This document shows, in pieces, positions 1-64,000 of a stretch of DNA of 64,000 bases. Under the pieces are notes generated by a model. That model was not told where the DNA came from and searched no databases. It saw only the letters and a program-made list of their open reading frames with translations. A program made the position numbers and the translations under genes. How positions within the stretch are numbered: position 1 is the first letter of the stretch; each line of letters opens with the position of its first letter. Location: positions 1,805,782-1,869,781 of the forward strand of contig OY969802.1 in assembly GCA_963703235.1 (NCBI GenBank), written 5' to 3'. Origin of the DNA: an uncultured Solirubrobacterales bacterium. Its GTDB lineage: Bacteria; Actinomycetota; Thermoleophilia; Solirubrobacterales; 70-9.

Positions 1-241
1 GGGCCAGCAGCGCCGGTGGTGGCGATGGCGAGCGGTCCTCCCCCAGCTCGATGGCTGCCAGGCCGTACTCGACCGCGGCACAGACAGCGGCTTTGAGCCC
101 TGCGGTGTAGTGGGTGTCGAGGGCAGCGGTATCGGCGACGGCGAAGACACGGGTGAGGACCGCCGTTTCGATCTCGGCTTGGCGGCCGCGCAGGCGGCTG
201 GGCAGCTCAGATGACGTTTGCTCGGCGCGCCGTCGCGGCAT
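1..241 (-). CDS. hypothetical protein, N-terminal part only (gene runs off the window start); possibly a regulator
   Basis: ATG at 241-239 lies 17 nt downstream of the NHL gene stop. My own translation stays open to position 1: MPRRRAEQTSSELPSRLRGRQAEIETAVLTRVFAVADTAALDTHYTAGLKAAVCAAVEYGLAAIELGEDRSPSPPPALLA. It is absent from the ORF track because no stop lies in the window. It faintly resembles N-termini of actinobacterial PucR/CdaR-type regulators, from weak recall only. Confidence 0.3.
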   Translation of the reverse strand, partial: MPRRRAEQTSSELPSRLRGRQAEIETAVLTRVFAVADTAALDTHYTAGLKAAVCAAVEYGLAAIELGEDRSPSPPPALLA

Positions 242-258
242 GGGCCGGACCCCCCTCC

Positions 259-2052
259 TCACCCCCGCGCCGTACAGCTGCGCGTCAGGGTCGCGCTCAG
301 CTCTCTGCCGCCGATGAAAGAGAAGGTGGCTTTGGCCAGCGGGAAGAGCGCCCCCGGGAAGCCCTTGGGCGCCGGGCAGCCGGCGGAGAGGAAGCTGCGG
401 CGCTCGCCGCGGAAGCCGAACCTGCGCCCGAGCTTCAGATCGATGCCAGTGACGTAGCCCCAATCGCCCGTGAGAGAGGCGAGCGAGACCTCGAGGCGGG
501 TGGCGAAGGTGCCCGTTCCGCGGCGGATCTGCAGCGGTAGGACGACCGAGGTGGGAACCGGCTTGGTGCCGTAGATATGGGCGAAGATCACCGGCTCCCC
601 CTTGAGCATGCCGTTGAAGGCGAGGACCTTGCCGGCCGATGGAAATGGCGACTGCTCCGGCAGGCGCACGGTGGCGGAGAACCGCCCTTCGCCGACCAGG
701 GCGGGGCGGCAGGCTTCGAGGGCCTGGGCGCTCGTCGAGGGGTCGATGTCGCTGAGGCGGCAGCGCTGCAGGCCGCGGGAATCGAGGCGTCCGCCCCGGT
801 TGAAGGCGAAGACCACCTTGCGAAGCTGCGGCGGGCTGTCGGGGTCGGTGGAGGTGATGTGGCCGCCGATCCTGACCGTGATCGGCGCGGTTCCCTTGCG
901 GGGCAGGCGCTTCGGCGCCAGGTCGCCGCTCACCGCGACCCGGATCGACCCCTTCTGCACCAGCTCGGCCCCCGCGCGCAGCGGCCGGGGATGGGCCGAG
1001 GTTGCCGCCGGCGCCGGCGGGCCAAGCGGAGCGCTCTGCGCAACGCCGCCGCCGAGCGGCTGCGAGGTCCCTTCCTGCGGCGGTCCGTGGATCGTCAGCC
1101 CGAAGCCCGAGTAAGGCGAGTACTCGAAGACGTTGGCTTTTTCGCCGTTGCCGTCGGTGACGTAGAGCGTGCCATCCGAGGCGACGGCGATGCCCGAGGG
1201 CTCGCCGACCACCGGGGCACCCGGAAGCTGCCCGAGGAAGGCGCCGGAGGAGTCGAACTCGTAGATCACCGCCTGGGGATGGGTGAAGCCGGGCTGGACG
1301 TTGTCGACCACGAGCAGGTTCCCGTTCGAGGGGTCCACCGCAAGTGCCGCGTCGACCAGCGAGACGAACTGACCCCTGAAGGTGTCCAAGCCGTCGATGA
1401 CGTCGACCGGGTCATCCGAGTCGCTGGCCGGTTCGTAGACCTCGATCACGTTTTGGTCCGCGTCGGGGACGTAGACGCGACCCTCGAAGGCGGCAAGGCC
1501 GTAGGCGTCGCCGAGGCTGCCGACCCCGATCAGGAGCGGTTCGCCCCCGTCCAGCACCGGCGCCCCGGAGGAGTCGTAGACCGCGACGTAGGTGCGGTCG
1601 TTGACGTAGAGGCGATCGGTGCTGCGGTCGACCGCGATCCCGGTCGTGTCGTCATCGTCGATCGTCACCGCCGGCAGCAGCCGCAGCGCCCGCTGGTGCC
1701 AGACGTTGACGTAGAGGCGACCGGTCGAGTCGATCGCGAGACCACAGGGGCCCTCGGGGGCGCTGGCGACGTGCATCCCGGACTGGTAGAGCCCCGAGCT
1801 CGAGAAGACGTGAACCCGCCCGTGGTAGTAGTCGGAGACGTAGAGGTCGCCGCCGGGAGCCACCGCCAGCCCGCAGGCGCCTTCGATCTGGCCTTCGGGG
1901 GGCGGGATCATGCTCGGGCCGGATTCTTTGGTGACGAGCATCGCTTTGGAGAGCAGCGATCGGTTCGCCTGCGCCGTCGCCGCACTCAAGACCAGCGCCA
2001 GCAGCCCCGCCAAGACCAGGTACCGCGTCGCCCGCTTTGCCTTCGACCTCAT
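259..2052 (-). CDS. secreted six-blade NHL-repeat beta-propeller protein with a C-terminal domain of about 240 aa of unknown function
   Basis: Uses an internal in-frame ATG of track ORF 259..4182. The 710 codons upstream are Arg/Pro-rich and overlap the next gene in another frame. Signal peptide MRSKAKRATRYLVLAGLLALVLSAATAQA. Six NHL-type blades: CGLAVAPGGDLYVSD, CGLAIDSTGRLYVN, GIAVDRSTDRLYVND, GLAAFEGRVYVPD, LAVDPSNGNLLVVD, GIAVASDGTLYVTD. ATGA overlap with the upstream stop at 2049-2052. Confidence 0.8.
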   Translation of the reverse strand: MRSKAKRATRYLVLAGLLALVLSAATAQANRSLLSKAMLVTKESGPSMIPPPEGQIEGACGLAVAPGGDLYVSDYYHGRVHVFSSSGLYQSGMHVASAPEGPCGLAIDSTGRLYVNVWHQRALRLLPAVTIDDDDTTGIAVDRSTDRLYVNDRTYVAVYDSSGAPVLDGGEPLLIGVGSLGDAYGLAAFEGRVYVPDADQNVIEVYEPASDSDDPVDVIDGLDTFRGQFVSLVDAALAVDPSNGNLLVVDNVQPGFTHPQAVIYEFDSSGAFLGQLPGAPVVGEPSGIAVASDGTLYVTDGNGEKANVFEYSPYSGFGLTIHGPPQEGTSQPLGGGVAQSAPLGPPAPAATSAHPRPLRAGAELVQKGSIRVAVSGDLAPKRLPRKGTAPITVRIGGHITSTDPDSPPQLRKVVFAFNRGGRLDSRGLQRCRLSDIDPSTSAQALEACRPALVGEGRFSATVRLPEQSPFPSAGKVLAFNGMLKGEPVIFAHIYGTKPVPTSVVLPLQIRRGTGTFATRLEVSLASLTGDWGYVTGIDLKLGRRFGFRGERRSFLSAGCPAPKGFPGALFPLAKATFSFIGGRELSATLTRSCTARG

Positions 2053-4874
2053 GCTCCCCTCCCTCCTTTGCGCTTGCCCTTCTTCCCGCAGCTCGCCCTC
2101 ACGACCGGTTGCCAGGCCCAGCCGCGGTCGTTGTGCCCGAGCAGGCGGGCGTTGCCGAGCGGCGAGTCCTGGCAGAGATCGCGGGCGGAGTTGACGAGGA
2201 TGCCGCGCTTGCCGCCGCGCATCCGCAGCACGAACTTGGTCACCGGGGCGTCCGGGATGACGTCGAAGCGGCCGCGGATCCCTCCCCGCACCGAGTCGAT
2301 CCGCCCGACCAGGTCGATCTCGAAGCCGCGGCCGCGGAGGGCGAAGACGACGTCCGGCAGCGGGTTGTCGGAGGAGCGCAGGTAGACCGGCCCTTCCAGC
2401 GGCACGTCGAGCAGCGGCGTGAAGGCCCGGGCGTGCCCGTAGATCGAGCCACGCGGGCAGGCGCCGGCCGCGAATTGGACCCTGGTGCAGATCGTCTCGA
2501 TGCTCTCCTGGTCGAGGAAGAGCGAGGGAGGCAGGGTCACCGCCGCCCTGGCGATGTTGGCGTCGCCGGGCCGCGGCCGCACCACCGCCCGCAACGAGGG
2601 ATGGGCGCCGCGCTTGGTGGCGCCGAGGAGGCGCATCGAGAGCCGCGGCCGGAAGCCGAGCGCGCCGCAGTTGAAGGCCTGGAACGGGACGGTCGCGGTG
2701 GCCAGGGTGTCGTCGCCGATGTCGGCCAGCCGCAGTCCGGCCCCGTTGAGGTTGGAGGACAGCGACTTGGGGGCGCAGCTCGTCGGGTTGATCGTGACCC
2801 GGGGGCGGTCGATGTAGGCGCGGACGTCCCTGAGGTGGACCGGGATGCCGTCGATGATGTGGGGGATCGGGTCGGTGCCGGTGGCGTCGATCGAGACCTG
2901 CCCGGTGCGGCGGTCGACGCGGATCGCCGAGCGGACGATCACCGTGCCGAGATCGAACGGCCCGACCAGGGCGGCGTCGATCGCCACCACCGAGAACTGC
3001 GAGCCCTTGTAGGGGCCGGCCAGGTAGAGGTTGCCGGGTGCGTAGGAGAGGACCGTGCCGAGGCCGTAACCGGCGAGCGTGCGACCGATCAGCGAACCGG
3101 CCGGGCAGCTCGGGCTGCGCAGCTCCTCGAAGCCCGACCTGTGCTTGGCCCGCTCCAGGTCGGCCTCCGAGCAGAAGGGCACGCCGGAGACGTTGCCGAG
3201 CAGGCCCGGCGGCAGGGTCGCCGAGTAGGAGACGACCTCCTGCTCGGTGTCCCTCCTCGTCAGGTGCAGATGGAACGGCGAGTAGGCGCCGGCCTGGGAA
3301 TTGAGGGTGCCGCCCGTCGCCTGCGGGACGAAGGGCGCCAGGCCCACCGGGCAGGGACCGCCGCCGGCGCCCGCGGTTATCGAGAGCGGCAGGGAGAGGT
3401 GCTTCGATTTGCCGGCGTCGAGCCAGGGGGTGAAGTCGGCCTCGGTGGAGAAGGTCCCGCAGGCCGCAGGCGTGGCCAGCGGGCTGCGCTGCCCTTCGCG
3501 GAAGTGCAGGTGCAGCTTCGAGTAGGGCAGCTGCGGCAGACGATCGAAGCTGGCGGTGAGGCTCCCGGTCCGCTGGTCGGGTCGCATTTCGCCGGCGACC
3601 TTGACGAGGACCCCCCACTGCTCGGACTTGGCGACGAGGTAGAGGGCGATCAGCGACCCGAACGGGTTGCGGAAGGGGGCGGCGAGGAAGATCGAGCCGC
3701 CGAGATGGCCGCTGTAGAAGGGGCTGTCGACGGTGAAGTCGCCGATCTTGGACTCGTTGGGACAGCCGGCCCCGGGCGGCGAGATGCCGGTCTCCGCCTG
3801 GAACTGCGTCCGCTCGCAGACGCCCAGACCGGCTCCCACCGAGGGGTTCACGGTCACCCCGTTGGGGAGCCTGACGAGGGCTTTGCGCAGCGGCGAGGGG
3901 GCGCGCCGATCGGGGTCGGTGAAGCCGGATGCGTCGACTTCGATGTTGAACTTGTAGCCCGAGGGGGAGGAGGCGCGCGGGTCCGAGAGATGGGTCGTCG
4001 CCCGGGGGTCGAAGTCGAGCGACTGGCACCCCTCCAGCGCCGGCCTGTCGAGCGTGCGGGTGGCGGCGGTCTCTCCCTCCCAGGAGGTGGCGGACGCGCC
4101 GAAGGAGAGCGGCGCGTCGCAGTAGGTGGGCATGGTCAGGTAGGCGATGGGCGGGTTTTTCAGCGGCCTGCCGATCGAGCATTTGGCCCAGCCGAAGGAG
4201 GGCTCGGCCTCGTTCAGGCAGTCGCCGCGCTGGTCGTTGTGGAGGATCGACCAGGGCACTCCCCAGATCGACAGCTCCAGGCCGGAAATGGCGAGGAGCT
4301 GGGGGACGTTCTCGGCCACCATCGTGACCCCGTACTCCCCCTCGGCCTGGCGCAGGGCCGGGATGAAGACGATCGGCGCGCCGTAGGGGTTCGCGCCAAC
4401 CTGCGAAGGCGCCCCCGGCGGCGGTTCGAGGTTGAACAACCCGAAGGTCCGCGTCTGGCCGCCGGCGAAGGAGGAGCGCACGGTGAGGATCCCGACCTGG
4501 CTTTTGTCCGGGCAGTTCTCGCCGGAGAGGCTCGCTTCGAAGGGAGAGGAGCGCGGGGTGTGGAAAAGAGCCTGCGAGCAGGTCGGGACGGCACGCTGGT
4601 TTTCGATCAGGCCCGGCGGCAACTCGAATTCGAGATCGCGCAGGTCGCCCTCGGTGAAGGGCGCCCCCACTTCCGCGCTCGGCTCAAAGCCGACGCTCAG
4701 CTCGAGCGCCACCGGGTGGGACCCGGCCTGGGTGGCGGGCGCGCCGCCCTCGGTCAGCACGGCGGCGTCGAAGCCCTGCGCCGCCGGCTGGAAGTCGAAG
4801 GCCCCGGCGCCGGGAGGCGCGATGGCCGCAGCGAGAAGGAGGCCGCAGAGGATCTGGCCGACGCGAGCCCTCAT
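2049..4874 (-). CDS. large secreted protein of an unrecognised family (B1; paralog of 10535..13849) with a Cys-polybasic C-terminal tail
   Basis: Track ORF of 941 aa with signal peptide MRARVGQILCGLLLAAAIAPPGAGA. Collinear motifs shared with B2: QAGSHP/QAGGHP, LYLAGPYKG, GPFDLG, VRSAIRVDRRTGQV/VRAALRVDPKTAQI, DAPVTKF..GGKRGILVNS..LC / DAPVSTF..GGKRGLVVNS..LC. Ends in CGKKGKRKGGRGA. ATGA overlaps at both ends. Confidence 0.8.
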   Translation of the reverse strand: MRARVGQILCGLLLAAAIAPPGAGAFDFQPAAQGFDAAVLTEGGAPATQAGSHPVALELSVGFEPSAEVGAPFTEGDLRDLEFELPPGLIENQRAVPTCSQALFHTPRSSPFEASLSGENCPDKSQVGILTVRSSFAGGQTRTFGLFNLEPPPGAPSQVGANPYGAPIVFIPALRQAEGEYGVTMVAENVPQLLAISGLELSIWGVPWSILHNDQRGDCLNEAEPSFGWAKCSIGRPLKNPPIAYLTMPTYCDAPLSFGASATSWEGETAATRTLDRPALEGCQSLDFDPRATTHLSDPRASSPSGYKFNIEVDASGFTDPDRRAPSPLRKALVRLPNGVTVNPSVGAGLGVCERTQFQAETGISPPGAGCPNESKIGDFTVDSPFYSGHLGGSIFLAAPFRNPFGSLIALYLVAKSEQWGVLVKVAGEMRPDQRTGSLTASFDRLPQLPYSKLHLHFREGQRSPLATPAACGTFSTEADFTPWLDAGKSKHLSLPLSITAGAGGGPCPVGLAPFVPQATGGTLNSQAGAYSPFHLHLTRRDTEQEVVSYSATLPPGLLGNVSGVPFCSEADLERAKHRSGFEELRSPSCPAGSLIGRTLAGYGLGTVLSYAPGNLYLAGPYKGSQFSVVAIDAALVGPFDLGTVIVRSAIRVDRRTGQVSIDATGTDPIPHIIDGIPVHLRDVRAYIDRPRVTINPTSCAPKSLSSNLNGAGLRLADIGDDTLATATVPFQAFNCGALGFRPRLSMRLLGATKRGAHPSLRAVVRPRPGDANIARAAVTLPPSLFLDQESIETICTRVQFAAGACPRGSIYGHARAFTPLLDVPLEGPVYLRSSDNPLPDVVFALRGRGFEIDLVGRIDSVRGGIRGRFDVIPDAPVTKFVLRMRGGKRGILVNSARDLCQDSPLGNARLLGHNDRGWAWQPVVRASCGKKGKRKGGRGA

Positions 4875-7111
4875 CGGTGCCCGCTCCCGCGCCTGGCCTG
4901 CTTGCCCGCGCCTCTGCCGCGCTGGCGCTGGCCGCGCTTCTTGCGCTTGGACTTCTTCTTCGGCCCGAAGTAGCGGGGCGACGGGTTGCCGGCGTTGGGC
5001 GTGAGCGTGCCCGGGCTGGGATCGTCGGGCGGTGCTGGCAGGCTCTGGCAGGCGTCGGCGATGCAGGCGATCGGTTTGAGCACCGCCGGGAAGCCGCCGC
5101 CGATCCTGGCGTCGTAGAGGTCGATCGAGCCGGGGTCCTCGGCGACCAGGGACTCGTCGGTGAGGAAGTAGACGTCAGAGCCATCCTCGCTCGCGTCGAC
5201 GAATGAGGCCCCCTCGGTCGCCCGGCCGCTGGAGATCAGGCGCACGCAGCCCGGCGAGCGCTGGCAGTCCCCCACCCCGTCGGCCTCCCACTGGTAGACG
5301 TCGGGGTGGGAGTTGGTGTCGCCGACGACCAGCTTGTCGGCGGACTCGAAGAAGAGGCGGTTGCCGCCGGCGGCGAGGGCGCGCGGCTTGTAGGCGGCGG
5401 TACTGCCGTTGACGAGCGCGCCCGGGAGCGAAGCGGGCCCCTGGGAGCGTTCGCCGGTCGGGTTGCAGGAGGCGCAGATCAGCCGCGCGGCGCCACCTGC
5501 GGGCGCTGGCCCGTACAGGTAGGCCTCCATCTGCCCGGCGTTGTCGAAGGCGGCAAGTTCCTGCGAGGAGAGGAAGGCCAGGTGCTCGCCGCTGGCGCTG
5601 ATCCGCGCGGTCCCGCTGGCGGGGGGGTGATTGCTCGGGGCGACGGCCGGACCGGCGGCGATCGTGGTCGTCGCGCCTTCGTGCCATTGCTTCAGCCCGA
5701 CGGCGTCTTGGTAGTAGAGGTAGGCGCCGTTGGCGGAGGCGCCGAGCACTCCGACCACGCCGCCCGCCGGCGTCAGATCGATAACCGCTTTGCTGGCCGC
5801 CGCGAAGCGGTGGACGTGGCCCGCCTTGGTGAAGAAGGCGAGCGATCCATCGGCGCTGATGGTCTGGAACGCCCCCCCTCCCCCTACCGCTTCGTCCACC
5901 CAGAAACTCTGGCCGCCATCGCGCAGGTAGAGGTTGCCGTCCAGCGTCCAGTACACGCGCGAGCCGTCAGCCGACACCGCCCCGATCGGGGCCGCGATCT
6001 GCGCCCCCGGCGTCCCGGTTCCGTCCCCCGGCAGCAGGTTCAGCAACGCCAGCCCGGCGGCCGAGCGCAGGTAGAGGTTCTGGGCGTCGGCGTCGCACCG
6101 CCCCGGCCCGTCCGGCACCTCGGTCGCGTTGACGCTGAGCGCCGCGCAGCTCGCGAGCACGATGTGAGCGAGGTCGGGGCTGGCGGCGGCGAAAGAGGCC
6201 TCGAAGGCTTCGTGGGAGACCGAAGTGTGGGCGAGATCGGCCGGGGCGAGCAATGAGGCGAAGGAGCCGCTCGCGTTGTCCCGCAAGTAGTAGGCCATGT
6301 GCCCGGGCGGCGCGCCCGAGCCCGGGATGACCGGGGTCGGTGCGGGACAGCCGGCGAGGCCGCCACGGCAGGCGAGGCCGCCGGAGAGCAGCCCCCGGCC
6401 GAGATCGGCGGAGAACAAACGGTAGGGAGCCCCGTCCGGATCGTCGCCGTAGGCGCCCGAGGCGGTCGGCGGGGAGAGGTTCTCGCTGCTCCAGCCCGCG
6501 GCGGTCCTGCGGGCGAGGTACTGGGAGGCCGGCGGCGCGCCCTGCGGCGACCCGAACGCACTGGCGGAGCTGTAGGTGAGGGCGCCCCCGGCGGCGGCGG
6601 CCTGGAAGTGACCGCCGCCGAAGAGGGCGCCCGGGGCGGCGATCGAGCCGCCGCCTTTGTCGGCGGGCGAGACGAGCTCCCAGCCGCGATCGTCCGGAAG
6701 GCCGAAGGTCGCCGTGCTCTCCTGGGTGGCGAAGATGCGCTCGGGGCCGGTGGCAACGTCATCGGCATTGGTGGCCACCGCCCGGAAGCGGTAGGCGGTG
6801 GCCGGGACGAGGCCGCCGACGTGCTGGACTACCGCCAGCGCCGAGGTCCCCGAGCCGAGCGGCGCCTGCCCCGAGACCGGCGCTTTCGCGGCGGCGGCAA
6901 AGCCACTCGCTTCATAGGCAGCCTGGGTCACGTACTCGACGCGGTAGGTGCTGGAGGGGCCGTTGGGTTTGATCGACGCCCGCAGGTTGGCGCCGGTGGC
7001 GGTGACATCGGTGACCCAGCTTTCGACGATCTGCGGCGGCGCCGCCTGGGCGGGGGTAGACGTGAGCGCCAGGGCGCCGGCGGTCAGAGCGAGAGCAGCC
7101 TTTGCCTTCAC
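4871..7111 (-). CDS. secreted FN3 plus PD40/TolB-like propeller protein (C) with a Cys-rich C-terminal module and polybasic tail
   Basis: Track ORF of 746 aa, GTG start. Signal peptide MKAKAALALTAGALALTSTPAQA. N-terminal FN3-like domain (TATGANLRASIKPNGPSSTYRVEYV...TAYRFRAVATN). The C-terminal module CASCNPTGE...DVYQWEADGVGDC...DLYDARIGGG...CIADAC is shared with the A proteins. Tail is PKKKSKRKKRGQRQRGRGAGKQARRGSGHR. Confidence 0.8.
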   Translation of the reverse strand: MKAKAALALTAGALALTSTPAQAAPPQIVESWVTDVTATGANLRASIKPNGPSSTYRVEYVTQAAYEASGFAAAAKAPVSGQAPLGSGTSALAVVQHVGGLVPATAYRFRAVATNADDVATGPERIFATQESTATFGLPDDRGWELVSPADKGGGSIAAPGALFGGGHFQAAAAGGALTYSSASAFGSPQGAPPASQYLARRTAAGWSSENLSPPTASGAYGDDPDGAPYRLFSADLGRGLLSGGLACRGGLAGCPAPTPVIPGSGAPPGHMAYYLRDNASGSFASLLAPADLAHTSVSHEAFEASFAAASPDLAHIVLASCAALSVNATEVPDGPGRCDADAQNLYLRSAAGLALLNLLPGDGTGTPGAQIAAPIGAVSADGSRVYWTLDGNLYLRDGGQSFWVDEAVGGGGAFQTISADGSLAFFTKAGHVHRFAAASKAVIDLTPAGGVVGVLGASANGAYLYYQDAVGLKQWHEGATTTIAAGPAVAPSNHPPASGTARISASGEHLAFLSSQELAAFDNAGQMEAYLYGPAPAGGAARLICASCNPTGERSQGPASLPGALVNGSTAAYKPRALAAGGNRLFFESADKLVVGDTNSHPDVYQWEADGVGDCQRSPGCVRLISSGRATEGASFVDASEDGSDVYFLTDESLVAEDPGSIDLYDARIGGGFPAVLKPIACIADACQSLPAPPDDPSPGTLTPNAGNPSPRYFGPKKKSKRKKRGQRQRGRGAGKQARRGSGHR

Positions 7112-10100
7112 CTTCCCCTGAGACGCTGCCCGCTCCCCTTCTTGCCCGCGCAGCGGCCCCTGCCTTTCGCGCGCGCCACTCGCTTGCGCTTCGCGCAGCG
7201 CGGTTTTCCGTTGCGCCCGTCGGGGTTGGGGGGACCGACGAAGCTGGCGCTGCCGGGCGAGGGGCTTACCGGCGGCGGGGTCGGCGCCGGTTTGCAGGCA
7301 TCTGCCTCGCAGATCGGCGGCGGCGGCTGGTTCTGGGCAGCAAGACCGCCCTCTACGCGGACGTCATAGACGTCTCGCAGCGCGTCCTTGTCCTGGCCGA
7401 CCAGCTGCTCGGTGGTGAAGAGGAAGGCGTCATCGCCGCTCGCGGAGGCGTCGGCGAAGAGCGAGGGCTCGCTGCTCTCGCCGTTGGAGAGCAGGTAGAG
7501 ACAGCCGCCGTTGGAGAAGGTGCCTTCGCAGGAGCCAGAATCCTTCTGCCTCCCACATGTATACGTCTAGGCAGGTGGGGAAGACCTGGCTCTCCGAGCC
7601 GCTCCGCGGGCAGCCGTCCAAGCCGTTGACGTCGGCACCGACCAGCGCGTCTGTCGTCTCGAAGAAGACCCGCTCGCCGTCGGCGGAGAGGTTTCGGGTC
7701 GTCAGCGCTGATCCCCGCGCGGGGATCAGCGCCGCCGGGATCATGCGGGCCAGCCTCGGCGTTCCGCTCGGCGCCGCCCCGCTCGGATTGCAGGAGACGC
7801 AACTGAGGCCCTCCCCCACCCGGTAGCGGTAGAACTGCGGGACGCCTTCGTTCTCGTACTCGCTGAGCTTCTCCTGGGAGCGGAAGAGCAGGGTTTGCCC
7901 GTCGGGGCTGACGCGGGAGGTCTTCTGGAACCAGTTTAGGGTGAGCCCCATCCGCGGGGTCGCGGAGGCCGACCAGTTGGCCGTGTCAGACGTTCTTTCG
8001 TCGCCTCCCGCATCGAGCCTGGCGATGAAGCTGATCTGCGCCCCGCCGCCTTCCATTTCGCGCCAGAGGTAGAGGTTGCAGTTGCCGCTCCCGCCCGCCA
8101 CCGGCCCCTCGCAGTTCCCCGGCGTCGCCGGCCCGCCCCCATCGAGGTCGCCGTTGGCGGCGAAGTAGACGTGGGTGCCGTCCTGGGAGATGCCGAGCAC
8201 TCCCTGGACGTCGGCGCCGTTGGCATCGTCGGTGTCGAGGACCAGGTCAGACAGCTTCTCCCCCGTCGCGCTGTGGTCGTAGCGGTAGAGGTCGTTGCCC
8301 GCGTTGGGGACGACCTCCTGGTTGGCCGACCAGTGGATGTGGGTGGGGTCGACCGCCAGCCCCTGCGGGTGCCTGGCGCCTTTGACGAATTCCAGCTCGA
8401 CTTCGGTGATCGCGCCCGGGTTGTTGAGTTTGGCCCGCCCGATCACGTCGTTTTTCTCATCGGCCCAGTAGAGCCGGTCGCCAGCGACGGCGATGCCGCG
8501 GAAGCGGTCGCTGGTGCCGGTGAAGAGGAGTGAGGTCCGCTCTTTCGGTTCTGCCAGCGTAATCCGCACGAGGTTGCCGTTGTTGCCTTCGGTGAAGTAG
8601 AGGTAAGTGGCGTCAAGCGCCAGCCCGGCGGCGTCGTAGCCGAGCGGCTCGCCGCCTTCATCCACCGTCCAGGGCTGGATCACTTCCCCGCCTTCGATCG
8701 TGGCGCGGGCGATGCCCTTAGTGAGGAAGGGAAATACAGTGCCGCTCCCCGCGTTCGCCCAGTAGATGTGAGTAGTGTTGACCGCGATCCCCTGCGGGTT
8801 GTGAGCACCGGTGATGAAGCTCGGTTTGACTTCTTCGCCGTCGAGCTCCGCCCGCCCGATCGTGCCGTTGCCGTTCTGGCCGTCGACGGCGTCGGTCCAG
8901 TAGACGTGTTCGGAGTCGGTCGTCACCCACTGGGGTTTGACGGGAGCTTCGATGAAGCTGGGGTCGACTTCGGTTTGTCCGTCTAAGGTGGCTCGCCCGA
9001 TCGTCCCGGCTTTGGGGTCTGCCCAGTAGACGTGGGAGCCATCGACCGCGATTCCCTTGGCCGAGGCAGGCAGGAAGTCGAGCTGCGTTGGCGAGCCGCC
9101 GATGCCCGCACGGGCGATCGCCGCCGGTTCGGGTTCGGGTCCGGTGGTGGCGTCGTTCGTCAGCTTCTCTGAGGAGGTGAAGAAGGTCTTGGTGCCGTCT
9201 TTGCTGGCGCCCATGAAGGCGGCGGGCTGGGTGCCGGCGGCGTCAGCGCCGCCGAGTCCCAGGCCGTTGGTCTTCTTAGTCGCCGAGACGTGGATCGTGC
9301 AGGCTTTGGCCGCTTCGGTGCAGTTGCCTTCGATGTCGAGCGCGCTCTGTGGCTCGGTTGGGTTGAGGCGCAGGTAGAGCTGCCCGGTGCCTGCCGCGGT
9401 GAAGGAGAGCGAGCCCTCGGGGGTGACGGCGCGCTGTTCCTGGAGGTAGTAGCTGCGCGCGGTGCCGCCGGTTGCGAGGGTGGCCGGGCTGGTGCCTTGC
9501 ACCCAGTCATAGGGGCCGGCGAAGGCGCCTTGGGGCGGGCTCTGGCCGTCGTTTAGGACGCTGGCGAGGCTTATCTCGCCGCTGTCGCGATCCCAGGCGT
9601 AGAGGTTGGAGTCCCCTTCGAGAGCCGCTGGGGTCAGTTTGGCGTCGGCTTCGAAGATCATCTTCGAGCCGTCGGCGGAGGCGCCGGCGTAGCGGGGGGC
9701 CAGGTTGGGGATGTAGTCGACGATCGTCTCCAACGGCCCACCGTCGCTGGGGCGCCTCAGAAGCGTCGTTTCCTCGGGTTCGGTCAGTTTGGTCGCCTCG
9801 TCGAAGACCGCCGAGAAGTCGGGCAGCCAGCCGATCGCGTGGGCCTTCTGGCCGGTTGCCGCGGGGGGCAGCAGGCCTTCGGTGAACCAGCCTCCTGCGC
9901 CGCGGCTTGCCAGGTAGAGGGGGAGTTCCTGAGAGCCTTCGCCTCCCGGGAAGCCGGCGTCGCTCATGAAGGTGATGCCGTCACCCGTGGGCGTCGCCTG
10001 GACAAAGGAGGAAAAGCCGATCGCGTGGCCGCCGTTCTTCTGCACGGGGGAGGCCTGCTCATAGGCGCGGCAGTCGGGAAGGTGGGCGGAGGGCAGATCA

Positions 10101-10531
10101 GTGCGGAAGGCGTCGTTCGGGCAGGGGTCGAAGAGAGGCGGGGGCAGATGGGTGGTGAAGGTGCGCTCGGGGCCGACGGTCGGGCCCGAGGGGCTGGAGG
10201 CGCGCAGGCGGTAGTGGTAGGTGGTGGCGGGAGTGAGGCCTTCTATCTGCACGGAGACCGGGACGCCTTTGTCCCCGGCGGGGATGGTTGGCGGGGAAGC
10301 GGGCGCTTTGGTCGGATTGGCGAAGCCTTCTGCTTCATAGCCCGCCTCATCGACGTAGTCGAGCTGGTATTTCGTCGGTTTTTCTTCTGGGTTTACGGTC
10401 GCCGCGATCGTCGCCGAGGTTTCTCCCACCTGGGTTGCCGCGGTGTTCGAGATCAGGGGTGGGCCGGCGGCTTGGGCTAGGGACGCGAGGGATAGGGATA
10501 GGGCTGCGAGGGCGAGGGTGATGCGACTCAT
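7108..10531 (-). pseudogene. frameshifted paralog (A1) of the 13846..17343 FN3/YWTD-propeller gene
   Basis: Track ORF 7430..10531 is collinear with A2 until ...CLDVYMWEAEG, then goes out of frame. The DNA reads ggagccagAAtccttc at 7531-7546 against ggagccagAtccttc at 14293-14307, so there is one extra base at 7539/7540. Downstream sequence 7143-7538 is essentially identical to 13905-14299. In the corrected frame it reads through to a TGA at 7108-7110 that overlaps the GTG of the next gene. Confidence 0.6.
7143..10475. repeat. segmental duplication, copy 1 (pairs with 13905..17250)
   Basis: By-eye alignment shows long blocks identical to copy 2 (for example 7143-7538, about 8040-8500 and about 8700-8960). 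These blocks are interrupted by diverged patches such as about 8500-8700. Confidence 0.85.
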
Positions 10532-10534
10532 GCC

Positions 10535-13500
10535 CTACCTCGCCCTGCGGCGGTTCCCTTGCGCTTTCCGCTTCTTCCCTTTGCAGTCGCTCCTGACCAG
10601 AGGCCTCGAGTCGAAGACCATGCCGTTTTGGCCATCGAGCTTGACCGTGGCTCGGCGCTTCCTCGCGCAGAGGTTCTGGCTGTTGACCACGAGCCCGCGT
10701 TTGCCTCCGAAGAGCTCTAGGCGGAACGTCGATACCGGGGCGTCTGGGAGCAGGTCGAAGCTGTTTCGAAGGGCCCCTTTGACTGCATCGGTCCTGCCCG
10801 CCAGCTCGATTCGGATCGGCTGGTGAGCTGGGCCCCTCAGGTCGACGACGAGATCTGGCAGCTCGTTGTCGGAAGAGCGCAAGTAGACGTTGCCGGAGAT
10901 TGGGTAATCGAGAATCGGCGTGGTCGCGGTGGCTTTGCCATAGATCGAGCCTTTCGGGCAGCTATCAGCCGCGAACTGGACTCTGGTGCAAATCGTTCTG
11001 ATGTGGGCTTGATCGAGGAAGGCGGAGCGAGGAAGTTTGACCTGGGCTTTGGCGATGTTGGCTTCGCCCGGTTTTGCCCTCAGCGTCGCAACCAGCTTCG
11101 GGTGATCGGCTCGCTTGGTACCGCCTTTCAGCCTCAGCGAGAGCTTTGGTTTGAAGGGAAGCTGCGAGCAACCGCCTACCTGGAAGGGAGAGAAGAGAGA
11201 GGCATTCTGTCCTAAGGCCGAGGTCACGATTCCCGCGATCTGCATCGGATCGCAGGAGGTCGGGTTGAGGGTGAACTGGGGCCTCCCCATATGCATGGAG
11301 ATCTGGCGCACGTCCAGTGGGACGCCCTCCAGGATCGTCGGCAGCGGGTCCGATACGGCGTGGATCTGGGCCGTCTTGGGATCCACACGAAGCGCCGCCC
11401 TGACGACGACCACTCCCAGGTCGAACGGCCCAGCGACGGCTGGGGTGATCACGGCGATGCTCAAAGGAGCGCCTTTGTAGGGGCCTGCCAGGTAGGCGCG
11501 GCCCTCTACGTGAAGCGGGCTGATGCCAGCTCCCGCGGCTACGTCCACCGTTCCGAGCTCAGAGGAGGCTGGGCAGCTTGGGCTTTTCTTCTCGAGGATT
11601 CCTTCGAGCGGGTTGCTCCTCGCCCTTGCTGTGGCGATCTGGGCTTCTGAGCAGGTGGCGACCCCGGCAAGCTTGCCCGAGAGCCCGGGAGGCAGGGTGG
11701 CCTCGATCCCAGCCAAGCGCTGGGAGCCGTCGGAGCGAGAGAGCTTGAGGACGAAGGGCGAGTAGGAACCCGCCTGGGGGGCGATCGTGCCGGCGCTGAA
11801 GGAGGGGGCGTTGGGAGCCCCCACCTCTGCGCTCGGGCAGGCGACTCCTCCTGGAGCTACGGAGGTTTGGAAGGAATCGCTCGGATTCGCGTCCTCGCCT
11901 TCGGGTGAGCTCCAGGGGGTGAGATCCGAGGTGGTGGTGTGGGTGGCGCAGACCGGCGGGGTGATCAGGGGCGCCCTGGCGCCGCCGAAGAGGCTCAGCT
12001 TGACGTCTTCCAAGGGCAGCTGCGGGTTTTCCTCAAAGCGGGTCGTCAGCTGTCCGGTCACCGGATCGGGGATCACCTCGCCGGCGAGCTTGGCGAAGAT
12101 CCCGGTTTTCTCGTCTTCGACCGTCAGGTAGATCGCGATCAGCGATTCGAAGGGGTTCTGGTAGGGCTCCGCCAGATAGAGCGATCCGTGCAGGGGCTCT
12201 GGGATCGGCTTGCCTTCAGGATCGCGTTGCACTTCCTGTTTTTCGTCGTACTGGGCGAGCAGGGGCGAGGTGACTTCAACCGTCCCCAGCTTCGATGCGT
12301 CGGGGCACTCGCTCGGGTGCTTGGAGAAGTGGGCAGGGGTTTCCCCTACCGCGGTAGTGAGGTCGATCTGCTCCTTGGTGCAGACCGCCAACCCGTCTGC
12401 CTGGGAGGGGTTGACCGCCATCCCCTTGGGCAGGGTGACGGTGGCGTCCTTCAGAATCGCCGTAGAAAGCCCTTCCAGGTCGGTGTTCTGCGGCTGGTGC
12501 AGTTCGAACTCGAGGCCGCTGGGAGAGTCGGCCAGGTTGGTGGTCGGCTGCGAGGAGATCGTCGGCTCGAACTGAAGCGCGTTGCAGCCTTCGACGGAGA
12601 CCGGGTTGCCGGCCAGATCTGAGCTCTCGTAGATGGCCGTTTGATCGACCGAGGGCTGCTCCCAACTCGTGGCATGGGCCTTGGTCACAGTTGGTTTGCC
12701 TGGGCAGTGCCCCGGCATGGTGAGGAAGGCTTCGGTGTTCGGTTCTTCGACCGGGCACGGAGGGTCACCAGGACCGGGAACGAGGCACGTTTTGCGCCTG
12801 TTGTCGTGGCCTGGATGCGACGGATCGCCCCACAGCCCCGTCTGGGCACCGAGCAGCGGGTGGTAATCGAGGGCGAGGATGTCGCCGGCGCGGGCCGAGA
12901 TGCCGTAGTCGCTATCGCTGCGCACGCTCGGGATCACGTGGACGAAGATGCCGGCCCCGAAGGCATCGAAGGCGAAGGCCGCGGGGGCCCCCGGTGGGGG
13001 AACCATGCTGTAGAGGGCAGAGTCGTAGAAGAAAGAGATGCCGGCCAGGGGGGCCATGACGTCGATCGTGCCGACCTGGGAGGACTCTGGGCATCCCCCT
13101 TTGCCCGGGAACTGCTGGCTGTTCAGCTGCGCCTCGGTGCAGCGGGTGCGCAGGGCGGAGGGGTTACCGAGAACTCCAGGCGGGAGGTCGATGCTGACTT
13201 CTCGCGGGTGCTCGGTGCCGGTCAGCGACTCGAAGTGGCTTGGCCTTTCGCCGGGGAAGCCGACGCCGACCATGAGCTGGTAGGGATGTCCGCCGGCCTG
13301 GGTGACGGGCGTTCCGTCCACGTCGGTGAGCGGCGCGAAGAGGCCCGCTTCGCCTGCGAGGAAGTTGAAGGGAGCGGGGTTCGAGCTGATTGTCGTCGTG
13401 GTCGAAGCCTGGGTCGCGGCGGCGCCACCACCGCTGATCGTGGCGGTGTTGGTTACCGTCGAGCCCTCGGCCAGAGGGCCGACTTCGAGCGAGATCGTGA

Positions 13501-13849
13501 CTAACAGCGTCCTGCTCGGGGGCAGGGGTTCCGTGGCGGTGCAGGTGACCGTCTGGGCGACGACGCCACAGCTCAGGCCCCCCGAGCCTCCCGCGTCGAT
13601 CGGGGTAAGGCCGGTGGGCAGAGTGTCGGTAAGAGTGATTTCGCCACTGGTGGGGGCGGCACCGAAGTTGCTGGCGAAAAGAGTGTATTCGAGGTCTTTG
13701 CTTGCTCCAGGGGCGAAGTTGGTCGGCACCGAGGTCAGGGTGAGCTTCCAGGCAGGGGCCGGTTCCGCCGCCCCTGCAGTCGCGGGAAGGAGTGCCAGGA
13801 GCGCAAGGACGGCGCTGAGAGAGACAAGTGAGGCGGTGCGGCGGATCAT
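10535..13849 (-). CDS. large secreted protein of an unrecognised family (B2; paralog of 2049..4874) with an extra N-terminal DUF11-like repeat domain and a Cys-polybasic tail
   Basis: Track ORF of 1104 aa with signal peptide MIRRTASLVSLSAVLALLALLPATAGA. The N-terminal LTDTLPTGLTPIDAGG..LSCGVVAQTVTCT pattern is typical of DUF11/conserved-repeat domains. The remainder is collinear with B1. Ends in CKGKKRKAQGNRRRAR. ATGA overlap with the A2 stop. Confidence 0.8.
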   Translation of the reverse strand: MIRRTASLVSLSAVLALLALLPATAGAAEPAPAWKLTLTSVPTNFAPGASKDLEYTLFASNFGAAPTSGEITLTDTLPTGLTPIDAGGSGGLSCGVVAQTVTCTATEPLPPSRTLLVTISLEVGPLAEGSTVTNTATISGGGAAATQASTTTTISSNPAPFNFLAGEAGLFAPLTDVDGTPVTQAGGHPYQLMVGVGFPGERPSHFESLTGTEHPREVSIDLPPGVLGNPSALRTRCTEAQLNSQQFPGKGGCPESSQVGTIDVMAPLAGISFFYDSALYSMVPPPGAPAAFAFDAFGAGIFVHVIPSVRSDSDYGISARAGDILALDYHPLLGAQTGLWGDPSHPGHDNRRKTCLVPGPGDPPCPVEEPNTEAFLTMPGHCPGKPTVTKAHATSWEQPSVDQTAIYESSDLAGNPVSVEGCNALQFEPTISSQPTTNLADSPSGLEFELHQPQNTDLEGLSTAILKDATVTLPKGMAVNPSQADGLAVCTKEQIDLTTAVGETPAHFSKHPSECPDASKLGTVEVTSPLLAQYDEKQEVQRDPEGKPIPEPLHGSLYLAEPYQNPFESLIAIYLTVEDEKTGIFAKLAGEVIPDPVTGQLTTRFEENPQLPLEDVKLSLFGGARAPLITPPVCATHTTTSDLTPWSSPEGEDANPSDSFQTSVAPGGVACPSAEVGAPNAPSFSAGTIAPQAGSYSPFVLKLSRSDGSQRLAGIEATLPPGLSGKLAGVATCSEAQIATARARSNPLEGILEKKSPSCPASSELGTVDVAAGAGISPLHVEGRAYLAGPYKGAPLSIAVITPAVAGPFDLGVVVVRAALRVDPKTAQIHAVSDPLPTILEGVPLDVRQISMHMGRPQFTLNPTSCDPMQIAGIVTSALGQNASLFSPFQVGGCSQLPFKPKLSLRLKGGTKRADHPKLVATLRAKPGEANIAKAQVKLPRSAFLDQAHIRTICTRVQFAADSCPKGSIYGKATATTPILDYPISGNVYLRSSDNELPDLVVDLRGPAHQPIRIELAGRTDAVKGALRNSFDLLPDAPVSTFRLELFGGKRGLVVNSQNLCARKRRATVKLDGQNGMVFDSRPLVRSDCKGKKRKAQGNRRRAR

Positions 13850-16800
13850 CGGCGTGCTCCCTGGTTGGCGTTTGCTCGGTTGTGCTTTCGGTTGCGCTGT
13901 TTTTGCCCCGCGCAGCGGCCCCTGCCTTTCGCGCGCGCCACTCGCTTGCGCTTCGCGCAGCGCGGTTTTCCGTTGCGCCCGTCGGGGTTGGGGGGACCGA
14001 CGAAGCTGGCGCTGCCGGGCGAGGGGCTTACCGGCGGCGGGGTCGGCGCCGGTTTGCAGGCATCTGCCTCGCAGATCGGCGGCGGCGGCTGGTTCTGGGC
14101 AGCAAGACCGCCCTCTACGCGGACGTCATAGACGTCTCGCAGCGCGTCCTTGTCCTGGCCGACCAGCTGCTCGGTGGTGAAGAGGAAGGCGTCATCGCCG
14201 CTCGCGGAGGCGTCGGCGAAGAGCGAGGGCTCGCTGCTCTCGCCGTTGGAGAGCAGGTAGAGACAGCCGCCGTTGGAGAAGGTGCCTTCGCAGGAGCCAG
14301 ATCCTTCTGCCTCCCACATGTATACGTCTAGGCAGGTGGGGAAGATCTGGTTTTTCGAGCCGCTCCGCGGGCAGCCGTCCAAGCCGTTGACGTCGGCACC
14401 GACCAGCGCGTCTGTCGTCTCGAAGAAGACCCGCTCGCCGTCGGCGGAGAGGTTTCGGGTCGTCAGCGCTGATCCCCGCGCGGGAACCAGCGCCGACGGG
14501 GTCATCCTCGCCAGCGTCGGTATTCCCGTCGGCGGCGCGACGCTCGGCGCCGCCCCGGTCGGGTTGCAGGAGACGCAACTGAGGCCCTCCCCCACCCGGT
14601 AGCGGTAGAACTGCGGGACGCCTTCGTTCTCGTACTCGCTGAGCTTCTCCTGGGAGCGGAAGAGCAGGGTTTGCCCGTCGGGGCTGACGCGGGAGGTCTT
14701 CTGGAAGCTGTTGAGAGTAAGGCCCATCTGCGGGGTCGCAGAAGCCGACCAATTGGCCACGTCGCTCTTGCCCATCTCACCCGTTGCGTCGAGCCGCACG
14801 ACGAAGCTGATCTGCGCCCCGCCGCCTTCCATTTCGCGCCAGAGGTAGAGGTTGCAGTTGCCGCTCCCGCCCGCCACCGGCCCCTCGCAGTTCCCCGGCG
14901 TCGCCGGCCCGCCCCCATCGAGGTCGCCGTTGGCGGCGAAGTAGACGTGGGTGCCGTCCTGGGAGATGCCGAGCACTCCCTGGACGTCGGCGCCGTTGGC
15001 ATCGTCGGTGTCGAGGACCAGGTCAGACAGCTTCTCCCCCGTCGCGCTGTGGTCGTAGCGGTAGAGGTCGTTGCCCGCGTTGGGGACGACCTCCTGGTTG
15101 GCCGACCAGTGGATGTGGGTGGGGTCGACCGCCAGCCCCTGCGGGTGCCTGGCGCCTTTGACGAATTCCAGCTCGACTTCGGTGATCGCGCCCGGGTTGT
15201 TGAGTTTGGCCCGCCCGATCACGTCGTTTTTCTCATCGGCCCAGTAGAGCCGGTCGCCAGCGACGGCGATGCCGCGGAAGCGGTCGCTTTCGCTCGTGAA
15301 GAGGAGCACGGCGATGCCTTTCGGTTCGGCCAGCGGGACCCGCCGTATGCCTCCGGCGATGCCTTGGGTGAAGTAGAGGTAGGTGGCGTCGAGCACCACT
15401 CCCGCCGCGTTAAAACCGAAGGGCTCGCCGCCTTCATCCACCGTCCAGGGCTGGATCACTTCCCCGCCTTCGATCGTGGCGCGGGCGATGCCCTTAGTGA
15501 GGAAGGGAAATACAGTGCCGCTCCCCGCGTTCGCCCAGTAGATGTGAGTAGTGTTGACCGCGATCCCCTGCGGGTTGTGAGCACCGGTGATGAAGCTCGG
15601 TTTGACTTCTTCGCCGTCGAGCTCCGCCCGCCCGATCGTGCCGTTGCCGTTCTGGCCGTCGACGGCGTCGGTCCAGTAGACGTGTTCGGAGTCGGTCGTC
15701 ACCCACTGGGGTTTGACGGGAGCTTCGATGAAGCTCGGGTCGACTTCGGTCGTGCCGTCGAGGGTGGCGCGGCCGATCGTGCCGGCTTTGGGGTCGGCCC
15801 AGTAGACGTGGGAGCCGTTCACGGCGACCCCCAAGGCGGAGGCGGGAAGGAAGCCGAGGTCTTTGCCTTCGCCTTCCAGGTTCGCACGGGCGATCGCCGG
15901 CGCTTCTGGTTCGGGCCCGGTAGTGGCGTCGTCGGTCAGCTTCTCCGAGGAGGTGAAGAAGGTCTTGGTGCCGTCTTGGCTGGCGCCCATGAAGGCGGCG
16001 GGCTGGGTTCCGGCGGCGTCGCTTCCTTCGAACCCTGAGCCGTTGGTCTTCGCGGTCGCCGAGACGTGGATCGTGCAGGCCTTGGCCGCTTCGGTGCAGT
16101 TGCCTTCGATGTCGAGCGCGCTCTGTGGCTGGCTCGGGTTGAGGCGCAGGTAGAGCTGCCCGGTTCCCGCTGCGGTGAAGTAGAGCGAGCCCTCGGGGGT
16201 TACGGCGCGCTGTTCCTGGAGGTAGTAGCTGCGCGCGGTGCCGCCGGTTGAGAGGGTGGCCGGGCTGACGCCTTTCACCCAGTCATAGGGGCCGGCGAAG
16301 GCGCCTTGGGGGGGGCTCTGGCCGTCGTTTAGGACGCTGGCGAGGCCGATCTCGCCGCTGTCGCGATCCCAGGCGTAGAGGTTGGAGTCCCCTTCGAGAG
16401 CCGCTGGGGTCAGTTTGGCGTCGGCTTCGAAGATCGCCTTGGAGCCGTCGGCGGAGGCGCCGGCGTAGCGGGGGGCCAGGCCGGGGGTGTAGTCGACGAT
16501 CGTCTCCAGCGGCCCACCGTCGCCGGGGCGCCTCAGGAGCGTCGTCAGCTCGGGTTCGGTCAGTTTGGTCGCCTCGTCGAAGACCGCCGAGAAGTCGGGC
16601 AGCCAGCCGATCGCGTGGGCCTTCTGGCCGGTTGCCGCGGGGGGCAGGAGGCCTTCGGTGAACCAGCCTCCTGCGCCGCGGCTTGCCAGGTAGAGGGGCA
16701 TTTCCTGGGAGCCTTCTGCGCCGGGGAAGCCGGCGTCGCTCATGAAGGTGATGCCGTTGCCCGTGGGCGTCGCCTGGACAAAGGAGGAAAAGCCGATCGC

Positions 16801-17343
16801 GTGGCCGCCGTTCTTCTGCACGGGGGAGGCCTGCTCATAGGCGCGGCAGTCGGGAAGGTGGGCGGAGGGCAGATCAGTGCGGAAGGCGTCGTTCGGGCAG
16901 GGGTCGAAGAGAGGCGGGGGCAGATGGGTGGTGAAGGTGCGCTCGGGGCCGACGGTCGGGCCCGAGGGGCTGGAGGCGCGCAGGCGGTAGTGGTAGGTGG
17001 TGGCGGGAGTTAGGCCTTCGATCTGCACGGAGACCTCAACGCCTTTGTTCCCGGCGGGAATGGTCGGCGGGGAAGCGGGCGCTTTGGCGGGATTGGCGAA
17101 GCCTTCTGCTTCATAGCCCGCCCGATCGACGTAGTCGAGCTGGTATTTCGTCGGTTTTTCTTCTGGGTTTACGGTCGCCGCGATCGTCGCCGAGGTTTCT
17201 CCCACCTGGGTGGCTTTGGTGTTGGAGATCAGCGGCGGGCCGGCGGCTTGGGCGGGGGGGGCTGCGAGGGAGAGGGCTAGGGAGACGAAGAGAGCAGTGA
17301 GGATCGTGCGGCCCCGTGCCGAACCTCTTAGCTGGTGCGTCAT
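13846..17343 (-). CDS. secreted FN3 plus six-blade YWTD-type beta-propeller plus PD40-like protein (A2) with a Cys-rich C-terminal module and polybasic tail
   Basis: Track ORF of 1165 aa with a signal peptide ending ...LSLAAPPAQA. FN3-like N-terminus (TSATIAATVNPEEKPTKYQLDYV...TTYHYRLRAS). Six blades: HVYWAD, HVYWTD, HIYWAN, YLYFTQ, RLYWAD, HIHWSAN. C-terminal module CVSCNPTG...DVYMWEAEGSGSCEG...DVYDVRVEGG...ICEADAC. Tail CAKRKRVARAKGRGRCAGQKQRNRKHNRANANQGARR. Confidence 0.85.
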   Translation of the reverse strand: MTHQLRGSARGRTILTALFVSLALSLAAPPAQAAGPPLISNTKATQVGETSATIAATVNPEEKPTKYQLDYVDRAGYEAEGFANPAKAPASPPTIPAGNKGVEVSVQIEGLTPATTYHYRLRASSPSGPTVGPERTFTTHLPPPLFDPCPNDAFRTDLPSAHLPDCRAYEQASPVQKNGGHAIGFSSFVQATPTGNGITFMSDAGFPGAEGSQEMPLYLASRGAGGWFTEGLLPPAATGQKAHAIGWLPDFSAVFDEATKLTEPELTTLLRRPGDGGPLETIVDYTPGLAPRYAGASADGSKAIFEADAKLTPAALEGDSNLYAWDRDSGEIGLASVLNDGQSPPQGAFAGPYDWVKGVSPATLSTGGTARSYYLQEQRAVTPEGSLYFTAAGTGQLYLRLNPSQPQSALDIEGNCTEAAKACTIHVSATAKTNGSGFEGSDAAGTQPAAFMGASQDGTKTFFTSSEKLTDDATTGPEPEAPAIARANLEGEGKDLGFLPASALGVAVNGSHVYWADPKAGTIGRATLDGTTEVDPSFIEAPVKPQWVTTDSEHVYWTDAVDGQNGNGTIGRAELDGEEVKPSFITGAHNPQGIAVNTTHIYWANAGSGTVFPFLTKGIARATIEGGEVIQPWTVDEGGEPFGFNAAGVVLDATYLYFTQGIAGGIRRVPLAEPKGIAVLLFTSESDRFRGIAVAGDRLYWADEKNDVIGRAKLNNPGAITEVELEFVKGARHPQGLAVDPTHIHWSANQEVVPNAGNDLYRYDHSATGEKLSDLVLDTDDANGADVQGVLGISQDGTHVYFAANGDLDGGGPATPGNCEGPVAGGSGNCNLYLWREMEGGGAQISFVVRLDATGEMGKSDVANWSASATPQMGLTLNSFQKTSRVSPDGQTLLFRSQEKLSEYENEGVPQFYRYRVGEGLSCVSCNPTGAAPSVAPPTGIPTLARMTPSALVPARGSALTTRNLSADGERVFFETTDALVGADVNGLDGCPRSGSKNQIFPTCLDVYMWEAEGSGSCEGTFSNGGCLYLLSNGESSEPSLFADASASGDDAFLFTTEQLVGQDKDALRDVYDVRVEGGLAAQNQPPPPICEADACKPAPTPPPVSPSPGSASFVGPPNPDGRNGKPRCAKRKRVARAKGRGRCAGQKQRNRKHNRANANQGARR
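13905..17250. repeat. segmental duplication, copy 2 (pairs with 7143..10475)
   Basis: Same evidence as copy 1. Identical blocks 13905-14299, about 14815-15280 and about 15476-15735, with diverged patches between them. Confidence 0.85.
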
Positions 17344-17381
17344 TTTAGTTCCTCTCGCAACGCTCTTAGCTGGTGTGTCAT
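17340..17381 (-). other. 13-codon upstream ORF (MTHQLRALREELK) created by tandem duplication of the A2 RBS and start region
   Basis: Units 17325-17358 and 17363-17398 are near-identical, so GAGAGGAAC-TAAAA(AA)-ATGAC(G/A)CACCAGCTAAGAG occurs twice. The distal ATG at 17381 opens a 13-codon frame. Its TGA (17342-17340) overlaps the A2 ATG (17343-17341). Confidence 0.3.
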
Positions 17382-17468
17382 TTTTTAGTTCCTCTCGCCG
17401 CGACAGCTCATCGCGATGTGGATGAGCCCGGACAGTTGCGAGCCATCCAGGCTCATCCCCTTCGTCGA

Positions 17469-18296
17469 CTAAGGAGCCAGTTCAGCGGTCACGGCCCAAG
17501 CGCCGTACGCAAACCAGTCTTCGGTCGGTTCGAATTTGAGGAGGGCGCCGCTCTCGCTGGCGGCGTCTTCGACGACGGCGCTGAGGGTAAATATTTTCGG
17601 TGCCAGAGTGCCGGATAGCGCGGCTTCGAATACGCACAGCTCACCCGGGGCGGCGACCGGGTTGTTGACGCCCCCTTCGGGACCACACTCGGGGTTTTCT
17701 TCAAGGATCTGTTCGAAGAAGGTGACGAAGTGGACATCGTCTTCCCCCAGCTCCGAGGCCAGTTTGATCGGGAAGGAGATCGAGGTATAGGCGGTCGCGG
17801 GCGACGCAGGACCGCTCGCAGCCCAGGCCCCCGTCAAGGTCGCGCCGGGGGGAAGCTCGTTGTCGGGGACCCAGGGTTTGCCATCTTCGCCGGCCTCGCC
17901 CTGTTCGCCGTTGCAGATTTCGGTGCTGGCTTGCCCTTCGACCATGACGCCGCCTCGTCCTCCGCATTCAGGGTCGCCGAATTCGATTTCGGTGGCGGTG
18001 ACGGATTTGCCGGCGGCGCCAGGATCGCCTTTGGCGCCTTTTTCGCCATTGGCTCCGTTAGCACCGTCTTTGCCGTTGGCACCGGCGGGTCCTTGCGGCC
18101 CGGCCGGTCCGGCGGGACCGGCCGGGCCCGGTTTACCGGGTTTTCCCGGTTTGCCCGGTTTGCCCCTTTTGGCGGAGGCGGTGGCGCCGTCGCCTGAGTC
18201 GTTGGCGGCGTAGGCGCCGCCGAGCATCGCGAAGACGAGGGCGATCACCGAGATCGCGCCCGGGATGCCGAAGCGGTTGCGTAGCGGTGAGAGCAT
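17469..18296 (-). CDS. membrane-anchored collagen-like (GXY repeat) protein with a Cys-containing C-terminal globular domain
   Basis: Track ORF of 275 aa. N-terminal hydrophobic anchor GAISVIALVFAMLGGAYA, then 18 uninterrupted GXY triplets (GKPGKPGKPGKPGPAGPAGPAGPQGPAGANGKDGANGANGEKGAKGDPGAAGKS). RBS ggagaagag lies upstream of the ATG. Confidence 0.8.
   Translation of the reverse strand: MLSPLRNRFGIPGAISVIALVFAMLGGAYAANDSGDGATASAKRGKPGKPGKPGKPGPAGPAGPAGPQGPAGANGKDGANGANGEKGAKGDPGAAGKSVTATEIEFGDPECGGRGGVMVEGQASTEICNGEQGEAGEDGKPWVPDNELPPGATLTGAWAASGPASPATAYTSISFPIKLASELGEDDVHFVTFFEQILEENPECGPEGGVNNPVAAPGELCVFEAALSGTLAPKIFTLSAVVEDAASESGALLKFEPTEDWFAYGAWAVTAELAP
18003..18164 (-). repeat. collagen triple-helix GXY coding repeat, including a 4 x 9-bp tandem (GGNAAACCN = GKP) at about 18127-18165
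   Basis: Read directly from the translation and from cccggtttaccgggttttcccggtttgcccggtttgccc. Confidence 0.85.
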
Positions 18297-18560
18297 CTAG
18301 AATCTCTTCTCCTTGTCCCGTGAGCCCCTCTGCCGGCCGCTTCCCTTGGCGGCTCCCGTGAAGCTCGGTTATGTCCCTGAAGCCCTGCCCGTCCCTACGA
18401 GCTGAACTGTTCCGTACATGGAACAACCAGAAAGATAGACAGTTGCGGACATAAAAGTCAAGCGAGGTTCGCAAAAGCGTCACGACAGGCACGAGCGAGG
18501 CCGTTCCCAAGACCGCTGCGATCCCTTCGCTGTGGGGAAAACCTGGGTACGCGCGTGTCT

Positions 18561-20054
18561 TTAAGCCGGAGCGGGGTCGAGCAGTACCAGGCCCCGTTCT
18601 TCTGCCTCGTCGGGTGCGACGAGGGCGTTGGTCCGCTCGAGGTGGCGGAGCGCCCGTGACATGTTCGACCAGTCGACGAGCGAGGACCAGCGCTGAGCAC
18701 GCTCGGCCATTTTCAACAGCGGCTCGGGGTTCGCCTGGCGACTCAACGCCCGCAAAGCACCGAGGTAGTCGGCTCGATAGCAGAGGGGGACCATGACCCG
18801 GCACTGACCGGCGGCGCTCAGCTCGGCGTTGAGCAGGGCCCGGGAGACGCGGCCGTTGCCGTCGGCGAAGGGGTGGACCTCGCTGACGGCGAACATCGCG
18901 AAGAGGGCCCGGGGGAAGCCGGCGGGGAGGGTCTCATAGAAGCTCCAGGCCTCGCGCAGGGTGCCGAGGACGAGGTCGGGGGCGACGAAGCTGGTCCCCC
19001 CCGCCCGGTTGGCGTGCTGCTTCCATTCGCCGGGGGCTTTGTTGGGGCGTTTCTCCAGAATGCGCCGGTTCAGCAGCCGCAGGAGCTCAGCGAAGTCGTC
19101 GGCGTCGCTCGGCGTGTGGGCGCGCAGCGCGGGGTCGGTGACGACGCCGAAGGTGCCAAGGACATCATGCGCGTCTTCCGGTCGCTCCTCGGGGATGACG
19201 CCGCCGAAGACGATCTCCTCCGCCTCCTCGACCTCGAACTCGGTGCCCTCGATGAAGTTCGAGAAGTAGGCCTCGAAGAAGGCGAAGACGCGCTCTGGAT
19301 CGGCGGGCTCGGGGCGCAGCGCCGCGACGTGGCCGGCAAGGGCGCCGTGCAGCCTCTCGAAGAGGGCGACCCGGGCGGCATCGAAAGGGTCGCGGCGACT
19401 CCGGGCCCGCCCGGGCTCGGTGACCAGGCGGGTGTCGCCGGTCCCGAGCAGCGCGGAGATCAGCTCGTCGAGCTGCTGGCGCTGCTCCGGCTCGGCGGAG
19501 AGGGTCGGGGCGAGTTCGCGGGCCTCGTCCCTGAGCCGCAGCAGGTCCCCCTCTCCGCGGTTGCGGGCGATCCGCTCCAACCACTCCTCCAGCTCGGCAC
19601 GGGTCAGGGTCCGAGGCACTCCAACCCGGCCGCGCGAGGGACGCACGTTTTCGAGCGCGGTGCGGGCCTCGCCGCTGCGGTAGAGAGGACCGAACTCCAT
19701 GTCGCCCTCGGCCGGGCCGGGGCCGGAGCGAGGCCGAAGAACGAGCCCGGGCAGCCGTACGGCGGTGGGATTCGCCGGCTCGGGCCCGGAGTCGAGGAAG
19801 AGCGAGCCGTCGGCCGCCGGTCGGGCTTCCACCGCCGAGCGACCGACCAGTACCGCGCCGGGGAAGTACAGTGCCGCGACGTCCATCCAGCGGCGTCGCA
19901 GCAGGCGCTCGGCCGGCTCGTCGAGGTTCCAGGTGTAGAGGCCACGCGCGAGGCGGCGCAGCTCACCACGGCGCAGGGCGCGGCCGGCGGCGTCCGCGTC
20001 GGCAGGCCGGAAGACCTCCGGTTCGCCCGAAAAGCTCTGTTTAGCGTCCGCCAT
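18561..20054 (-). CDS. Fic/DOC family protein with an AbiEi-antitoxin-like N-terminal region
   Basis: Track ORF of 497 aa. Canonical Fic motif HPFADGNGRVSR. The N-terminus GELRRLARGLYT...ALYFPGAVLVGRSAVE resembles the AbiEi_4 wHTH signature. Confidence 0.85.
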   Translation of the reverse strand: MADAKQSFSGEPEVFRPADADAAGRALRRGELRRLARGLYTWNLDEPAERLLRRRWMDVAALYFPGAVLVGRSAVEARPAADGSLFLDSGPEPANPTAVRLPGLVLRPRSGPGPAEGDMEFGPLYRSGEARTALENVRPSRGRVGVPRTLTRAELEEWLERIARNRGEGDLLRLRDEARELAPTLSAEPEQRQQLDELISALLGTGDTRLVTEPGRARSRRDPFDAARVALFERLHGALAGHVAALRPEPADPERVFAFFEAYFSNFIEGTEFEVEEAEEIVFGGVIPEERPEDAHDVLGTFGVVTDPALRAHTPSDADDFAELLRLLNRRILEKRPNKAPGEWKQHANRAGGTSFVAPDLVLGTLREAWSFYETLPAGFPRALFAMFAVSEVHPFADGNGRVSRALLNAELSAAGQCRVMVPLCYRADYLGALRALSRQANPEPLLKMAERAQRWSSLVDWSNMSRALRHLERTNALVAPDEAEERGLVLLDPAPA

Positions 20055-20072
20055 CCGCGGGTCTTTCGTCGA

Positions 20073-20096
20073 TTTCTCCCAGTTAAGGGGGAGAAA
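20073..20096 (-). terminator. possible hairpin terminator between the AAA ATPase and Fic genes
   Basis: TTTCTCCC-N8-GGGAGAAA inverted repeat in the 96-bp gap. There is no U-run, which is usual in high-GC genomes. Confidence 0.3.
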
Positions 20097-20150
20097 GAGA
20101 CGATAACCGCTGTTTAAGACGTGGCGGGCGCCTACGCGCCGTCGCCGTCT

Positions 20151-21422
20151 CTACGGACCCAGCAGGGCTGCGGGCACGACACCGATCCCGTCAGACCGGC
20201 GGTAGGCATGCTCGCCGGTGGTGACGACCAGCGCGTCGAGGAGTTCGTCGCCGATCTTCTTTCTCAGCCACCCGAGGTGACTGAGGTCGGCGTCCTTGAT
20301 CGTCCGTTTCAGCTTGACCTCGATCGCGATCACCCGGCCGTCCTGACGCTCGACGATGAGGTCGACCTCGCGGTCCCCCCCATAGGTGCGAAGGTGGCCG
20401 ATCCGTGCCTCGGCGTGTTGCCCATAGACCCTGACGCAAAGGGTCACGAGGGACTCGAAGAGCGCTCCGAGCAGCGTCCCATCCCGTGGCAGCGGTGGGC
20501 CGAGCTCCTGGTTCTCAAGCAGAGCTGGAGCAGTCGCACCCAGCAGGCGAGCCGCCAATGCCGGGTCCGCCAGCTGGTGCTTCGGTGCGGCCGAGAGTCG
20601 CGAAAGATGGCGACGGGTGGGCTGCCAGGCCGGTACCGGATCGAGGATCCAAAGCCGTTCCAGCACGCTCCGGTACGGCGCCGCTCCACGCCGCGAAGGC
20701 TTCTCCCCCTCGCCCCCCGTCGCGGCATCGCGAATCTTCTCGAACGACGTGGCGGTGGATGAGGCCGCCGCATAAGCGGTCATCCAACGGCGCAGCCCCG
20801 ACGGGTTGCGCACTTCGTGTTGCAGCTCGGCGAAGTCGCGGTCGACTATCCGGGCCAGGTATCCGTCGAGCTGAGTCCTCAGTGCCCGATCGGGGAGGCC
20901 CATGAGGCCGGGGAAGCCCGAGGCGACTATCTCCCGGGTGTAATCGTCCAGGCTCATGTTCGTCTCGCCGGAGAGTTCGGGCCGCCCCCCATCCAGGAGC
21001 TCCGAGAGGCTTACCGAGCCGGCTCCGCCGGCCCGCTCGATCAAAGACAGGGGGCGCATGCGGATCGTCGGGATGCGCCCGGCTCCGGAGTGCCTGCCGA
21101 CGCCGTCCGGCGATGCGGATCCGGTCAGCAGGTAGCGACCTGGCTCGCCTCCGGCGTCCACGGCGCGGCGGACCAGGTCCCAGCTCTCCGGCAGGCGCTG
21201 CCACTCGTCGAGCAGGATTGGCGGATCTGCCTCGAGGAGTCGCTTGGGATCCGCTTCGGCGAGCGCCAGATCGTCGGGATCGTCCAACCTGTGCACGGTC
21301 TTCGCGCGACGAGACGCGGTCTCCGTCTTGCCGACGCCTTTGGCGCCCTCGATGGCGAGCGCCGGCAAAGAGCCCAGCAGCTCGTCCAGCTCTTTCTCGA
21401 CGATTCGATGGCGATAAGCCAT
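20151..21422 (-). CDS. AAA-family ATPase with a DUF4143-type C-terminal PD-(D/E)xK-like domain
   Basis: Track ORF of 423 aa. Walker A EGAKGVGKT, Walker B-like ILLDEWQ. The C-terminal REVDLIVERQDGRVIAIEVKLK matches a D...E-x-K nuclease-fold motif. Confidence 0.8.
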   Translation of the reverse strand: MAYRHRIVEKELDELLGSLPALAIEGAKGVGKTETASRRAKTVHRLDDPDDLALAEADPKRLLEADPPILLDEWQRLPESWDLVRRAVDAGGEPGRYLLTGSASPDGVGRHSGAGRIPTIRMRPLSLIERAGGAGSVSLSELLDGGRPELSGETNMSLDDYTREIVASGFPGLMGLPDRALRTQLDGYLARIVDRDFAELQHEVRNPSGLRRWMTAYAAASSTATSFEKIRDAATGGEGEKPSRRGAAPYRSVLERLWILDPVPAWQPTRRHLSRLSAAPKHQLADPALAARLLGATAPALLENQELGPPLPRDGTLLGALFESLVTLCVRVYGQHAEARIGHLRTYGGDREVDLIVERQDGRVIAIEVKLKRTIKDADLSHLGWLRKKIGDELLDALVVTTGEHAYRRSDGIGVVPAALLGP

Positions 21423-21506
21423 CGAATTAGGTTACCATTTCGCAGCTTGGTGGTAGCCCATTTCGCAGCTCCTTGCTAACCAATGCCGCGCGGTGTTGCG
21501 GTCTAC

Positions 21507-21540
21507 GCGCTCGTCGCCGTCGAACTCGGTCTGCCTGAGC
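21507..21540. repeat. 34-bp direct repeat, left copy (pairs with 27531..27564)
   Basis: gcgctcgtcgccgtcgaactcggtctgccTgagc here against gcgctcgtcgccgtcgaactcggtctgccAgagc at 27531, which is 33/34 identical and in the same orientation. The left copy is intergenic. Confidence 0.9.
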
Positions 21541-21559
21541 GGGGCTTCCTTAGCGGTGC

Positions 21560-21931
21560 TCAGGTTTCCCGGTCCGCGTCGTCCGCCACCTGCCGCAGCT
21601 CCTCGATCGCGGGGCGGAGGGCGGCGACGCGTCTCAGCAGGGCGAGCCGTTCGGCCGGGGAGGGCGATTCCGGCTTGCCGCCGGGCACCGGAGGTGGCAG
21701 GTCGAGCAACTCCTCGACGCCGATCCCCAGTACCACCGCGATTCGCTCGGCTTTGTCGACCCTGACCCGCTCCTGAGCGCCGCTGCGCCAGGCGCCGATC
21801 GTGTCCTTGTTGACGCGGCTGCGTTCCTCCAGCTGCCGCACGGTGAGGCCGGCCGCGCTCATGAATTCGATCAGGCGTCCCGCAAGGCCGGGCGAGTCGA
21901 CCATCACGATACTGGCGCTGTACGGGCTCAC
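21560..21931 (-). CDS. XRE-family helix-turn-helix transcriptional regulator
   Basis: Track ORF of 123 aa, GTG start. HTH segment LIEFMSAAGLTVRQLEERSRVNKDTIGAWRSG. Divergent from the next ORF, with repeated boxes in the shared promoter region. Confidence 0.7.
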   Translation of the reverse strand: MSPYSASIVMVDSPGLAGRLIEFMSAAGLTVRQLEERSRVNKDTIGAWRSGAQERVRVDKAERIAVVLGIGVEELLDLPPPVPGGKPESPSPAERLALLRRVAALRPAIEELRQVADDADRET

Positions 21932-22002
21932 CCGTACAGAATGGCAGGGTTTGTCCGGTTATACCCGTACGCTGTGCCGACGATGTCGGAACGGACCCGT
22001 AC
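21920..22002. promoter_or_regulatory. operator-like ACCCGTAC boxes in the divergent XRE/hypothetical promoter region
   Basis: ACCCGTAC occurs at 21930, 21963 and 21995, with 32-33 bp spacing. An inverted copy GTACGGG at 21920 forms GTACGGG-ctca-CCCGTAC across the XRE start codon. Confidence 0.4.
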
Positions 22003-22564
22003 GCCGCCAGATCGCTCTCGAGAAAATCCCGAAGCTCGCGACGGCGCGCGCCTGCGACTGGTCCGCTCAGGGGCAGCCGACGGCACGACCTCGGCCAGCG
22101 AGCGCCTCCACCTGCCACCGAGCCGACGCCTCGAGGAGTTCGTCCACGCGGCGGCGGAGGCCGGGCTTGAACCCGCCGACGCGGTGCGGCTGGCGCTGGA
22201 GCGCGCCCTGGCCCTCGCCGACGCGGCGATCCTGCCGCTCGATGTGGAGGCCGCGCGCAGCCGCTTGAGCGAGGCTGCGGCCAGGGCAAGGGCGGGACGG
22301 CCGCTGACCGCCGCCCAGTCCGCCTACGTGCGCTCGCTCAGCGCCAAACGAGCGCGGCCGACCCCCGAGATCGGCGACGGGCTGGTCGTCGTCCTTCCCG
22401 ACCGGGTGCTGACCCGAGCCCGCGACACGGCGACCGAGACGGCCTTCCACGCCGGCGCCGTGGCGGAGATGGCAGCCTGGGAGATCGCCGCCACCCTCGA
22501 GGGCCGGACGATGGGCGAATGGGCGCTGCGCACTCTGGCGGCTGACAGCGCCGCCGTGGCCTAA
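21983..22564 (+). CDS. hypothetical protein (193 aa from the internal ATG; the track ORF starts at 21941)
   Basis: GC3-rich ORF divergent from the XRE gene. No recognisable motifs. Its 3' end overlaps the stop of the convergent 1083-aa gene by 4 nt. Confidence 0.45.
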   Translation: MSERTRTPPDRSRENPEARDGARLRLVRSGAADGTTSASERLHLPPSRRLEEFVHAAAEAGLEPADAVRLALERALALADAAILPLDVEAARSRLSEAAARARAGRPLTAAQSAYVRSLSAKRARPTPEIGDGLVVVLPDRVLTRARDTATETAFHAGAVAEMAAWEIAATLEGRTMGEWALRTLAADSAAVA

Positions 22565-25500
22565 GCGCCGCCCGCCTCGGCTGAGCCCGAGGCCTCGGCG
22601 GCGTCGTCCACCCGGGCGCCGTCGGCGCGCAAGTCCAGCGGCGCCTCGGCGAGCGCCGGCGCCTCGCGCCTCAGGGCCGCGCTCACGGCGCCGATCCGCT
22701 CGGCAAGCAGGTGGATCGCCCCCCTCGCGTCGACGGCCACCGGCCGCAACCGCTCGCGGTCCTCGTCGCCGTCGCCGAGTTCGACGTCCTCCGACAGCTC
22801 GCGGCCGGCGGCGTCGTCGCGCAACGCGGCCGAGCAGAGCTCCCACGCCGCCGGGGCGACGAAGACGTCGTCCGTCTCGGCGTCCGCGTCGCATTTCTTG
22901 GCCAGCTTGGTGACGCGGTTCAGGCAGCCGGCGACCGTGTTCCTCTCGTTGTGGCCGACCAGAAGCTCTCCTGCGTCGACGGCGGCATGGAAGCGCCAGT
23001 GCGGCTCGCCCTTGCGGTCGACGCCGAACGCCCTCGCATGCAGTTGGATCGCAGCGCCGCAGAGGACCGCCGGGTCGCCGACGGGGAATTCGATCCAGAG
23101 GTCGTCGCCCGCCGGCTCCCTCCCCTCCCGGCCGAGGAAGGCGGCGATCCAAAGCGTCGCCATCCCGAGGCCGCTGTTCCTCCAGGCGCGATCGGCCCGG
23201 GGCTCGTTCTTGCGGGTGTGGCTGCGCGAGCCGGCGAGGTCGACCGAGAGCACGGAGGCGTGTCGATCGACGTCTCGCGGCGGGCGGAGCCGAACCAGCT
23301 CACGGTCGGCCGGTCCCGCCGCAGCGGCGACGAAGGTGCGGACCTGCTCGAAGACGGAGAGCAGCTCCTCGGCGGCTGCCGCGATCGCCTTCTTCGTCTG
23401 GCGCGGAGGCAGCGGCACCTCGCCGCCGTCGACGAGCGAGGTCAGGGCCCGGCAAGCGCGCGCGGACGCGGCAACCGCGGCCTCGGAGGCCGCCTGCCCA
23501 GATGCCTGCTCACCCCTCCAGGCGAGGACCGAGGCGCCGTCCAGGCTCTCGACGAACGCCGCCAGGGCGGAGATCAACTCGACGAGCTGTCGCGGCAGCT
23601 CGTAGATGGCGCGCTCGGCGGGCGCCCGCAGCGAAGCGAGCACGCGGCGCTCGGGCTTCGGTGGCTTCTTACCGGGCCGCCGCTCCGCCGGCTTCTGCCA
23701 ACGCTCGCGAAGCGGTGCGCTCCAGTCGCCGTCGAGCAGCTGCAGCTTGGCGCGCGCCGCCGCCAGGTGCTCCTCGGCGCGGATGGCGACGCCATGCGAG
23801 CGTTCGTGAGGTTCCTCGCGGAGAATCAGGTTGAGCGGCCGCGACAGCGCCTCGACGGCGGCCTCGATCGAGCTGCGCACGTGGGTCAGGCCGAAGCGCC
23901 CGTCCGTGCACATCGCCCACGCCTTCAGCATGGCGTCAAGCCGCGCCGGCTCCAGCTCGTCGAGGAAGGGCGCCAGCAGCCCGACGTGGGCATCGATCTC
24001 AGCTGCGCTCTTGCGCAGGTCGAGCGAGAGCGCGTCGTCGTCCCAACCGCGCCGGAACCGGCGTGTCGGTTTGACCGCGCCGCCCTTGACGCTGTAGAAG
24101 CGGGAGGTGTGCTCGCCCAGCGGCACCGGCCTCTCGCTGTGCAGGAGGACCGGCTCGGGCGCGCCGGGGCTCGGCCTCACTTCGAGCACGATCGACTGGT
24201 CCTCGAAGACGAGCGGCTGCAGGATCGCGACGAGCGAGGTAAGCATCTCCAGCGGGATAGGCTCGCCCGCGAACCGCTGTGAGCGGTCGGCGACGCAGTG
24301 GCAGATCGCCGCCGCCGCCTCCTCCGAGAGGCCGAGGCGGAAGGCATTGACGTTGTGGGGCTGCTCGTCCCGGCCCAGCTCCGAGACCCGGTACTTGCGC
24401 TGCGCCAGAAGCGAGCCGTCGGCGCGGGGCTCGACGGCGACGAACGGCACGATCGTCGTCGTCGCCAGGCCGAAGTCGACGCAGCGGCTGGCGAGCAGCG
24501 GGTCGCGGTCCGGCAGGGCGGCGACGATCTCCGGCAACGAGCGTCCCGTTCGCACGGCCGGGTCGTGCTCGGGATGCGCCAACCACTCCTCGTACATCGC
24601 CCGCAGCTCGGCCTCCATCGACTCGGTGGCGTCCGCAACCCGCGAGTCGAGGAACAGCTGCGGCGCGCCGCCCTCAACCCGCTCGAAGGACGCCTCGCGC
24701 GCCGCTGCGGCGTCGAGGTCGGCCGCGACGTGAGCGACGACGGCAGCGGCCAGGTCGGGGCCGTAGAGGCGCTCGAACGGCTCCCGCTGGGCGACCAGCT
24801 CGGCGCCCGGGAAGTCGGCGGCCAGCACCGTGGCGAGGCCGCATGCCAGCTCCACCTCCATGCCTGCCGAGAGCGCTTCGAATGCCGTCTCGGCGTCGAG
24901 CGCCCTCGCCTCGCCGGCGAGCAGCTCACCGACGCTGCCCGCGCGGCCGACCGCCGCGCGGATCCGCTCCCTGACGGGGTCGGCGGAGTAGCGGGGGCGA
25001 TGGAGATCGTCGGGCGGCGGCAGGGTCAGCGCCGGGAAGGCGACGGGAACGACGTAGACGCAGTCGTTCTGCGGGTCGGGGAAAAAGCGCAGCTTGCGCG
25101 GTCCGGCGGCGCCCCCCTCCTCCTCGCCGCCCGGCGCGATCCCGGGCAGGGCGGGGAAGTGCAGCGTCATCGGGTGGAATTCGTCGCGCCGCTCGCGCGA
25201 GGCGTCGATCGTCACCGTGCCGTAGGCGCCAAGGGCCTCCTCCAGCTTCCACCAGCTCCGCTGCAACCGCTCCGGCAGGCGCAGCTCGAAGAGGAAGTGG
25301 TCAACCTCGGGCGGCAGGCCGCGGGCGACGACCAGCTCGGTCAGCTGCCAGACGTACTCGCGGTAGAGGTCGTCCTCGACGCTCAGGTAGCAGTCGGCGC
25401 CGGGGTGGGCGACGTCGGCATCGCCGACGCAGGCGACCGCCTGGGCGACCGTCGCCCCGTAGGACTCGACCCGGGCGCGGTGACGCTCCAGGTTCGCCCC

Positions 25501-25812
25501 GGTCTTGACCGCGTCGTCGACGATCATCACACGGCTCCGCCCGAGTGCCTCGGGGTCCATGTAGGCGAGGGCGGAGCCGCAGATCACCGGCACGCGGACC
25601 GGCACCAGCAGCTCCTGGCGGGCGTAACGCAGCACCGCCTCGAGCAGCCTCACCCCTTTCGTCTCGGCCGGGACCAGGTAGTCGGGTTCGCGCTGCTCGA
25701 TCTGCTCCAGCAGCCAGCTCGCGAACCCGGGCAGCAGGTTGCGCTCGAACGCCGTCTTGCCGCGCCCCCGCTGACCGCGGTGCAGCGACGGATTCGCCAG
25801 GGTCGCCTCCAT
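22561..25812 (-). CDS. 1083-aa multidomain protein with an N-terminal type I phosphoribosyltransferase-like domain and a C-terminal class III nucleotidyl-cyclase-like domain
   Basis: Track ORF. PRPP-loop signature SRVMIVDDAVKTGANL, preceded by LVPAETKGVRLLEAV. C-terminal motifs ASVLSVDLAGS, AGDDLWIEFP, WRFHAAVDAGELLVG, VAGCLNRVTKLAKK and DDVFVAPAAWELC are collinear with the cyclase homology domain core motifs. The CDS call is strong. The domain calls come from motif recall only. Confidence 0.8.
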   Translation of the reverse strand: MEATLANPSLHRGQRGRGKTAFERNLLPGFASWLLEQIEQREPDYLVPAETKGVRLLEAVLRYARQELLVPVRVPVICGSALAYMDPEALGRSRVMIVDDAVKTGANLERHRARVESYGATVAQAVACVGDADVAHPGADCYLSVEDDLYREYVWQLTELVVARGLPPEVDHFLFELRLPERLQRSWWKLEEALGAYGTVTIDASRERRDEFHPMTLHFPALPGIAPGGEEEGGAAGPRKLRFFPDPQNDCVYVVPVAFPALTLPPPDDLHRPRYSADPVRERIRAAVGRAGSVGELLAGEARALDAETAFEALSAGMEVELACGLATVLAADFPGAELVAQREPFERLYGPDLAAAVVAHVAADLDAAAAREASFERVEGGAPQLFLDSRVADATESMEAELRAMYEEWLAHPEHDPAVRTGRSLPEIVAALPDRDPLLASRCVDFGLATTTIVPFVAVEPRADGSLLAQRKYRVSELGRDEQPHNVNAFRLGLSEEAAAAICHCVADRSQRFAGEPIPLEMLTSLVAILQPLVFEDQSIVLEVRPSPGAPEPVLLHSERPVPLGEHTSRFYSVKGGAVKPTRRFRRGWDDDALSLDLRKSAAEIDAHVGLLAPFLDELEPARLDAMLKAWAMCTDGRFGLTHVRSSIEAAVEALSRPLNLILREEPHERSHGVAIRAEEHLAAARAKLQLLDGDWSAPLRERWQKPAERRPGKKPPKPERRVLASLRAPAERAIYELPRQLVELISALAAFVESLDGASVLAWRGEQASGQAASEAAVAASARACRALTSLVDGGEVPLPPRQTKKAIAAAAEELLSVFEQVRTFVAAAAGPADRELVRLRPPRDVDRHASVLSVDLAGSRSHTRKNEPRADRAWRNSGLGMATLWIAAFLGREGREPAGDDLWIEFPVGDPAVLCGAAIQLHARAFGVDRKGEPHWRFHAAVDAGELLVGHNERNTVAGCLNRVTKLAKKCDADAETDDVFVAPAAWELCSAALRDDAAGRELSEDVELGDGDEDRERLRPVAVDARGAIHLLAERIGAVSAALRREAPALAEAPLDLRADGARVDDAAEASGSAEAGGA

Positions 25813-25920
25813 GGGCGACTCAAGCTACACCTTGAAACGACCGTTTTGTTTCCGAAACCTTGCAGATTGCGGCGAACTGACGCAGTCGCCTCCCAACGGG
25901 GGGAGGTCATCGACAGAGAG

Positions 25921-25955
25921 CTAGGACATAAACTAGGACATATTGCTCAATGTCC
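25921..25955. promoter_or_regulatory. repeat array (CTAGGACATA x2 and GGACAT-N8-ATGTCC) in the lower-GC region upstream of the PRTase-cyclase gene
   Basis: ctaggacata at 25921 and 25933. Inverted repeat GGACAT attgctca ATGTCC at 25936-25955. Further GTCC/GGAC half-sites extend to about 26005. Confidence 0.35.
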
Positions 25956-25994
25956 CAGTTTATAAGTTCCTTGTCCGAGCTTTTGGTCCTAGTC

Positions 25995-27407
25995 CTAGCT
26001 CGTGTCCGAGTCCGGCTTCTGCCCGGCCAGGCGGTAGCGACGCCGGGGGTTGTTGACCGGCCCGTCGCTCGGCGCGACCCGGCCGTCCGCCTGCATCGCA
26101 GCGAGGATGCGGCGCACCTGCCTCACGCTGACGCTGAGGGCCTCGGCGAGCTCCTTGGGCGAGCGCTCGGCCCCCTTCAGCAGCTCGATCATCTCGACCG
26201 AGCGATCGCGCCGCTCGCGCTTGGGCGCCGTCGAGACTGCGGCCGCCGCCTGCGAGTGTGGCCGCAGCGTCACGCGCAGGATCGGGCCGGGCTCGGTCCA
26301 CTCCGGCAGCGGGTAGCCGCGCTCCGAGGCGGCGAGCGCCTTGGCGTAGGCGGTGCCGTGCTTCTCCACGTAGCCGAGGGCGTGGAGGACGTTCATCACG
26401 GCCCGGTTGCGGACGCGGCTGATGCCCTCTTCGAGCTGCTCGACGCTCATGCCGACGGGCATCCCACCGGGGCTGTCGATGACCAGGCGATCGCTGTAGA
26501 TCGAGACGTTGAGGTGCATCCCGGGGGCGCTGTAGTCGGCGTGGGCGACGGCGTTGTGCAGGATCTCGCGCAGGACCTCCGGGTCGTAGTGGGAGATGTC
26601 CCGCCGGCGACGACCGGGCAAGTCTTGAGCAACGCCGGTGTTGCGGGCGATGAAGTTCTCCACCTCCTCGATCGCCCCCAGGAGCGGCACGTCCACCCAT
26701 TCGGCAGAGTCGATCGCGTCGCCGCCCTTGTCCATACCCGGATAGCGAATCGCCCGGAAGTAGGCGTCGGGGAGAAAGCGGCCCGGCTCCTTCCCGAACA
26801 GCAGCACACCAGCATGCGTGGGAACGAGCTGGTCGTTCTGAAAGACGGCCAGCTCGAAGCTCTCGAGCTTTCCCTCGTCGATCTCGACGCCGACCTGGCC
26901 GAAGGCCGCTTCGATCGCCTCGCGATCGACGTCCTCGAGCGTCGCTGCGGCGGCCGGCAGCTGATCGAAGCCATCGCGCCCGCGCCGCTCGCGGCGGATC
27001 TGCTCGAGGCGCGCCTCGTCGGTCACCGGCATCGCGTTGGAGCCGACCCGCTCGTAGACAGTCGACTTCTCGCCCTCGCGCAGCGCCAGCGGCTCAGGGC
27101 CCTGGAAGAACTGTGCGTCGACGACCACGACCTCCTTGTCGTCCTGGGTGGCGATGCTGACCAGGGGCGACTGGCGCGGCTCGGTCAGGTCGTAGATCGC
27201 CTGCGAAACGGCCTGCTCAACCCCCTGCGGGCTCTCGAGGCCGACGACGTTGCGATCGTCGTCGACGCCGATGACGATCCAGCCGCCGGCGGTGTTGCAG
27301 AAGGCGACGAAGCACTTGGCGATCCCGCGGGGCGAGGAGGCGTCGAGCTTGAAGTCGACGGCGCGACCCTCCCGCTCGCCGAGGAGCTCTTCGATCAGCC
27401 TGGCCAT
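25995..27407 (-). CDS. Schlafen/AlbA_2 domain plus HATPase_c_4-like plus C-terminal wHTH protein (COG2865 'RecG-like' putative regulator family)
   Basis: Track ORF of 470 aa. N-terminus EGRAVDFKLD...IAKCFVAFCNTAGGWIVIGVDD is the AlbA_2 pattern. The middle REILHNAVAHADYS...VIDSPGG is HATPase_c_4-like. The C-terminus SPKELAEALSVSVRQVRRILAAMQADGRV is wHTH-like. Confidence 0.75.
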   Translation of the reverse strand: MARLIEELLGEREGRAVDFKLDASSPRGIAKCFVAFCNTAGGWIVIGVDDDRNVVGLESPQGVEQAVSQAIYDLTEPRQSPLVSIATQDDKEVVVVDAQFFQGPEPLALREGEKSTVYERVGSNAMPVTDEARLEQIRRERRGRDGFDQLPAAAATLEDVDREAIEAAFGQVGVEIDEGKLESFELAVFQNDQLVPTHAGVLLFGKEPGRFLPDAYFRAIRYPGMDKGGDAIDSAEWVDVPLLGAIEEVENFIARNTGVAQDLPGRRRRDISHYDPEVLREILHNAVAHADYSAPGMHLNVSIYSDRLVIDSPGGMPVGMSVEQLEEGISRVRNRAVMNVLHALGYVEKHGTAYAKALAASERGYPLPEWTEPGPILRVTLRPHSQAAAAVSTAPKRERRDRSVEMIELLKGAERSPKELAEALSVSVRQVRRILAAMQADGRVAPSDGPVNNPRRRYRLAGQKPDSDTS

Positions 27408-27419
27408 CCTGGTCGGCCG

Positions 27420-28118
<699 letters not shown>

Positions 28119-28134
28119 CTCGCTGGCATGCTCC

Positions 28135-29436
28135 TCATGCCACCGGGGTCGGGCTCGGTTGGGCGAGTGGGAGGCGGACCCAGAAGGTGCTGCCCTTCCC
28201 CTCGACGGAGGTGGCGCCGATCTCGCCGCCCATCACGTCGACCATGCGGCGGGCGATCGCCAGCCCGAGGCCGAAGCCTTCGCGCTGGCGCGACTCGTCG
28301 CGGCGGTAGAAGCGCTCGAAAACGCGCTCTATCTCCGCCTCGGGTATGCCCGGCCCGGTATCGATCACCTCCAGCACAACCTCCCTCTCGCCATCGTGAC
28401 GAGCGCGTACGGTAACCGCACCGGGCAGCGGCGTGTGCTTGAAGGCGTTGGTGAGCAGGCCGACCATCACCTGCCGCAGCAGGGTCGGGTCGCCGTTGAC
28501 GGCGAGGTCGGGCTCGACGTCGACGCTGAGCTCGATGTGCGAGGGCGTCTCCACCGTCTCGACGGTGTCGCGGACGACGGCGTCGACGTCGACCACCTCG
28601 GTCCCCCCCGCACCGATCGACTCGACCCGGGCCAGGGTCAGCAGGGAGCGGGTCAGCCGGTTCATCCGCTCGGTGTCCTCGGCGAGCCGGCCGAGGAAGT
28701 GCTCGAGCGCGTTGGGATCGTCCTTGGCGCCCTCCTGCAGGACCTCGATCGCGCTGGAGATGCCGGCCAGCGGGTTGCGCAGCTCGTGGGCGGCGTTGGA
28801 GATGAAGTCGGCTTCGGCCAGATCGCGGCGCATCTCGTCGGTGCGGTCGCGGGCGACGACGAGGACGGCCCGCTCGTCGGGCAGGGAACGGGCGCTCATC
28901 GCGTAGGCGCGGTCGCCGATCCGCAGCGCCGGGTGGGCGGCGAAGCCGACGTCGGCCGCCCGCTTCAGGTAGGTCCGCATCGACTCGGGCGGGTGGCCGT
29001 CGGGCTCGAGCAGCTTGCGCGCGGCGCGGTTGGAGAAGCGCAGGGCGCCGTCCTCGTCGACGACGATGACCGCGTCGGTGAGGCCGTCGAAGATCGCTTT
29101 CAGCTTGTTGCGGTCGGCGGTGAGGACGCCGAAGCTCTCCTTCAACGAGGCCCGCATCGAGTCGAGGGCGCGGGCGAGGTCGCCGATCTCATCGCGGCCG
29201 CCGCTCTCCAGCGGCGCGTCGAAGGAGCCGGCGGCCATCTCGCCGGCGGCGCGGGAGAGGCGGGTGACGCGGTGGGTGATGCCGACCGCGATCAGGAAGC
29301 CGACGAGGACGCCGAGGGCGATCGCGCCGAGCACGGCGCGGGGCCGGTCGCCGAAGGTGTAGACGACTCCGGCCGTGACGAAGGTCACCGCCGCGAAGGC
29401 GACGGCCAGCCAGAGGCGCATGCCGATCCGCGTCAT
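28135..29436 (-). CDS. sensor histidine kinase (2 TM, HAMP, PAS-like, HisKA, HATPase_c)
   Basis: Track ORF of 433 aa. H-box FISNAAHELRNPL, N-box LLTNAFKHT, G-boxes VIDTGPGI and GLGLAI. Confidence 0.9.
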   Translation of the reverse strand: MTRIGMRLWLAVAFAAVTFVTAGVVYTFGDRPRAVLGAIALGVLVGFLIAVGITHRVTRLSRAAGEMAAGSFDAPLESGGRDEIGDLARALDSMRASLKESFGVLTADRNKLKAIFDGLTDAVIVVDEDGALRFSNRAARKLLEPDGHPPESMRTYLKRAADVGFAAHPALRIGDRAYAMSARSLPDERAVLVVARDRTDEMRRDLAEADFISNAAHELRNPLAGISSAIEVLQEGAKDDPNALEHFLGRLAEDTERMNRLTRSLLTLARVESIGAGGTEVVDVDAVVRDTVETVETPSHIELSVDVEPDLAVNGDPTLLRQVMVGLLTNAFKHTPLPGAVTVRARHDGEREVVLEVIDTGPGIPEAEIERVFERFYRRDESRQREGFGLGLAIARRMVDVMGGEIGATSVEGKGSTFWVRLPLAQPSPTPVA

Positions 29437-29452
29437 CGCGGCCCGGTCCCCA

Positions 29453-29480
29453 CCGGTTCATCCCGCCCGATCCGGTTCAT
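29453..29480. promoter_or_regulatory. direct repeat CCGGTTCAT-N10-CCGGTTCAT in the divergent HK-RR / GT2 promoter region
   Basis: Copies at 29453-29461 and 29472-29480, 19 bp start to start. OmpR-family regulators typically bind direct repeats. Confidence 0.3.
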
Positions 29481-29530
29481 GAAGGTTTACTAACACAATG
29501 CCGGCTGGCCTGCATGGGAGAATCGCCTCA

Positions 29531-30289
29531 ATGCGAACGCTGGTGTTCATTCCGGCCTGGAACGAGGCCGACTCCGTCGCCGCGGTGATCGCCGGGGTGC
29601 GGGAGCGTCTGCCCGAGGTCGACGTGCTGGTGGTCGACGACGGCTCGACCGACGCGACCGGGGCGCGTGCCCGCGAGGCCGGGGCGACCGTCGCCACGCT
29701 TCCCTTCAACCAGGGCCTGGGGGCGGCGCTGCAGACGGGCTACCTCTACGCGCTGCGCCATGGCTATGACTGCTGCGCCCACCTCGACGCCGACGGCCAG
29801 CACCCGCCGGCCGAGGTTGCGCGGCTGCTGGAGGAGGTCGAGGCCGACCGCGCCGACCTGGTGATCGGCTCGCGCTACCGCGAGCGCGGCGCGGAGGGCG
29901 AGGGGGCTGCGGGCGGTGGCGAGGCCGGCGACGGCGCCGACTACCGGCCGACGATCTCGCGCCGGATCGGCACCAGCGTCTTCCGCTTCTTCCTCACCTT
30001 GGCGACCCGGCAGCGCTTCACCGACACGACCAGCGGCATGCGGGCCGCCAACCGGCGCGTGATGGCGCTCTTCAGCGCCCACTACTCGCCCGACTTCGCC
30101 GAGATCGAGTCGCTGCAGCTGGCGGTGAGGCAGGGGCTGCGGGTCGAGGAGGTGCCGGTGCGGATGCTCGAGCGCGCCGGCGGCTCCTCCTTCCTGACGC
30201 CGCTGCGCTCGGCCTTCTTCATCTTCAAGGGGATGATCGTGCTGCTGGTCGGCCAGTTCCGGCCGCGGCGGGTGGAGGCGGAGCGATGA
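29531..30289 (+). CDS. family 2 glycosyltransferase
   Basis: The track ORF starts at 29498. I prefer the ATG at 29531, which follows gggaga. Motifs FIPAWNE...VLVVDDGSTD...HLDADGQH. Confidence 0.85.
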   Translation: MRTLVFIPAWNEADSVAAVIAGVRERLPEVDVLVVDDGSTDATGARAREAGATVATLPFNQGLGAALQTGYLYALRHGYDCCAHLDADGQHPPAEVARLLEEVEADRADLVIGSRYRERGAEGEGAAGGGEAGDGADYRPTISRRIGTSVFRFFLTLATRQRFTDTTSGMRAANRRVMALFSAHYSPDFAEIESLQLAVRQGLRVEEVPVRMLERAGGSSFLTPLRSAFFIFKGMIVLLVGQFRPRRVEAER

Positions 30290-30732
30290 GGACGGTGGCG
30301 CTGCTCGCCGCCGCGGGCGACCCGACGGTCCACCTCACCTCGCAGACGCGGATCCTGGCGGCGACGATCGCCGTCGTCTTCATGGCCCTGATCCTGGAGC
30401 TGATCCGCCGCGACAAGCTGCAGGAGCGCTACAGCGTCGTCTGGTTCGTCGCCGGGTTGGGGATGCTCGCCGGCGCCGCCTTCCCCGGATTGCTCGGCGT
30501 CGTCGCCGACCTGCTGGGCGTCCGCGACACCAACGTCGCCCTCTTCTCGATCATCCTGCTGCTGCTGCTGGGGCTGGCGCTCAACTTCAGCGTGATCATG
30601 TCCCGCCAGGCCGCCCAGATAACGCGCCTGGCCCAGGAGCGGGCGCTGGAGAAGGCGCGTGAGGAAGCGGCAACGGAGAGCAACGGCGACAGGTCATTGC
30701 ATCCTGCGCCGACCTCCGGCGAGGATTCTTGA
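30286..30732 (+). CDS. DUF2304-like small membrane protein (the usual partner of this GT2 family)
   Basis: Track ORF of 148 aa. ATGA overlap with the GT2 gene. Motif LELIRRDKLQERYSVVW and three hydrophobic helices. Confidence 0.7.
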   Translation: MRTVALLAAAGDPTVHLTSQTRILAATIAVVFMALILELIRRDKLQERYSVVWFVAGLGMLAGAAFPGLLGVVADLLGVRDTNVALFSIILLLLLGLALNFSVIMSRQAAQITRLAQERALEKAREEAATESNGDRSLHPAPTSGEDS

Positions 30733-30898
30733 ACGCTGAGACCGCAGAAGTGCCTATGAAGACGAGCATGACGAGCGTATAAAGCGCTTCGATAGGAAGG
30801 GTGATGGCTTCCGAAGGCTGAAGAGCGTCGAAGGAGAGCTTCATCGCCTGGGCTCCGAGGGAAAGTGCGAATGCCTTGAAGATGAAATCCCAGCCCAT
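30596..30898 (-). CDS. possible small membrane protein; the 3' end is uncertain because the last 45 or so codons are antisense to the DUF2304 gene
   Basis: Track ORF. GGAGG lies 6 nt upstream of the ATG at 30898. The hydrophobic N-terminal 55 aa sit in a lower-GC patch. Confidence 0.3.
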   Translation of the reverse strand: MGWDFIFKAFALSLGAQAMKLSFDALQPSEAITLPIEALYTLVMLVFIGTSAVSAFKNPRRRSAQDAMTCRRCSPLPLPHAPSPAPAPGPGALSGRPGGT

Positions 30899-30900
30899 GC

Positions 30901-31137
30901 TCAGCCTCCTTCCAGGGCGAAATCAACTAAGACAATAAGTATCATACCTGCAATTCCTGCAGCCGACCCCACTGCCGTCCACCACGTGAGCTTGTGCTCC
31001 GGCTTGTGGACCAGCACCGCCCAAGTCCGAAGGCAGACGGCACCTGCTCCCGCCATCGCGATCAGCACTTGCGCGGCGCCGAAGGTGGGCTGGAGGAGCA
31101 GTCCGAACAGGGTCAACCCAATGGGCGGAAGTGGCAT
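30901..31137 (-). CDS. small two-helix membrane protein, hypothetical
   Basis: Track ORF of 78 aa with two hydrophobic helices. It lies in a lower-GC patch and its stop abuts the RBS and ATG of the next small ORF. Confidence 0.45.
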   Translation of the reverse strand: MPLPPIGLTLFGLLLQPTFGAAQVLIAMAGAGAVCLRTWAVLVHKPEHKLTWWTAVGSAAGIAGMILIVLVDFALEGG

Positions 31138-31201
31138 GCCACGACCGTAGGAGTCGCGGGCGCACGCGTGGCGCGCTGGATGTGCCGCCTTTGGAAATTC
31201 C

Positions 31202-32320
31202 CTAGGTCAGCTCGCGCTCGAGCCGGAACGAGAGCGCCTCCAGGGCCAGCTCCTCGGAGACGTTGAGGTCGAGACGGCGGCGGGTGTCCTGGACCAGCTC
31301 GGCGGCGCGGCGGGCGCGGGCCGGGTCGAGGCCGGTGGCTTTGGCGCGGAGGTCGTCGAGGCGGTCGCGGTTGCAGGCGAGGTCGGCGGCGCCGGCTGCC
31401 GTCGCGGCGAGGTCACGGTACCAGGTGGCCGCGAGGCCGAGACCGAGGTCGAGCAGCTCGGTGCGGCGGCGGCGGCCGGCCCGCTTGGCGGCGTCGGACA
31501 GGTCGCGGGCGGAGCGCTTCATGCCCGCCTCTTTCTCCTCTTCGAGCGTCTCGCGAACAGCCGCCTCGGCCTCCTCCCCGGCCGCCTCGGCGTCGGCGAG
31601 CAGGGCTTCCCAGTCCATCGCGGTCGCGTCGGCGCGGAGCTTGCGGCCCTCCTCCGTGAGGAGGAAACGGGCAAGGTCGAGATCCCCGCCGGAGAGGCGC
31701 GCTGCGGCAGCGAGCTCGTCGGCGGAGGTGTCTCCCCTCGGCCGTGCCCCCCTTCCCTCGGCGTCAGCCGCACTGGCGCGCAGCGCGGCTTCCACCGCCT
31801 CGAGCGGCAGCGGCGCGAAGTCGACCGGCTGGCAGCGGGAGGCGATCGTCTCCAGCAGCGCCGCCGGCTCGGAGCTGAGCAGGATCAGGTGGACGAACGG
31901 CGGCGGCTCCTCGAGCGTCTTCAGCAGCGCGTTCTGGCTCTCGTCGCGCATCGCCTCGGCCGCCTCGATCACGAAGACGCGCTTGCCGCCCTCGAAAGGG
32001 CGGTAGGCGGCAGAGCGGATCACCCGCTCGCGCACCTCCTCGACCATGTGCTGGGCGCCGCTGGGGGCGAGCCAGACGAGGTCGGGGTGCGGCGAGGGGT
32101 CGAGCAGGGCGCGGCGGCGAACGTCGTCGGGATCCTCGGCCCCCGTGGCGAGGATCTCGGCGGCGAAGGCCCGTGCCGCCGCCCGCTTGCCGGCGCCGCG
32201 CGGTCCGCGGAAGAGGTAGGCATGAGCCGGACCCGCCGCCAGCGCCGCGGCGAGCGCCGTCCGCGCCCGCGGCTGGTGCTCCAGCATTCGATGAAGCTTT
32301 GTAGCCGTCATAGGGCGCAC
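31202..32320 (-). CDS. holB: DNA polymerase III subunit delta-prime
   Basis: Track ORF of 372 aa. Motifs HAYLFRGPRGAGK, QNALLKTLEEPP and SRCQ. Lies downstream of tmk and topA, as in other Actinobacteria. Confidence 0.85.
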   Translation of the reverse strand: MRPMTATKLHRMLEHQPRARTALAAALAAGPAHAYLFRGPRGAGKRAAARAFAAEILATGAEDPDDVRRRALLDPSPHPDLVWLAPSGAQHMVEEVRERVIRSAAYRPFEGGKRVFVIEAAEAMRDESQNALLKTLEEPPPFVHLILLSSEPAALLETIASRCQPVDFAPLPLEAVEAALRASAADAEGRGARPRGDTSADELAAAARLSGGDLDLARFLLTEEGRKLRADATAMDWEALLADAEAAGEEAEAAVRETLEEEKEAGMKRSARDLSDAAKRAGRRRRTELLDLGLGLAATWYRDLAATAAGAADLACNRDRLDDLRAKATGLDPARARRAAELVQDTRRRLDLNVSEELALEALSFRLERELT

Positions 32321-32326
32321 AATGCT

Positions 32327-32926
32327 TCACTCAGCGTCGGGAGTGCGCTGACGTACGGCTTCCATTACGCGCTCGTGGACTTCCTCGACGCTGCCGGCGC
32401 CGTCCACTACCACCACGCGGTCGGAGGCGACCTGGGCGATCTCCTCGTAGGCCTCGGCGACGGCGCGCTGCAGCTCCAGGCCCTCGGCCTCGAGGCGGTC
32501 GTTGCCATCGGCCCGATCATGGCCCACCTCGGGGTCGAGGCGCAGGAGAACGGTGAGGTCCGGCCAGAGGCCGTCGGTGGCGGCGTCGGTGAGCGAGATC
32601 GTCTCCCCCACCCCGAGCCCTCGAGCCGCCCCCTGGTAGGCGACGCTGGAGTCGGCGAAGCGGTCGGAGACGACGTCGCGGCCGGCCTCCAGCGCCGGCC
32701 GGATCACCTGGGCGGTGAGGTCGGCCCTGGCTGCCAGGAAGAGCAGCAGCTCGGCGAACGGGTCCAGCCGCAGGGCCGGATCGGCGAGCACCTCGCGGAT
32801 TCGCTCCGCCGCCGCCGTCCCCCCCGGCTCGCGGATCAGCAGCGTCTCGGGGCCGAGCGCCTCGGCGAGCAGCCGCGCCTGGGTGCTCTTCCCGGAGCCG
32901 TCGATGCCCTCGAGAGAGACGAACAA
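32327..32926 (-). CDS. tmk: thymidylate kinase
   Basis: Track ORF of 199 aa, TTG start. Motifs FVSLEGIDGSGKSTQ and REPGGT. Confidence 0.9.
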   Translation of the reverse strand: MFVSLEGIDGSGKSTQARLLAEALGPETLLIREPGGTAAAERIREVLADPALRLDPFAELLLFLAARADLTAQVIRPALEAGRDVVSDRFADSSVAYQGAARGLGVGETISLTDAATDGLWPDLTVLLRLDPEVGHDRADGNDRLEAEGLELQRAVAEAYEEIAQVASDRVVVVDGAGSVEEVHERVMEAVRQRTPDAE

Positions 32927-32938
32927 GGCCGGGCGGCC

Positions 32939-35203
32939 TCAGCCTTTGGCGGCCGCTTTGGCGCGTTTACGGCGGCGCGTGCCGGTGTCCGCCTTGCTCG
33001 GCTTCGGAGCCTTGCCGTCCTCCGAGCCGTCCGGCGGCGGCTTCTCCTCCATCGCCTTCGCCGCTTTCGCCGCTTCGCGCTCGGCGCGGCGTTTCTTCAT
33101 CTCCTGCATCGACTCGCAGTCGTCGTTGAGGCAGAGGTTCCAGGGCCGGCCACGGAAGGGGACGACTTTGAGCCGCGGCGTGCGGTCGCAGACCGAGCAG
33201 CGCTCTTCGAGGCGGAAGACGTCGCCGCGCTGGGGCAGCGGGAAGGTCTGGTCGCAGGAGTCCGGGTCGTCGAGGGTCCAGCCGGTGCAACCGACGAACC
33301 GTTTGCCCGATTTTTTCGCCCGGATGATCCGCAGCATGTGGGGCGAGCCGTCCTCCTTCTTTCGGCCGGCTTCCTCGCAGACCTTGCAGGGGCCGAGGAT
33401 GCGGTCCTCGTCCATCCCTTTCCAGACGACTTTGGCCAGGTCCTCGCGACTCTCGTCGATCTCCGACCAGGTCTTGTGCAGCAAGTCGCGGCTATCGCCG
33501 ACCACCTCGCCCTTGGTCATCTGCCCGGCCGCGATCCGGTCCATCTCCTCCTCGAGCTGGGCGGTCATCTCCGGCGTCGCCATCGCCGGCACGTATTTGT
33601 TGAACGCCTCGTAGAGGGCGATGCCGGTCTCCGAGGGAACCGGGGGGTTGGCGTAGACGTAGCCGCGGTCGAAGAGCTTCTGGATGATGTCGGCGCGGGT
33701 CGCTTTGGTGCCGAGGCCGCGCTCCTCCATCATCTCGATCAGTTTCGCCTGCGAGATGCGTCCCGGCGGCTGGGTCTCCTTGTCGACAATCCAGGGCTGG
33801 CCGTCGAGATCGAGCTGCTGGCCCTCCTGCAGCGCCGGGATCTCCTCGTCAGAGGAGCGGGCGTAGGTGTAGATGCCGGCGTAGCCGGGGTCGACGACGA
33901 CCGAGCCGCGGACGAAGTAGGTCTGCGAGCCGGCCTCGATGTCGGCCCGGGTCGACTCGGTGATCATCGGCGGGCAGAAGGTGGCGAGGAAGCGGCGCAC
34001 GACCAGTTCGTAGACCCGCTTCTTCGGACCCTCGAGGGCGCCGGGGTGGATCGCCTGGGTCGGGTAGATCGGCGGGTGGTCGGTGGTCTCTTTCTTGCCA
34101 CGGGTGGGGGTCAGCTGTGGCTGGTCGAGCAGGCCGGCGGCGGCCGAGAACTCCTTGACCCGGACCAGCGAGGAGACCAGCTCGCGCAGCGGCAGCGAGG
34201 CCGGGTAGACGGTGTTGTCGGTGCGCGGGTAGGAGATGAAGCCGTCCATGTAGAGGTCCTCGGCGATCCGCATCGCGCTGGCGGGGGTGATGCCGAGGCG
34301 GCTGGAGGCGTCGGTGCTGAAGGCGGTGGTGTTGTAGGGCGTCGGCGGCTTGCGGGTGTTCTTGCGGGCGGTGACCGACTTGACCGTGCCGGGGCTGGCG
34401 GTGCCGGCCAGCGCGGCGTCGGCCTCTGCTTTCTCCCAGAATTTGTCGGTCGCGTGGTGCGCCTCGAAGCTGCCGTCGGGATGCTGGAACTTGGCGAAAA
34501 GCTCCCAGAACGGTTTGGCGACGTGGGCGCGGCGCTCCATCTCGCGCTCGACGATCAGGCCCAGGGTCGGGCTCTGGACGCGGCCGACCGAGAGGAAGTT
34601 GGAGCCGAAGCGGCGGGTGGCGAGGGAGACGGCGCGGGTCAGCGTCGCCCCCCAGAGCAGGTCGATGTCCTGGCGGGCGGCGCCGGCGTTGGCCAATGGG
34701 TAGGAGAGCTCGTCGAGCTCGTCGAAGGCGCGCTCGATCTCTTCCTTGGTCAGGGCCGAGTAGCGGGCGCGCTCGATCCGCAGCGTGCCGGCGTCGGCTT
34801 CCTCGCGGCTGCCCAGCTCCGGGTTGGCGTCGAGCATCTCCTCCAGCGCCTCCAGCCCGATCAGCTCGCCCTCGCGGTCGAAGTCGGTGGCGATCACCAG
34901 CTCGTCCGCCTCTTTGGCCATTTTCCTGATCGCTTTGACGACGTTTTTGTCGGTCGGCTCCTTGATCAGCTTGGCGTCGATCAGGTCGTGCAGGTCGGTC
35001 TTCTGCCAGTTCGAGTAGCCCTCCGGGAAGGAGGGGCCGAGGACGTGGCCCTTAAGGCCGATCGTCATCTGCTCGCGCCCGTCCCCGTCGGTCCAGGTGT
35101 AGAAGGGGACTTTGTAGGTTTTGTCCGCCTTCGCCTCGCCGCGGCCGAGGATGTCGGCGATCTTCTTGGCGCTGTTGTTCTTCTCGGTGACTATGAGTCG
35201 CAT
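32939..35203 (-). CDS. topA: DNA topoisomerase I (type IA) with C-terminal zinc-ribbon repeats and a basic tail
   Basis: Uses an internal ATG (35203) of track ORF 32939..36448. The protein starts MRLIVTEKNNSAKKIADILG (TOPRIM). Motifs SYPRTDN, CKVCEE...C and CSVCD...C. Confidence 0.9.
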   Translation of the reverse strand: MRLIVTEKNNSAKKIADILGRGEAKADKTYKVPFYTWTDGDGREQMTIGLKGHVLGPSFPEGYSNWQKTDLHDLIDAKLIKEPTDKNVVKAIRKMAKEADELVIATDFDREGELIGLEALEEMLDANPELGSREEADAGTLRIERARYSALTKEEIERAFDELDELSYPLANAGAARQDIDLLWGATLTRAVSLATRRFGSNFLSVGRVQSPTLGLIVEREMERRAHVAKPFWELFAKFQHPDGSFEAHHATDKFWEKAEADAALAGTASPGTVKSVTARKNTRKPPTPYNTTAFSTDASSRLGITPASAMRIAEDLYMDGFISYPRTDNTVYPASLPLRELVSSLVRVKEFSAAAGLLDQPQLTPTRGKKETTDHPPIYPTQAIHPGALEGPKKRVYELVVRRFLATFCPPMITESTRADIEAGSQTYFVRGSVVVDPGYAGIYTYARSSDEEIPALQEGQQLDLDGQPWIVDKETQPPGRISQAKLIEMMEERGLGTKATRADIIQKLFDRGYVYANPPVPSETGIALYEAFNKYVPAMATPEMTAQLEEEMDRIAAGQMTKGEVVGDSRDLLHKTWSEIDESREDLAKVVWKGMDEDRILGPCKVCEEAGRKKEDGSPHMLRIIRAKKSGKRFVGCTGWTLDDPDSCDQTFPLPQRGDVFRLEERCSVCDRTPRLKVVPFRGRPWNLCLNDDCESMQEMKKRRAEREAAKAAKAMEEKPPPDGSEDGKAPKPSKADTGTRRRKRAKAAAKG

Positions 35204-35260
35204 CGGCGGGCGAGCGTAGCAGGGCCGTTCGGCGACCCCTGTCATAGGATCGACGCGTTC

Positions 35261-36193
35261 ATGAGGGCTCTTGTCACCGGCGGGGCGGGGTTTATCGGGT
35301 CGAACCTGGTCGATGCGCTGCTGGCGCGCGGCGACGAGGTGGCCGTGGTCGACGACCTCTCGACCGGCCGGCGGCAGAACCTCGACGACGCCCTGGGGGG
35401 AGGGGCGCAGCTGAGCGAGCTGGACATCCGCGAGGGGGCGGCGCTGAGCGAGCTCTTCGCCGAGCGGCGGCCCGAGGTCGTCTTCCACCTGGCGGCGCAG
35501 ATCGACGTCCGCAGGTCGGTGGCGGACCCCGCCTTCGACGCCTCGATCAACGTCGGCGGCACCGCCAACGTGCTGGAAGCGGCGCGGCTGGCCGGTGCCG
35601 GGCGGGTCGTCTTCATCTCCACCGGCGGCGCGATCTACGGCGAGGGCGAGGGTCAGCAGCTGCCGCTGCCGGAGGGGGCGCCGATCGCGCCGCTCTCCCC
35701 CTACGGCCAGAGCAAGTGCGCGGCGGAGGGATACGTCGCCCTCTACGAACGGCTCTACGGCCTCTCCGGCGTCAGCCTGCGGCTGGGCAACGTCTACGGG
35801 CCGCGCCAGGACCCGCTCGGCGAGGCGGGGGTGATCGCGATCTTCTGCGGGCGCCTGCGGGCGGGCGAGCGCCCGACCGTCTACGGCGACGGCAAACAGA
35901 CCCGCGACTACATATATGTGGGCGACGTGGTTGCGGCCGCGCTCGCCGCGGCGGAGTCCAAGGCGAGCGGGCCGATCAACGTCGGCACCGGAGTCGAGAC
36001 CGACGTGCTGGAGCTGGCGGCCCGACTGGGCGAGCTGGGCGAGAGCGCCGGATTCGAACCCGAGTTCGCCCCCGAGCGCACCGGCGAGGTGCAGCGGGTC
36101 TCGATCGATCCGGGGCGGGCCGAGCGCGAGCTGGGCTGGCGGGCGCAGACCGGGCTCGAAGAGGGCCTGCGGCTGACGCTCGACGCGGTCTGA
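35261..36193 (+). CDS. NAD-dependent epimerase/dehydratase (UDP-glucose 4-epimerase family)
   Basis: Uses an internal ATG (35261) of the artefactual track ORF 31889..36193. Motifs MRALVTGGAGFIGSNL and YGQSK. Confidence 0.85.
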   Translation: MRALVTGGAGFIGSNLVDALLARGDEVAVVDDLSTGRRQNLDDALGGGAQLSELDIREGAALSELFAERRPEVVFHLAAQIDVRRSVADPAFDASINVGGTANVLEAARLAGAGRVVFISTGGAIYGEGEGQQLPLPEGAPIAPLSPYGQSKCAAEGYVALYERLYGLSGVSLRLGNVYGPRQDPLGEAGVIAIFCGRLRAGERPTVYGDGKQTRDYIYVGDVVAAALAAAESKASGPINVGTGVETDVLELAARLGELGESAGFEPEFAPERTGEVQRVSIDPGRAERELGWRAQTGLEEGLRLTLDAV

Positions 36194-36301
36194 GAAAACG
36201 CCACCACTAGTCTTTGACCCATGCCCGCCCAGGCCTACGCCGGCAAGGAGTGCGTGTGTCAGCTCCGCAAGGGGATCTGCGACCAGTCGTGCGTGCGCGA
36301 C

Positions 36302-36967
36302 ATGCTCGAGACCCCCTTCTACATCGCCTGCCTGAAGCTGAAGGGGCGGCGCTGCCTGGTTGTCGGCGGCGGCGACATCGGCCTGGAGAAGGTCGAGGGG
36401 CTGCTCGCCTGCGACGCCGACGTGACGCTGATCGCGCCGGTTGCCCATCCGGAGCTGGAGTCGCTGGCGGCGGAGGGCTCGATCGAGTGGGAGAAGCGCG
36501 TCTACGCCGGGAAGGCCGACCTGGAGGGCGCCTTCATGGTCATCGCCGCGACCGACGACAGCGAGGTCAACATCGGCGTCTACGACGACGCCGAGCGGCG
36601 GGCGATGCTGGTCAACGTCGTCGACGTGCCGCCGCTCTGCAACTTCATCCTGCCGGCGATCGTCCGCAGCGGCCCGCTGGCGATCGCGATCTCGACCGCC
36701 GGCGCCTCCCCCGCCCTGGCGAAGCGGATGAAGCGCGAGGTCTCGGAGCTGTTCGGCGAGGAGTACGCGCGGCTGGCGGTGATCCTCAACGACGCCCGCG
36801 GCTGGGCGAAGGGGACGCTGCCGACCTACCAGGACCGCAAGGAGTTCTTCGAGGGCATCGTCAACGGCGAGCCCGACCCGGTGGGCCTGATCCGCGCGGG
36901 CCGCGAGACCGAGGTCCTGGCCCTGATCGAGGCCGCGAAAGAGCGCGCCGCGGCGGCGTTGGCCTGA
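36302..36967 (+). CDS. precorrin-2 dehydrogenase / sirohydrochlorin ferrochelatase (siroheme synthase N-terminal domain type)
   Basis: The track ORF starts at 36221. The ATG at 36302 gives the usual N-terminus. Motifs [14 protein letters not shown] and [20 protein letters not shown]. Confidence 0.75.
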
Positions 36968-36968
36968 C

Positions 36969-37014
36969 GAGATTCGCGTTTGGCCCCTGTCAGGGGCTCA
37001 ACGTGAACCTCGTC
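36969..37014. repeat. 46-bp palindromic element (type 2), intergenic copy; probably serves as a bidirectional terminator hairpin
   Basis: gagattcgcgtttGGCCCCTgtcAGGGGCtcaacgtgaacctcgtc lies between the convergent sirC-like and hemolysin III genes. It is homologous, as the reverse complement, to 59556..59601 inside nuoG. Confidence 0.6.
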
Positions 37015-37018
37015 TTCT

Positions 37019-37723
37019 TCAGGCCTCCGGCAGGGCGAAGAAGGCGACGGCGGCGAAGTGGGCGGCGGCGGCGAGGATGACGAAGAGGTGGAAGACCTCG
37101 TGGTAGCCGAAGACGCGCGGGTTGGGGTTGGGCCGCTGGGTGGCGTAGACGATGGCGCCGGCGGTGTAGAGGAGACCGCCGGCGGCGACCAGCAGGGTGC
37201 CGGCGGCGCCCATTTCGCTCCATAGCGCCGGGAAGGGGATAACCGCGATCCAGCCCAGCGAGAGGTAGACGAGCGCCGCCACCCATTTCGGGTGCTCGAT
37301 CCAGAGGATCTCGACGACCGCCCCGGCGACGGCGCCGACCCAGACGGCGACGAGGATCGCGTCGGCAAGGGCGCCGTCCAGCGCCAGCAGCGCGAAGGGC
37401 GTGTAGGTGCCGGCGATGAGGAAGAAGATCATCGAGTGATCCAGCCGGCGCATCCAGCGGCGCAGGTCCGGCCGCTTCCAGTCGACGCGGTGGTAGAGAG
37501 CGCTGGTGCCGAGCAGGGCCGAGAGGCTGGCGGCGTAGATGGCGACGGCCAGAGTCGCCCGCGGGGTCTCGGCGGCGGCGATCAGGGCGACGCCGAGCCC
37601 GAGCGAGACGAAGAAGGCCCACTCGTGCGAGACGCCCCGCAGCTTCGGTTTGACCGCCGCTACCGCGTCGGATGCAATTTCCTTTGCAGATTCCGCCTTT
37701 TCGGCGGCCCTTGCCCGCACCAT
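37019..37723 (-). CDS. hemolysin III / PAQR family membrane protein
   Basis: The track ORF extends to 37786. The ATG at 37723 is plausible. Motifs SHEWAF..., LYHR, DHSMIFFLIAGTYTPF and HEVFHLFV. Confidence 0.8.
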   Translation of the reverse strand: MVRARAAEKAESAKEIASDAVAAVKPKLRGVSHEWAFFVSLGLGVALIAAAETPRATLAVAIYAASLSALLGTSALYHRVDWKRPDLRRWMRRLDHSMIFFLIAGTYTPFALLALDGALADAILVAVWVGAVAGAVVEILWIEHPKWVAALVYLSLGWIAVIPFPALWSEMGAAGTLLVAAGGLLYTAGAIVYATQRPNPNPRVFGYHEVFHLFVILAAAAHFAAVAFFALPEA

Positions 37724-37854
37724 CTTCTTGTCACCATAGAGGAGAAAGGCGCGAAATCTGCGGCGTTTGCGGGGTCCTCCGCACAAAAGTGCGTCCGGCC
37801 TGTCAACGATCCTGGATAGCTCCCCCCAAAAGCCGCCCCGAGAGGAGAAGTTCG

Positions 37855-40683
37855 ATGTCCAAGACCGCCACCAGCGCTTCCAAAACCGGTCTCCAGGGGC
37901 TGGCGATCGAGCGCAGATTCTCCTCCCCCGGCACGCATCCCTTCGACGAGATCGAGTGGGAGCTGCGCGATGCGGTGATCGGCGATCCCGAGCAGCCGGC
38001 CTTCGCCCAGCGCGAGGTCGAGTTCCCGGTGAGCTGGTCGCAGAACGCGACCAACATCGTCGCCCAGAAGTACTTCCGCGGGCAGTTGGGGAGCGAGAAG
38101 CGGGAGCGCTCGGTGAAAGAGATGATCGGCCGGGTCGCCGGGACGATCTCCGAGTGGGGGCGCGAGGGGGGCTACTTCGCCAGCGATGAGGACGCCGAGG
38201 CCTTCGAGGCCGAGCTGACCTCGATCCTGCTCAACCAGAAGGCGGCCTTCAACTCGCCGGTCTGGTTCAACGTCGGCTTCGAGGAGCAGCCGCAGTGCTC
38301 GGCCTGCTTCATCCTCAGCGTCGAGGACAACATCGAGTCGATCCTCGACTGGAACACCAAGGAGGGGATGATCTTCCGTGGCGGCTCCGGCTCGGGGATC
38401 AACCTCTCGAGGATCCGCAGCTCCAAGGAGCAGCTCTCAAAGGGCGGCCTGGCCTCGGGGCCGGTCAGCTTCATGCGCGGCGCCGACGCCTGGGCGGGGA
38501 CGATCAAGTCCGGCGGCAAGACGCGGCGCGCCGCCAAGATGGTCGTGCTCGACGTCGACCACCCCGACATCGTGGACTTCATCTGGTGCAAGGCCAAAGA
38601 GGAGGAGAAGGCGGCGGCGCTGCGCGACGCCGGCTTCGACATGCGGCTCGACAGCGACTCCTTCCACTCCATCCAGTACCAGAACGCCAACAACTCGGTG
38701 CGGGTGACCGATGAGTTCATGGAGGCGGTCGAGGCGGGCGAGGACTGGCACCTGACCGCGCGCACCACCGGCGAGGCGATCGAGACGCTGCCGGCGCGCG
38801 AGCTGATGAACCAGATCGCCGACGCGGCTTGGCGCTGCGCCGATCCGGGCGTCCAGTACGACACGATCATCAACCGCTGGCACACCTGCCCGGAGTCGGG
38901 GCGGATCAACGCCTCCAACCCCTGCAGCGAGTACATGCACGTCGACGACTCGGCCTGCAACCTGGCCTCGCTCAACCTGATGAAGTTCCGCCGCGAGGAC
39001 GGGTCGTTCGACGTCGAGGACTTCCAGCACGCGGTCGACGTCGTCTTCCTCGCGCAGGAGATCGTCGTCGGCTGCTCCAGCTACCCGACCGAGCAGATCG
39101 CCGAGAACGCCAACGCCTTCCGCCAGCTCGGCCTCGGCTACGCCAACCTAGGCGCCCTGCTGATGTCCGACGGCCTCCCTTACGACTCCGACGAGGGCCG
39201 CCACGTCGCCGCCGCGATTACGGCGTTGATGACCGGCCGCGCCTACCGCCAGTCGGCGTTGATCGCCGCCGAGGCGACCGGGCCCTACGACGAGTACGAG
39301 AAGAACCGCGAGGCCCACAACGGCGTCATGCGGATGCACCGCGACGCCGCCTACGACGTTCCCACCGTAGGGATCAAGGGCGAGCTGCTGGAGGCGGCGC
39401 AGGGGGCCTGGGACGAGGCGGTCGAGCTGGGCGAGGAGCACGGCTACCGCAACGCGCAGGCGACGGTGCTGGCGCCGACCGGGACGATCAGCTTCCTGAT
39501 GGACTGCGACACGACCGGGATCGAGCCCGACTTCTCGCTGGTCAAGTTCAAGGAGCTGGTCGGCGGCGGGCAGATGACGATCGTCAACAAATCGGTGCCG
39601 CTGGCGCTGCGCACGCTCGGCTACGCCGAGCCGCAGGTCGAGCAGATCGACGCCTACATCGCCGAGCAGAGCACGATCGTCGGCGCGCCGGGCCTGAAGG
39701 ACGAGCACCTGCCGGTCTTCGACGTCGCGGTCGGCGAGCGGGCCATCTCGCACACCGGCCACATCGACATGATGGCGGCGACCCAGCCCTTCATCTCGGG
39801 CGCGATCTCGAAGACGGTCAACCTGCCGCAGAGCGCGACGGTCGAGGACATCGCCGACGCCTACACGCGCGGCTGGAAGGGCGGCCTCAAGGCCCTCGCC
39901 ATCTACCGCGACGGCTCGAAGACGGCGCAGGCGCTGCGCACCGACGCCCAGGACGAGAAGGAGGCCGAGGCGGCGCTCGTCGCGGCGCCGCCGGAGCGCA
40001 AGCGGATGCCGCGCGAGCGCGAGTCGATCACCCACAAGTTCTGGATCGCCGGCCACGAGGGCTACATCACCGCCGGCAAGTACGAGGACGGCTCGGTCGG
40101 CGAGATCTTCCTCACCGACATCGGCAAGGAGGGCTCGACGATGCGGGGGCTGCTGAACGCCTTCGCGACGGCGATCTCGATCGGGCTCCAGTACGGCGTC
40201 CCGCTCGAGGTCTTCGTGCGCAAGTTCAGCTACATGCGCTTCGAGCCGGAGGGGATGACGCAGAACCCGGAGATCCCCTTCGCCAAATCGATGCCGGACT
40301 ACATCATGCGCTGGCTGGCGAGCCGCTTCGTCGAGGACACCGAGACGCTGGAGGACCTCGGCATCCTCACCGACGAGGTGCGGGCCAAGCGCGACGCCGA
40401 GACGAGCCAGCTCGGGCTCGGAATCGCCACCGGCGACACCGCCGGCCCGGCCAACGGCGGAGCCAAGCCCGGTAACGGGAACGGCGGCAACGGCGCCGAG
40501 AAGAAGGCGCCGGGCAAGGGCGTGCCGGCGGCAGAGGCGATGACCGAAACCCCGCCGGTGGTCCCGGCCAAGATGTCCGGCCTGGAGCTCGGCCCGGCCT
40601 GCGAGCAGTGCGGCGGCATGATGCAGCGAACGGGATCCTGCTACACGTGCAGCAGCTGCGGCAATAACACCGGCTGCGGCTGA
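37855..40683 (+). CDS. nrdJ: class II (adenosylcobalamin-dependent) ribonucleotide reductase
   Basis: Uses an internal ATG (37855) that follows gagaggagaag. Motifs NPCSEY and CNLASLNL. C-terminal zinc ribbon CEQCGG...CYTCSSCG. Confidence 0.9.
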   Translation: MSKTATSASKTGLQGLAIERRFSSPGTHPFDEIEWELRDAVIGDPEQPAFAQREVEFPVSWSQNATNIVAQKYFRGQLGSEKRERSVKEMIGRVAGTISEWGREGGYFASDEDAEAFEAELTSILLNQKAAFNSPVWFNVGFEEQPQCSACFILSVEDNIESILDWNTKEGMIFRGGSGSGINLSRIRSSKEQLSKGGLASGPVSFMRGADAWAGTIKSGGKTRRAAKMVVLDVDHPDIVDFIWCKAKEEEKAAALRDAGFDMRLDSDSFHSIQYQNANNSVRVTDEFMEAVEAGEDWHLTARTTGEAIETLPARELMNQIADAAWRCADPGVQYDTIINRWHTCPESGRINASNPCSEYMHVDDSACNLASLNLMKFRREDGSFDVEDFQHAVDVVFLAQEIVVGCSSYPTEQIAENANAFRQLGLGYANLGALLMSDGLPYDSDEGRHVAAAITALMTGRAYRQSALIAAEATGPYDEYEKNREAHNGVMRMHRDAAYDVPTVGIKGELLEAAQGAWDEAVELGEEHGYRNAQATVLAPTGTISFLMDCDTTGIEPDFSLVKFKELVGGGQMTIVNKSVPLALRTLGYAEPQVEQIDAYIAEQSTIVGAPGLKDEHLPVFDVAVGERAISHTGHIDMMAATQPFISGAISKTVNLPQSATVEDIADAYTRGWKGGLKALAIYRDGSKTAQALRTDAQDEKEAEAALVAAPPERKRMPRERESITHKFWIAGHEGYITAGKYEDGSVGEIFLTDIGKEGSTMRGLLNAFATAISIGLQYGVPLEVFVRKFSYMRFEPEGMTQNPEIPFAKSMPDYIMRWLASRFVEDTETLEDLGILTDEVRAKRDAETSQLGLGIATGDTAGPANGGAKPGNGNGGNGAEKKAPGKGVPAAEAMTETPPVVPAKMSGLELGPACEQCGGMMQRTGSCYTCSSCGNNTGCG

Positions 40684-40819
40684 TCTGAGGGCGCCTAGCT
40701 ATAGCTTGCCGCGGGCGGCCTTTGAGGGGTCGAAGGGGTCGCAGTGCGCTCGCTTGGGCGTCGGCGCCAGGCACGTCCCGATCCATCAGTCGGCCTCCGC
40801 GGGTCGTCCTCCATGAGGT

Positions 40820-40836
40820 ATACCCCTAGGGGGTAT
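40820..40836. promoter_or_regulatory. CsoR-type operator palindrome ATACCCC-tag-GGGGTAT next to a TATAGT -10-like hexamer
   Basis: Perfect 7-3-7 palindrome read directly from the sequence. TATAGT lies at 40838-40843, 9 nt upstream of the ATG of the His-rich membrane protein gene. csoR is the next gene downstream. Confidence 0.6.
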
Positions 40837-40851
40837 GTATAGTCCTATCCC

Positions 40852-41442
40852 ATGGATGCCGCCACTCACACCCACGATCATCACCCTCACCACCACGAGA
40901 TGCCGACCGAGGGAGCGGCCCTTACCGCTGTCGCGATCAGCGCCACCCTGCACTGCCTGACCGGCTGCGCGATCGGCGAGGTGACGGGAGTGGCGCTCGG
41001 CACCGCGCTCGGCTTCTCGGACGCCGCCACGATCGCCCTCGCGATCGCCCTCGCCTTTCTCTTCGGCTACGCCCTCACCAGCCTGCCGCTGCTCCGAGCC
41101 GGGCTGGCGCTCTCGGCGGTGGTCCCGATCGCCCTCGCCTCCGACACGCTCAGCATCGCGACGATGGAGATCGTCGACAACGCGATCATCGTCGCCATCC
41201 CCGGCGCGATGGACGCCGGTCTCGACTCGCTCCTCTTCTGGGGCAGCCTCGCCTTCGCCCTGGTCGTCGCCGGCGCCGTCGCGATGCCGGTCAACCGCTG
41301 GCTGATCGCCCGCGGCAAGGGACACGTCGCGGTCCATGAAACGGGCATCCACGGCGGGCCGCCGATCCCCCTCGTGGCGGCGGTCACCGCCGTCGCCGCT
41401 GTCTTCGGCGTCGCCGTCCTTCTCGCGGAGGTACTCTCCTGA
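40852..41442 (+). CDS. DUF4396-like membrane protein with a His-rich N-terminus (metal-related)
   Basis: Track ORF of 196 aa. N-terminus THTHDHHPHHHE, motif HCLTGCAIGE. Co-transcribed with csoR. Confidence 0.7.
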   Translation: MDAATHTHDHHPHHHEMPTEGAALTAVAISATLHCLTGCAIGEVTGVALGTALGFSDAATIALAIALAFLFGYALTSLPLLRAGLALSAVVPIALASDTLSIATMEIVDNAIIVAIPGAMDAGLDSLLFWGSLAFALVVAGAVAMPVNRWLIARGKGHVAVHETGIHGGPPIPLVAAVTAVAAVFGVAVLLAEVLS

Positions 41443-41500
41443 TGGGCTGTGGCGGCTTTCCGCTGATATTCATCGGTAACTCGCCACAGGGGGAAACTCG

Positions 41501-41794
41501 ATGAGCGACGCGATCGAGACCCGTGGCTATACCGAGAACAAGCACGCCGTGCTCAAGCGCCTGCGCCGGATCGAGGGGCAGGTGCGGGGAGTCGAGCGGA
41601 TGGTCGAGGAGGACCGCTACTGCATCGACGTCGTCACCCAGGTCACCGCGATCCAGGCCGCGCTCGACAAGGTGGCGCTGGAGCTGCTCGGCGACCACGC
41701 CTCCCACTGCGTGGTCGGCGCAGCCGAAGCCGATCAGCCGGCGCGGACCGAGGAGCTGATGGGCGCCGTCAAGCGCCTGCTGCGGCACGGCTGA
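41501..41794 (+). CDS. csoR: CsoR/RcnR-family metal-sensing transcriptional repressor
   Basis: Track ORF of 97 aa. Motif LKRLRRIEGQVRGVERMVEEDRYCIDV with the C-H-C ligand set (RYC...HASHC). Confidence 0.85.
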   Translation: MSDAIETRGYTENKHAVLKRLRRIEGQVRGVERMVEEDRYCIDVVTQVTAIQAALDKVALELLGDHASHCVVGAAEADQPARTEELMGAVKRLLRHG

Positions 41795-41878
41795 CGGCCG
41801 GCGCATATCTGCGTCCTCGGTCGCTCGCGTGCAGAGCACGCCACGCTCCCTGCGTCCTTGATCTGCTTGGCCGCAGGC

Positions 41879-44428
41879 CTACTCGTATTGCAATGCCTGC
41901 AGGACGTCCAGCCGCGACGCTCGCCGGGCCGGGGCGATCGCCGCGATCACGCCAGCGAGAGCCGCAAAGACGAGCAGCAAGACCAGGATCCCGACCGGGT
42001 ACGAGAGAGCGAAGCCTTCGTCCTCGAGCGGCTGCGCGATCAGCGCCGCGAAGATCACGCCGATCACCATCCCCAGCAGGGCGCCGATCAGCGCCGTGAT
42101 CACCGCCTCGTAGCGGATCATCGTCCGCACCTGGCGCCGCGACATGCCGATCGCCCGCAGCATCCCCAGCTCGCGGGTGCGCTCGTGGATCGAGAGGGCC
42201 AGCGTGTTGGCGATGCCGAACAGGGAGACGATCACCGCCAGCGCCAGCAGGGCGTAGATCAGGCCGAGCAGCTGGTTGATCTGTTCTTCCTGGTTTTCCT
42301 TCAGTTCCTGCTGGTTGCGAACCTCGATCACCGGGAAGTCGCGGTCCATCGCCTCGATCAGCCCCGCCTGGACCCTGGCTGCGCTGGCGCCGGGAGCGAG
42401 CTTGACGAAGTCGAGCACGTCGTCGCGCTGGTCGAAGGCGGTCGCCATCAGCCGCTGGGTGACGATCGCGCCGCCGAACAGTTCGGCCTTGTCTTCGTAC
42501 TCGCCGACGACCCGCAGGCGGGGTTTGGCGCCGATCTGGGTCAGGAAACCGACCTCGTCGCCGAGCTCGAGGTCGTTGTCGGAGGCGAGGGACTTGTCGA
42601 CGATCGCCTCGCGCTCGCCGAGCGTGCGCAGCGTCTCCGGCCCACCCTCGGTCCAGTCGACGTCGATCACCGCGCCGGCGTCCCGATCGAGCGCCGAGAC
42701 GCGCTCGTTGCCGCCTCCGTCGAGCAGCTTCGCCTGGGTGGCGCGCATCGTCGAGACCAGCTCGACGCCGGGCACCTGGCGGGCGACGCTGGCGGCGCGG
42801 GGAGAGATCGGCGAGAAGCCGTCGGTGTTCTGCAGCACCAGCTCGCCCTGGAAGCTCTCGTCGACCGCGGTCGCGATCGAGCTTTTGATGCCGGCGGCGA
42901 AGACGGTGACGAAGGCGACGACGGCGAGCCCGATCATCAGCGCCGCCGCCGTGACCGCGGTGCGGGCCGGGTTGCGCTGGGTGTTCTCGCGAGCGAGGCG
43001 GCCGGTGAGGCGGCGCAGCAGCTCCAGTGGCCTGCCCGCAAACGAGGCGAGCGGCCGCACCAGGCGGGGGCTGAAGAGGGAGACGCCGAGCAGGACCGCG
43101 ACCGCGCCAGCGCCAAGCAGTTGGGCGCCGGTGCCGCCGCTGGCGCCGCCGAAGAGACCGACCAGGACCATCGCCAGGCCGACGACCCCAAGCAGGACCG
43201 CGAGCCCCGCGTAGACGAGCCCGCGTCGGCGGCTGCGCGGCAGCTCCAACGCCTGCAGGGCGGCGATCGGGGGCACCCGCGTCGCCCGCAGCGCCGGCAC
43301 CAGCGAGGAGACGAGGGTGACGACGATCCCGATCGCCAGCGAGGCGACGATGGTGCGGTCCTTGGTGACCAGCGCCGTGGTCGGCAGGTCGATCCCGATC
43401 GCGACGAAGAGCGCGTTGAGGCCGGTGGCGGTCGCGTAGCCGCCGGCGAGGCCGAGCAGCGCCCCCAGCAGGCCGATCGCCAGCGCCTCGACCACGACCG
43501 AGGTGAGGATCTGGCCGCGGGCGGCGCCCAGCGTCCGCAGCATCCCGAACTCGGTGATCCGCTGGGCGACGGTGATCGAGAAGGTGTTGAAGATCAGGAA
43601 GGCGCCGACGAAGAGGGCGACGAAGGCGAAGACGAGGAGGGCGATGCGGAGGAAACCGAGGTCGCTGCGGATCTGGTCGGAGTTGCGTTCGGAGTTCTCC
43701 TTCGCCGTCTCGACCAGGACCGAGGGGGGCGCGATCTCCTGGACCCGCCGCTTCAGCGTCGCTTCGGAGACGCCGTCGGTGGCGGCGATCAGGATCTGGT
43801 CGAATTCGCCGCGCTTGTCGGTGATCCGCTGCGCCTCGGGCAGGATCAGGCCGGCGATGCTGGCGCCGCCCCAGGACGCGTCGCCGAGCTTGGTCAGCCC
43901 GACGACGCGGTAGGCCCTGACCCGTTCGACCGAGGCCAGCTTGAGCGTGTCGCCGAGCTCGATCCCGTCCTCTGCGGCGGCGCCGTCGTCGAGGGTGACC
44001 TCGGTGGCGTCGCGCGGCGGCCGGCCCTCGACGTAGGTCTGCGTTTCGAGCGCCTCGGGCAGGATCGAGGTGATGAACTTGGGCGCGAACTGGGAGCCGA
44101 TCTGCTCGTTCTCGGCGTCGAAGAAGGCGCCGGTCGTGAAAATCTGCCCCGACGCCACGCGGACGCCCTCCACCCGCCTCACCTGCGGCAGCAGCGCGGC
44201 CTCGAAGCTCGGCACCTCGCCGGTTTCCTGCCGCACCTCGTCTCTGGCGGTGATGACGACGTCGGTCTTCGCCAGCGAGTCTTCGAAGATTTCGTCGAAG
44301 GCGGCGAAGGTGGTGTCGGTGAGGATGTAGGTGCCGGCGACGAAGGCGACGCCGATCACCACGGCCAGCGCCGTCATCAGGGCACGGACCTTGCGGGCCC
44401 AGAGGCTCTTGACGGCTAAGCCGCGCAC
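41879..44428 (-). CDS. ABC transporter permease with duplicated FtsX/MacB-type domains
   Basis: Track ORF of 849 aa. N-terminus MRGLAVKSLWARKVRALMTALAVVIGVAFV, with two FtsX-like 4-TM blocks. Confidence 0.85.
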   Translation of the reverse strand: MRGLAVKSLWARKVRALMTALAVVIGVAFVAGTYILTDTTFAAFDEIFEDSLAKTDVVITARDEVRQETGEVPSFEAALLPQVRRVEGVRVASGQIFTTGAFFDAENEQIGSQFAPKFITSILPEALETQTYVEGRPPRDATEVTLDDGAAAEDGIELGDTLKLASVERVRAYRVVGLTKLGDASWGGASIAGLILPEAQRITDKRGEFDQILIAATDGVSEATLKRRVQEIAPPSVLVETAKENSERNSDQIRSDLGFLRIALLVFAFVALFVGAFLIFNTFSITVAQRITEFGMLRTLGAARGQILTSVVVEALAIGLLGALLGLAGGYATATGLNALFVAIGIDLPTTALVTKDRTIVASLAIGIVVTLVSSLVPALRATRVPPIAALQALELPRSRRRGLVYAGLAVLLGVVGLAMVLVGLFGGASGGTGAQLLGAGAVAVLLGVSLFSPRLVRPLASFAGRPLELLRRLTGRLARENTQRNPARTAVTAAALMIGLAVVAFVTVFAAGIKSSIATAVDESFQGELVLQNTDGFSPISPRAASVARQVPGVELVSTMRATQAKLLDGGGNERVSALDRDAGAVIDVDWTEGGPETLRTLGEREAIVDKSLASDNDLELGDEVGFLTQIGAKPRLRVVGEYEDKAELFGGAIVTQRLMATAFDQRDDVLDFVKLAPGASAARVQAGLIEAMDRDFPVIEVRNQQELKENQEEQINQLLGLIYALLALAVIVSLFGIANTLALSIHERTRELGMLRAIGMSRRQVRTMIRYEAVITALIGALLGMVIGVIFAALIAQPLEDEGFALSYPVGILVLLLVFAALAGVIAAIAPARRASRLDVLQALQYE

Positions 44429-44437
44429 CTGCGAGGC

Positions 44438-45172
44438 CTAGTCGATCTGCTTCATCAGCTCGATCACGTCGCCGGTCGAGCCGGGAGCGGCGTCGTGGAC
44501 GATGGCGCCGTCGCTGAGGGTGATCAGCCGGTCGGCGTGGGCGGCGGCGGCCGGATCGTGGGTGACCATGATCACCGTCTGGCCGAACTGGTCGACCGCC
44601 TGCCGCAGCAGCGCCAGCACGTCGGCGCTGGCCTTCGAGTCGAGGTTGCCGGTCGGCTCGTCGGCGAAGACGACAGCCGGCTTGGAGACCAGGGCCCGGG
44701 CGACCGCGACCCGCTGCTGCTGTCCGCCCGAAAGCTCCGAGGGCCGGTGGGTGCGGCGGTCGCCAAGCCCGACGGTGTCGATCAGCTGCTCGAGCCACTG
44801 GCGGTCGGGCTTGCGACCGGCGATCGAGAGCGGCAACACCAGGTTCTCCTCGGCGGTGAGGACCGGCAGCAGGTTGAAGAACTGGAAGACAAAGCCAAGC
44901 TTGTCGCGGCGCAGCTTGGTCAGCTCGCCGTCGTCGAGGTGGGTGATGTCGCGCCCGTCAAGGACGACGGTGCCCGCGGTCGGCCGGTCGAGCCCGGCGA
45001 GGATGTGCATCAGGGTCGACTTGCCGGAGCCGGACGGTCCCATGATCGCGGTGAAGCGGCCGCGCTCGAAGCCGGTGCTGATGTCGACCAGGGCATCGAC
45101 CGCGGCGGCGCCCTCGCCGAAGCGGCGCGAGACGCCGTCGGCTTCGACCACCTGACCGTTGAGCTGGCTCAC
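44438..45172 (-). CDS. ABC transporter ATP-binding protein (MacB/LolD-like)
   Basis: Uses an in-frame GTG (45172) of track ORF 44438..45541. Walker A GPSGSGKST, signature LSGGQQQR, Walker B VVFADEP. Confidence 0.85.
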   Translation of the reverse strand: MSQLNGQVVEADGVSRRFGEGAAAVDALVDISTGFERGRFTAIMGPSGSGKSTLMHILAGLDRPTAGTVVLDGRDITHLDDGELTKLRRDKLGFVFQFFNLLPVLTAEENLVLPLSIAGRKPDRQWLEQLIDTVGLGDRRTHRPSELSGGQQQRVAVARALVSKPAVVFADEPTGNLDSKASADVLALLRQAVDQFGQTVIMVTHDPAAAAHADRLITLSDGAIVHDAAPGSTGDVIELMKQID

Positions 45173-45198
45173 GTCCGGCACCGTATCGAGCCGTGCGG

Positions 45199-45315
45199 TT
45201 GGGCCGATCCGGGTGGGAGTTTCACTTAACTTTTCCCGAAGACAGGTTGTGGCTGTCCGCGAGCCTCGCTGCGGAAAAAGTACAAGACGTTCCACCCCCA
45301 CCCGGATCGGCCCAA
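45199..45315. repeat. perfect 19-bp inverted repeat (TTGGGCCGATCCGGGTGGG / CCCACCCGGATCGGCCCAA) around a 79-bp lower-GC spacer
   Basis: Arms at 45199-45217 and 45297-45315, read directly. Lies in the divergent ABC-ATPase / HAD intergenic region. Confidence 0.9.
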
Positions 45316-45328
45316 TAGCCTGGCGCGG

Positions 45329-46138
45329 ATGACGCTGGCGGACGAATTCGATGGGCTGCTGATCGACCTCGACGGGGTCGTCTGGGTCGGGCGGGAGCCG
45401 GTGCCCGGGGCGGCCGAAGCGCTGCGGGAGCTGAGGGACCGTGGCAAGGGGTTGGTCTTCGTCACCAACAACCCGGGCAAGCCGGCCGCCGCCTACGCCG
45501 AGCGGCTGCGGGAGGCGGGCGTCGAGGTCGGGGCCGAGCACGTCGTCACGGCCGGCGAAGCGACCGCCCGCCTGGCGGCGGAGAGGATCGGCGCGGGCGG
45601 CCGCGCCTTCGTGATCGGGGCGCCGGCCTTCCGCGAGGCGGTGGCTACCGCCGGATTCGAGCTATTCGAGAAAGCAGCTCCCAGCGGCGATGGCGGCCCC
45701 GAAATCGCCGCTGTGGACGCCGTCATCGTCTCGGGTCATCGCGAGTTCGACTACGCCGAGCTGTTCACCGCGACGCGGGCGCTGCAGGGGGGCGCTGCCT
45801 TCTTCGCGACCAGCCGCGACCCGACGATGCCGATGCCGGGCGGCGCCTGGCCCGGCACCGGCGCCGTCCTGGCCGCGGTGGAGACGGCGAGCGGCGCCAC
45901 GGCGGAGATCGGCGGCAAGCCCGAGCGCCACCTGTTCGACACCGCCCGCGAGCGGATCGGGGGAGCCGAACGGGTGGCGATGATCGGCGACCGGGTGTCC
46001 TCCGACATCGAGGGCGGCCGGCGCGCGGGGCTGGCGACGATCCTGGCCCTGAGCGGAGCGACGTCGCCCGAGGAGGCCGAGGCCGCCTCGCCCAAGCCCG
46101 ACCATGTCATCGAGAACCTCGCCGACCTGCTGCGATGA
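45329..46138 (+). CDS. HAD-superfamily subfamily IIA hydrolase (NagD-like)
   Basis: Track ORF of 269 aa. Motifs LLIDLDGVVW, VFVTNN and GDRVSSDI. Confidence 0.8.
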   Translation: MTLADEFDGLLIDLDGVVWVGREPVPGAAEALRELRDRGKGLVFVTNNPGKPAAAYAERLREAGVEVGAEHVVTAGEATARLAAERIGAGGRAFVIGAPAFREAVATAGFELFEKAAPSGDGGPEIAAVDAVIVSGHREFDYAELFTATRALQGGAAFFATSRDPTMPMPGGAWPGTGAVLAAVETASGATAEIGGKPERHLFDTARERIGGAERVAMIGDRVSSDIEGGRRAGLATILALSGATSPEEAEAASPKPDHVIENLADLLR

Positions 46139-47325
46139 GCGCCGCGCCAGCGAGCGAGCACCGCCCCGGCGTCGCCTTCGCCGGCGTCTTCGCGGTCACC
46201 TTCTGCGGCCTGGTCGCGGTCGGCGCCGTGCTGCCGGTGCTGCCGCGCTTCGTGCACGGCCCGCTCGACGCCGGCAACGTCGCGGTCGGCGTGGTAATCG
46301 GCTCCTACGCGATCACCGGGCTCCTCCTTCGCCCCTTCGCCGGCCGCCTCGCCGACCGCCGCGGGCGCAGGACGACCGTGCTGCTGGGATTCGCCGTCGT
46401 CGCCGTCGCCGGCTTCCTCTACCTGCTCCCATTCGGCGTCCCGGGCCTGATCGCCGCCCGACTGCTGCTGGGGGCCGGCGAGGGGGCCGTCTTCACGGCG
46501 GGTTCGGCCTGGATCGTCGACATCGCCCCGCCCGAGCGGCGCGGGCGGGTGATCGGGCTCTACGGGCTCGCCGTCTGGGCCGGGCTCAGCGTCGGGCCGC
46601 TGCTCGGCGAGCTGCTTCTCAGCGCCTCTGGCTACACCGCGGTCTGGCTCTTCGCCGGCGCGGCACCGCTCCTCGGAGCGTTGATCGCGCTGCGCCTGCC
46701 CGACCCTTTCCAACCAGTAGGCCACGCCGAGCAGCACCCCCTGATCGCCCGCGAGGCGCTCCGCCCCGGGATCGCGCTGGCACTGGCCTCGCTCGGTTAC
46801 GCCACCGTCGCCTCCTTTGTCGTCCTCCACCTCGACGCGCGCGGCATCGGCCACGGGGCGACGGTCTTCGGCGCCTTCGCGACGATGGTGGTGCTGACGC
46901 GGCTGATCGGGGGCGACCTGCCGGACCGCGTCGGCCCGGCGCGGGTCGCGACCGCGGCGGCCGCGGTCGAGGCCGTCGGCCTGACGACGATGGGGCTTGC
47001 GCAGACCTTCACCGTTGCGATCGCCGGCGCGCTGGCGATGGGCGCGGCCTTCTCCCTGCTCTACCCCTCGCTCTCGCTGATCGTCGTCGGCCGCGTCCCG
47101 GAGACGCGCCGCGGGGCCGCGCTGGGCACCTTCACCGCCTTCTTCGACGCCGGCATCGGCTTCGGCGCGCCGCTGGCCGGGCTGATGGCGGCGCTCGTCA
47201 GCTACGAGGGGGCCTTCCTCTTCTCAGCCGCGATCGCCCTCGTCTCGATGGCGACCATCGCCTTCACGATCTCCAGCCGCGGCCGCGAGCTTCTGACCCG
47301 CCCGGGGGGACGAGCCGTGAGTTGA
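46135..47325 (+). CDS. MFS transporter
   Basis: Track ORF of 396 aa, about 12 TM. Motif GRLADRRGRR in loop 2-3. ATGA overlap with the HAD gene. Confidence 0.8.
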   Translation: MSAAPASEHRPGVAFAGVFAVTFCGLVAVGAVLPVLPRFVHGPLDAGNVAVGVVIGSYAITGLLLRPFAGRLADRRGRRTTVLLGFAVVAVAGFLYLLPFGVPGLIAARLLLGAGEGAVFTAGSAWIVDIAPPERRGRVIGLYGLAVWAGLSVGPLLGELLLSASGYTAVWLFAGAAPLLGALIALRLPDPFQPVGHAEQHPLIAREALRPGIALALASLGYATVASFVVLHLDARGIGHGATVFGAFATMVVLTRLIGGDLPDRVGPARVATAAAAVEAVGLTTMGLAQTFTVAIAGALAMGAAFSLLYPSLSLIVVGRVPETRRGAALGTFTAFFDAGIGFGAPLAGLMAALVSYEGAFLFSAAIALVSMATIAFTISSRGRELLTRPGGRAVS

Positions 47326-47355
47326 GCACCCATAGGGTGTCTAACTCACGGCTCG
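47311..47355. terminator. bidirectional hairpin between convergent genes (13-bp perfect stem, 19-nt loop)
   Basis: CGAGCCGTGAGTT ... AACTCACGGCTCG. The MFS stop codon lies at the top of the 5' arm. Confidence 0.5.
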
Positions 47356-47375
47356 TCTCTCAGATTGCGCAGCGA

Positions 47376-48278
47376 TCAGTCGCGATCGGCGATTAGCAGG
47401 GTCTGGGCGGCGCGGCCGATGCGGCCCTGCTCGTCGGAGAGGACGGACTCGGCGGTGCCGATCCCGCTGTGCTGCGGCAGGGTGACCGCGTCGACGCACA
47501 CCCACTCGCCCTCAGGCATCCGCTCCAGGTGAACGCTGAGGTCGACGTTGATGAAGACGTAACGGCTCCAGTCGAGAACCGCGCTGATCCCATTGCCGAC
47601 GTCGGCGGCGACCAGCGTGCGCTGCAGAGGCGTCGGCTCCTCGCCGGCGACCAGATCGCAGCCCATCCGCATCCAGACCGTCGCCGGGCCGGGCTCGAGG
47701 AAGCCGCCGCCCACCGAGCGCCATTCCATCGCCGTGTGGTAGCCGACGTCCTGGCCGGTGGCGAAGAACTCGGGCCACGAGCCCTGCTCGGGGCCGGGTG
47801 GTGGATCGGGCGTGGAGAGGACGTCGGTGGGGATCTCGATCAGCCTGGTGCGCAGGCGCCAGGCACGCGCCCGCATCAGCTCGCCGTCGTCGCCGGAGAG
47901 CGTCGCCTCAACCATCTGCACGCTGCGGCCCGGCCGCACCACCTCCGCCTCGACCCGAACCGGTCCGATCGGTACCGGCTTGAGGATCTCGAAGGTGACC
48001 CGCCCGACTTGGAAGCCCTCGGCCCCATCCACCCGCTCGATCTCTCTTCCAAGCAAAGCTGACGGGGGACCGGCATGCTGCGCACCGGGGTCCCACGGCC
48101 CGCGCGTCAGCTCGGTAGCTATATAGCCATCGCCGTCGGTCTCATAGAACGCTTCTGGCACGGCGCGGATCGTAAGGGCGTCGGGAGTCGTCTCGACAGT
48201 GCGTCGCGAAGCGGGCACCGCAGAGAGGTTCCCGCCGCGAAGCGGCAGCAGATTCGTCGCCGAAGGCGACATCGGCAC
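47376..48278 (-). CDS. acyl-CoA thioesterase-like double hot-dog protein; start uncertain
   Basis: Track ORF of 300 aa. The TRGPWD...HAGPPSALL pattern is typical of the thioesterase-like superfamily. The annotated N-terminus runs through the 27-bp inverted repeat at 48175-48302, so the true start is probably internal, for example the GTG at 48161. Confidence 0.6.
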   Translation of the reverse strand: MPMSPSATNLLPLRGGNLSAVPASRRTVETTPDALTIRAVPEAFYETDGDGYIATELTRGPWDPGAQHAGPPSALLGREIERVDGAEGFQVGRVTFEILKPVPIGPVRVEAEVVRPGRSVQMVEATLSGDDGELMRARAWRLRTRLIEIPTDVLSTPDPPPGPEQGSWPEFFATGQDVGYHTAMEWRSVGGGFLEPGPATVWMRMGCDLVAGEEPTPLQRTLVAADVGNGISAVLDWSRYVFINVDLSVHLERMPEGEWVCVDAVTLPQHSGIGTAESVLSDEQGRIGRAAQTLLIADRD

Positions 48279-48302
48279 TGTCGAGACGACTCCCGACGCC
48301 CT
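48175..48302. repeat. perfect 27-bp inverted repeat around a 74-bp structured spacer
   Basis: AGGGCGTCGGGAGTCGTCTCGACAGTG at 48175-48201 and its exact reverse complement at 48276-48302. The spacer holds CGCGAAGCGG twice (48205, 48236) and the hairpin GTCGCCgaaGGCGAC. Confidence 0.9.
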
Positions 48303-48315
48303 CTACCCTTCGTAC

Positions 48316-48711
48316 ATGCCGAAAGTCAAGAAGACCGACGCCGAGTGGCGCCAGCAGCTGACGCCCGAGCAGTACGAGATCACGCGGCAGGCCGGCACCG
48401 AGCGCGCCTTCGCCGGCCCCTACGTCGACGAGAAGGGCAAGGGGATGTACCGCTGCGTCGGCTGCGGCACGGAGCTGTTCTCCTCGGACACGAAGTTCGA
48501 CTCGGGGACGGGCTGGCCCAGCTTCACCGAGCCGGTCAACCTCGAGCACGTCGAGCTGCGGCCCGACAACAGCCTCTTCATGCGCCGCACCGAGGTCGTC
48601 TGCAAGCACTGCGACGCCCACCTCGGCCACGTCTTCGAGGACGGCCCCCCGGAGCACGGCGGCCAGCGCTACTGCATCAACGGCTGCGCCCTTAGGTTCG
48701 ACAGCGAGTAG
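48316..48711 (+). CDS. msrB: peptide-methionine (R)-S-oxide reductase
   Basis: Uses an internal ATG (48316) of the track ORF. Motifs GMYRCVGCGTELFSSDTKFDSGTGWPSF and CKHCDAHLGHVF. Confidence 0.9.
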   Translation: MPKVKKTDAEWRQQLTPEQYEITRQAGTERAFAGPYVDEKGKGMYRCVGCGTELFSSDTKFDSGTGWPSFTEPVNLEHVELRPDNSLFMRRTEVVCKHCDAHLGHVFEDGPPEHGGQRYCINGCALRFDSE

Positions 48712-48724
48712 GGCGCCGGGGGCC

Positions 48725-49378
48725 CTATTTAATGCCTCCGCCTGCCCCCAGGTAGCTGAAGCGAACCGCGAGCGCGACCGCCTCGGTCCGCGTGTCTACC
48801 TCGAGCTTGGCGATCGCGTTGCGGACGTGGGTGTGGACGGTCGCCGGGCTCAGCTCGAGCCTGGTGCCGATGTCTTTCACCCGCAGGCCCTCCGCCAGGA
48901 GGTCGAGGATCTGCCGCTCGCGCGGTGAGAGGTCGAGCAGCTTCTCGACCTCCGAGGGCTTGCCGCCGGCGAAGTCGCCGCCGAGGAAGGTGCCGCCTTC
49001 GGTCACCGCTTTGACGGCGCGGGCGATGTCCTCGGCCGGAGCCGACTTGAGCACGTAGCCGGAGGCGCCGGCCCGCAGCGCCAACGCCAGCAGGTCGGGC
49101 TGGGCGTGGGCGGTGAAGATGATGATCTTCGTTTTCGGCCGCGCCTTGAGGACCTCCTTGGTGGCCTCGATGCCGTCGCGTTTGGGCAGCTCGACGTCGA
49201 TGATGAGGACGTCGGGCTCCAGTTCCTTGACGACCTCGACCACGTCGCGGCCGTTCGCGGCCTCGCCGACGATCTGCAGCGCGTTCGAGTTGGCCATCCG
49301 CGACTTGATCGCCTCGCGGACGATCTCGTGGTCGTCGCAGAGAACCACCCGCCTGGGATCCCGCACGCTCGCGCTCAT
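48725..49378 (-). CDS. NarL/LuxR-family response regulator
   Basis: Track ORF of 217 aa. Receiver VVLCDDHEIV...LIIDVELP, with a C-terminal LuxR HTH LSPRERQILDLLAEGLRVKDIGTRLELSPATVHTHVRN. ATGA overlap with serS. Confidence 0.85.
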   Translation of the reverse strand: MSASVRDPRRVVLCDDHEIVREAIKSRMANSNALQIVGEAANGRDVVEVVKELEPDVLIIDVELPKRDGIEATKEVLKARPKTKIIIFTAHAQPDLLALALRAGASGYVLKSAPAEDIARAVKAVTEGGTFLGGDFAGGKPSEVEKLLDLSPRERQILDLLAEGLRVKDIGTRLELSPATVHTHVRNAIAKLEVDTRTEAVALAVRFSYLGAGGGIK

Positions 49379-50646
49379 GCTGGGCCGATCTTCTCAGGGG
49401 CACCGTAGGGATGCAAAGTATTAGGTAGCGTGAAACTCCCGTCGCGTTCCTGGCGGTTCTCGATCAGCGCGATCATCGTTCTCCCCACGGCCACTGCCGT
49501 GCCATTGAGCGTGTGCACCATCTGCGGTGCTTCGTTATCGGCAGCCCGATACCTACAACTGAGGCGGCGCGCCTGGTAGTCGGTCGTGTTGGAGCAGGAG
49601 GTCAGCTCGCGGTAGCGCTCCTGGCTCGGGATCCAGGCCTCGCAGTCGTACTTCTTCGCCGCCGGGGCGCCGAGATCGCCGGCGGCGACGTTGACGACCC
49701 GGTAGGGAATCTCCAGCTCGGCGAGGATGCGCTCCTCGATCGCCAGCAGGCGCTCGTGCTCCGCCGCCGACTCGGTGGGCTCGACGAACGAGAACATCTC
49801 CACCTTGTCGAACTGGTGGACGCGGAAGATGCCGCGGGTGTCGCGGCCGGCGGCGCCGGCCTCGCGGCGGAAGCAGGTGGAGAAGCCGGCGTAGCGCAGC
49901 GGCAGCTGCTCGGCCGCGAGGATCTGGTCGGCGTGCAGGGCCGCCAGCGAGACCTCGGAGGTGCCGACGAGGAACAGCTCGTCCTTGGGGATCTCGTAGA
50001 TCTGGTCGCGGTCGCCGGGCAGGAAGCCGGTGCCGTAGAGCGCCTCCTCGCGGACGAGGACGGGCGGGACCACCGGCTCGTGGCCCTCGCCGCGGACGAG
50101 GTCGATCGCGAAGCGGACCAGGGCCAACTCGAGCAGCACCAGATCGCCCTTCAGGTAGGCGAAGCGCGAGCCGGAGAGCCGCGCCGCTGCCTCGATCTCG
50201 ATCAGGCCCAGCTCGGTGCCGATCTCGAGGTGGTCGCGGGGCTCGAAGTCGAAGCTGGGCCGCTCCCCGACCTCGCGCAGGACGACCGCGTCCTCCTCCG
50301 TCATCCCCTCCGGCGCGCCGGGGTCGGGCAGATTGGGCAGGGTCGCCGCGACCCGCTCGAGATCGGCCTCGACGCAGTCCAGCTCCGCTTTGCCGACCTC
50401 GATCTTCTCCTTCAGGGCCTGCACCTGGGCCATCTCCTCGGCCGCCTCGCCGCCCTGCTGCTTGGCTTCGCCGATCTTCTTAGAGAGCGCCTTGCGCTCG
50501 GCCTGGGCGCCCTCGATCTCGGGCAGCAGCTGGCGGCGGCGGGCGTCGAGGTCGAGCAGCTCGTCGACCTGCTCGGCGGCGCCGCGACGGGCGAGCGCCG
50601 CCTTGACCCGCTCGGGGTCGGAGCGGATCAGCTTCAGGTCGAGCAT
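49375..50646 (-). CDS. serS: seryl-tRNA synthetase
   Basis: Track ORF of 423 aa. N-terminus MLDLKLIRSDPERVKAAL, then class II motifs FRREAG, GIFRVHQFDKVE and LNGTAVAVGRT. Confidence 0.95.
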   Translation of the reverse strand: MLDLKLIRSDPERVKAALARRGAAEQVDELLDLDARRRQLLPEIEGAQAERKALSKKIGEAKQQGGEAAEEMAQVQALKEKIEVGKAELDCVEADLERVAATLPNLPDPGAPEGMTEEDAVVLREVGERPSFDFEPRDHLEIGTELGLIEIEAAARLSGSRFAYLKGDLVLLELALVRFAIDLVRGEGHEPVVPPVLVREEALYGTGFLPGDRDQIYEIPKDELFLVGTSEVSLAALHADQILAAEQLPLRYAGFSTCFRREAGAAGRDTRGIFRVHQFDKVEMFSFVEPTESAAEHERLLAIEERILAELEIPYRVVNVAAGDLGAPAAKKYDCEAWIPSQERYRELTSCSNTTDYQARRLSCRYRAADNEAPQMVHTLNGTAVAVGRTMIALIENRQERDGSFTLPNTLHPYGAPEKIGPA

Positions 50647-50658
50647 CGGCAGCAGAGG

Positions 50659-51057
50659 TTAGGGCCCAGGCTGGCCGGGACGCGGCGATTCTTCGGCGTC
50701 CTTGCCGGAGTACTCGGCGACGAAGCGGGCCAGCGCTTCGGCCTCCTCGCCGACGACGATGTTCTGGGGCATGATCGCGCCGGAGAAGCCGCCGTTCTGG
50801 ATCGCGAAGAGAGCGTCTTCATAGGTCTCGGTTCGCTGGTCGAGGTTCGGCCCCTGCGTACGGGTGCTGCGGTTGCCGGTTCCCTGCGTGCCGGCGGCGC
50901 TCAGCGTGTGGCAGCCGGAGCAGTGGGTGGCGAAGATCACCGCCCCGTTGTAGTCGGGATCGTCCTCGGAGAGAGAGATCCCTTCCTCGCCGAAGCCGCA
51001 GGCGGCCAGGGCGAGGGCGGCCGCGATGGCCAGCGCTATGGCTAGAGCAGGTCGCAC
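50659..51057 (-). CDS. lipoprotein-type c-type cytochrome
   Basis: The in-frame GTG at 51057 gives MRPALAIALAIAAALALAACG (lipobox). Haem motif CSGCH and a distal Met (GAIMPQ). The upstream part of track ORF 50659..51573 is an artefact. Confidence 0.65.
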   Translation of the reverse strand: MRPALAIALAIAAALALAACGFGEEGISLSEDDPDYNGAVIFATHCSGCHTLSAAGTQGTGNRSTRTQGPNLDQRTETYEDALFAIQNGGFSGAIMPQNIVVGEEAEALARFVAEYSGKDAEESPRPGQPGP

Positions 51058-51072
51058 GCGGCGAGGATCATA

Positions 51073-51600
51073 TTGTCTGGCCTCGATGACCGAATCCCGA
51101 GCCCCGCGCGTCGAGCGGGCGCCGTGAGCACCCCGGACCCAGCCAGCTTCCGCAGCGCGATGGCGGCGCTGCCGACCGGGGTCACGGTGGTCAGCGCCAC
51201 CGGTCCGGACGGGCCGGCCGGGGCGACGACGAACGCTGTCTCCTCGCTCTCGATCGAGCCGATGCTGATGCTCGCCTGTCTCGACCGCGGCTCCCGCACC
51301 CTGCTCGCGGTGCAGGCGGCCAATCGCTTCGGGGTCAGCGTCCTGCACGCCGGCCAGGAGGAGATCGCCCGCGCCTTCGCGACCAAGGCGCCGGTGGCGG
51401 ACAAGTGGGAGGGCATCGGCTGGAGCGAGCGCGACGGCATCCCGGCGATCGACGGCGCCCTCGCCTGGGTCGCCTGCGACCTGCGCGACGTGATCGCCGG
51501 CGGCGACCACGTGATCGTCACCGGCGAGGTCCGCGACCTGGCGAGCGCCGAGGGCGACCCGCTCGTCTTCCACCGCGGCGAGTACCGGCCGCTGGGCTGA
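51073..51600 (+). CDS. flavin reductase-like FMN-binding protein
   Basis: Track ORF of 175 aa, TTG start (uncertain). Motifs FRSAMAALPTGVTVVS, NAVSSLSIEPMLMLACL and GDHVIVTGEV. Confidence 0.8.
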   Translation: MSGLDDRIPSPARRAGAVSTPDPASFRSAMAALPTGVTVVSATGPDGPAGATTNAVSSLSIEPMLMLACLDRGSRTLLAVQAANRFGVSVLHAGQEEIARAFATKAPVADKWEGIGWSERDGIPAIDGALAWVACDLRDVIAGGDHVIVTGEVRDLASAEGDPLVFHRGEYRPLG

Positions 51601-51627
51601 GGCGGGCGACCCGGGCGACCCCTGCCG

Positions 51628-52020
51628 CTAGTCCTGGCCGGCGCGGTGACAGACGGCCTCGATGTTGTTGCCGTCGGGATCGAGGACGAAGGCGCCGTAG
51701 TAACCGGGGTGGTAGATCGGGCGACGGCCGGGAGGCCCGTTGTCGGTGCCGCCAGCCGCCACGGCGGCGGCGTGGAAGGCGTCGACCTGCTCCGTCGTGC
51801 GAACGCCGAAGGCGACGTGCGTGCCGTGGACCGGCGGGCGGCCGCGGGAGCCGATCCAAAAGAACGGCTTCGGCCCCTGCTCGGTCTCCTTGCCGAAGCC
51901 GGCGGCGGTCCCCTCGACCGGTTCCATCAGCAGGCCGATCCCGAGCGGCTCCAGCGCTCGCTCGTAGAACGCCCTGCTGCGCTCGAAGTCGCTGACCTCG
52001 ATGCCCATGTGGTCGATCAC
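51628..52020 (-). CDS. VOC/glyoxalase-family protein
   Basis: The in-frame GTG at 52020 gives MIDHMGIEVSDFERSRAFYERAL... and ...GAFVLDPDGNNIEA. The upstream part of the track ORF is an artefact. Confidence 0.7.
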   Translation of the reverse strand: MIDHMGIEVSDFERSRAFYERALEPLGIGLLMEPVEGTAAGFGKETEQGPKPFFWIGSRGRPPVHGTHVAFGVRTTEQVDAFHAAAVAAGGTDNGPPGRRPIYHPGYYGAFVLDPDGNNIEAVCHRAGQD

Positions 52021-52093
52021 GGGTGCCACCCTACTGCCCCAAAACCGATGCCGGCGACCCATGCAAGGCGCAGCGAAAGTACGCTTTGCGGCG

Positions 52094-52525
52094 ATGGAGG
52101 CGGCGGCGACGACGCGGGAGCCATGGACCTTCGCCCAGAAGGCGGTCGTCGTGCTGGCGGCGCTGCAGCTGCTCTGGGCGACGGCGGGGCTGATCGCCGA
52201 GCCGAGCATCGACTTCGGCGAGGACGCGGTCACCGAGCGGGTGCTCGGGGTCGACTTCAACGGCGTCCACGCGCTCTCCGGCTTCCTCCTCTTCCTGCCC
52301 GCCTTCTACTTCGCCCTGCGACCTAAGTGGGCGCTCTACTACGCGATCTACGTCGCCGCCGCCCTGATCTCGACCGGGATCTGGGCGCTCTTCTCCACCC
52401 AGCCGGCCTGGGTCTTCACCTTCCCCAACAACTCGGCGGACGGCGTCTTCCACATCGTCACCGGCGTCGCCTTCGCCATCATCGCCGCGATCCAGCTCGG
52501 CCTGGACCGGCAACCCGATCGCTGA
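52094..52525 (+). CDS. four-helix membrane protein (DUF4383-like); start uncertain
   Basis: The track ORF starts at 52001 and overlaps the VOC gene. In-frame ATGs lie at 52061 and 52094. Hydrophobic helices and the motif FNGVHALSGF. Confidence 0.5.
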   Translation: MEAAATTREPWTFAQKAVVVLAALQLLWATAGLIAEPSIDFGEDAVTERVLGVDFNGVHALSGFLLFLPAFYFALRPKWALYYAIYVAAALISTGIWALFSTQPAWVFTFPNNSADGVFHIVTGVAFAIIAAIQLGLDRQPDR

Positions 52526-52591
52526 GTTCGCCTTTAGCCGCGCTATCCGCGGGAAAACGCAAACTCAGCGGGGGGCTGCGCCCAAGCCCGC

Positions 52592-53026
52592 CTAAAAGGC
52601 GGTGCTGGTGCCGGCGGCGCGGAGGCCGAGGAAGAGGATCACGCCGCAGCTGACGGCCATGATCCCCATCTCGCGGCGGACGATGGCGAGGGCGAGGGAT
52701 TGCTGACGTTCCGCGGGGAGGGATTCGAAGTCGAGGTCGCCCAGCTCGCGCTCGGCGGCGCCGGCGCGGGCGCCCTCGGCGAGGAAGGAGACGAGCAGGG
52801 GGAGGATGCCGTAGAGGTAGTGGATGTCGCTGCTGGCTTCGCGACCGCTGAAGACGAGCAGGCCGCCGAGCAGGGCCTGCAGGAAGACGGCGACCTGGGC
52901 CGCGCGAAGCAGATACCAGAAGGGAACGGAAGGGCGATCGCGGAGCCAGGCGATGCCGCCGAAGGCGAAGGCGAGCAGGTTGAGGACGATCAGTCCGACG
53001 CCGACTACGAGGTGCACCTCCGGCAT
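52592..53026 (-). CDS. hypothetical membrane protein (4 TM)
   Basis: Track ORF of 144 aa with a clean hydrophobic pattern. No family recognised. Confidence 0.5.
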   Translation of the reverse strand: MPEVHLVVGVGLIVLNLLAFAFGGIAWLRDRPSVPFWYLLRAAQVAVFLQALLGGLLVFSGREASSDIHYLYGILPLLVSFLAEGARAGAAERELGDLDFESLPAERQQSLALAIVRREMGIMAVSCGVILFLGLRAAGTSTAF

Positions 53027-53181
53027 CGCCCTATTTCCTCCCGAAAGGGTCGGGATTCCGCTTGCTGATGCGGAAAATCACTATGTAGCAAGTTGTCACA
53101 AGGTGGGTGTATAACAGCGGTTACACGCGGATCGCGCGGGTGCTGGTGCCCGCGTGCTGCCACCGCGCGTGAGACCTCCGA

Positions 53182-53559
53182 ATGCTGAAGAGCTACCTGC
53201 CGATACTCGTCTTTGCCTTCTTGGGCCTGACCGTGGGCACCGCCTTCGTGCTGCTCAACCACGTGATCGGGCCGAAGCGGTCGCGGCGGCCGACCGCGGC
53301 GAGCCGGCGCCAGGGCGAGCCGTACGAGTCCGGCATCCCGGTCAGCCCCTCGCACGGACTGCGCTTCGGCGTCAGCTTCTACCTGATCGCGATGCTCTTC
53401 ATCCTCTTCGACATCGAGGTGGTGTTCCTCTTCCCGATCGGGGTGATCCTGAAGGACGCCGACAGCCTCTTCGTGCTCGGCGAGCTGGTCGTCTTCGTCG
53501 TCCTGCTGCTGGTCGCCTTCGTCTACGTCTGGCGGAAGGGAGCGCTGGATTGGAGGTAG
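53182..53559 (+). CDS. nuoA: NADH-quinone oxidoreductase subunit A
   Basis: Track ORF of 125 aa. Motifs YESGI and FILFDIEVVFLFP. Confidence 0.9.
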   Translation: MLKSYLPILVFAFLGLTVGTAFVLLNHVIGPKRSRRPTAASRRQGEPYESGIPVSPSHGLRFGVSFYLIAMLFILFDIEVVFLFPIGVILKDADSLFVLGELVVFVVLLLVAFVYVWRKGALDWR

Positions 53560-53570
53560 AGCGACAGACG

Positions 53571-54218
53571 ATGCGCGAGCGCCAGCTGCGCGCCCGCGAC
53601 ATGCTGCGCGGCGACCTCGAGGGCGAGGAGCTGGAGCGCTATGTCGAGGAGCGGGTGGTGATGACCAACTTCGAGAAAATGCTCGGCTGGGCGCGGGCCA
53701 ACTCCTGCTTCCCGCTCACCTTCGGGCTCGCCTGCTGCGCGATCGAGGCCCCGATCTCGCTGGTCACCGCGCGCTATGACCTGGCCCGCTTCGGGGCGGA
53801 GGCGCTGCGGGCCTCGCCGCGGCAGGCCGACATGATCATCCTCTCGGGCCGGGTCTCGATCAAGATGGCGCCAGTCGTCCGCCGCCTCTACGACCAGATG
53901 CTGGAGCCGAAGTGGGCGATCTCGATGGGTGCCTGCTCCTCCAGCGGCGGCATGTTCTCCAACTACGCGGTGGTGCAGGGCGCCGACAAGTTCATGCCGA
54001 TCGACCTCCACATCCCCGGCTGCCCGCCGCGGCCGGAGGCGGTCCTCTACGGCTTCACCAAGCTGCAGCGCAAGATCATGGGCAGCCCCGACCAGGGCTG
54101 GCGCCAGCGCTACGACGCCGCCGGCACCGAGGAGTGGGCCCGCAGCGGGCCGCGCAGCGGGCCGAGCGCAGCGGAGGCGGATGCGTACGAGCGCACCAGG
54201 GAGCTGATCCGTGCCTGA
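53571..54218 (+). CDS. nuoB: NADH-quinone oxidoreductase subunit B (with N- and C-terminal extensions)
   Basis: Uses an internal ATG (53571). Motifs [18 protein letters not shown] and IPGCPPRPE. Confidence 0.9.
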
Positions 54219-54729
54219 CGCCCCTGGACTGGAGCTGATCCGGGGTGAGATCGAGCTGGACCACCCCGGCGCCGTGCTCGACACGAGCTTCGACCGCGGC
54301 CAACCGTCGCTGGTGGTCGACCCAAAGCAGGCGATCGCCGTCCTCACCTGGCTGCGCGAGGCTCCGGGCCACGAATACCGCTTTCTCTCAAGCCTCCACG
54401 CCGCGGACTACCTTCCGGCTACTCCACGCTTCGGAGTGCACTACGAGCTCCTGAACCGCGACCGAGTGGAGCGACTCAGGGTGAAGGCGATGCTGGAAGA
54501 CCCGGGCGAGGACGCGCTGCCCGAGATCGACTCCTGCGTAGAGCTGTTCCCGACGGCCGAGTTCCAAGAGAGGGAAGTCTTCGACTTCTTCGGGATCGTC
54601 TTCCGCGGCCACCCGAACCTGACCCGGATCCTGATGCCCGAGGACTACGTCGGCTGGCCGCAGCGGCGCGACTTCCCGGTCGGCGGCGAGCCGGTCACCT
54701 TCACCTACAACGAGCGCAACTATGGCTGA
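54211..54729 (+). CDS. nuoC: NADH-quinone oxidoreductase subunit C
   Basis: Track ORF of 172 aa, GTG start. Motif EREVFDFFGIVFRGHP. Confidence 0.9.
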   Translation: MPDAPGLELIRGEIELDHPGAVLDTSFDRGQPSLVVDPKQAIAVLTWLREAPGHEYRFLSSLHAADYLPATPRFGVHYELLNRDRVERLRVKAMLEDPGEDALPEIDSCVELFPTAEFQEREVFDFFGIVFRGHPNLTRILMPEDYVGWPQRRDFPVGGEPVTFTYNERNYG

Positions 54730-55906
54730 GGCGCAGCTCGACACCGAGGTGATGACGATCAACATCGGGCCGCACCACCCGGCCACGCACGGGGTGCTGC
54801 GCCTGGTCGTCGATCTCGAAGGCGAGGTCGTGCGCGAGCTGAAGCCGGTGATCGGCTACGTCCACACCGGGATCGAAAAGTCCTGCGAGGACAAGAGCTA
54901 CTGGAAGGTCATCCCCTTCGTCGAGCGGATGGATTACGTCTCCTACTTCTTCCAGATGGAGGCCTTCTGCGGCGCGGTCGAGCGGCTGGTCGACCTGGAG
55001 ATCCCGCCACGGGCCAGGTACCTGCGGACGATCTTCCTCGAGCTGAACCGGATCCACTCGCACCTGGTCTGGCTGGGTACGACGGCGCTCGATCTGGGTG
55101 CGATCTCGATGCTCTGGTACTGCTTCCGCGAGCGCGACAAGATCCTCGACCTGTTCGAGATGGCGACCGGACAGCGGATGCACACCCGCTACTTCCAGGT
55201 CGGCGGCGTGATCGAGGACATCCCGCTCGGCTTCGAGGCGAAGCTGCGCCAGTTCATCGCCGAGATGCCGGTCCGGGTCGGCCAGTACCAGGACCTGCTG
55301 GACCGCAACGAGGTCTTCCTCTCGCGGACCAAGAACGTGGGGATCGTGCCGCGGAAGCGGCTGCTGGAGCTGGGCGTGACCGGGCCGTTGCTGCGCGCCG
55401 CCGGCGAGCCCTGGGACCTGCGCAAGGCCTTCGACTACCTCGCCTACCCGGAGATGGACTTCAAGATCCCGGTCGGGACGGTCGGCGACAACTACGACCG
55501 CTACCGGGTGCGGGTCGCCGAGATGGTGGAGTCGGTGCGGATCGTCGAGCAGGCTCTCGACGGGCTGCCCGAGGGGCCCTTCATCGCCGACGACCGCAAG
55601 TACGTGCTGCCGCCGCGCTCGGAGCTGCCGACCTCGATGGAGTCCCTGATCCACCACTTCAAGCTGGTCACCGAGGGCTACCGGGTGGCGCCGGGCGAGG
55701 TCTACTACGCGATCGAGTCGCCGCGCGGCGAGCTGGGCTGTTTCGTCCTCGCCGACGGCTCCGCGAAGCCGGCCCGGGTCCACTACCGCGATCCGTCCTT
55801 CGTCAACCTGCAGGCCTTCCGCGATATGTCCGTGGACAGCTACGTCGCCGACATGATCGCCAGCCTGGGGATGCTCGACCCCATCCTCGGCGGGGTGGAC
55901 CGGTGA
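54722..55906 (+). CDS. nuoD: NADH-quinone oxidoreductase subunit D
   Basis: Track ORF of 394 aa. Motifs GPHHPATHGVLRL, HTGIEK and ESPRGELG. Confidence 0.95.
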   Translation: MAEAQLDTEVMTINIGPHHPATHGVLRLVVDLEGEVVRELKPVIGYVHTGIEKSCEDKSYWKVIPFVERMDYVSYFFQMEAFCGAVERLVDLEIPPRARYLRTIFLELNRIHSHLVWLGTTALDLGAISMLWYCFRERDKILDLFEMATGQRMHTRYFQVGGVIEDIPLGFEAKLRQFIAEMPVRVGQYQDLLDRNEVFLSRTKNVGIVPRKRLLELGVTGPLLRAAGEPWDLRKAFDYLAYPEMDFKIPVGTVGDNYDRYRVRVAEMVESVRIVEQALDGLPEGPFIADDRKYVLPPRSELPTSMESLIHHFKLVTEGYRVAPGEVYYAIESPRGELGCFVLADGSAKPARVHYRDPSFVNLQAFRDMSVDSYVADMIASLGMLDPILGGVDR

Positions 55907-56544
55907 GCGACGGTGTGCCCAACGGCAACGGCCTGCCGGTCGACCCGGCGGTCAGCGAGGGCCGGATTCCCGACCGCTCGCCGGAGCAGGTCCCGGAGCT
56001 GCACGAGGTCGACTGCCCGCCGGAGCTGCGCGAGCGCATCGAGGAGCTGATGTCGCGCTACCCCGATCGCCACTCGGCTTCGATCCCGGCGTTGTGGGCG
56101 GTGCAGCGCCGCTACGGCTGGTGCACGCCGGAGGGGATCCGGCAGGCGGCGGCGGTGATGCGCGTTACCCCCGCCTACCTGGAGTCGGTGGCGAGCTTCT
56201 ACGACCTCCTGCACACCGAGCCGGTCGGCGAGCACAAGGTCCACGTCTGCACCAACATCAGCTGCTGGATGCGGGGCGGCGACGAGCTGCTCGACGCGTT
56301 CGTGGCCGCGGCGGAGGGTGAGGACGTGTTCGTGACCGGCTTCGAGTGCCTCGGGGCCTGCGACATAGCTCCGATGGCCTCGATCGACGAGCGCTACTTC
56401 GGGCCGCTGGGGGCCGACGAAGCTGCGACCGCGATCGAGCAGCTGCTCGCCGGCGAGGACGTGCTGCCCGAGAAGGCCTTGGAGAAGCGGCCGCTGGCGG
56501 CTGACGTGGGGCGGGCGGGCGGGAACGGCGGGCGGGATGCCTGA
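55903..56544 (+). CDS. nuoE: NADH-quinone oxidoreductase subunit E
   Basis: Track ORF of 213 aa. The 2Fe-2S pattern is C-x4-C (VCTNISC) followed by CLGACD. Confidence 0.9.
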   Translation: MSDGVPNGNGLPVDPAVSEGRIPDRSPEQVPELHEVDCPPELRERIEELMSRYPDRHSASIPALWAVQRRYGWCTPEGIRQAAAVMRVTPAYLESVASFYDLLHTEPVGEHKVHVCTNISCWMRGGDELLDAFVAAAEGEDVFVTGFECLGACDIAPMASIDERYFGPLGADEAATAIEQLLAGEDVLPEKALEKRPLAADVGRAGGNGGRDA

Positions 56545-57850
56545 GACGCGCGTTCTGCTCGAGCACGCCGAGGACCCGGCGCTGCGCACTCTCGCCGGCT
56601 ACAAGAGCCGCGGCGGCTACGCGACCCTGGAGCGGGCCTACCGCGAGCTGGAGGCCGACGAGATCCTCAAGGAGCTCGAAGAGTCCGGGCTGCGGGGACG
56701 CGGCGGCGCCGGCTTCTCGATGGGCAAAAAGGCCTCCTTCCTGCCGCGCGGCGAGATGGCCAAGTACCTCTGCTGCAACGCCGACGAGTCCGAGCCCGGC
56801 GCCTTCAAGGACCGCGAGCTGATGCAGCGCAACCCACACCAGCTGATCGAGGGGATCGCGATCGCCGCGATCGCCGCCGACGCCGGCCACGCCTTCATCT
56901 TCATCCGCGGCGAGTACGACTTGCAGGCCGACGTCCTCGAGGCCGCCGTCGCCGAAGCCTACGAGGCGGGCTACCTGGGTCAGGACATCCTCGGCTCCCA
57001 CCGCGACCTGGAGCTGGTCGTCCACCGCGGCGCCGGCGCCTACATCTGCGGCGAGGAGACGGCGCTGCTCGACGCGCTCGAGGGCAAGCGCGGCAACCCG
57101 CGCCTGAAGCCGCCCTTCCCGGCCGTGCAGGGGCTCTACGGCGGGCCGACCCTGATCAACAACGTCGAGACGCTCTCCAACGTGCCGCGGATCGTCGCCA
57201 ACGGCGCCGAGTGGTTCCGCGGCTTCGGCACCGAGCAGTCGCCGGGGACCAAGGTCGTCTCGGTCTCCGGCTGCGTGCGGCGACCGGGCAACTACGAGGT
57301 CGAGCTGGGGGTGCCGACGCGGGAGTTGATCTACGACCTCGCCGGCGGTCCGCTCGAGGGCCGCGAGGTGAAGGCCTTCTATCCCGGCGGCTCCTCCTCC
57401 CCCGTTCTCACCGCCGAGGAGGGGCTCGACCTGCCCTACAGCTTCGAGGCGATGGCCGAGGCCGGCTCGATGCTCGGCTCGGGCTCGATCATCGTCGCCG
57501 ACGACAGGGTCTCGATCCCGCACATGGCGCTGCGCACGGCGCGCTTCTACCACCACGAGTCCTGCGGCAAGTGCACCCCCTGCCGCGAGGGGACGAACTG
57601 GACGGTGAAGATGCTGGAACGGGTGGTGCGCGGGGAGGCGACGCCGATGGACCTCGACATCGTCGCCTCGGTGCAGGAGAACATCATCGGCCACTGCCTC
57701 TGCGTCCTCGGCGACTCGATGGCGATGCCGGTAGGGGCAATGGTGCGCAAGTTCCGCGAGGAGTTCGAGGACACGATCGCCGTCGCCTCCGACGAGAGCC
57801 GGCTCGCCGCCGTCCAAGGCGTGCCCGAGACCCTGGGGGCGGCGACGTGA
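56537..57850 (+). CDS. nuoF: NADH-quinone oxidoreductase subunit F
   Basis: Track ORF of 437 aa. Motifs GRGGAGF, CNADESEPG and ESCGKCTPCREG. Confidence 0.95.
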   Translation: MPETRVLLEHAEDPALRTLAGYKSRGGYATLERAYRELEADEILKELEESGLRGRGGAGFSMGKKASFLPRGEMAKYLCCNADESEPGAFKDRELMQRNPHQLIEGIAIAAIAADAGHAFIFIRGEYDLQADVLEAAVAEAYEAGYLGQDILGSHRDLELVVHRGAGAYICGEETALLDALEGKRGNPRLKPPFPAVQGLYGGPTLINNVETLSNVPRIVANGAEWFRGFGTEQSPGTKVVSVSGCVRRPGNYEVELGVPTRELIYDLAGGPLEGREVKAFYPGGSSSPVLTAEEGLDLPYSFEAMAEAGSMLGSGSIIVADDRVSIPHMALRTARFYHHESCGKCTPCREGTNWTVKMLERVVRGEATPMDLDIVASVQENIIGHCLCVLGDSMAMPVGAMVRKFREEFEDTIAVASDESRLAAVQGVPETLGAAT

Positions 57851-60594
57851 GCGGCCGCGAGGTGACGCTGATTGTCGACGGCCGCGAGGTGAGCGCGACC
57901 GAGGGCGAGATGCTGCACGACGCCGCCACCCGAGGCGACGTCGAGATCCCAGTCTTCTGTTACGAGCCGAAGCTGGGCGACCCGGTCGGCGCCTGCCGCA
58001 TGTGCCTGGTCGAGATCGAGGGGATCCCGAAACTGCAGACCTCCTGCTCGACGCCGGTCCGCGACGGGATGGTCGTCCACACCCGGACCGAGCAGGTGAA
58101 AGAGGCGCAGAGCGCCGTGGTCGAGTTCCTGCTCGTCAACCACCCGCTCGACTGCCCCGTCTGCGACAAAGGCGGCGAATGCCCGCTGCAGGACATCACG
58201 ATGGGCTGGGGGCCGGGCAAGACGCGCTTCACCGACCCCAAGCGCCACTTCGAGAAGCCGCTGCCGCTGAGCCCGTTGGTCGCGATCGACCGCGAGCGCT
58301 GCATCCTCTGCTACCGCTGCGTCCGCTTCAGCCAGGAGGTCAGTGAGGATTCGCAGCTGCAGCTGCTGGAGCGCGGCGACCGCACCTTCGTCGGCACCTT
58401 CGACGAGCGGCCCTACGTGGCGCCCTTCCACGGCAACATCACCGACCTCTGCCCGGTCGGGGCGCTGACCAGCTACACCTACCGCTTCCGCGCCCGCCCC
58501 TGGGACATCGAGGAAGCGGGCTCGGTCTGCACGCTCTGCCCCAGCCAGTGCAACGTCAGCTTCACCGTGCGCGACGAGAAGGTGGTGCGGACGGTCGCCC
58601 GCGACAACGCGGAGGTCGACGACGGCTGGCTCTGCGACCGCGGCCGCTACGGGTTCGAGATGTTCGCCGCCGAGGAGCGGGTGCGGGCGCCGCGGCTGCG
58701 CGGCGGCGAGGAGCCGGGCTGGGAGGCGGCGATCGAGAAGGCTGCCGCGGGCCTGCGCGCCAACGCATCCGGGGTTGACCACACTGGAGGGGGGTCAATC
58801 TCCGATGCGTCGAGCGGGGTCGCCGCGATCGTCGGCGACGCCTCCAATGAGGAGGGCTACCTGGTCCAGAGAATCCTGCGCGAGGCGCTCGGCTCTCCCC
58901 ACGTCGAGTCGCGCACTGCCGGCGGCCCGTCGCGGAACACCCTGCTGCACCTTTCCCAGCCGCGGCTCTCGGCCAGGATGCGCGACATCGACGACGCCGA
59001 CGCGATCCTCCTCGTCGGCACCGACCCTCTGCACAGCTCGCCGATCCTCGACCTGCGGATCCGCAAGGCGATGCGACGCAACGGCGCGAAGCTGGTCCTG
59101 GCCACCGACCGCCCGACCGCGCTCGACGGTGGCGCCGAGGTGGCGGCGCGCTACGCGCCCGGTGGCGCGACAGGGTTCTTGTCCGAGCTGGCCGCTGCGC
59201 TCACCGCAGACGCGGCCGACGCCGGTATCCCCTCCTCACTCGCAACTCGTCGCAGTGACGGTGGAGGGCTGTCGCCCGAGGCTTTCGGCTCCTCCCGCGC
59301 AAAACGTTCGGAGGGGATACCGGCGTCGGCCGAGGTCGCCGAGGTGCTGGGTGGCGCCGGGCGGGTTGTGGTCGTCTGGGGGGAGCGGGTCGGGCGCGAG
59401 GGCGAGGGGGCACTGCGCGCCTTGCTCGACGTGGCACACGCGCTGGGCTTGGCTGACAAGGAGGGCGCCGGCCTGCTGGAGGTGCCCGAGCTGACCAATG
59501 CCCGCGGCCTGCGCGAGGTCGGCTGCCTCCCCGACGCCGGCCCGGGCCTTGGCGAGGCGAGGTCTACGTTGAGCCCCTCACAGGGGCCAAATGCAGACCT
59601 CACCGGCAAGTCGTCCGAGGAGATCCGCGCGGCGCTGGAGTCGGGTGAGCTGAAGTCGGTCGTGCTCTTCGGCGTCGACCCGCTGCGGGACTTCCCCGAC
59701 TCCCTCGCCTGGGCCCGCGCCCTGGCAGCGGCCAAGCACGTGATCTGCTTCTCGATGTTCGAGACCCTGACCACGGCCGCCGCCGACGTCGTCTTCCCCC
59801 TCGAGACCCACGCCGAGAAAGACGGCACGGTTACCCACCCGGATGGCCGCCTCCAACGAGTCCGCCCCTCGGCCTCGCGCCCCGGCGACATCCGCCCGAA
59901 CTGGGGCGTGCTGGCCGAGCTTTCACTTGCACTCGGCCACGACACTGGAGTCGTCTCCCAGCCCTCGGCCCTGGCGGCGCTTACCGAAGCTGTGCCGTTC
60001 TACGCGGGCATCGACGACGCAGCAATCGGCGGCCGCGGCATCCGCTGGCAAGACCGCGACGCCGCCAGCTCATTCCCTGCCGCTGAGCCAGCAGACACCG
60101 CCTCATCCCTCCCCACTCCCACGAACGGCCCGAAGGACGGCGACGACGCCGGTGTCCCCTCCGAACGTTTTGCGCGGGAGGAGCTGGAAGCTTCGGGCGA
60201 CAGCCCTCTACCGTCACTTCGACGAGTTGCGAGTGAGGAGGGGATACCGGCGTCGTCCCTGACCCTCGGCACGTACCGCGACCTGTGGGCGGGGCCGATC
60301 ACGGAGTTGAACCCCCCGCTGAAGTTCCTGCAGCCGCAGCAACGGATCGAGCTATCGCTTGCCGACGCCGAACACCTCGGCCTGAAGAACGGCGAGCAAG
60401 TCGAAGTTGCTCAGAACGGAACCACCGTGTTGGCCCGAGTCGCGATCAAGGAACGGGTTCAGGAGGGTGTCTGCTTCCTGATCGAGGGGACCGCCGAGGA
60501 CAATGCCAACGGCTTGCTGAACGGCGGGCCGGTGAGCGTTGAGATCGCCAAGGTGCCAGCCGCAGCTCCGGCGACCAGCGAGGAACCAGCGTGA
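57847..60594 (+). CDS. nuoG: NADH-quinone oxidoreductase subunit G, enlarged by in-frame palindromic-element insertions
   Basis: The GTG at 57847 overlaps the nuoF stop (GTGA). Motifs CYEPKL...CRMCLVE and HPLDCPVCDKGGEC. At 915 aa it is about 100 aa longer than I recall for typical actinobacterial NuoG (recollection, not checked here). The extra segments coincide with the repeats at 58765-58808, 59218-59327, 59556-59601 and 60145-60254. Confidence 0.9.
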   Translation: MSGREVTLIVDGREVSATEGEMLHDAATRGDVEIPVFCYEPKLGDPVGACRMCLVEIEGIPKLQTSCSTPVRDGMVVHTRTEQVKEAQSAVVEFLLVNHPLDCPVCDKGGECPLQDITMGWGPGKTRFTDPKRHFEKPLPLSPLVAIDRERCILCYRCVRFSQEVSEDSQLQLLERGDRTFVGTFDERPYVAPFHGNITDLCPVGALTSYTYRFRARPWDIEEAGSVCTLCPSQCNVSFTVRDEKVVRTVARDNAEVDDGWLCDRGRYGFEMFAAEERVRAPRLRGGEEPGWEAAIEKAAAGLRANASGVDHTGGGSISDASSGVAAIVGDASNEEGYLVQRILREALGSPHVESRTAGGPSRNTLLHLSQPRLSARMRDIDDADAILLVGTDPLHSSPILDLRIRKAMRRNGAKLVLATDRPTALDGGAEVAARYAPGGATGFLSELAAALTADAADAGIPSSLATRRSDGGGLSPEAFGSSRAKRSEGIPASAEVAEVLGGAGRVVVVWGERVGREGEGALRALLDVAHALGLADKEGAGLLEVPELTNARGLREVGCLPDAGPGLGEARSTLSPSQGPNADLTGKSSEEIRAALESGELKSVVLFGVDPLRDFPDSLAWARALAAAKHVICFSMFETLTTAAADVVFPLETHAEKDGTVTHPDGRLQRVRPSASRPGDIRPNWGVLAELSLALGHDTGVVSQPSALAALTEAVPFYAGIDDAAIGGRGIRWQDRDAASSFPAAEPADTASSLPTPTNGPKDGDDAGVPSERFAREELEASGDSPLPSLRRVASEEGIPASSLTLGTYRDLWAGPITELNPPLKFLQPQQRIELSLADAEHLGLKNGEQVEVAQNGTTVLARVAIKERVQEGVCFLIEGTAEDNANGLLNGGPVSVEIAKVPAAAPATSEEPA
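58765..58808. repeat. imperfect 16-bp inverted repeat inside nuoG (possible small palindromic insertion)
   Basis: gcatccggggttgacc ... ggtcaatctccgatgc, 13/16 complementary with a 12-nt loop. It encodes NASGVDHTGGGSISDAS at a position where, as I recall it, NuoG homologs have only a short linker. Confidence 0.4.
59218..59327 (-). repeat. 110-bp TIR-bearing palindromic element (type 1), copy a, in-frame in nuoG
   Basis: GACGCCGGTATCCCCTCC...GGAGGGGATACCGGCGTC. Its reverse complement is about 95% identical to copy b. It is translated as [37 protein letters not shown]. Confidence 0.9.
59556..59601. repeat. 46-bp palindromic element (type 2), in-frame copy in nuoG
   Basis: ggcgaggtctacgttgaGCCCCTcacAGGGGCcaaatgcagacctc is the reverse complement homolog of 36969..37014. 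It is translated as ARSTLSPSQGPNADL. Confidence 0.8.
60145..60254 (+). repeat. 110-bp TIR-bearing palindromic element (type 1), copy b, in-frame in nuoG in the opposite orientation to copy a
   Basis: GACGCCGGTGTCCCCTCC gaacgttttgcgcgggaggag ... cgacgagttgcgagtga GGAGGGGATACCGGCGTC. It is translated as [37 protein letters not shown]. Confidence 0.9.
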
Positions 60595-61589
60595 TCCCCG
60601 TCGCCGACACCACCTTCGTCGAAGCGACCTGGATCATGGTCGTCAAGTCGCTGCTGATCTTCGGCGTGATCTTCGCGATCCTGCCGCTGATGACCGTCCT
60701 GGAGCGGAAGCTGATCGGCCGCTTCCAACACCGCTACGGGCCCAACCGGGTGGGGCCGTTCGGGATCCTGCAACCGCTTGCCGACGTCGGCAAGCTGCTC
60801 AGCAAGGAGTCCTTCCGCCCCGCCAACGCGATCCCGACCCTGTTCGTGCTGGGGCCGCTGCTGCCCGTCCTCTCCGGCGTCCTGGCGCTGGCGATCATCC
60901 CCTGGGGCGACGTCCAGGACGGCGTCGGCCTCTACGGGATCGACGTCCCGATCGGCATCCTCTACTTCTTCGCGGTCGGCTCGATCGCCTTCTACGGGGT
61001 GCTGCTGGGCGGCTGGGCCTCGGGCTCCAAATACAGCCTGCTGGGCGCGATGCGCGGCGCCGCGCAGCTGATCTCCTATGAGGTGGCGATGGGCCTGGCG
61101 CTGCTCGGCGCGATCATGATGGGCGGCTCGCTGTCGCTGGTCGACCTCGTCCACGCCCAGGGCGAGATGTGGTTCGTGGTGCCGCAGTTCGTCGGCTTCC
61201 TGATCTTCATGCTGGCCGGCTTCGCGGAGACGAACCGGACCCCGTTCGACATGCCCGAGGCCGACGCGGAACTGGTGCAGGGCTTCATGACCGAGTACGG
61301 CGGCATGCGCTTCGGCAGCTTCCTGCTGGTCGAATACATGGAGATCCTGGTCGTCGCGGGGATCGCGGCGGCGGTCTTCCTCGGCGGCTGGATGGGTCCC
61401 GGCCCGGGCTTCCTCGACCCGGTCTGGATGCTGGCCAAGATGCTCGGCCTGGTGCTGGTCTTCATCTGGGTGCGGGCGACGCTGCCGCGGCTGCGCTACG
61501 ACCAGCTGATGAGCCTCGGCTGGAAGGTGCTGCTGCCGCTGGCGACCCTGAACGTGCTGGTGACCGCGGTGCTGGTGGTGGTCACCTGA
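60591..61589 (+). CDS. nuoH: NADH-quinone oxidoreductase subunit H
   Basis: Track ORF of 332 aa, GTG start overlapping the nuoG stop. Motifs ERKLIGRFQHRYGPNRVGP and FAETNRTPFD. Confidence 0.95.
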   Translation: MIPVADTTFVEATWIMVVKSLLIFGVIFAILPLMTVLERKLIGRFQHRYGPNRVGPFGILQPLADVGKLLSKESFRPANAIPTLFVLGPLLPVLSGVLALAIIPWGDVQDGVGLYGIDVPIGILYFFAVGSIAFYGVLLGGWASGSKYSLLGAMRGAAQLISYEVAMGLALLGAIMMGGSLSLVDLVHAQGEMWFVVPQFVGFLIFMLAGFAETNRTPFDMPEADAELVQGFMTEYGGMRFGSFLLVEYMEILVVAGIAAAVFLGGWMGPGPGFLDPVWMLAKMLGLVLVFIWVRATLPRLRYDQLMSLGWKVLLPLATLNVLVTAVLVVVT

Positions 61590-61646
61590 TGGGTGTGGCG
61601 ACTTATCCGTCATATACACCGATAACTCGCCACACCGGAGGCGACC

Positions 61647-62189
61647 GTGGCTGAATTCCCCTATCTGAAAGACCAGGATGTGGTCGAGGTCCAGCGGGGG
61701 CCGGAGCCGGGCGGAGTCGGCGGCGCCTACCGCGCCTTCGGCGAGACGCTGCGCGGGTTGAAGACGACGATGGCGCGGCTGATCGAGGGGCCGCTGACGA
61801 TTCAGTACCCGGAGGAGAAGACGCCGGTCTACCCGCGCTTCCGCGGCCGCCACAAACTCCACAAGTTCGAGGACACCGGCCTCGAGAAGTGCGTCGGCTG
61901 CTCGCTCTGCGCCGCCGCCTGCCCGGCCGACTGCATTCGCGTCGTCGCCGCCGAGAACGTGCCCGGCGAGCGGGTCTCGGCCGGCGAGCGCTATGCCGCC
62001 GTCTACGAGATCAACCTCTCGCGCTGCATCTTCTGCGGCTACTGCGAGATCGCCTGTCCCTTCGACGCGATCACGATGGGCCACGACTACGAGATGGCCG
62101 AGTACGACCGCGAGAACCTGATCTTCACCAAGGAGATGCTGCTCGCCGAGTCGATCGAGCGGACGCCGCTGCGGAGCGAGGGCGAGTAG
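61647..62189 (+). CDS. nuoI: NADH-quinone oxidoreductase subunit I
   Basis: Track ORF of 180 aa. Two 4Fe-4S motifs, CVGCSLCAAACP and CIFCGYCEIACP. Confidence 0.95.
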   Translation: MAEFPYLKDQDVVEVQRGPEPGGVGGAYRAFGETLRGLKTTMARLIEGPLTIQYPEEKTPVYPRFRGRHKLHKFEDTGLEKCVGCSLCAAACPADCIRVVAAENVPGERVSAGERYAAVYEINLSRCIFCGYCEIACPFDAITMGHDYEMAEYDRENLIFTKEMLLAESIERTPLRSEGE

Positions 62190-62890
62190 TGGAGGAGATC
62201 CTCTTCTTCGCCGCCGCGATCGGCGCCCTCGGCGGCGCCGTCGGTGTCGTCGCCATGCGCAACCCCTTCTACAGCGTGCTGGCGCTGATCGTCCACCTCT
62301 TCTCGCTCGCGGTCCTCTTCCTCCTGCTCAGCTCGGCCTTCCTCGCCGCCGCCCAGGTCGTCGTCTACGCCGGCGCGGTGATGGTCCTCTACGTCTTCGT
62401 AGTCGCCTACGTAGGCGGCGAGCACGAGTCCGCCTGGGAGCCGATCCCCGGCCAGCAGTTCCTGGCCCCCCTCCTCGGCATCGCCCTCTTCGTAGAGCTT
62501 GCAATAGCCGTCCTAGGCTCCTCCCTCCTAGCCCTGGGCACCGAGGGACCAGAAGTGGCGCCGGGCTTTGGCGATCCGGCGGCAATTGGGACCTTGCTCC
62601 TGGAGCGCTTCCTGATCGCCTTCGAGGCCGCGTCCATTCTGCTCTTGCTCGCCGCGGTTGGGGCGGTAGTGCTAGCTGGGCGGCAGCGGTCGCCGGGTGA
62701 CGCTGGCGGTGCGATCGCGCCAGCTGGCGGTCAGGCGGCGCTCGCCTCTGAGGAGGGGCCGGGTAGCCCCTCTGAACGTTTTGCGCGGGAGGAGAGCACC
62801 CCAAGCGGCGACAGCAGCAAAACTCTCAATCGACGAGTTGCGAGTGAAGAGGGGCTACCCGGCCCCTCCCCCGCAGGTGGGTCCGCGTGA
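62189..62890 (+). CDS. nuoJ: NADH-quinone oxidoreductase subunit J with a C-terminal extension partly encoded by a type 1 palindromic element
   Basis: The GTG at 62189 overlaps the nuoI TAG by 1 nt. Motifs [13 protein letters not shown] and [19 protein letters not shown]. After the last helix ([11 protein letters not shown]) there is a tail of about 70 aa containing [30 protein letters not shown]. Confidence 0.85.
62755..62866 (+). repeat. type 1 palindromic element, diverged copy c, in the nuoJ 3' tail
   Basis: GGGGCCGGGTAGCCCCTCT gaacgttttgcgcgggaggag ... cgacgagttgcgagtga AGAGGGGCTACCCGGCCCC. The TIR differs from copies a and b by paired (compensatory) changes in both arms. Confidence 0.85.
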
Positions 62891-63186
62891 CGGTCGAGTG
62901 GTACATCGTCCTGTCGAGCCTTCTGTTTGCAATCGGCGCCACCGGCATCCTGATCCGCCGCAGCCCGGTAGTGATCCTCCTCTGCCTAGAGCTAATGCTG
63001 AACGCCGGCAACCTCGCCCTGATCGCCTTCAGCCGCATGGTCGGCAACCAGGAGGGCCAGGTCTTTGCCCTGATCGTGATGGTCGTCGCCGCCTGTGAGG
63101 TGGTCGTCGGGCTCGGCCTGATCGTCGCCATCTTCCGCCGCAGACTGCCACTCGACGTCGATCGGCTGAGGGAGCTGCGCGGGTGA
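62887..63186 (+). CDS. nuoK: NADH-quinone oxidoreductase subunit K
   Basis: Track ORF of 99 aa, GTGA overlap with nuoJ. Motif [13 protein letters not shown]. Confidence 0.95.
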
Positions 63187-64000
63187 GCGCCACCGCCTGG
63201 GCCTGGCTGGTCCTGCTCTTCCCGCTGCTCGGCTCGATCGTCATCGGGCTCGGCTTCCGGGCGCTGCCGGCGCGCGCCGCGGGCGCGATCGGCACCGCGA
63301 CGATCGCGCTCTCGTTCCTCTGCGGGATAGCCGCCCTCCTCAGCCTGCTCGGCGACGAGCCGGACGCGCGCCACCACGCTTCCTCGCTCTGGGACTACGC
63401 CAGCGCGGGTGGACTCGACGTCGAGCTCGGCATCTTCGTCGACCCGCTCTCGGTCTTCATGGTCCTCGTCGTCACCGGCGTCTCCACCCTGATCCACCTC
63501 TACTCGTTCGGCTACATGGAGTCCGACGAGGGCTACCGACGCTTCTTCAGCTACCTCAACTTCTTCGTCTTCTCGATGCTGCTGCTGGTCCTCGCCGGCA
63601 ACTTCGTGCTGCTGACGGTCGGCTGGGCCTTCGTCGGCTTCGCCTCCTACGCGCTGATCAGCTTCTGGTACCGGCGCACGACCGCGACCGGGGCCGGGAT
63701 GAAGGCCTTCGTGATCAACGTCGTCGGCGACATCGGCCTCGTCCTCGCCGCCTTCCTGATCTTCCGCGAACTGGGGACGTTCGACTACGAGGCGGTCTTC
63801 GCCAAAGCGCCGGAGGTCTTCGCGGTCAACGAGTGGACGATCGTCGCGATCTGCCTGCTGCTCTTGGTCGGCGCCTTCGCCAAGTCGGCGCAGCTGCCGC
63901 TCCACACCTGGCTGCCCGACGCGATGGAGGGGCCGACGCCGGTCTCCGCCCTGATCCACGCGGCGACGATGGTGACCGCCGGCGTCTACCTGATCGCCCG
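63183..64000 (+). CDS. nuoL: NADH-quinone oxidoreductase subunit L, N-terminal part (runs off the window end)
   Basis: The GTG at 63183 overlaps the nuoK stop. My own translation gives [18 protein letters not shown]...[15 protein letters not shown]...[31 protein letters not shown]. It is absent from the track because no stop lies in the window. Confidence 0.9.

Follow-up and report, generated by a model that had tools for sequence, protein, structure and literature searches.

A lineage-specific operon family of large secreted propeller and Ig-like proteins in uncultured Solirubrobacterales: a candidate head-and-stalk surface system

Gene organization of the locus

The window, that is the whole stretch of 64,000 nucleotides of an uncultured Solirubrobacterales bacterium that was analysed, carries at positions 259-18296 seven co-directional minus-strand genes in the order COL-A2-B2-A1-C-B1-NHL (Table 1). 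The open reading frames agree in number, succession and size with an earlier note made from the sequence, and direct reading of the junctions confirmed the four 4-nt start-stop overlaps and the single 3-nt gap reported there. Overlaps of start and stop codons are frequent in high-GC operons and are no proof of a complex. A sigma-70-like promoter candidate upstream of COL is the sole such site in positions 1-19000; about 0.7 sites are expected by chance, and the promoter evidence is consequently weak. The COL-A2-B2-A1 half of the cluster has a lower GC3. The neighbours of the cluster include genes for a Fic protein and a DUF4143 ATPase, both of which match candidate defence families in PADLOC.

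Table 1. Features of the cluster and their positions in the window
Feature	Position	Strand	Evidence or remarks
COL, 275 aa	17469..18296	minus	ORF; Pfam Collagen; PDB profile search
A2, 1165 aa, putative head	13846..17343	minus	ORF, Pfam, PDB profiles, AF2, Foldseek
A2 FN3-like beta-sandwich, aa ~38-139	16927..17232	minus	Profile matches and AF2
A2 YWTD (LDL-receptor class B) six-bladed propeller, aa ~483-748	15100..15897	minus	Pfam, PDB profiles, Foldseek
A2 polybasic C-terminal tail, aa ~1120-1165	13849..13986	minus	Two flanking Cys residues
B2, 1104 aa, putative stalk	10535..13849	minus	Signal peptide, CLIPPER/DUF11, R1-R4, short polybasic tail
B2 CLIPPER/DUF11 (CnaA-like) domain, aa 34-155	13385..13750	minus	Pfam and Foldseek
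B2 repeat modules R1-R4	10574..13375	minus	R1 aa 159-428, R2 429-680, R3 681-895, R4 896-1092
A1, paralog of A2	7108..10531	minus	93.3% DNA identity over ~3.39 kb
C, 746 aa, putative head	4871..7111	minus	GTG start; no YWTD insert
B1, 941 aa, putative stalk	2049..4874	minus	R1-R4, short polybasic tail; no CLIPPER
NHL protein, 597 aa	259..2052	minus	Signal peptide, NHL propeller aa ~50-320, basic C-terminal domain
A2/B2 junction	13846-49	minus	ATGA overlap, read directly
B2/A1 junction	10532-34	minus	3-nt gap, TAG GGC ATG
A1/C junction	7108-11	minus	GTGA overlap, read directly
C/B1 junction	4871-74	minus	ATGA overlap, read directly
B1/NHL junction	2049-52	minus	ATGA overlap, read directly
Sigma-70-like promoter candidate upstream of COL	18432..18461	minus	TTGACT, 18-nt spacer, TATCTT

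Domain composition of the encoded proteins

The putative head A2 is composed of a signal peptide, an FN3-like domain, a PD40-type propeller into which a YWTD propeller is inserted, a Cys-rich C-terminal region, a Pro-rich linker and a polybasic tail. Its FN3-like domain matched PDB FN3 profiles with E-values of 1e-7 to 1e-3 and was modelled by AF2 with a pLDDT of 80-89; its matches to Pfam fn3 and Pur_ac_phosph_N fell below threshold, as did those of all the FN3-like N-terminal domains of the cluster proteins. The inserted propeller is a genuine propeller of the LDL-receptor type: Ldl_recept_b scored 48.4 bits in A2 and 51 in A1 (Pfam cutoff 21), the propellers of LRP6, LRP4 and LDLR were matched by A2 with E-values of 1e-30 to 1e-12 in PDB profile searches, and Foldseek gave a TMt of 0.62-0.63 against single LRP6 propellers. 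C is built of a signal peptide, an FN3-like domain, a PD40-type propeller and a polybasic tail, and aligns to A2 at aa 25-219 and aa 501-746. Further paralogs on the same head scaffold swap in NHL propellers or lose the YWTD insert.

A1 is an additional copy of A2 that is recent and has undergone recombination, and no B gene is paired with it. Its frame is broken by one extra T near position 7540 (GGATTCTGG versus GGATCTGG), the longest open piece being 1033 aa (7430-10531); removal of the extra T restores a protein of 1140 aa whose reading frame closes in the GTGA shared with C. Identity between A1 and A2 forms a mosaic in which blocks with dS near 0 alternate with blocks with dS of 0.31-0.43 (dN/dS 0.3-0.5).

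The B proteins had been labelled as having an unknown fold. This label no longer applies, as B2 is resolved by Pfam, AF2 and Foldseek into a CLIPPER/DUF11 domain and four Ig-like repeat modules. DUF11 (PF01345) was detected in B2 only, with 29.5 bits against a gathering threshold of 24.6, and the N-terminal domain of B2 superposes on 9ifr in Foldseek with a TMt of 0.84, an rmsd of 2.4 and 25% identity. The CLIPPER domain has been described as a stalk domain of fibrillar adhesins (bioRxiv 10.1101/2025.04.25.650565). Residues K35, D75 and N134 of B2 occupy plausible isopeptide-triad positions, K35 and N134 being unconserved in a consensus of 22 sequences. The repeat modules, of ~200-270 aa, each contain a conserved C...CP cysteine pair and are homologous to one another by hhalign (probabilities of 96.4% for R1-R2, 96.6% for R1-R3, 97.0% for R2-R3 and 97.7% for R2-R4); none of them matches a Pfam family.

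The AF2 model of B2 is all-beta (pLDDT 78.7). Its best Foldseek matches are the Ig-like domains of PrgB (E 3e-12) and antigen I/II C123, followed by complement MG domains and integrin legs; the whole-chain TM of these matches is 0.1-0.2, which indicates similarity at the level of domains only. B1 shares 40% identity with B2 along B2 aa 161-1089 and has no Pfam match. B is accordingly an all-beta chain of homologous Ig-like beta-sandwich modules that resemble in structure the stalk domains of Gram-positive adhesins.

COL matches the Pfam Collagen family (PF01391) with 38.3 bits against a cutoff of 27.2 and contains an unbroken run of 17 G-X-Y triplets (aa 45-95). Its N-terminus has a conserved hydrophobic segment, either a signal peptide or a signal-anchor, and its C-terminus an acidic globular domain of ~175 aa with a pI of 4.05. 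No relative of this last domain was found by sequence in the PDB, the profile matches spanning the collagen part only. The propeller of the NHL protein scored 56 bits in Pfam (cutoff 20). The C-terminal domain of the same protein (aa 341-597, positions 262-1032) has a pI of 11.1; in related genomes it is found on its own too, as a secreted protein of ~260 aa. The collagen, YWTD, NHL and FN3 modules had thus been correctly named beforehand, the first three exceeding their Pfam cutoffs and the FN3-like domains remaining below theirs.

Export signals, C-terminal tails and search for anchors

All seven N-termini display a basic n-region, a hydrophobic core and an AxA-type site, as judged by eye from the N-terminal sequence. 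These signal peptides, together with the 16-20 cysteines per protein, many of them invariant in A, and the 10 conserved cysteine pairs of B (all present in B2), support the earlier view that the proteins are exported. A, B and C carry conserved Lys/Arg-rich C-terminal tails on acidic bodies: across 22 B and 27 A homologs, the median K+R content of the tails is 36-40% and the pI of the bodies 4.5-4.9, the A family having values of 40% and 4.5, respectively.

No LPXTG-like motif outside the signal peptides and no C-terminal hydrophobic segment is present in A, B or C, and sequence inspection and scans against Pfam and NCBIfam found no LPXTG, SLH or transmembrane anchor in these proteins. The same scans of the cluster proteins yielded no recognized adhesive domain or anchor, no domain known from S-layers or wall binding, such as SLH, CWB2 or SlpA, and no enzyme, ATPase, sortase, usher or transporter family above cutoff, which bears out the earlier remark that enzymes and secretion machinery are lacking. 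A sortase-dependent pilus was considered and rejected, as there is no LPXTG sorting signal, no pilin motif and no sortase among the scanned window genes or the recurrent neighbours. Known anchors are missing from about half of the predicted fibrillar adhesins (PMC8286594), so that a new type of anchor is not far-fetched, and our guess, made by analogy, is that the polybasic tail might serve as one.

Conservation of the operon in other genomes

The cluster represents one member of a lineage-specific family of operons in uncultured soil Solirubrobacterales. Representative genomes contain at least 592 loci of the B family, and all loci that carry a title come from MAGs of uncultured Solirubrobacterales or 'Actinomycetes'. 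Of 121 B genes examined, 102 are immediately preceded by a gene of the A or C type; the other 19 have no detectable upstream match, and several of them are situated at contig ends. The overlap is exactly 4 nt at 87 of the 102 A/C-to-B junctions. Distances were calculated from the start codon nearest the upstream stop, a procedure that favours short distances but cannot yield one exact value in 85% of junctions, and the 4-nt overlap is therefore more than a product of chance. The partners are also type-specific, YWTD-bearing A being paired only with CLIPPER-bearing B (28/28) and B1-type genes following C-type genes (23/23), both being raw counts uncorrected for shared ancestry.

The neighbourhood check suggested in the earlier note, which asked whether homologs would never be co-located, gave a clear answer: they are co-located, and the pairing of A or C with B and their tight coupling hold across hundreds of loci. 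The repeated pairing described there needs to be modified, since the A-B and C-B pairs are conserved but A1 has no B of its own and the usual unit is (collagen-like)-A-B2-C-B1-NHL. Similarly, COL does head the cluster in the window, but only about one locus in four was found to start with a collagen-like gene. At one locus another small secreted protein takes its place.

The family is abundant within genomes as well as among them. One MAG contains four operon copies with 97-99% identity, some genomes carry four, and at least nine A paralogs reside on one 3.0-Mb contig; the complete chromosomes listed measure 2.5-3.0 Mb, and the operon represents a sizeable share of these genomes. The B family comprises more than 900 clusters at 90% identity among the matches listed, the A family more than 1,700 and the NHL proteins more than 1,100, and the NHL C-terminal domain has 1,457 cluster representatives at 50% identity. 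The flanks of the operon vary between genomes and include housekeeping genes. Arrays of TetR-type regulators adjoin many cassettes in other genomes, and one locus has integrase and toxin-antitoxin genes nearby.

The literature searched yielded nothing on the operon, on the cell surface of Solirubrobacterales or on S-layers of Thermoleophilia, and the earlier failure to match the cluster to a described system was repeated here.

Proposed function and alternative explanations

We propose, giving it about an even chance, that the cluster encodes paired, adhesin-like head-stalk surface complexes that are held non-covalently on the wall and change their repertoire through domain shuffling, operon duplication and gene conversion. 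Each head, A or C, would consist of an FN3-like domain and a PD40-type propeller, with optional YWTD or NHL propellers as interchangeable ligand-binding modules, and would be translated together with a stalk B made of an optional CLIPPER domain and the four Ig-like modules. The products would be Sec-exported, disulfide-rich proteins, and head and stalk would pair outside the membrane. The pair may be kept on the Gram-positive envelope by its Lys/Arg-rich tails and by the basic NHL C-terminal domain, all binding anionic wall or membrane polymers, and the collagen-like protein, where present, may contribute a trimeric rod of ~15 nm. The function would be to bind external ligands or surfaces, in the manner of a fibrillar adhesin split over two genes. 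Stoichiometric co-assembly at the cell surface into a fibril, an adhesin or a sheath, as put forward in the earlier note, may likewise be envisaged. A more far-reaching version, which we regard as doubtful, would make A-B and C-B obligate heterodimeric head-and-legs surface receptors resembling an integrin ectodomain divided between two genes. The Cys-flanked polybasic tail would hold them on the wall as a type of anchor not described before, and a collagen-like membrane-anchored trimer would accompany them where present. They would form a lineage-defining surface organelle whose specificity would change as cassettes are duplicated, propellers exchanged and genes converted, all controlled by TetR arrays.

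The proteins could instead be co-expressed but independent soluble exoproteins, either lectin-like scavengers or lactonase- or lyase-like propeller enzymes acting on soil substrates, with the coupling only balancing expression and the basic tails binding substrates or soil particles. Six-bladed propellers may also be enzymes, and sub-threshold matches to enzymatic propellers do occur (Vgb_lyase, 27 bits against 50; SGL; strictosidine-synthase-like; ScyE/ScyF). This explanation would also accommodate the absence of a recognized anchor and the TetR-type arrays, which suggest ligand-responsive induction. We nevertheless consider it rather unlikely. No enzyme match comes near the YWTD match in strength, and YWTD propellers are binding modules, not enzymes; B consists, over its ~1100 aa, of nothing but Ig-like domains; and simple co-expression would require neither so strict a pairing, nor overlaps of exactly 4 nt, nor partners matched by type.

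The cysteine content bears on a second alternative, an S-layer or sheath-like two-dimensional coat with a lattice composed of A/B and C/B as subunits, in which the multiple copies would allow the coat to vary. S-layer proteins are typically cysteine-poor, in contrast to the 16-20 cysteines of each cluster protein. Large acidic secreted proteins with basic, possibly wall-binding ends would suit such a coat, and charge-based anchoring is known from Lactobacillus S-layer proteins; the paralogous cassettes could supply the variation, and the heavy genomic investment also fits. However, the lack of SLH, CWB2 or any other S-layer domain in Pfam and NCBIfam scans, the propellers on Ig-like chains with their domain shuffling, which resemble binding proteins, and the silence of the literature on Thermoleophilia S-layers make a coat improbable.

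A mobile-element, phage-derived or anti-phage module, such as tail-fibre-like receptor-binding proteins or a surface shield, is very improbable: phage fibres also have collagen-like repeats and Ig-like chains (BFVD matches), and the Fic and DUF4143 neighbours, the integrase and toxin-antitoxin genes at one locus and the lower GC3 of half of the cluster could be read in its favour, but there are zero homologs in 50,697 phage records and 72,556 plasmids, PADLOC has no match for the six intact cluster proteins, the flanks are variable and partly housekeeping, and the BFVD matches are generic multi-Ig ones with a TM of at most 0.17.

Solirubrobacterales are abundant in soil and poorly cultured. 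If the head-stalk proposal is correct, the operon would define how these organisms contact their environment, a two-gene head/stalk design and possibly a new non-covalent anchor would join the repertoire of Gram-positive surface proteins, and a new Ig-like repeat family and a new basic domain would both deserve a Pfam entry. If it is wrong, and the products are for example soluble scavengers, the family would still rank among the largest groups of uncharacterized secreted proteins in a major soil lineage.

Comparison with known systems

Like Scl1/Scl2, BclA and Lcl, COL has an N-terminal signal, an uninterrupted G-X-Y run and a globular non-collagen domain; unlike them, it has only 17 triplets, no LPXTG and an unusually conserved hydrophobic N-terminal segment. 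It is not an equivalog of Scl1, Scl2 or Lcl, as its scores of 34.6, 34.2 and 16.4 bits are far from the NCBIfam cutoffs of 325, 400 and 500. The NHL protein, which is secreted and has an NHL propeller, resembles ScyD/ScyE/ScyF, and NCBIfam matches it to them weakly, with 48.6 bits against a cutoff of 350; it has no PEP-CTERM signal and no scytonemin genes nearby.

A shares with the LDL-receptor family and Sevenless/ROS1 the extracellular combination of an FN3-like domain with a genuine YWTD six-bladed propeller. It differs from them in being bacterial and in having no EGF, LDL-A, transmembrane or kinase part, and its YWTD propeller sits mid-sequence in a PD40-type scaffold, so that the resemblance is at the domain level only. 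The integrin alpha ectodomain, with a propeller head on thigh and calf legs, offers the same head-on-legs logic, and its legs are among the Foldseek matches of B; head and legs are here separate gene products, and the parallel is meant as a working analogy, with no claim of membership or of sequence homology.

A fibrillar adhesin is defined by stalk domains, an adhesive domain and surface anchoring (PMC8286594). B possesses tandem Ig-like repeats, with CLIPPER in B2, as such a stalk; it has no adhesive Pfam match on the same chain, the candidates (YWTD, NHL and PD40 propellers) being on A, C and the NHL protein, and the cluster proteins have no known surface anchor. B does not belong to the antigen I/II or PrgB family, having no AgI_II_C2 or Antigen_C match in Pfam or PDB sequence searches and no A/P repeats, V domain or LPXTG. 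With the Gram-positive fibrillar adhesins of the antigen I/II, PrgB and CLIPPER/DUF11 types the cluster nevertheless shares a Sec signal peptide, a long Ig-like chain with CLIPPER in B2, fast diversification with many paralogs, and the top structural matches of B. It departs from them in having no LPXTG, sortase signal or known anchor, in the position of R1-R4 outside Pfam, in the isopeptide Lys/Asn positions of CLIPPER adhesins, which are not conserved in the B family consensus, and above all in its architecture, the putative head being a protein in its own right, coupled in translation to the stalk, where those adhesins have it at the N-terminus of one chain.

Organization of the gene cluster and its surroundings

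ORF listing and translation yielded the seven consecutive minus-strand genes described in the earlier note, and the junction sequences match the 4-nt overlaps and the single 3-nt gap reported there. They encode a collagen-like protein (COL), the propeller-bearing 'head' proteins A2, A1 and C, the 'stalk' proteins B2 and B1, and an NHL protein. Shine-Dalgarno-like purine-rich stretches are located within the upstream genes at the junctions. Judged by eye, the N-termini of all seven proteins resemble Sec signal peptides, in agreement with the signal peptide or N-terminal anchor proposed for each.

Genes and junctions of the cluster, in window positions
Feature	Position	Strand	Description	Basis
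COL	17469-18296	-	275 aa	ORF listing and translation
A2	13846-17343	-	1165 aa	ORF listing and translation
B2	10535-13849	-	1104 aa	ORF listing and translation
A1	7108-10531	-		ORF listing and translation
C	4871-7111	-	746 aa	ORF listing and translation
B1	2049-4874	-	941 aa	ORF listing and translation
NHL	259-2052	-	597 aa	ORF listing and translation
Junction overlap	13846-49	-	ATGA	sequence
Junction overlap	7108-11	-	GTGA	sequence
Junction overlap	4871-74	-	ATGA	sequence
Junction overlap	2049-52	-	ATGA	sequence
Junction gap	10532-34	-	3 nt	sequence

Among the domains first proposed, Collagen, YWTD (Ldl_recept_b) and NHL scored above threshold in Pfam/NCBIfam, while the FN3-like call found only weak matches, as did PD40. 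DUF11 was above threshold in B2 only, and B1 had no match in either collection. The Pfam and NCBIfam scans of the cluster proteins turned up no family of enzymes, ATPases, sortases, ushers or transporters, which bears out the initial impression. A cellulosome-like cohesin/dockerin logic was rejected, since Pfam gave no such match in these proteins.

The remainder of the window is ordinary chromosome (topA, tmk, holB, class II RNR, serS, a two-component system and an ABC/FtsX exporter), and a search of the whole window for Rfam families gave nothing above threshold. A Fic-domain protein (18561-20054, minus strand; PADLOC SoFic / PDC-S04, E 1e-14) lies directly upstream of COL, and a DUF4143 AAA ATPase (20151-21422, minus strand; PADLOC PDC-S01, E 7e-76) is also upstream of the cluster; the two are candidates for defence or mobile genes. 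Also on the minus strand are a 1083-aa ORF (22561-25812, high GC3 of 0.92), whose single match, of its N-terminus to phosphoribosyltransferase, is weak and sub-threshold, and, just past the 3' end of NHL, the start of a gene (1 to ~240, beginning MPRRRAEQTSSELPSRLRGRQAEIETAVLTRVF) cut by the left window edge. GC3 is 0.73-0.85 in COL, A2, B2 and A1 (7541-18296) and 0.90-0.93 in C, B1 and NHL (259-7111), the housekeeping genes of the window having 0.86-0.98; from this contrast, each half of the cluster may have its own history or level of expression. Between COL and A2, a tandem duplication of ~39 nt (17321-17398, minus strand) copies the ribosome-binding site and first six codons of A2, creating a 13-codon upstream ORF (17381 to 17340, MTHQLRALREELK) that ends in a TGA overlapping the start codon of A2 (ATG, 17343). 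This ORF may encode a coupled leader peptide or be no more than a scar of the duplication.

Relationship between A1 and A2

The A1 gene, said to be frameshifted and to encode about 1140 aa, is interrupted by one extra T near 7540 (minus strand) within a TT run; without it, the product has 1140 aa and ends in the overlap with C. Because the related MAGs derive from long reads, an error of 1 nt in such a run is indistinguishable from a very recent mutation. The frameshift could be an assembly error and not the mark of a pseudogene, if this assembly was likewise made from long reads.

The two paralogs (A1 7139-10503 compared with A2 13900-17282) share 93.3% DNA identity over ~3.39 kb. Blocks with dS near 0 (aa 550-640, 700-850 and 950-1130) alternate with blocks where dS is 0.31-0.43 (aa 400-550, 640-700 and 850-950), and dN/dS is 0.3-0.5 throughout. 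Judged from this substitution pattern, the pair is a patchwork produced by recombination or gene conversion between A1 and A2, with both paralogs under purifying selection.

B proteins resemble Ig-like stalks

The AF2 model of B2 is all-beta (pLDDT 78.7, pTM 0.67). Its best Foldseek match in the PDB is to the Ig-like domains of PrgB (E 3e-12), followed by antigen I/II C123, the MG domains of complement and alpha-2-macroglobulin, and integrin alpha legs and mastigonemes. Over whole chains the TM scores are low, consistent with a flexible chain of several domains. The N-terminal domain superposes on the crystal structure of CLIPPER (DUF11; 9ifr) with a TMt of 0.84. [quoted passage not shown]

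Profile-profile comparison resolves the other ~930 residues of B2 into four homologous modules, R1-R4 (probability 96-98%), each with an invariant C...CP pair; B carries 10 invariant cysteine pairs in total. No Pfam family or PDB sequence covers R1-R4 in the Pfam and PDB profile searches. The only PDB profile matches of B, to autolysin repeats, were rejected as weak, spurious and confined to the CLIPPER region. The B family, initially regarded as unrecognised, therefore has a known fold class, that of Ig-like stalks, but its repeat family is undescribed.

Propeller, collagen-like and NHL proteins

In the PDB profile search A strongly matches the YWTD propellers of LRP2, LRP4, LRP6 and LDLR, with E values of 1e-12 to 1e-16 for single-propeller LDLR/LRP8 chains and 1e-26 to 1e-30 for two-propeller LRP6 fragments. 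The AF2 model of A2 (pLDDT 73, pTM 0.70) consists of an FN3-like sandwich, propeller blades and a disordered tail; Foldseek relates it to the multi-propeller ectodomains of LRP2, LRP6 and ROS1/Sevenless and to tricorn, and against single YWTD propellers TMt is ~0.6. The C protein aligns to the N- and C-terminal parts of A and lacks the central YWTD region. Elsewhere, paralogs place at least one NHL propeller before the FN3 domain and may have or lack the YWTD insert, which indicates a conserved scaffold on which propeller modules are exchanged.

COL combines a strongly conserved hydrophobic N-terminus ending AYA-A and 17 G-X-Y triplets with a C-terminal domain that is variable and contains Cys. 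Its PDB profile matches are collagen triple helices and concern the collagen part only, including the match to BclA; the search gave no sign of a head of the C1q or BclA type in the C-terminal domain. A type IV pilin-like signal was rejected by eye (G10 followed by IPGAI, with proline at +2 and no Glu at +5). The C-terminal domain of NHL shares a C...C..VG pattern with B, but hhalign gave no support for its assignment as a B-type repeat (E 0.015-0.6, probability <=3%). Clustering at 50% identity leaves 1,457 representatives of this domain, either standalone (~260 aa) or NHL-fused.

The C-terminal tails of A and B are polybasic: Lys and Arg make up a median of 40% of the last 45 residues of A (27 homologs; body pI 4.5) and 36% of the last 25 residues of B (22 homologs; body pI 4.9). 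The C-terminal domains of NHL and COL have pI values of 11.1 and 4.05, respectively. Neither an LPXTG-like motif outside the signal peptide nor a C-terminal hydrophobic segment was found in the cluster proteins.

The cluster belongs to a large operon family

Homologs form more than 900 clusters for B2, more than 1,700 for A2 and more than 1,100 for the NHL protein. Among the 120 B2 matches listed, length is ~1100 aa and identity 54-63%, and B2 homologs are named 'hypothetical' or 'uncharacterized repeat protein' in their sources. A scan with one genome per species gave at least 592 B loci. All 76 loci kept are titled as uncultured Solirubrobacterales, Conexibacteraceae or 'Actinomycetes' MAGs, the complete chromosomes among them measuring 2.5-3.0 Mb.

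Mapping of the window proteins onto these 76 loci and two others placed an A- or C-type gene directly before B for 102 of the 121 B genes examined, the junction being a 4-nt overlap in 87 of the 102 and a 1-nt overlap in five; the remaining 19 B genes had no detectable upstream match, several being at contig ends. Co-location thus extends to other genomes. The order [COL]-A-B2-C-B1-NHL, with COL optional, recurs in more than 20 loci, so the cluster in the window is this canonical unit with A1 as a single additional gene. The repeated pairing of a propeller protein with a B protein proposed in the earlier note accordingly stands for the recurrent A/C-B pairs and fails for A1, which lacks its own B partner. 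Pairing is also type-specific: YWTD-bearing A genes are found before B genes of the CLIPPER-bearing type only (28/28) and B1-type genes always follow C-type genes (23/23), in counts that ignore shared ancestry. COL, which heads the cluster in the window, could be detected before A in about one quarter of loci, and in one locus (L001) another small secreted protein occupies its position.

Neighbour counts in the related loci are lower bounds, because the GC3-based gene caller misses lower-GC3 or frameshifted genes. In 22 loci, three or four genes for TetR-family regulators (~227 aa each, with double-TetR proteins of ~440 aa besides) are arrayed immediately upstream of A (e.g. L078:~3000-6000, L051, L063, L065, L073 and L077). 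A secreted, Cys-containing protein of ~298 aa (cluster 4) without a Pfam match is found just downstream of B in A-B-type loci (L001:13346-14242, L001:15757-16662, L005, L018, L021 and L035), and standalone copies of the NHL C-terminal domain are recurrent neighbours. The TetR-type regulators and the cluster 4 protein were looked for in the window and are absent from it.

Four copies of B2-C-B1-NHL occur in each of two MAGs, MFD10043.bin.1.19 (L016, L019, L020 and L028; 97-99% protein identity) and MFD06298.bin.2.59 (L052, L053, L057 and L061; 83-92%). Several of these copies are at contig ends, so multi-copy units probably break assemblies. Among the best 120 matches, at least nine A paralogs lie on one 3.0-Mb contig.

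Possible function and comparison with known systems

We infer that heads (A/C) and stalks (B) pair physically into complexes, which would be kept on the cell surface via their polybasic tails and would work as fibrillar adhesins encoded by two genes. This reading, to which we give an even chance, best accommodates the export signals, the disulfide-type cysteines, the Ig-like B, the binding-type propellers of A, C and NHL, the strict type-specific pairing with conserved overlap, the conserved polybasic tails without a known anchor, the multi-copy recombining cassettes and the lack of enzyme, machinery, mobile-element or defence signatures. That the products act as independent soluble exoproteins or propeller enzymes is unlikely. 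An S-layer or sheath-like coat is quite improbable, given the high cysteine content and the absence of S-layer domains from the cluster proteins. A mobile-element, phage or defence module is highly improbable: tblastn of the cluster proteins found no match in the phage or plasmid collections, BFVD fold matches were generic and PADLOC had no match to the six intact cluster proteins. What probability remains falls to functions outside these readings.

Our literature searches on collagen-like, S-layer and beta-propeller proteins of Solirubrobacterales/Thermoleophilia returned nothing relevant, and those on this protein family or the surface structures of this lineage returned nothing. The cluster represents a large, conserved and uncharacterised family, in which an unusual design over two genes goes with a candidate new mode of anchoring.

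At the domain level, everything belongs to known families except the B repeats and the C-terminal domains of COL and NHL. Of known systems, the Gram-positive fibrillar adhesin comes closest. B differs from it in two of the three usual features, having no adhesive domain on the same chain and no known anchor. About half of predicted fibrillar adhesins likewise have no known anchor (PMC8286594). The third feature, the stalk, is the one that B shares with these adhesins.

Follow-up and report, generated by a model that had tools for sequence, protein, structure and literature searches.

A PRTase-like and class III cyclase-like fusion protein with a convergent partner gene: a candidate for an undescribed conflict cassette

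Genes and features of the islet

In this study, a large gene and its surroundings were analysed in a 64-kb stretch of DNA from a soil actinobacterium, hereafter the window. The reading frame at 22561–25812 is a real gene. Its third-position GC content is 0.92, like that of the real genes of the window (~70% GC), and the AF2 model of its product reaches a pLDDT of 86.6 and a pTM of 0.87. Database searches retrieved 87 relatives, the majority of them full-length at 30–52% identity, and relatives were found in Solirubrobacterales/Conexibacter. The features of the locus are as follows.

21506–21540, no strand: left direct repeat of 35 nt, islet boundary
21560–21931, minus: XRE-family HTH repressor gene, divergent from the partner gene
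21920–21937, no strand: predicted operator O1, perfect palindrome GTACGGGCTCACCCGTAC at the 5' end of the XRE gene
21953–21970, no strand: predicted operator O2, GTCCGGTTATACCCGTAC, 13 nt ahead of the partner start; distance to O1 33 nt
21983–22564, plus: partner gene, ~180–193 aa (conserved alignments A2 and A5, ~50% identity)
22561–25812, minus: target gene, 1,083 aa, ATG start (reading frame and translation, third-position GC, homologs, AF2 model)
25813–26018, minus: lower-GC spacer upstream of the target, probable promoter/operator region
25995–27407, minus: SLFN_AlbA_2 + HATPase_c_4 + HTH gene (Pfam), inside the islet
27530–27564, no strand: right direct repeat of 35 nt, 34/35 identical to the left copy

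The XRE, partner, target and AlbA_2 genes form a 6.0-kb islet between the two direct repeats. The repeats had been predicted to be 34 bp long; their presence was borne out and their length was corrected to 35 nt. The right copy falls inside the 3' portion of a response-regulator gene of the OmpR type, which is intact (27420–28118, minus strand), the sequences flanking the two copies are unrelated, and no integrase was found in the islet. The anticipated lower-GC, repeat-bearing region upstream of the target was also recovered. This spacer has reduced GC and contains the palindrome GGACAT-N8-ATGTCC, two copies of TATGTCCTAG and a 19-nt tandem repeat of 2.8 copies (25968–26018), and it is not conserved in the other loci.

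The XRE protein is 123 aa long if translation starts at GTG 21931 and 114 aa long if it starts at ATG 21904. It carries HTH_31/HTH_26 domains (assigned on an identical Logan contig) and resembles PADLOC capH (E=3.7e-5); its homologs adjoin the partner in loci L001, L004, L006, L017 and L037. The operator pattern GTMCGG-N6-CCGKAC has two matches in the 64 kb against 0.06 expected, and in the other loci it is confined to the partner/XRE spacer of L001/5, L004/8, L006 and L017.

The window neighbourhood is defence-island-like. The Fic, AAA_14/DUF4143, XRE and SLFN_AlbA_2 neighbours named in the original prediction were all confirmed, and the islet adjoins the PADLOC candidate defence genes PDC-S01 (E=7e-76) and a SoFic-like Fic. 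The AlbA_2 gene is similar to the Schlafen/AlbA_2 parts of pAgo-associated proteins in PADLOC; tblastn detected no match to it in the other loci, and it is not kept beside the target homologs.

Domain architecture of the large protein

A family profile and column counts were built from 39 sequences, and the domains were assigned in the order PRTase-like, hood, helical/winged-helix/beta middle, helical bundle and class III cyclase homology domain, all encoded on the minus strand.

25333–25740, minus: type I PRTase-like domain, aa ~25–160 (Pfam, profile, Foldseek, column conservation)
25003–25332, minus: "hood" domain, aa ~161–270 (invariant columns)
24013–25002, minus: helical/beta-rich middle, aa ~271–600 (DSSP of models, invariant columns)
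24373–24552, minus: winged-helix-like unit, aa ~421–480 (DSSP, conservation)
23293–24012, minus: long helical bundle/coiled coil leading into the cyclase domain, aa ~601–840 (model)
22663–23292, minus: class III cyclase homology domain, aa ~841–1050 (profile, Foldseek, column counts)

All motifs on which the PRTase and cyclase assignments had originally been based were located in the translation, namely, LVPAETKGVRLLEAV (aa 46–60), SRVMIVDDAVKTGANL (aa 93–108), ASVLSVDLAGS (aa 852–862), AGDDLWIEFP (aa 901–910), WRFHAAVDAGELLVG (aa 939–953), VAGCLNRVTKLAKK (aa 960–973) and DDVFVAPAAWELC (aa 981–993). Both terminal assignments held. At the N-terminus, the PPi loop (P48-x-E-T-K-G-x-R) and the PRPP loop (VMIV-D99-D100-AVK-T104-G105) are intact. 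Pfam PF00156 matches aa 31–133 of the target at E=1e-3 (18.9 bits, below the 26.3-bit threshold) and 31/39 family members (best E=8.5e-8), the family profile matches the PRTase 1vdm (E=3.3e-5), and Foldseek relates the AF2 model to the HGPRT 5esw (E=5e-4). At the C-terminus, the profile matches the solved cyclases 1ybt (E=1.3e-5) and Ma1120 (E=3e-4), and the Foldseek hits of the AF2 model include cyclase domains (E~1e-5; target TM scores 0.75–0.83, with 0.83 for Rv1900c, 1ybu_B). Pfam PF00211 matches none of the 39 members. The two domains are thus real but divergent, given family and fold matches alongside a sub-threshold PF00156 hit and no PF00211 hit.

The PRPP and PPi loops are conserved, whereas the parts with which canonical PRTases recognise the base have been replaced. 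The hood always follows the PRTase in the target's PRTase clade and is defined by the invariant residues G-L-P-P-E169-V-D171-H172, T216-L-H218-F-P, K240-x-R242 and D246; its fold has no match in PDB or BFVD. The PRTase–hood pair is retained in all distant relatives, and the conservation of D171, H172, K240 and R242 even in these very distant sequences argues for a functional pocket in the combined module. Distant ~440-aa relatives of the N-terminal module give marginal matches to the PADLOC models PRTase_III-A, PsyrT and ShosT (E 5e-4 to 8e-3).

The ~650 aa between the two domains had been described as unrecognisable, and searches of Pfam, PDB (sequence and fold) and BFVD likewise returned no match for the region as such. 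Fold searches with aa ~271–600 gave low-confidence matches to small wHTH/HTH proteins and to nothing else. The winged-helix-like unit has near-invariant residues (S442-R443-C444, G448, V455-P456, R472-x-Y474-R475), and distant relatives carry HTH_17 at the N-terminus. The helices at aa 603–832 of the AF2 model matched designed coiled coils only (E>0.05).

In the cyclase domain, the metal-binding Asp pair D858 and D903 is invariant across the family, and the phosphate-loop serine (S862) is invariant or nearly so. The substrate positions hold E899 at the Lys position (E/D in the family) and N958 at the substrate-Asp position; column counts contain neither of the canonical adenine- or guanine-specifying pairs, and "cyclase" is therefore used here for a predicted fold and metal site, not for a product. 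At the transition-state positions, a kept Asn and an Arg replaced by Lys had been reported. This is correct for the target (N965, K969) and for the Arg position, which is mostly Lys in the family, but the Asn is not a family trait (D in 20/39, N in 18/39).

Convergent partner and distribution of the family

The original prediction described a self-contained protein, and this interpretation needs correcting because the target has a partner. The partner gene, annotated from ATG 21941 (207 aa), is convergent with the target, and their stop codons overlap by 4 nt. It lies tail-to-tail directly downstream of the target in 19 of the 21 assessable loci; the remaining two, which are the most divergent, carry a second, unrelated convergent partner of 236–262 aa (56% mutual identity). 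Many loci, among them the one in the window, also have a CapH-like XRE gene, with two palindromic operators preceding the partner gene. The partner family comprises only 31 clusters, which are located on the same contigs as target homologs, and it was found with the target family only. Its C-terminal motif is EMxxWExAAxLxxRTMxEWxL. No match to the partner was obtained in Pfam, PDB or PADLOC, and its alignment contains no conserved Cys or His, no HExxH and no recognisable enzymatic motif.

Searching GTDB species genomes with family patterns yielded only 13 loci in a patchy distribution, and no family member was found among IMG/VR viral contigs. The neighbours differ from locus to locus, and no synteny extends beyond the partner and XRE genes. 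Locus L039 adjoins a KAP NTPase, CARF_STK_AAA (E=4e-225), HicB and PIN, and L004 a serine recombinase, Replic_Relax and an IetA-like AAA protein; some loci lie between ordinary metabolic or cell-wall genes, and conserved housekeeping operons were not found. In one relative, P0123, the two cyclase metal Asp and the K/R/H residues of the hood are gone, and a TIR/bSEFIR domain has been added at the C-terminus; it is the only case of its kind, on a contig of 4.8 kb that lacks the partner gene. This change is effector swapping of the kind seen typically in immune proteins. The target matches no PADLOC model, and the architecture, as originally suggested, is absent from PADLOC v2, Pfam (middle region) and the literature searched.

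Interpretation and comparison with known systems

The locus is tentatively interpreted, at somewhat less than even confidence, as an undescribed mobile conflict cassette, a candidate anti-phage/abortive-infection or addiction module and no housekeeping signalling enzyme. The interpretation is supported by the domain identities, catalytic-type residues, partner, operators, mobility and defence neighbours, and it includes an enzymatic activity, a direction of inhibition, a trigger and a phage-defence role that we infer. The 1,083-aa protein would act as a large effector that converts nucleotides at two metal-dependent centres. In the first, the ligand of the hood-capped PRTase-like domain would be PRPP or a 5-phosphoribosyl nucleotide, which this domain would probably also turn over, in the manner of the retron type III and ShosT PRTase effectors. 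In the second, the C-terminal class III cyclase domain would use an NTP. The ~570-aa middle (winged helix, beta domain and coiled-coil bundle) may dimerise the protein and gate both centres. The partner would be a cognate modulator, for which an antitoxin-like inhibitor is the likeliest role and a receptor of the product a less likely one. The CapH-like XRE protein may set partner expression through the two palindromic operators, and the convergent layout could add transcriptional interference between partner and effector.

Several observations count against the cassette reading. Some loci sit among ordinary genes, and no PADLOC model matches target or partner. No member was detected among IMG/VR viral contigs, the islet lacks an integrase, and the TIR variant is a singleton lacking the partner. 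Classic toxin–antitoxin pairs are co-transcribed, not convergent, and an N-terminal sensor with a C-terminal cyclase is the usual layout of ordinary signalling cyclases.

An alternative close to the first option of the original prediction is a metabolite-gated second-messenger synthase, which we regard as unlikely yet credible. The PRTase-like domain would be a PurR-type sensor that does not catalyse but detects PRPP, (p)ppGpp or a purine nucleotide; the helical bundle would switch the cyclase to produce cAMP or cGMP for ordinary physiology, and the partner and XRE proteins would be local regulators. The succession of ligand-binding N-terminus, coiled-coil transducer and C-terminal cyclase is standard for class III, the closest matches in fold are to ordinary cyclases of mycobacteria and cyanobacteria and not to Pycsar PycC, the loops are kept while the base-recognising parts are replaced, and housekeeping genes surround some loci. 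However, such a role fits poorly with 13 patchily distributed loci, synteny limited to partner and XRE, repeat boundaries, defence-type neighbours and missing adenine/guanine-specifying pairs; decay of the PRTase–hood site together with the cyclase site in the TIR-bearing relative is unexpected for an indispensable sensor.

A Pycsar-like pair is more doubtful. Infection would trigger synthesis of a cyclic mononucleotide whose base might be unusual, and the partner would be the receptor and effector that stops growth. Compatible with this are a metal Asp pair and a phosphate loop that are both intact, the presence of the Pycsar uridylate cyclase 8jsz among the fold matches (E=1.3e-3) and a second gene that strictly co-occurs; the non-canonical E/D899 and N958 would also allow a substrate other than a purine. 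Nevertheless, PADLOC Pycsar models do not match the target, cNMP-binding, TIR and transmembrane domains are missing from the partner, as are a Pfam match, conserved Cys/His and a recognisable enzymatic motif, the partner position is taken by either of two unrelated families, and the conserved PRTase–hood module is given no role. A non-enzymatic mobile-element regulator, that is, mainly a DNA/RNA-binding scaffold using PRTase/cyclase-like domains only for ligand binding or dimerisation, is improbable: the strongly conserved winged helix, HTH_17 in distant relatives, non-canonical transition-state residues and a TIR variant that retains the scaffold despite lost catalytic residues agree with it, but the (near-)invariance of the metal Asp, phosphate-loop Ser, PRPP-loop DD and hood D-H/K-R in ~40 diverged sequences would be difficult to account for if the protein neither catalysed a reaction nor bound a ligand tightly.

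Since the proposed conflict cassette matches no described system, it is a good candidate for a nucleotide-based defence or addiction module of a new kind. The class III cyclases Rv1900c, Ma1120, Spirulina CyaC and Synechocystis Cya2 share the catalytic fold (TMt 0.75–0.83), the metal Asp pair and GS(T) phosphate loop, and the position of the cyclase after a long helix. The target family differs in that all 39 members are unmatched by PF00211, E/D899 and N958 stand in place of the Lys/Asp (AC) and Glu/Cys (GC) pairs, D or N occupies the Asn position and mostly Lys the Arg position, and an obligate convergent partner and mobile, variable contexts are present. To our knowledge, the PRTase–hood N-terminus is no known regulatory domain of class III cyclases.

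The PRTase defence effectors Retron-Eco11, ShosT, PsyrT and Ophion OpnC share the type I PRTase core, PRPP loop and conflict context. The effector of Retron-Eco11 (type III-A) is a PRTase with a winged helix and causes PRPP depletion (PMC12746101), and ShosT is a PRTase toxin held by its partner (PMC11961720); such effectors disturb purine metabolism or deplete PRPP, as in Retron-Eco11 (PMC12746101) and ShosTA (PMC11961720). In contrast, the target matches none of their PADLOC models, no reverse transcriptase or ncRNA was found near its loci, its partner is not DprA-like, its hood motif is PPExDH/KxR instead of the retron effector Gx14PNNxP, and its PRTase–hood module is extended by ~600 residues and a fused cyclase domain.

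With Pycsar, the locus shares a class III-type cyclase fold, for which the uridylate cyclase 8jsz is a detectable relative, and a two-gene, defence-island-associated cassette. However, ordinary AC/GC domains are closer to the target than PycC (TMt 0.83 vs 0.55), PADLOC gives no Pycsar match, the partner is without a cNMP-binding, TM or TIR effector domain, and the genes are convergent instead of forming an operon. CapH/CapP control is resembled by the capH-like XRE gene beside the system and the palindromic predicted operators. It differs in that a CapP-like M78 metallopeptidase is absent, the divergent gene being the ~180-aa partner without HExxH, and the predicted operators precede this partner, not the large effector gene.

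Domains and family of the fusion protein

The fusion protein is encoded on the minus strand at 22561-25812 by an open reading frame with an ATG start and 1,083 codons. Its third-position GC is 0.92, and real genes in this window of ~70% GC lie near 0.9. Among 5.8 billion proteins searched, the identical protein was retrieved together with 86 relatives, nearly all of 1,040-1,110 aa, with 30-52% identity and >90% query coverage. Judged from genome titles, the hosts are Solirubrobacterales / Conexibacteraceae MAGs from soil, a taxonomically narrow range. No relative was found among the viral contigs of IMG/VR, and a viral origin was rejected on this ground. A PRTase-cyclase fusion was not found described in literature searches.

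Searches with the single protein against Pfam, NCBIfam and PADLOC yielded a sub-threshold phosphoribosyltransferase (PRTase) match at most, with 0 PADLOC families at E<=1, and a family profile and a structure model were therefore needed. A 39-member alignment of the family was used for profile search against PDB sequences, column counts and AlphaFold2 modelling, and the resulting model of the fusion protein reached a pLDDT of 86.6 and a pTM of 0.87.

The protein alone matched Pfam PF00156 over aa 31-133 at E=1e-3 (18.9 bits against a cut-off of 26.3), and 31 of the 39 family members matched this model individually (best E=8.5e-8). The family profile matched the purine PRTase 1vdm over aa ~89-144 (E=3.3e-5), and Foldseek of the structure model against the PDB retrieved HGPRT at E=5e-4. 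The PRPP loop, V95-M-I-V-D99-D100-A-V-K-T104-G105, follows the type I PRTase pattern; D99 is kept in 37 of the 39 sequences, D100 in 36, and T/S104 and G105 in all. By column counts, the PPi loop P48-x-E50-T51-K52-G53-x-R55 is almost invariant. Directly after the PRTase core, the canonical hood/base-binding subdomain of PRTases is replaced by a family-specific domain of ~110 aa (aa 161-270), here called the hood, which holds the most conserved residues of the protein: G-L-P-P-E169-V-D171-H172, T216-L-H218-F-P, K240-x-R242 and D246, among which E169, D171, H172, H218, K240 and R242 are invariant.

For the C-terminal domain, Foldseek of the model against the PDB retrieved class III cyclases at E~1e-5, including Cya2, CyaC, Ma1120 and the Rv1900c domain (target-normalised TM 0.76-0.83; 1ybu_B, 0.83). 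The family profile matched Rv1900c (1ybt, E=1.3e-5) and Ma1120 (E=3e-4) over aa ~841-989; PF00211 matched none of the 39 family members at E<=0.1. Canonical class III positions were mapped onto the family columns by what we take to be the mammalian and mycobacterial numbering. The metal aspartates D858 (beta1) and D903 (beta4) are present in 39/39 sequences and align with the metal Asp residues of 1ybt and Ma1120, and Ser862 of the phosphate loop is kept in 35/39. In the family, the pairs that canonically specify the substrate (Lys/Asp for ATP, Glu/Cys-type for GTP) are missing: the adenine-specifying Lys position 899 holds mostly Asp or Glu (D16/E5/P4/S3 and others; E in the fusion protein), and position 958, that of the substrate Asp, carries Asn in 36/39. 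At position 965, that of the transition-state Asn, the family is D20/N18 (N in the fusion protein), and the Arg position 969 is K28/R3 (K in the fusion protein). Judged from these columns, NTP and metal binding is very likely kept, and the transition-state chemistry is predicted to be similar and non-canonical.

In the AlphaFold2 model, the hood is followed by helical segments, a winged-helix-like unit (aa ~421-480) with the near-invariant residues SRC...G...VP...RxYRVSE, a beta-rich segment, and a helical bundle at 603-832 that leads into the cyclase domain. A separate model of aa 160-600 had a pLDDT of 88; Foldseek of this model against the PDB and BFVD gave nothing under E=0.05, with low-confidence matches to small HTH/wHTH proteins. 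Matches of the middle region to O-methyltransferase and flavivirus NS5 folds were rejected as noise or small winged-helix overlaps.

The original prediction had assigned a type I PRTase to the N-terminus and a class III cyclase core to the C-terminus, joined by ~650 aa that match nothing. The PRPP loop, the PF00156 and 1vdm matches and the HGPRT fold uphold the first assignment, the 1ybu_B and 1ybt matches the second, and the PDB and BFVD fold searches bear out the statement on the middle. The motif strings that it quoted were all found in the translation at the places it gave.

Partner, repressor and genomic setting

The original prediction had also described a self-contained protein, and this did not hold. 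A partner open reading frame of 207 aa (21941-22564, plus strand) converges on the fusion gene, with stop codons overlapping by 4 nt; alignment with homologs places its real start at 21983. The partner HMM located a homolog on the opposite strand directly downstream of the fusion gene in 19 of the 21 distinct loci with enough sequence, and the partner family comprises 31 clusters on the same contigs as homologs of the fusion protein. No match was obtained for the partner against Pfam (single protein; 10 members scanned), PADLOC or PDB profiles. The partner alignment has no conserved Cys or His, which rules out a CapP-like peptidase. A ribbon-helix-helix N-terminus is suspected from the residue pattern of the partner, and no conclusion here draws on it. 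At locus L002, the partner gene (13225-13791, minus strand) has an in-frame stop (…VR*PIP…) and is otherwise conserved over its full length; pseudogenisation, a sequencing error and read-through are all conceivable.

The remaining two loci, L015 and L016 (= L028), belong to the most divergent clade of the fusion family and encode a different conserved convergent protein, termed type B, at the same position:

L015, 13172-13960, minus strand: type-B partner
L016, 8840-9547, minus strand: type-B partner

The type-B proteins have 236-262 aa, are 56% identical to each other and have no Pfam or PADLOC match; relatedness to the common partner (type A) was rejected at an hhalign probability of 0.2%. 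Since convergent order is kept despite replacement of the partner by a non-homologous protein, tail-to-tail transcription itself is suggested to be part of the cassette design.

Divergent from the partner lies an XRE-type repressor gene (21560-21931, minus strand; HTH_31/HTH_26), similar to capH in PADLOC (E=3.7e-5). XRE is conserved in five homologous loci (L001, L004, L006, L017 and L037), and other loci have other small HTH genes at this place. The ~78-bp spacer between XRE and partner holds two GTMCGG-N6-CCGKAC palindromes, operators O1 and O2, at 21920-21937 and 21953-21970; the 64 kb contain these 2 matches against 0.06 expected. Elsewhere the pattern is confined to the same spacer of XRE-bearing loci, mostly paired 32 bp apart. 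The apparent conservation of M-x-P-Y at the XRE N-terminus is explained by O1, so XRE may start at ATG 21904. Neither the operator pattern nor any shared motif was found upstream of the fusion gene; in the window, this spacer contains palindromes of a separate, AT-richer kind and a short tandem repeat. No sigma-70-like promoter or terminator in the cassette rose above background.

A 35-nt direct repeat (34/35 identical; 21506-21540 and 27530-27564) with unrelated flanks bounds a 6.0-kb segment, hereafter the islet, which contains XRE, the partner gene, the fusion gene and an AlbA_2/HATPase_c_4/HTH gene, and no integrase. An intact OmpR-type response-regulator gene contains the right copy of the repeat. 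The SLFN_AlbA_2 + HATPase_c_4 + HTH gene (25995-27407, minus strand) is co-directional with the fusion gene and was not found beside homologs of the fusion gene at other loci; its product could bind the AT-richer palindromes at 25920-26020 as putative sites. No tRNA gene or Rfam family was found at threshold in the 64-kb window, nor therefore in the sequence preceding the class II (B12-dependent) ribonucleotide reductase gene (37672-40683), a place at which a cobalamin riboswitch could be anticipated.

Two genes lie just outside the islet:

20151-21422, minus strand: AAA_14/DUF4143 ATPase, matching PDC-S01, a candidate defence family of PADLOC, over the full length (E=7e-76)
18561-20054, minus strand: Fic protein of 497 aa, similar to SoFic/PDC-S04

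Because these PDC-S01 and SoFic-like genes adjoin the islet, the stretch resembles a small defence island; farther out come topA, tmk, holB and a two-component system. A 23-nt unit occurs in tandem at 21435-21480 (CCATTTCGCAGCTTGGTGGTAGC / CCATTTCGCAGCTCCTTGCTAAC), beside the left 35-nt repeat and immediately before the start of the PDC-S01 gene; it may be an operator or belong to an insertion scar.

At lower coordinates in the window, probable surface proteins of very large size are encoded in a row (7430-10531, 10535-13849, 13846-17343 and 17469-18296, all minus strand), comprising two paralogous proteins of ~1,030-1,165 aa with fn3 / purple-acid-phosphatase-N / LDL-receptor class B / PD40 repeats, a 1,104-aa DUF11 protein and a collagen-triple-helix-repeat protein. 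Both GC skew and AT skew show a shift over 8-18 kb of the window. A 22-nt direct repeat, CTCTTAGCTGGTG[C/T]GTCATTTT, 95% identical between its copies at 17325-17346 and 17363-17384 (38 nt apart), is placed at the gene start of the 1,165-aa repeat protein and shortly before it.

Elsewhere the cassette occupies varied settings. It adjoins a serine recombinase, Replic_Relax and an IetA-like AAA protein at L004, and KAP NTPase, HicB, CARF_STK_AAA and PIN genes at L039; at L038 it follows an FtsW/PBP/PknB/Ddl cluster, and other cassettes lie in polysaccharide or 2-oxoacid dehydrogenase clusters.

The wider PRT-hood superfamily

Searched exhaustively with a profile, 1.84 billion cluster representatives yielded 926 matches at E<=1e-3, of which 94 reached E<=1e-30. 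Segment HMMs found the PRTase and hood always together across this superfamily, both in stand-alone proteins of ~440 aa and in many proteins of ~1,000-1,150 aa from other, lower-GC lineages. The C-terminal cyclase-like domain is kept in eight longer relatives (P0115, P0120, P0127, P0139, P0147, P0161, P0170 and P0178). The motifs D-H, (T/S)-L-(H/D) and K-(L/I)-R persist in all PRT-hood relatives compared, which points to a working pocket that the PRTase and hood would form jointly. Some distant relatives have marginal PADLOC matches to ShosT, PsyrT and retron III-A effectors (E 5e-4 to 8e-3), which the fusion protein is without.

Three low-GC-lineage relatives of ~1,120-1,160 aa (P0157, P0165 and P0174) carry before the PRT-hood an N-terminal HTH_17 that is MerR/excisionase-like and similar to PADLOC mad1, and the C-terminus of P0157, at least, is cyclase-like (VVVDAHGF … GGDGALVTF). 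Searches for plasmid relatives returned none with P0166, and with P0157 HTH or cyclase-TPR fragments and no more.

In another relative, P0123 (L036 509-4222, plus strand), the scaffold is matched to position ~785 and the protein ends in a TIR/bSEFIR domain. Both cyclase metal Asp are lost (R and W instead), as are hood K240, R242 and H218, and a STIV_B116-like gene follows in place of the partner. This arrangement is a hint of effector swapping. P0123 is a singleton on a short contig; the TIR variant was therefore rejected as a clade, and the effector-swap argument rests on one sequence.

Proposed working and comparison with known systems

The fusion protein has a conserved scaffold and two conserved centres of the metal/phosphate-binding type. 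Its cassette further shows an obligate small partner gene, a repressor whose operators precede the partner, mobility and defence-type neighbours. From the conserved centres, scaffold, partner, operators, mobility and neighbours, we infer that the fusion protein is a dual nucleotide-converting effector of a mobile cassette, a tentative reading that we place just short of an even chance. The protein would be dimeric and gated by its middle region; its N-terminal centre would use up PRPP or phosphoribosyl nucleotides or turn them into other products, and its cyclase centre would convert NTP. The partner would neutralise or modulate it, at a partner:effector ratio set by XRE control and convergent transcription; this ratio would be upset when the cell is infected or the element is lost.

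We consider it rather unlikely that the protein is an ordinary signalling cyclase gated by PRPP or an alarmone. A Pycsar-like signal/receptor pair of fusion protein and partner would accommodate the obligate partner and is improbable. The fusion protein has no PADLOC Pycsar match, the uridylate cyclase 8jsz is a weaker fold match (E=1.3e-3, TM 0.55), the partner has no Pfam domain, and no cNMP_binding gene occurs among the neighbours in 9 loci. Less probable again is that the PRTase-hood and cyclase centres jointly make an undescribed signalling nucleotide in one dimeric enzyme, read by the partner or its non-homologous replacement; such a product may be, for example, a nucleotide that carries a non-canonical base, is cyclic or phosphoribosylated, and is made from PRPP and NTP. 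A mainly non-enzymatic regulator is the least probable of these readings.

A defence or addiction module, as in the dual-effector reading, would have a new effector logic, in which one polypeptide hits or rewires nucleotide pools at two points, PRPP and NTP, together with a new ~650-aa regulatory scaffold, a new partner family and a convergent gene order kept even when an unrelated protein replaces the partner. It would also tie the retron, ShosTA and Ophion PRTase effectors to the far larger superfamily of PRT-hood proteins, among them the ~440-aa stand-alone forms and cyclase-bearing forms of ~1,000 aa from other phyla. A cyclase gated by PRPP or an alarmone would instead give a new actinobacterial link from purine metabolism to cyclic-nucleotide signalling. 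Under either reading, the family is a small and well-defined one with a confident structure model, open to direct test. A joint messenger, if true, would be categorically new and would open a branch of nucleotide second-messenger immunity that has a synthase architecture and a receptor of its own.

PRTase effectors have precedents in the Retron-Eco11 effector, which depletes PRPP (PMC12746101), in ShosT, a toxin acting on purine metabolism (PMC11961720), and in OpnC of Ophion (bioRxiv 10.1101/2025.09.30.679545). Compared with type III retrons, the cassette has no RT domain among called neighbours and no Rfam family in the window, and the fusion protein has no PRTase_III-A match, which among its relatives is seen in the distant P0166 alone (E=0.006); its motif GLPPEVDH differs from the Gx14PNNxP of the retron III-A effector (PMC12746101). 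Unlike ShosTA/PsyrTA, neither fusion protein nor partner has a PADLOC match to these systems, and the partner is convergent and without a DprA domain. Strict partner co-occurrence and an XRE with operators would fit a putative type II toxin-antitoxin module; the cassette genes are convergent and not co-transcribed. The window XRE matches capH of CapH/CapP, but no peptidase domain or HExxH is present in the partner or neighbours. C-terminally the fusion protein resembles a class III cyclase and N-terminally a type I PRTase; it lacks the defining features of Pycsar, retron III, ShosTA/PsyrTA and CapH/CapP, and we rate its cassette as belonging with the known nucleotide-centred conflict modules.

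Follow-up and report, generated by a model that had tools for sequence, protein, structure and literature searches.

Palindromic repeats that lie in frame within essential genes have been described mainly in Rickettsia. The Rickettsia palindromic elements are dispersed palindromes of ~100-150 bp, a substantial share of which lie in frame in unrelated, often essential genes and are read through there, adding peptide (PMC10969869). ERIC/IRU, Correia, BOX/RUP/SPRITE and REP/BIME are short, non-coding intergenic repeats that form hairpins in transcripts; SPRITE is terminator-like, and intragenic copies of ERIC are known (PMC10969869). TRIT ('tuberculosis Rho-independent terminator'), reported only from Mycobacterium, has 147 copies in M. 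tuberculosis, is largely bidirectional and occupies a very narrow position relative to the stop codon (centred at ~-8); its authors suggested that a factor recognizes the conserved sequence (PMC3152330). In addition, a candidate structured RNA named for nuoG, the nuoG RNA motif RF01748, is listed for Enterobacteriales (PMC2864571).

Here we analyzed a 64-kb stretch of DNA from a Solirubrobacterales bacterium (the window), in which nuoG contains two mirror-image segments. A preliminary description of this DNA had proposed that a selfish 110-bp palindromic element, adapted to be translatable in both orientations and similar to those of Rickettsia, had inserted into nuoG twice. The features of the locus are:

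57847-60594, plus strand: nuoG (NADH-quinone oxidoreductase subunit G), 915 aa, from ORF, translation and codon gene finder; its cargo is two 117-nt hairpin-element copies and one small hairpin insert
59214-59330, minus strand: copy G1 at NuoG site 1 (aa 456-494), 23-bp perfect stem, 118.4 bits with covariance model R1
60142-60258, plus strand: copy G2 at NuoG site 2 (aa 766-804), element 'sense' strand in the mRNA, R1 118.0 bits
62753-62869, plus strand: copy J in the C-terminal tail of nuoJ (62189-62890), R1 131.4 bits
60163-60183 (plus), 59289-59309 (minus) and 62774-62794 (plus): box 1, GAACGTTTTGCGCGGGAGGAG, three exact matches in the window with none expected
60220-60243 (plus), 59229-59252 (minus) and 62831-62854 (plus): box 2, CGACGAGTTGCGAGTGA(G/A)GAGGGG, three matches in the window with none expected

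Named homologs of the 915-aa ORF are NuoG proteins of Solirubrobacterales, and PDB 8e9g_G matches with E = 2e-100. The segments at 59218-59327 and 60145-60254 are reverse complements, 94.6% identical over 112 nt when aligned, in agreement with the ~95% identity and 18-bp inverted ends described previously. The inverted-end pattern, GACGCCGGT(A/G)TCCCCTCC / GGAGGGGATACCGGCGTC, occurs four times in the window, confined to these two segments (chance expectation ~0.53; four matches reached by 0 of 100 shuffles). Each segment is predicted to fold into a long hairpin (-77.8 and -73.2 kcal/mol; z ~ -8 and -7.4), with a perfect 23-bp stem in one copy and a single G·T pair in the stem of the other. The element 'sense' strand of G1 is the minus strand, and hence its 'anti' strand is in the nuoG mRNA. 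Both copies are read through without stops and translate to exactly the two peptides quoted in the preliminary description. The length of NuoG was also reported correctly, ~100 aa above that of relatives without inserts (816-818 aa in P0117 and P0030; 794 aa in M. smegmatis 8e9g_G). The palindromic repeat itself is real, but its unit is 117 nt, or 39 codons: this is the length over which family members align, and the one gained or missing in orthologs, whereas 110 is not divisible by 3. An AlphaFold2 model of NuoG, based on 22 close homologs and poor overall (mean pLDDT 46.8), hints weakly at a lack of structure in residues 456-490, 548-585 and 715-831.

Copy J in the nuoJ tail had been overlooked. 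It is more diverged than the nuoG pair and shares orientation and reading frame with G2. Its stem (GGGGCCGGGTAGCCCCTC / GAGGGGCTACCCGGCCCC) is unlike those of the nuoG copies in sequence but retains complementarity. NuoJ measures 190 aa without the element (in L002) and 233-250 aa with it.

The element consists of a 22-bp stem enclosing a 73-nt interior with the two boxes and a central GGCGNCAGC. An 18-nt core of box 1, CGTTTTGCGCGGGAGGAG, was unchanged in all 11 aligned copies from loci fetched by protein and is intact in a twelfth copy (L117) as well; the first three bases of the box vary (TCA in L002 and GAG in L001, for example). Box 2, a degenerate direct repeat of box 1 (TTGCGnGnGAGGAG), is mostly invariant in the 11 copies, and the central motif largely so. 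Note that loci L004-L116 were picked by exact matches to both boxes, and box invariance there holds by construction. RNAalifold on 89 intergenic copies returned the 22-bp stem, with two-sided compensatory changes in 23 of 28 predicted pairs of stem and interior; within the interior, covariation cannot appear in the conserved boxes, and alignment of the variable parts is poor.

A genome scan with the box pattern, followed by nhmmer, identified at least 153 near-full copies in 117 sequences of Solirubrobacterales MAGs, many of them orthologous to one another and thus not independent. Several MAGs contain at least ~10 copies per genome. The exact paired inverted-end pattern had no match in the genome-collection scan; the ends vary among copies. 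The pattern of invariant boxes succeeded. An exhaustive protein search with the 39-aa G2 peptide returned four weak or repetitive matches among 50%-identity cluster representatives, which evidently carry a G2-type insert only rarely. Copies were assigned as genic or intergenic with our own codon log-odds gene finder, which reproduced the nuo operon. Among the at least 153 listed copies, 94 (~60%) are intergenic and 59 genic, and the intergenic neighbourhoods of listed copies are tandem (48), convergent (33) or divergent (2). Up to 50 nt past a stop codon, 60 of the listed copies are in 'anti' and 6 in 'sense' orientation; the 60 listed anti copies begin 1-40 nt after the stop codon (median 17 nt). 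These 66 listed stop-proximal copies lie behind housekeeping genes of 26 orthogroups, ~22 of which have the anti orientation. Adjacent copies are arranged '-+' in 17 of 17 listed pairs. The family is thus a dispersed, mostly intergenic repeat with further coding hosts in NuoJ and FbiC, and the dispersed copies rule out a protein motif peculiar to NuoG as well as a local inverted duplication alone, which the preliminary description had named as an outcome that would overturn its reading.

Coding copies among those listed occupy four host sites, two in NuoG, one in the NuoJ tail and one in FbiC. Each site is found occupied in both orientations, save the NuoJ tail (sense only). Nearly all 59 listed genic copies at these sites are in frame and stop-free, with one reading frame per orientation. 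The interior length is 41 nt in 55 of 57 aligned genic copies and 40-44 nt in intergenic copies; two genic copies depart from this, L058 by 3 extra nt that keep the frame and L020, whose genic call is doubtful. Intergenic copies differ in length by 1-3 nt and are therefore non-coding. Given the 39-codon length lock and the single frame per strand, the coding copies appear to be translated. They would be read in the single hydrophilic, stop-free frame of whichever strand codes, adding a loop that is probably disordered. In being in frame and length-locked, these copies bear out the suggested likeness to the Rickettsia elements. The proposed adaptation to translation in both orientations is not supported: at ~70% G+C a 39-codon frame is stop-free about half the time by our estimate, so that four open frames of six are unremarkable, and the main niche of the element is the 3' flank of genes.

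To what extent the copies are shared was analyzed in 97 NuoG orthologs (at least 73% identity). Site 1 carries an anti copy in 39, a sense copy in 3 and none in 55, whereas site 2 carries a sense copy in 47, an anti copy in 12 and none in 38. In the variable columns, copies group by site across genomes, not by genome, with two exceptions: G2 of the window groups with G1 copies, and L087 G1 with L087 G2. Grouping by site argues for old vertical inheritance, and on the alignments we regard the nuoG copies as ancient, vertically inherited and sometimes lost, flipped or overwritten. Whereas L003 and L001, both close relatives, have retained a separate site-2 type, site 2 of the window has a site-1-type interior. 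This indicates gene conversion, which would best explain the 95% mirror identity in this genome; the palindromic stems would let conversion run in either orientation. Thus, with both sites occupied in a large share of orthologs and grouping by site, insertion that was 'recent and independent' is largely refuted. The lack of inserts in some orthologs and in M. smegmatis NuoG speaks against an ancestral conserved segment, the other outcome that had been named as fatal to the mobile-element reading.

We next consider constraint on the nucleic acid. Inside single orthologous sites, compensatory stem changes occurred in 14 and 13 of 22 pairs. The sense strand carries 96 G·U-type pairs, against 16 for the opposite strand; split by copy, the ratio is 50 vs 2 (p = 4e-15, with many copies orthologous). 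A/T-ending codons at conserved residues are kept in 3/5 cases inside elements and in 0/41 outside. The G·U asymmetry and the retained A/T-ending codons therefore argue for selection on nucleic acid: stem and boxes appear to be maintained at this level and not for the peptide, and the predicted structure would form on one particular strand, that bearing GAACGTTTTGCGCGGGAGGAG. The G·U-bearing strand is antisense to the upstream gene. Without selection, the stems could stay perfect through template-switch 'quasipalindrome correction', but this leaves the invariant boxes and the wobble asymmetry unexplained. The invariant box runs themselves are no proof of nucleotide constraint, as conserved nuoG has runs of up to 41 nt because of codon bias.

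Several known classes were compared with the element. Like MITEs, it is short (<~500 bp), non-coding and multi-copy (117 nt, at least 153 copies) and is present or absent at orthologous sites (the NuoG sites and NuoJ). Sequence-conserved terminal inverted repeats are lacking; the ends covary freely and the conserved part is internal. The flanks of the copies contain no clear target-site duplication. Adjacent 2-nt direct repeats are in weak excess (28 observed vs ~10 expected) with the stem ends ambiguous, and in L117 and L118 the sites look empty but not cleanly so, as the linkers themselves vary. No autonomous partner or transposase was noticed in passing in 989 kb of loci. What remains of the selfish mobile element of the preliminary description is the dispersed family, with mobility as an inference. 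REP/REPIN sequences are 20-40-nt palindromes with a GTAG or CGTC tag, forming inverted doublets and associated with a RAYT gene. The element differs from these in its 117-nt unit with conserved interior, and CGTC ends, though seen in its nuoG copies, are not general.

Canonical terminators are scarce in Actinobacteria. Among the 60 listed stop-proximal copies no T-run follows the stem on either strand, and the element is therefore not a canonical intrinsic terminator; a terminator scan of 57000-64000 found none. Its narrow placement by the stop codon is TRIT-like, a resemblance in function only. The Rfam 15 covariance models (including RF01748 and self-cleaving ribozymes), searched at E up to 10, gave no family match to the element, the sole matches being spurious microRNA hairpins far below gathering scores, and the whole window contained nothing at gathering score. 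On anatomy or the Rfam results we also rejected integron attC sites, group II introns and ribozymes, as well as a small ORF within intergenic copies and targeting by replication direction.

How does the element compare with the systems described? It shares with the Rickettsia palindromic elements palindromic copies that are open in frame within protein genes, here in NuoG (twice), NuoJ and FbiC. It is at most an analogue, compared by description: the host belongs to an unrelated, high-G+C actinobacterial lineage, the copies are mostly intergenic under a strict stop-codon and orientation rule, inverted ends that covary flank an invariant interior, and the same coding site is occupied in both orientations. 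TRIT and the element are both lineage-specific, multi-copy actinobacterial hairpins conserved in sequence and structure. In contrast to TRIT, the element has 117 nt with an asymmetric 73-nt interior, is orientation-specific, and lies mostly past the stop codon but also in frame deep in genes. Compared with the ERIC, Correia, BOX and REP group, no related insertion sequence or clear target duplication was found, the interior and not the termini is conserved, a U-tract is missing, and, by the G·U asymmetry, the folded strand is opposite to the upstream mRNA. RF01748 gave no match even at E = 10, and the element is not specific to nuoG.

In our judgement the nuoG segments probably represent a lineage-specific hairpin repeat, ~117 nt long, that normally lies 3' of housekeeping genes, an explanation we propose as a whole. 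The usual niche would be 1-40 nt past the stop codon in fixed orientation, often with a second, opposite copy next to it. A few copies would be intragenic (the two NuoG linker sites, the NuoJ C-terminal tail and FbiC), with the site 2 interior in this genome replaced by site-1-type sequence through gene conversion. Anatomy, distribution and orientation rules are observed, as are vertical inheritance, conversion and constraint at the nucleotide level; this explanation adds translation of the coding copies, mobility and function: the element would be, or once have been, a non-autonomous mobile hairpin, and its folded strand may be recognized by a cellular factor. It would then be a directional gene-boundary element that either takes part in 3'-end formation or blocks transcription approaching the 3' end of the gene. 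Against this explanation, neither transposase, autonomous partner nor convincing target-site duplication was found beyond the weak 2-nt repeat excess; the G·U strand is antisense to the upstream gene, which a simple 3'-UTR stabilizer or terminator does not predict; and occupation of the same coding site in both orientations speaks against a strand-specific role in nuo mRNA. A possible but doubtful alternative is that the element is immobile, a structured RNA or DNA module at gene boundaries kept by selection, with dual-coding genic copies; possible roles are directional termination that depends on a factor, or insulation from convergent or antisense transcription. The boxes invariant across species, loci and both coding orientations would fit, as would the in-situ compensatory evolution within nuoG, the strong strand asymmetry of wobble pairs and the A/T-ending codons kept in boxes. 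So would the strict placement by stop codon and orientation, with every adjacent listed pair '-+', the copies behind the same housekeeping genes in many genomes, and the precedent of TRIT, a hairpin of conserved sequence found where mycobacterial genes end (PMC3152330). Taken furthest, this possible but doubtful reading makes the element not junk DNA but a structured nucleic acid, maintained by selection and not described before. It would most likely be an RNA from the strand antisense to the gene it protects, serving as a directional gene-boundary module and kept even in coding sequence. Yet there is no U-tract or Rfam family match, many orthologs are without nuoG copies and show no obvious replacement, one coding site takes both orientations, and dispersal over at least 30 loci requires some way to spread.

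It seems unlikely to us that the family is what is left of transposition through single-strand DNA, with a REPIN/REP-like or IS200/IS605-derived (PATE-like) hairpin moved by an HUH (Y1) transposase. An HUH enzyme recognizing the folded 'top' strand would explain the strand asymmetry and the missing target duplication; hairpin integrity is strand-specific, inverted pairs lie in 3' intergenic regions as in REP/BIME, and some copies end in CGTC, as do the CGTC-tagged REPs (PMC3733652). However, no HUH transposase was noticed in passing in the loci, the interior and not the hairpin arms is conserved, and the CGTC tag is not general. Paired copies are opposite and each tied to its adjacent gene, which replication-direction targeting does not predict, and selection for mobility alone is insufficient for old orthologous copies to keep stems and boxes. 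Quite improbable, too, is an active selfish MITE, translatable on both strands, that recently inserted twice independently in nuoG. The dispersed family, its inverted ends, the variable presence among orthologs, the in-frame coding copies and the 95% identity of the nuoG pair all agree with it. But relatives down to ~73% protein identity share both sites, copies group by site, and the G1-type interior of G2 in the window points to conversion and not to a fresh insertion from elsewhere. Moreover, the ends covary, unlike the sequence-conserved inverted repeats bound by transposases, no clear target duplication is seen, and four open frames of six are, by our estimate, about chance at ~70% G+C. 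Least credible, with hardly any weight, is an ancestral NuoG linker motif conserved as protein, with mirror similarity that would come solely from a local inverted duplication. NuoG orthologs do conserve the peptides PSERFAREE…RRVASEEG and PSSLATRR…SSRAKRSEG well, but this DNA is also present at more than 90 intergenic positions, in NuoJ and in FbiC, the same site in either orientation gives unrelated peptides in different genomes, M. smegmatis NuoG and many orthologs miss the segment, and A/T-ending codons persist although they are rare. Copies between genes, together with the polymorphism in orientation, already refute this reading.

The phenomenon known from Rickettsia is thus now seen in a free-living, high-G+C clade of soil actinobacteria, in genes of complex I and of F420 biosynthesis. 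Beyond the classic cases, the element combines an invariant interior with a covarying stem, a stop-codon and orientation rule, '-+' pairing, strand-specific G·U pairs and compensatory evolution of a hairpin inside an essential ORF. Together, these features make the element tractable as a candidate for a new gene-boundary class; if that reading is true, parts of nuoG, nuoJ and fbiC would carry overlapping codes for peptide and structure. The copies also offer a natural system for the tolerance of proteins to inserted loops, and for the flipping and homogenizing of palindromic repeats by gene conversion. The element can mislead gene callers and alignment-based phylogenies, and the family accounts for the spread of NuoG lengths in these MAGs (816-1005 aa).

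A second, small hairpin insert, unrelated to the 117-nt element, lies in frame in nuoG at 59559-59601 (plus strand). It reads GAGGTCT-ACGTTGAGCCCCTCACAGGGGCCAAATGC-AGACCTC, encodes the peptide ARSTLSPSQGPNADL and is missing from several NuoG orthologs. A near-identical small hairpin is located at 36979-37004 (minus strand), ~15 nt past a stop codon.

The two nuoG segments reported in the preliminary description (59218-59327 and 60145-60254) match the window and are reverse complements of each other, with 94.6% identity over 112 nt. Across the 64 kb of the window, their 18-nt inverted ends have four matches, all in these segments (chance expectation ~0.53 matches; four were reached in no shuffle). 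Both segments are read through in nuoG (57847-60594, 915 aa), and translation gave exactly the peptides quoted there; predicted tryptic peptides spanning the inserts include, for example, FAREELEASGDSPLPSLR and SDGGGLSPEAFGSSR. Folding of the 110-bp segments yielded long hairpins of -77.8 and -73.2 kcal/mol (z about -8 and -7.4), with a perfect 23-bp stem in the copy at NuoG site 1 (G1) and a stem containing one G·T pair in the copy at NuoG site 2 (G2). The unit length of 110 bp did not hold: 110 is not a multiple of 3, and it was corrected to 117 nt (39 codons) because this unit aligns across the family. A sensitive search of the window revealed a third copy (J), which has the orientation and reading frame of G2. 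The inverted ends of J are unlike those of the nuoG copies in sequence but retain complementarity, and its interior has two exact boxes in common with them. The boxes are degenerate direct repeats of one another.

Copies of the element in the window and their common boxes
59214-59330, nuoG: G1, 117-nt unit from the family alignment
60142-60258, nuoG: G2, 117-nt unit from the family alignment
62753-62869, C-terminal tail of nuoJ: J, third copy
Box 1, common to G1, G2 and J: GAACGTTTTGCGCGGGAGGAG
Box 2, common to G1, G2 and J: CGACGAGTTGCGAGTGA(G/A)GAGGGG

A covariance model of the 117-nt element (R1), run on the window with filters off, recovered just G1, G2 and J as copies (118-131 bits) and also picked a distant relative at 45198-45316 (32.7 bits). 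This minus-strand hairpin has the same geometry (arms about 22-34 bp, interior 73 nt) and is probably a distant subfamily. Retained in it are GAACGT… and …AGTGA at the junctions and the GCTGTCCGC centre, while the rest of the interior differs. In contrast to the main family, it takes up the intergenic space between divergent genes (5'/5'). No Rfam family matched the element or the whole window, and the model of the enterobacterial nuoG motif was among those without a match.

The element belongs to a dispersed family. A pattern built from boxes 1 and 2, scanned against a single genome of each species, returned at least 113 stretches, nearly all in Solirubrobacterales or Thermoleophilia MAGs and often at several places per genome. 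Using nhmmer, at least 153 near-full copies were found in 989 kb of loci, a count that includes many orthologs and thus non-independent observations. Note that box invariance in 113 of these loci (L004-L116) is circular, since they were chosen through exact box matches. Genes were called with a codon log-odds gene finder written for this analysis, which reproduces the nuo operon exactly. Among the copies listed, the majority were intergenic (94, versus 59 genic).

The genic hosts among the copies listed were NuoG site 1, NuoG site 2, the NuoJ tail and FbiC (FO synthase) at residue ~226. Either orientation was found at the NuoG and FbiC sites, depending on the genome; the NuoJ-tail copies listed were all sense (6/6). 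Coding copies use a single reading frame per orientation, giving …PSERFAREE…SGDS…RRVASEEG… in the sense frame and …PSSLATRR…LSPEA…SSRAKRSEG… in the anti frame. Among the copies listed, 55 of 57 genic ones had an interior of 41 nt, whereas the interiors of intergenic ones spread over 40-44 nt. Of the evidence from sequence, this length lock speaks most strongly for translation of the coding copies and for a non-coding nature of the intergenic ones. One copy (L020, 6949-7064) lies over the end of an acyl-CoA carboxylase beta-like gene, at its predicted C-terminus, and the reading passes through two frames of the element (…LLTRNSS…PPAQNVRR…), reflecting either a mis-called stop or replacement of the native C-terminus by the element. 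A contig labelled Chloroflexota (L022, JBLMYD010000138.1) carries a Solirubrobacterales-type NuoG with a site-1 element and is probably mis-binned.

The nearest NuoG proteins are from Solirubrobacterales (at least 73% identity, 816-1005 aa). That the segments are insertions was borne out in part by an alignment of 22 NuoG orthologs: they are missing from some, and in most they stand at the same two positions. In two of these 22 proteins, site 1 carries the element in the opposite orientation, resulting in an unrelated peptide. We scored site occupancy in 97 orthologs.

Element occupancy in 97 NuoG orthologs
NuoG site 1: anti 39, sense 3, none 55
NuoG site 2: anti 12, sense 47, none 38

Five loci (L001-L003, L117 and L118) were fetched via proteins and hence form an unbiased set. 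In these the element was confined to the two nuoG sites and the nuoJ tail, and their 10-kb flanks were free of it. Invariance across the 12 intact copies of this set extended to the box 1 18-nt core, the greater part of box 2 and a large share of the central motif; the stems differed through compensatory changes.

The NuoG linkers hosting the element also carry other length variation. In L118, whose NuoG (P0030) is without the 117-nt element at site 2, the same linker contains an in-frame perfect hairpin with an 11-bp stem and a 2-nt loop (~8090-8115, GGGCGGTTGGG-TG-CCCAACCGCCC). This may be the stem of an element that lost its interior, or a hairpin that was inserted independently. In P0071, part of the element is duplicated in tandem at site 2 (…SPERFAREE… twice, …RRVAS… twice), and P0078 (locus L087) has a 29-aa insert past residue about 305.

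In the variable columns, copies from different genomes cluster by site (G1 with G1, G2 with G2 and J with J), indicating old, vertically inherited insertions. An exception is the window G2, which is closest to the window G1 and to G1 of L003, while L003 and L001 retain a distinct G2-type interior. Likewise, the flipped G1 of L087 is closest to that locus's own G2. From these patterns we infer gene conversion between element copies. The palindromic stems would let the donor pair with the recipient in either orientation during conversion, which could also explain the flips. The reading of the nuoG pair as two fresh insertions is thus replaced: given the site clustering and the G1-type G2, the 95% mirror identity would reflect recent homogenisation of two old copies.

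The intergenic copies follow strict placement rules. Among the copies listed, 48 were in tandem, 33 in convergent and 2 in divergent contexts. Of the listed copies lying <50 nt past a stop codon, 60 (median distance 17 nt) had their anti strand on the mRNA strand of the upstream gene and just 6 were in the opposite orientation. The upstream genes belong to 26 housekeeping orthogroups among the copies listed, including ribF, acyl-CoA synthetase, pfk, ftsZ and recA, and the same genes have the element 3' of them across genomes. As ~22 of the 26 orthogroups show the anti orientation, the rule is independent of any one locus. Adjacent copies listed were invariably arranged in opposite orientation as '-+' (17/17; the other three arrangements, zero).

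Constraint on the element was analyzed at the nucleotide level. For 89 intergenic copies, RNAalifold predicted a 22-bp closing stem and six interior pairs, with two-sided pair-preserving changes in 23 of the 28 pairs. Compensatory changes also occurred within a single orthologous coding site (14/22 pairs at NuoG site 1, 13/22 at site 2); therefore, the hairpin has been maintained in situ in nuoG. G·U-type pairs numbered 96 on the strand bearing GAACGTTTTGCG versus 16 on the opposite strand (per copy, 50 vs 2, p = 4e-15), and in intergenic copies the strand with the excess runs antisense to the upstream gene. Long invariant runs were rejected as proof of constraint, being uninformative alone because conserved parts of nuoG have runs up to 41 nt. 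A/T-ending codons at conserved residues carry more information: those kept across genomes amounted to 0/41 outside the elements and 3/5 inside the boxes (Fisher p = 7e-4; nuoG GC3 = 0.87). The box nucleotides are likewise retained in non-coding copies and in copies encoding the other peptide from the opposite strand. Thus, by these comparisons, the constraint appears to act on DNA or RNA rather than on the peptide.

The element is most safely described as a lineage-specific family of hairpin repeats whose main niche is the 3' gene boundary, with a few ancient in-frame copies apparently translated as extra loops. Two observations hint at loops: when the protein is aligned with 8e9g_G, the NuoG of M. 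smegmatis, site 1 coincides with a break, and pLDDT falls below 50 over the insert regions in an AlphaFold2 model of generally poor quality. In-frame translation, if it occurs as the sequence suggests, would be shared with the Rickettsia palindromic elements (PMC10969869). A sequence-conserved hairpin in a narrow position at gene ends recalls TRIT of Mycobacterium (PMC3152330), and with ERIC, Correia and SPRITE it would share being a transcribed hairpin repeat. An intrinsic terminator requires a U-tract, but no T-run followed the stem on either strand in the listed stop-proximal copies, and a terminator scan of positions 57000-64000 found no terminator. A MITE requires conserved termini; here the classical MITE/REP layout is reversed, with an invariant interior and a covarying stem.

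This layout, the rules of placement and the strand bias of the wobble pairs together point to a factor that would recognise the folded single strand. As a mechanism we tentatively favour a directional boundary element, while regarding it as possible rather than probable. The folded sense strand would be present in transcripts heading toward the gene 3' end; a '-+' pair would block traffic both ways, each copy acting just ahead of the neighbouring ORF, and ribosomes translating a coding copy would prevent its hairpin from closing. The occurrence of copies at 30 or more distinct loci and their presence/absence variation suggest mobility. No transposase was noticed in the 989 kb of loci, a search for target-site duplications gave no clear one, and no clean empty site was found in L117 and L118. 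The element might be a relic of single-strand-DNA transposition, but this explanation is weaker than the boundary element because copies are oriented by their neighbouring gene rather than all in one direction.

Other hairpins were observed in the window. NuoG also has a small in-frame hairpin insert unrelated to the element (59559-59601, core ACGTTGAGCCCCTCACAGGGGCCAAA, peptide ARSTLSPSQGPNADL); some orthologs have a segment of differing sequence in its place and others have none; L096 2069-2087 was listed alongside it. Gly/Ala-rich inserts occur near this site in P0038, P0041, P0059 and P0071, reaching about 50 aa in two of them (P0041 and P0071). A 96% identical copy of the small hairpin lies at 36979-37004 (minus strand), ~15 nt past the stop of the minus-strand gene 37019-37723; thus, a second 3'-flank hairpin family is also in frame in NuoG. 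Between convergent genes (ends 47325 and 47376), a hairpin with 23-bp arms and a 3-nt loop (47309-47357, GACGAGCCGTGAGTTGAGCACCC/GGGTGTCTAACTCACGGCTCGTC) is another 3'-end hairpin of the source genome without a U-tract. Finally, a perfect 28-bp inverted repeat at 48175-48302, upstream of a gene starting at ~48317 (MPKVKK…), encloses a 72-nt interior of three small GCGAAGC/GCCGAAGGC-type hairpins and is a different hairpin family matching the element in overall size.
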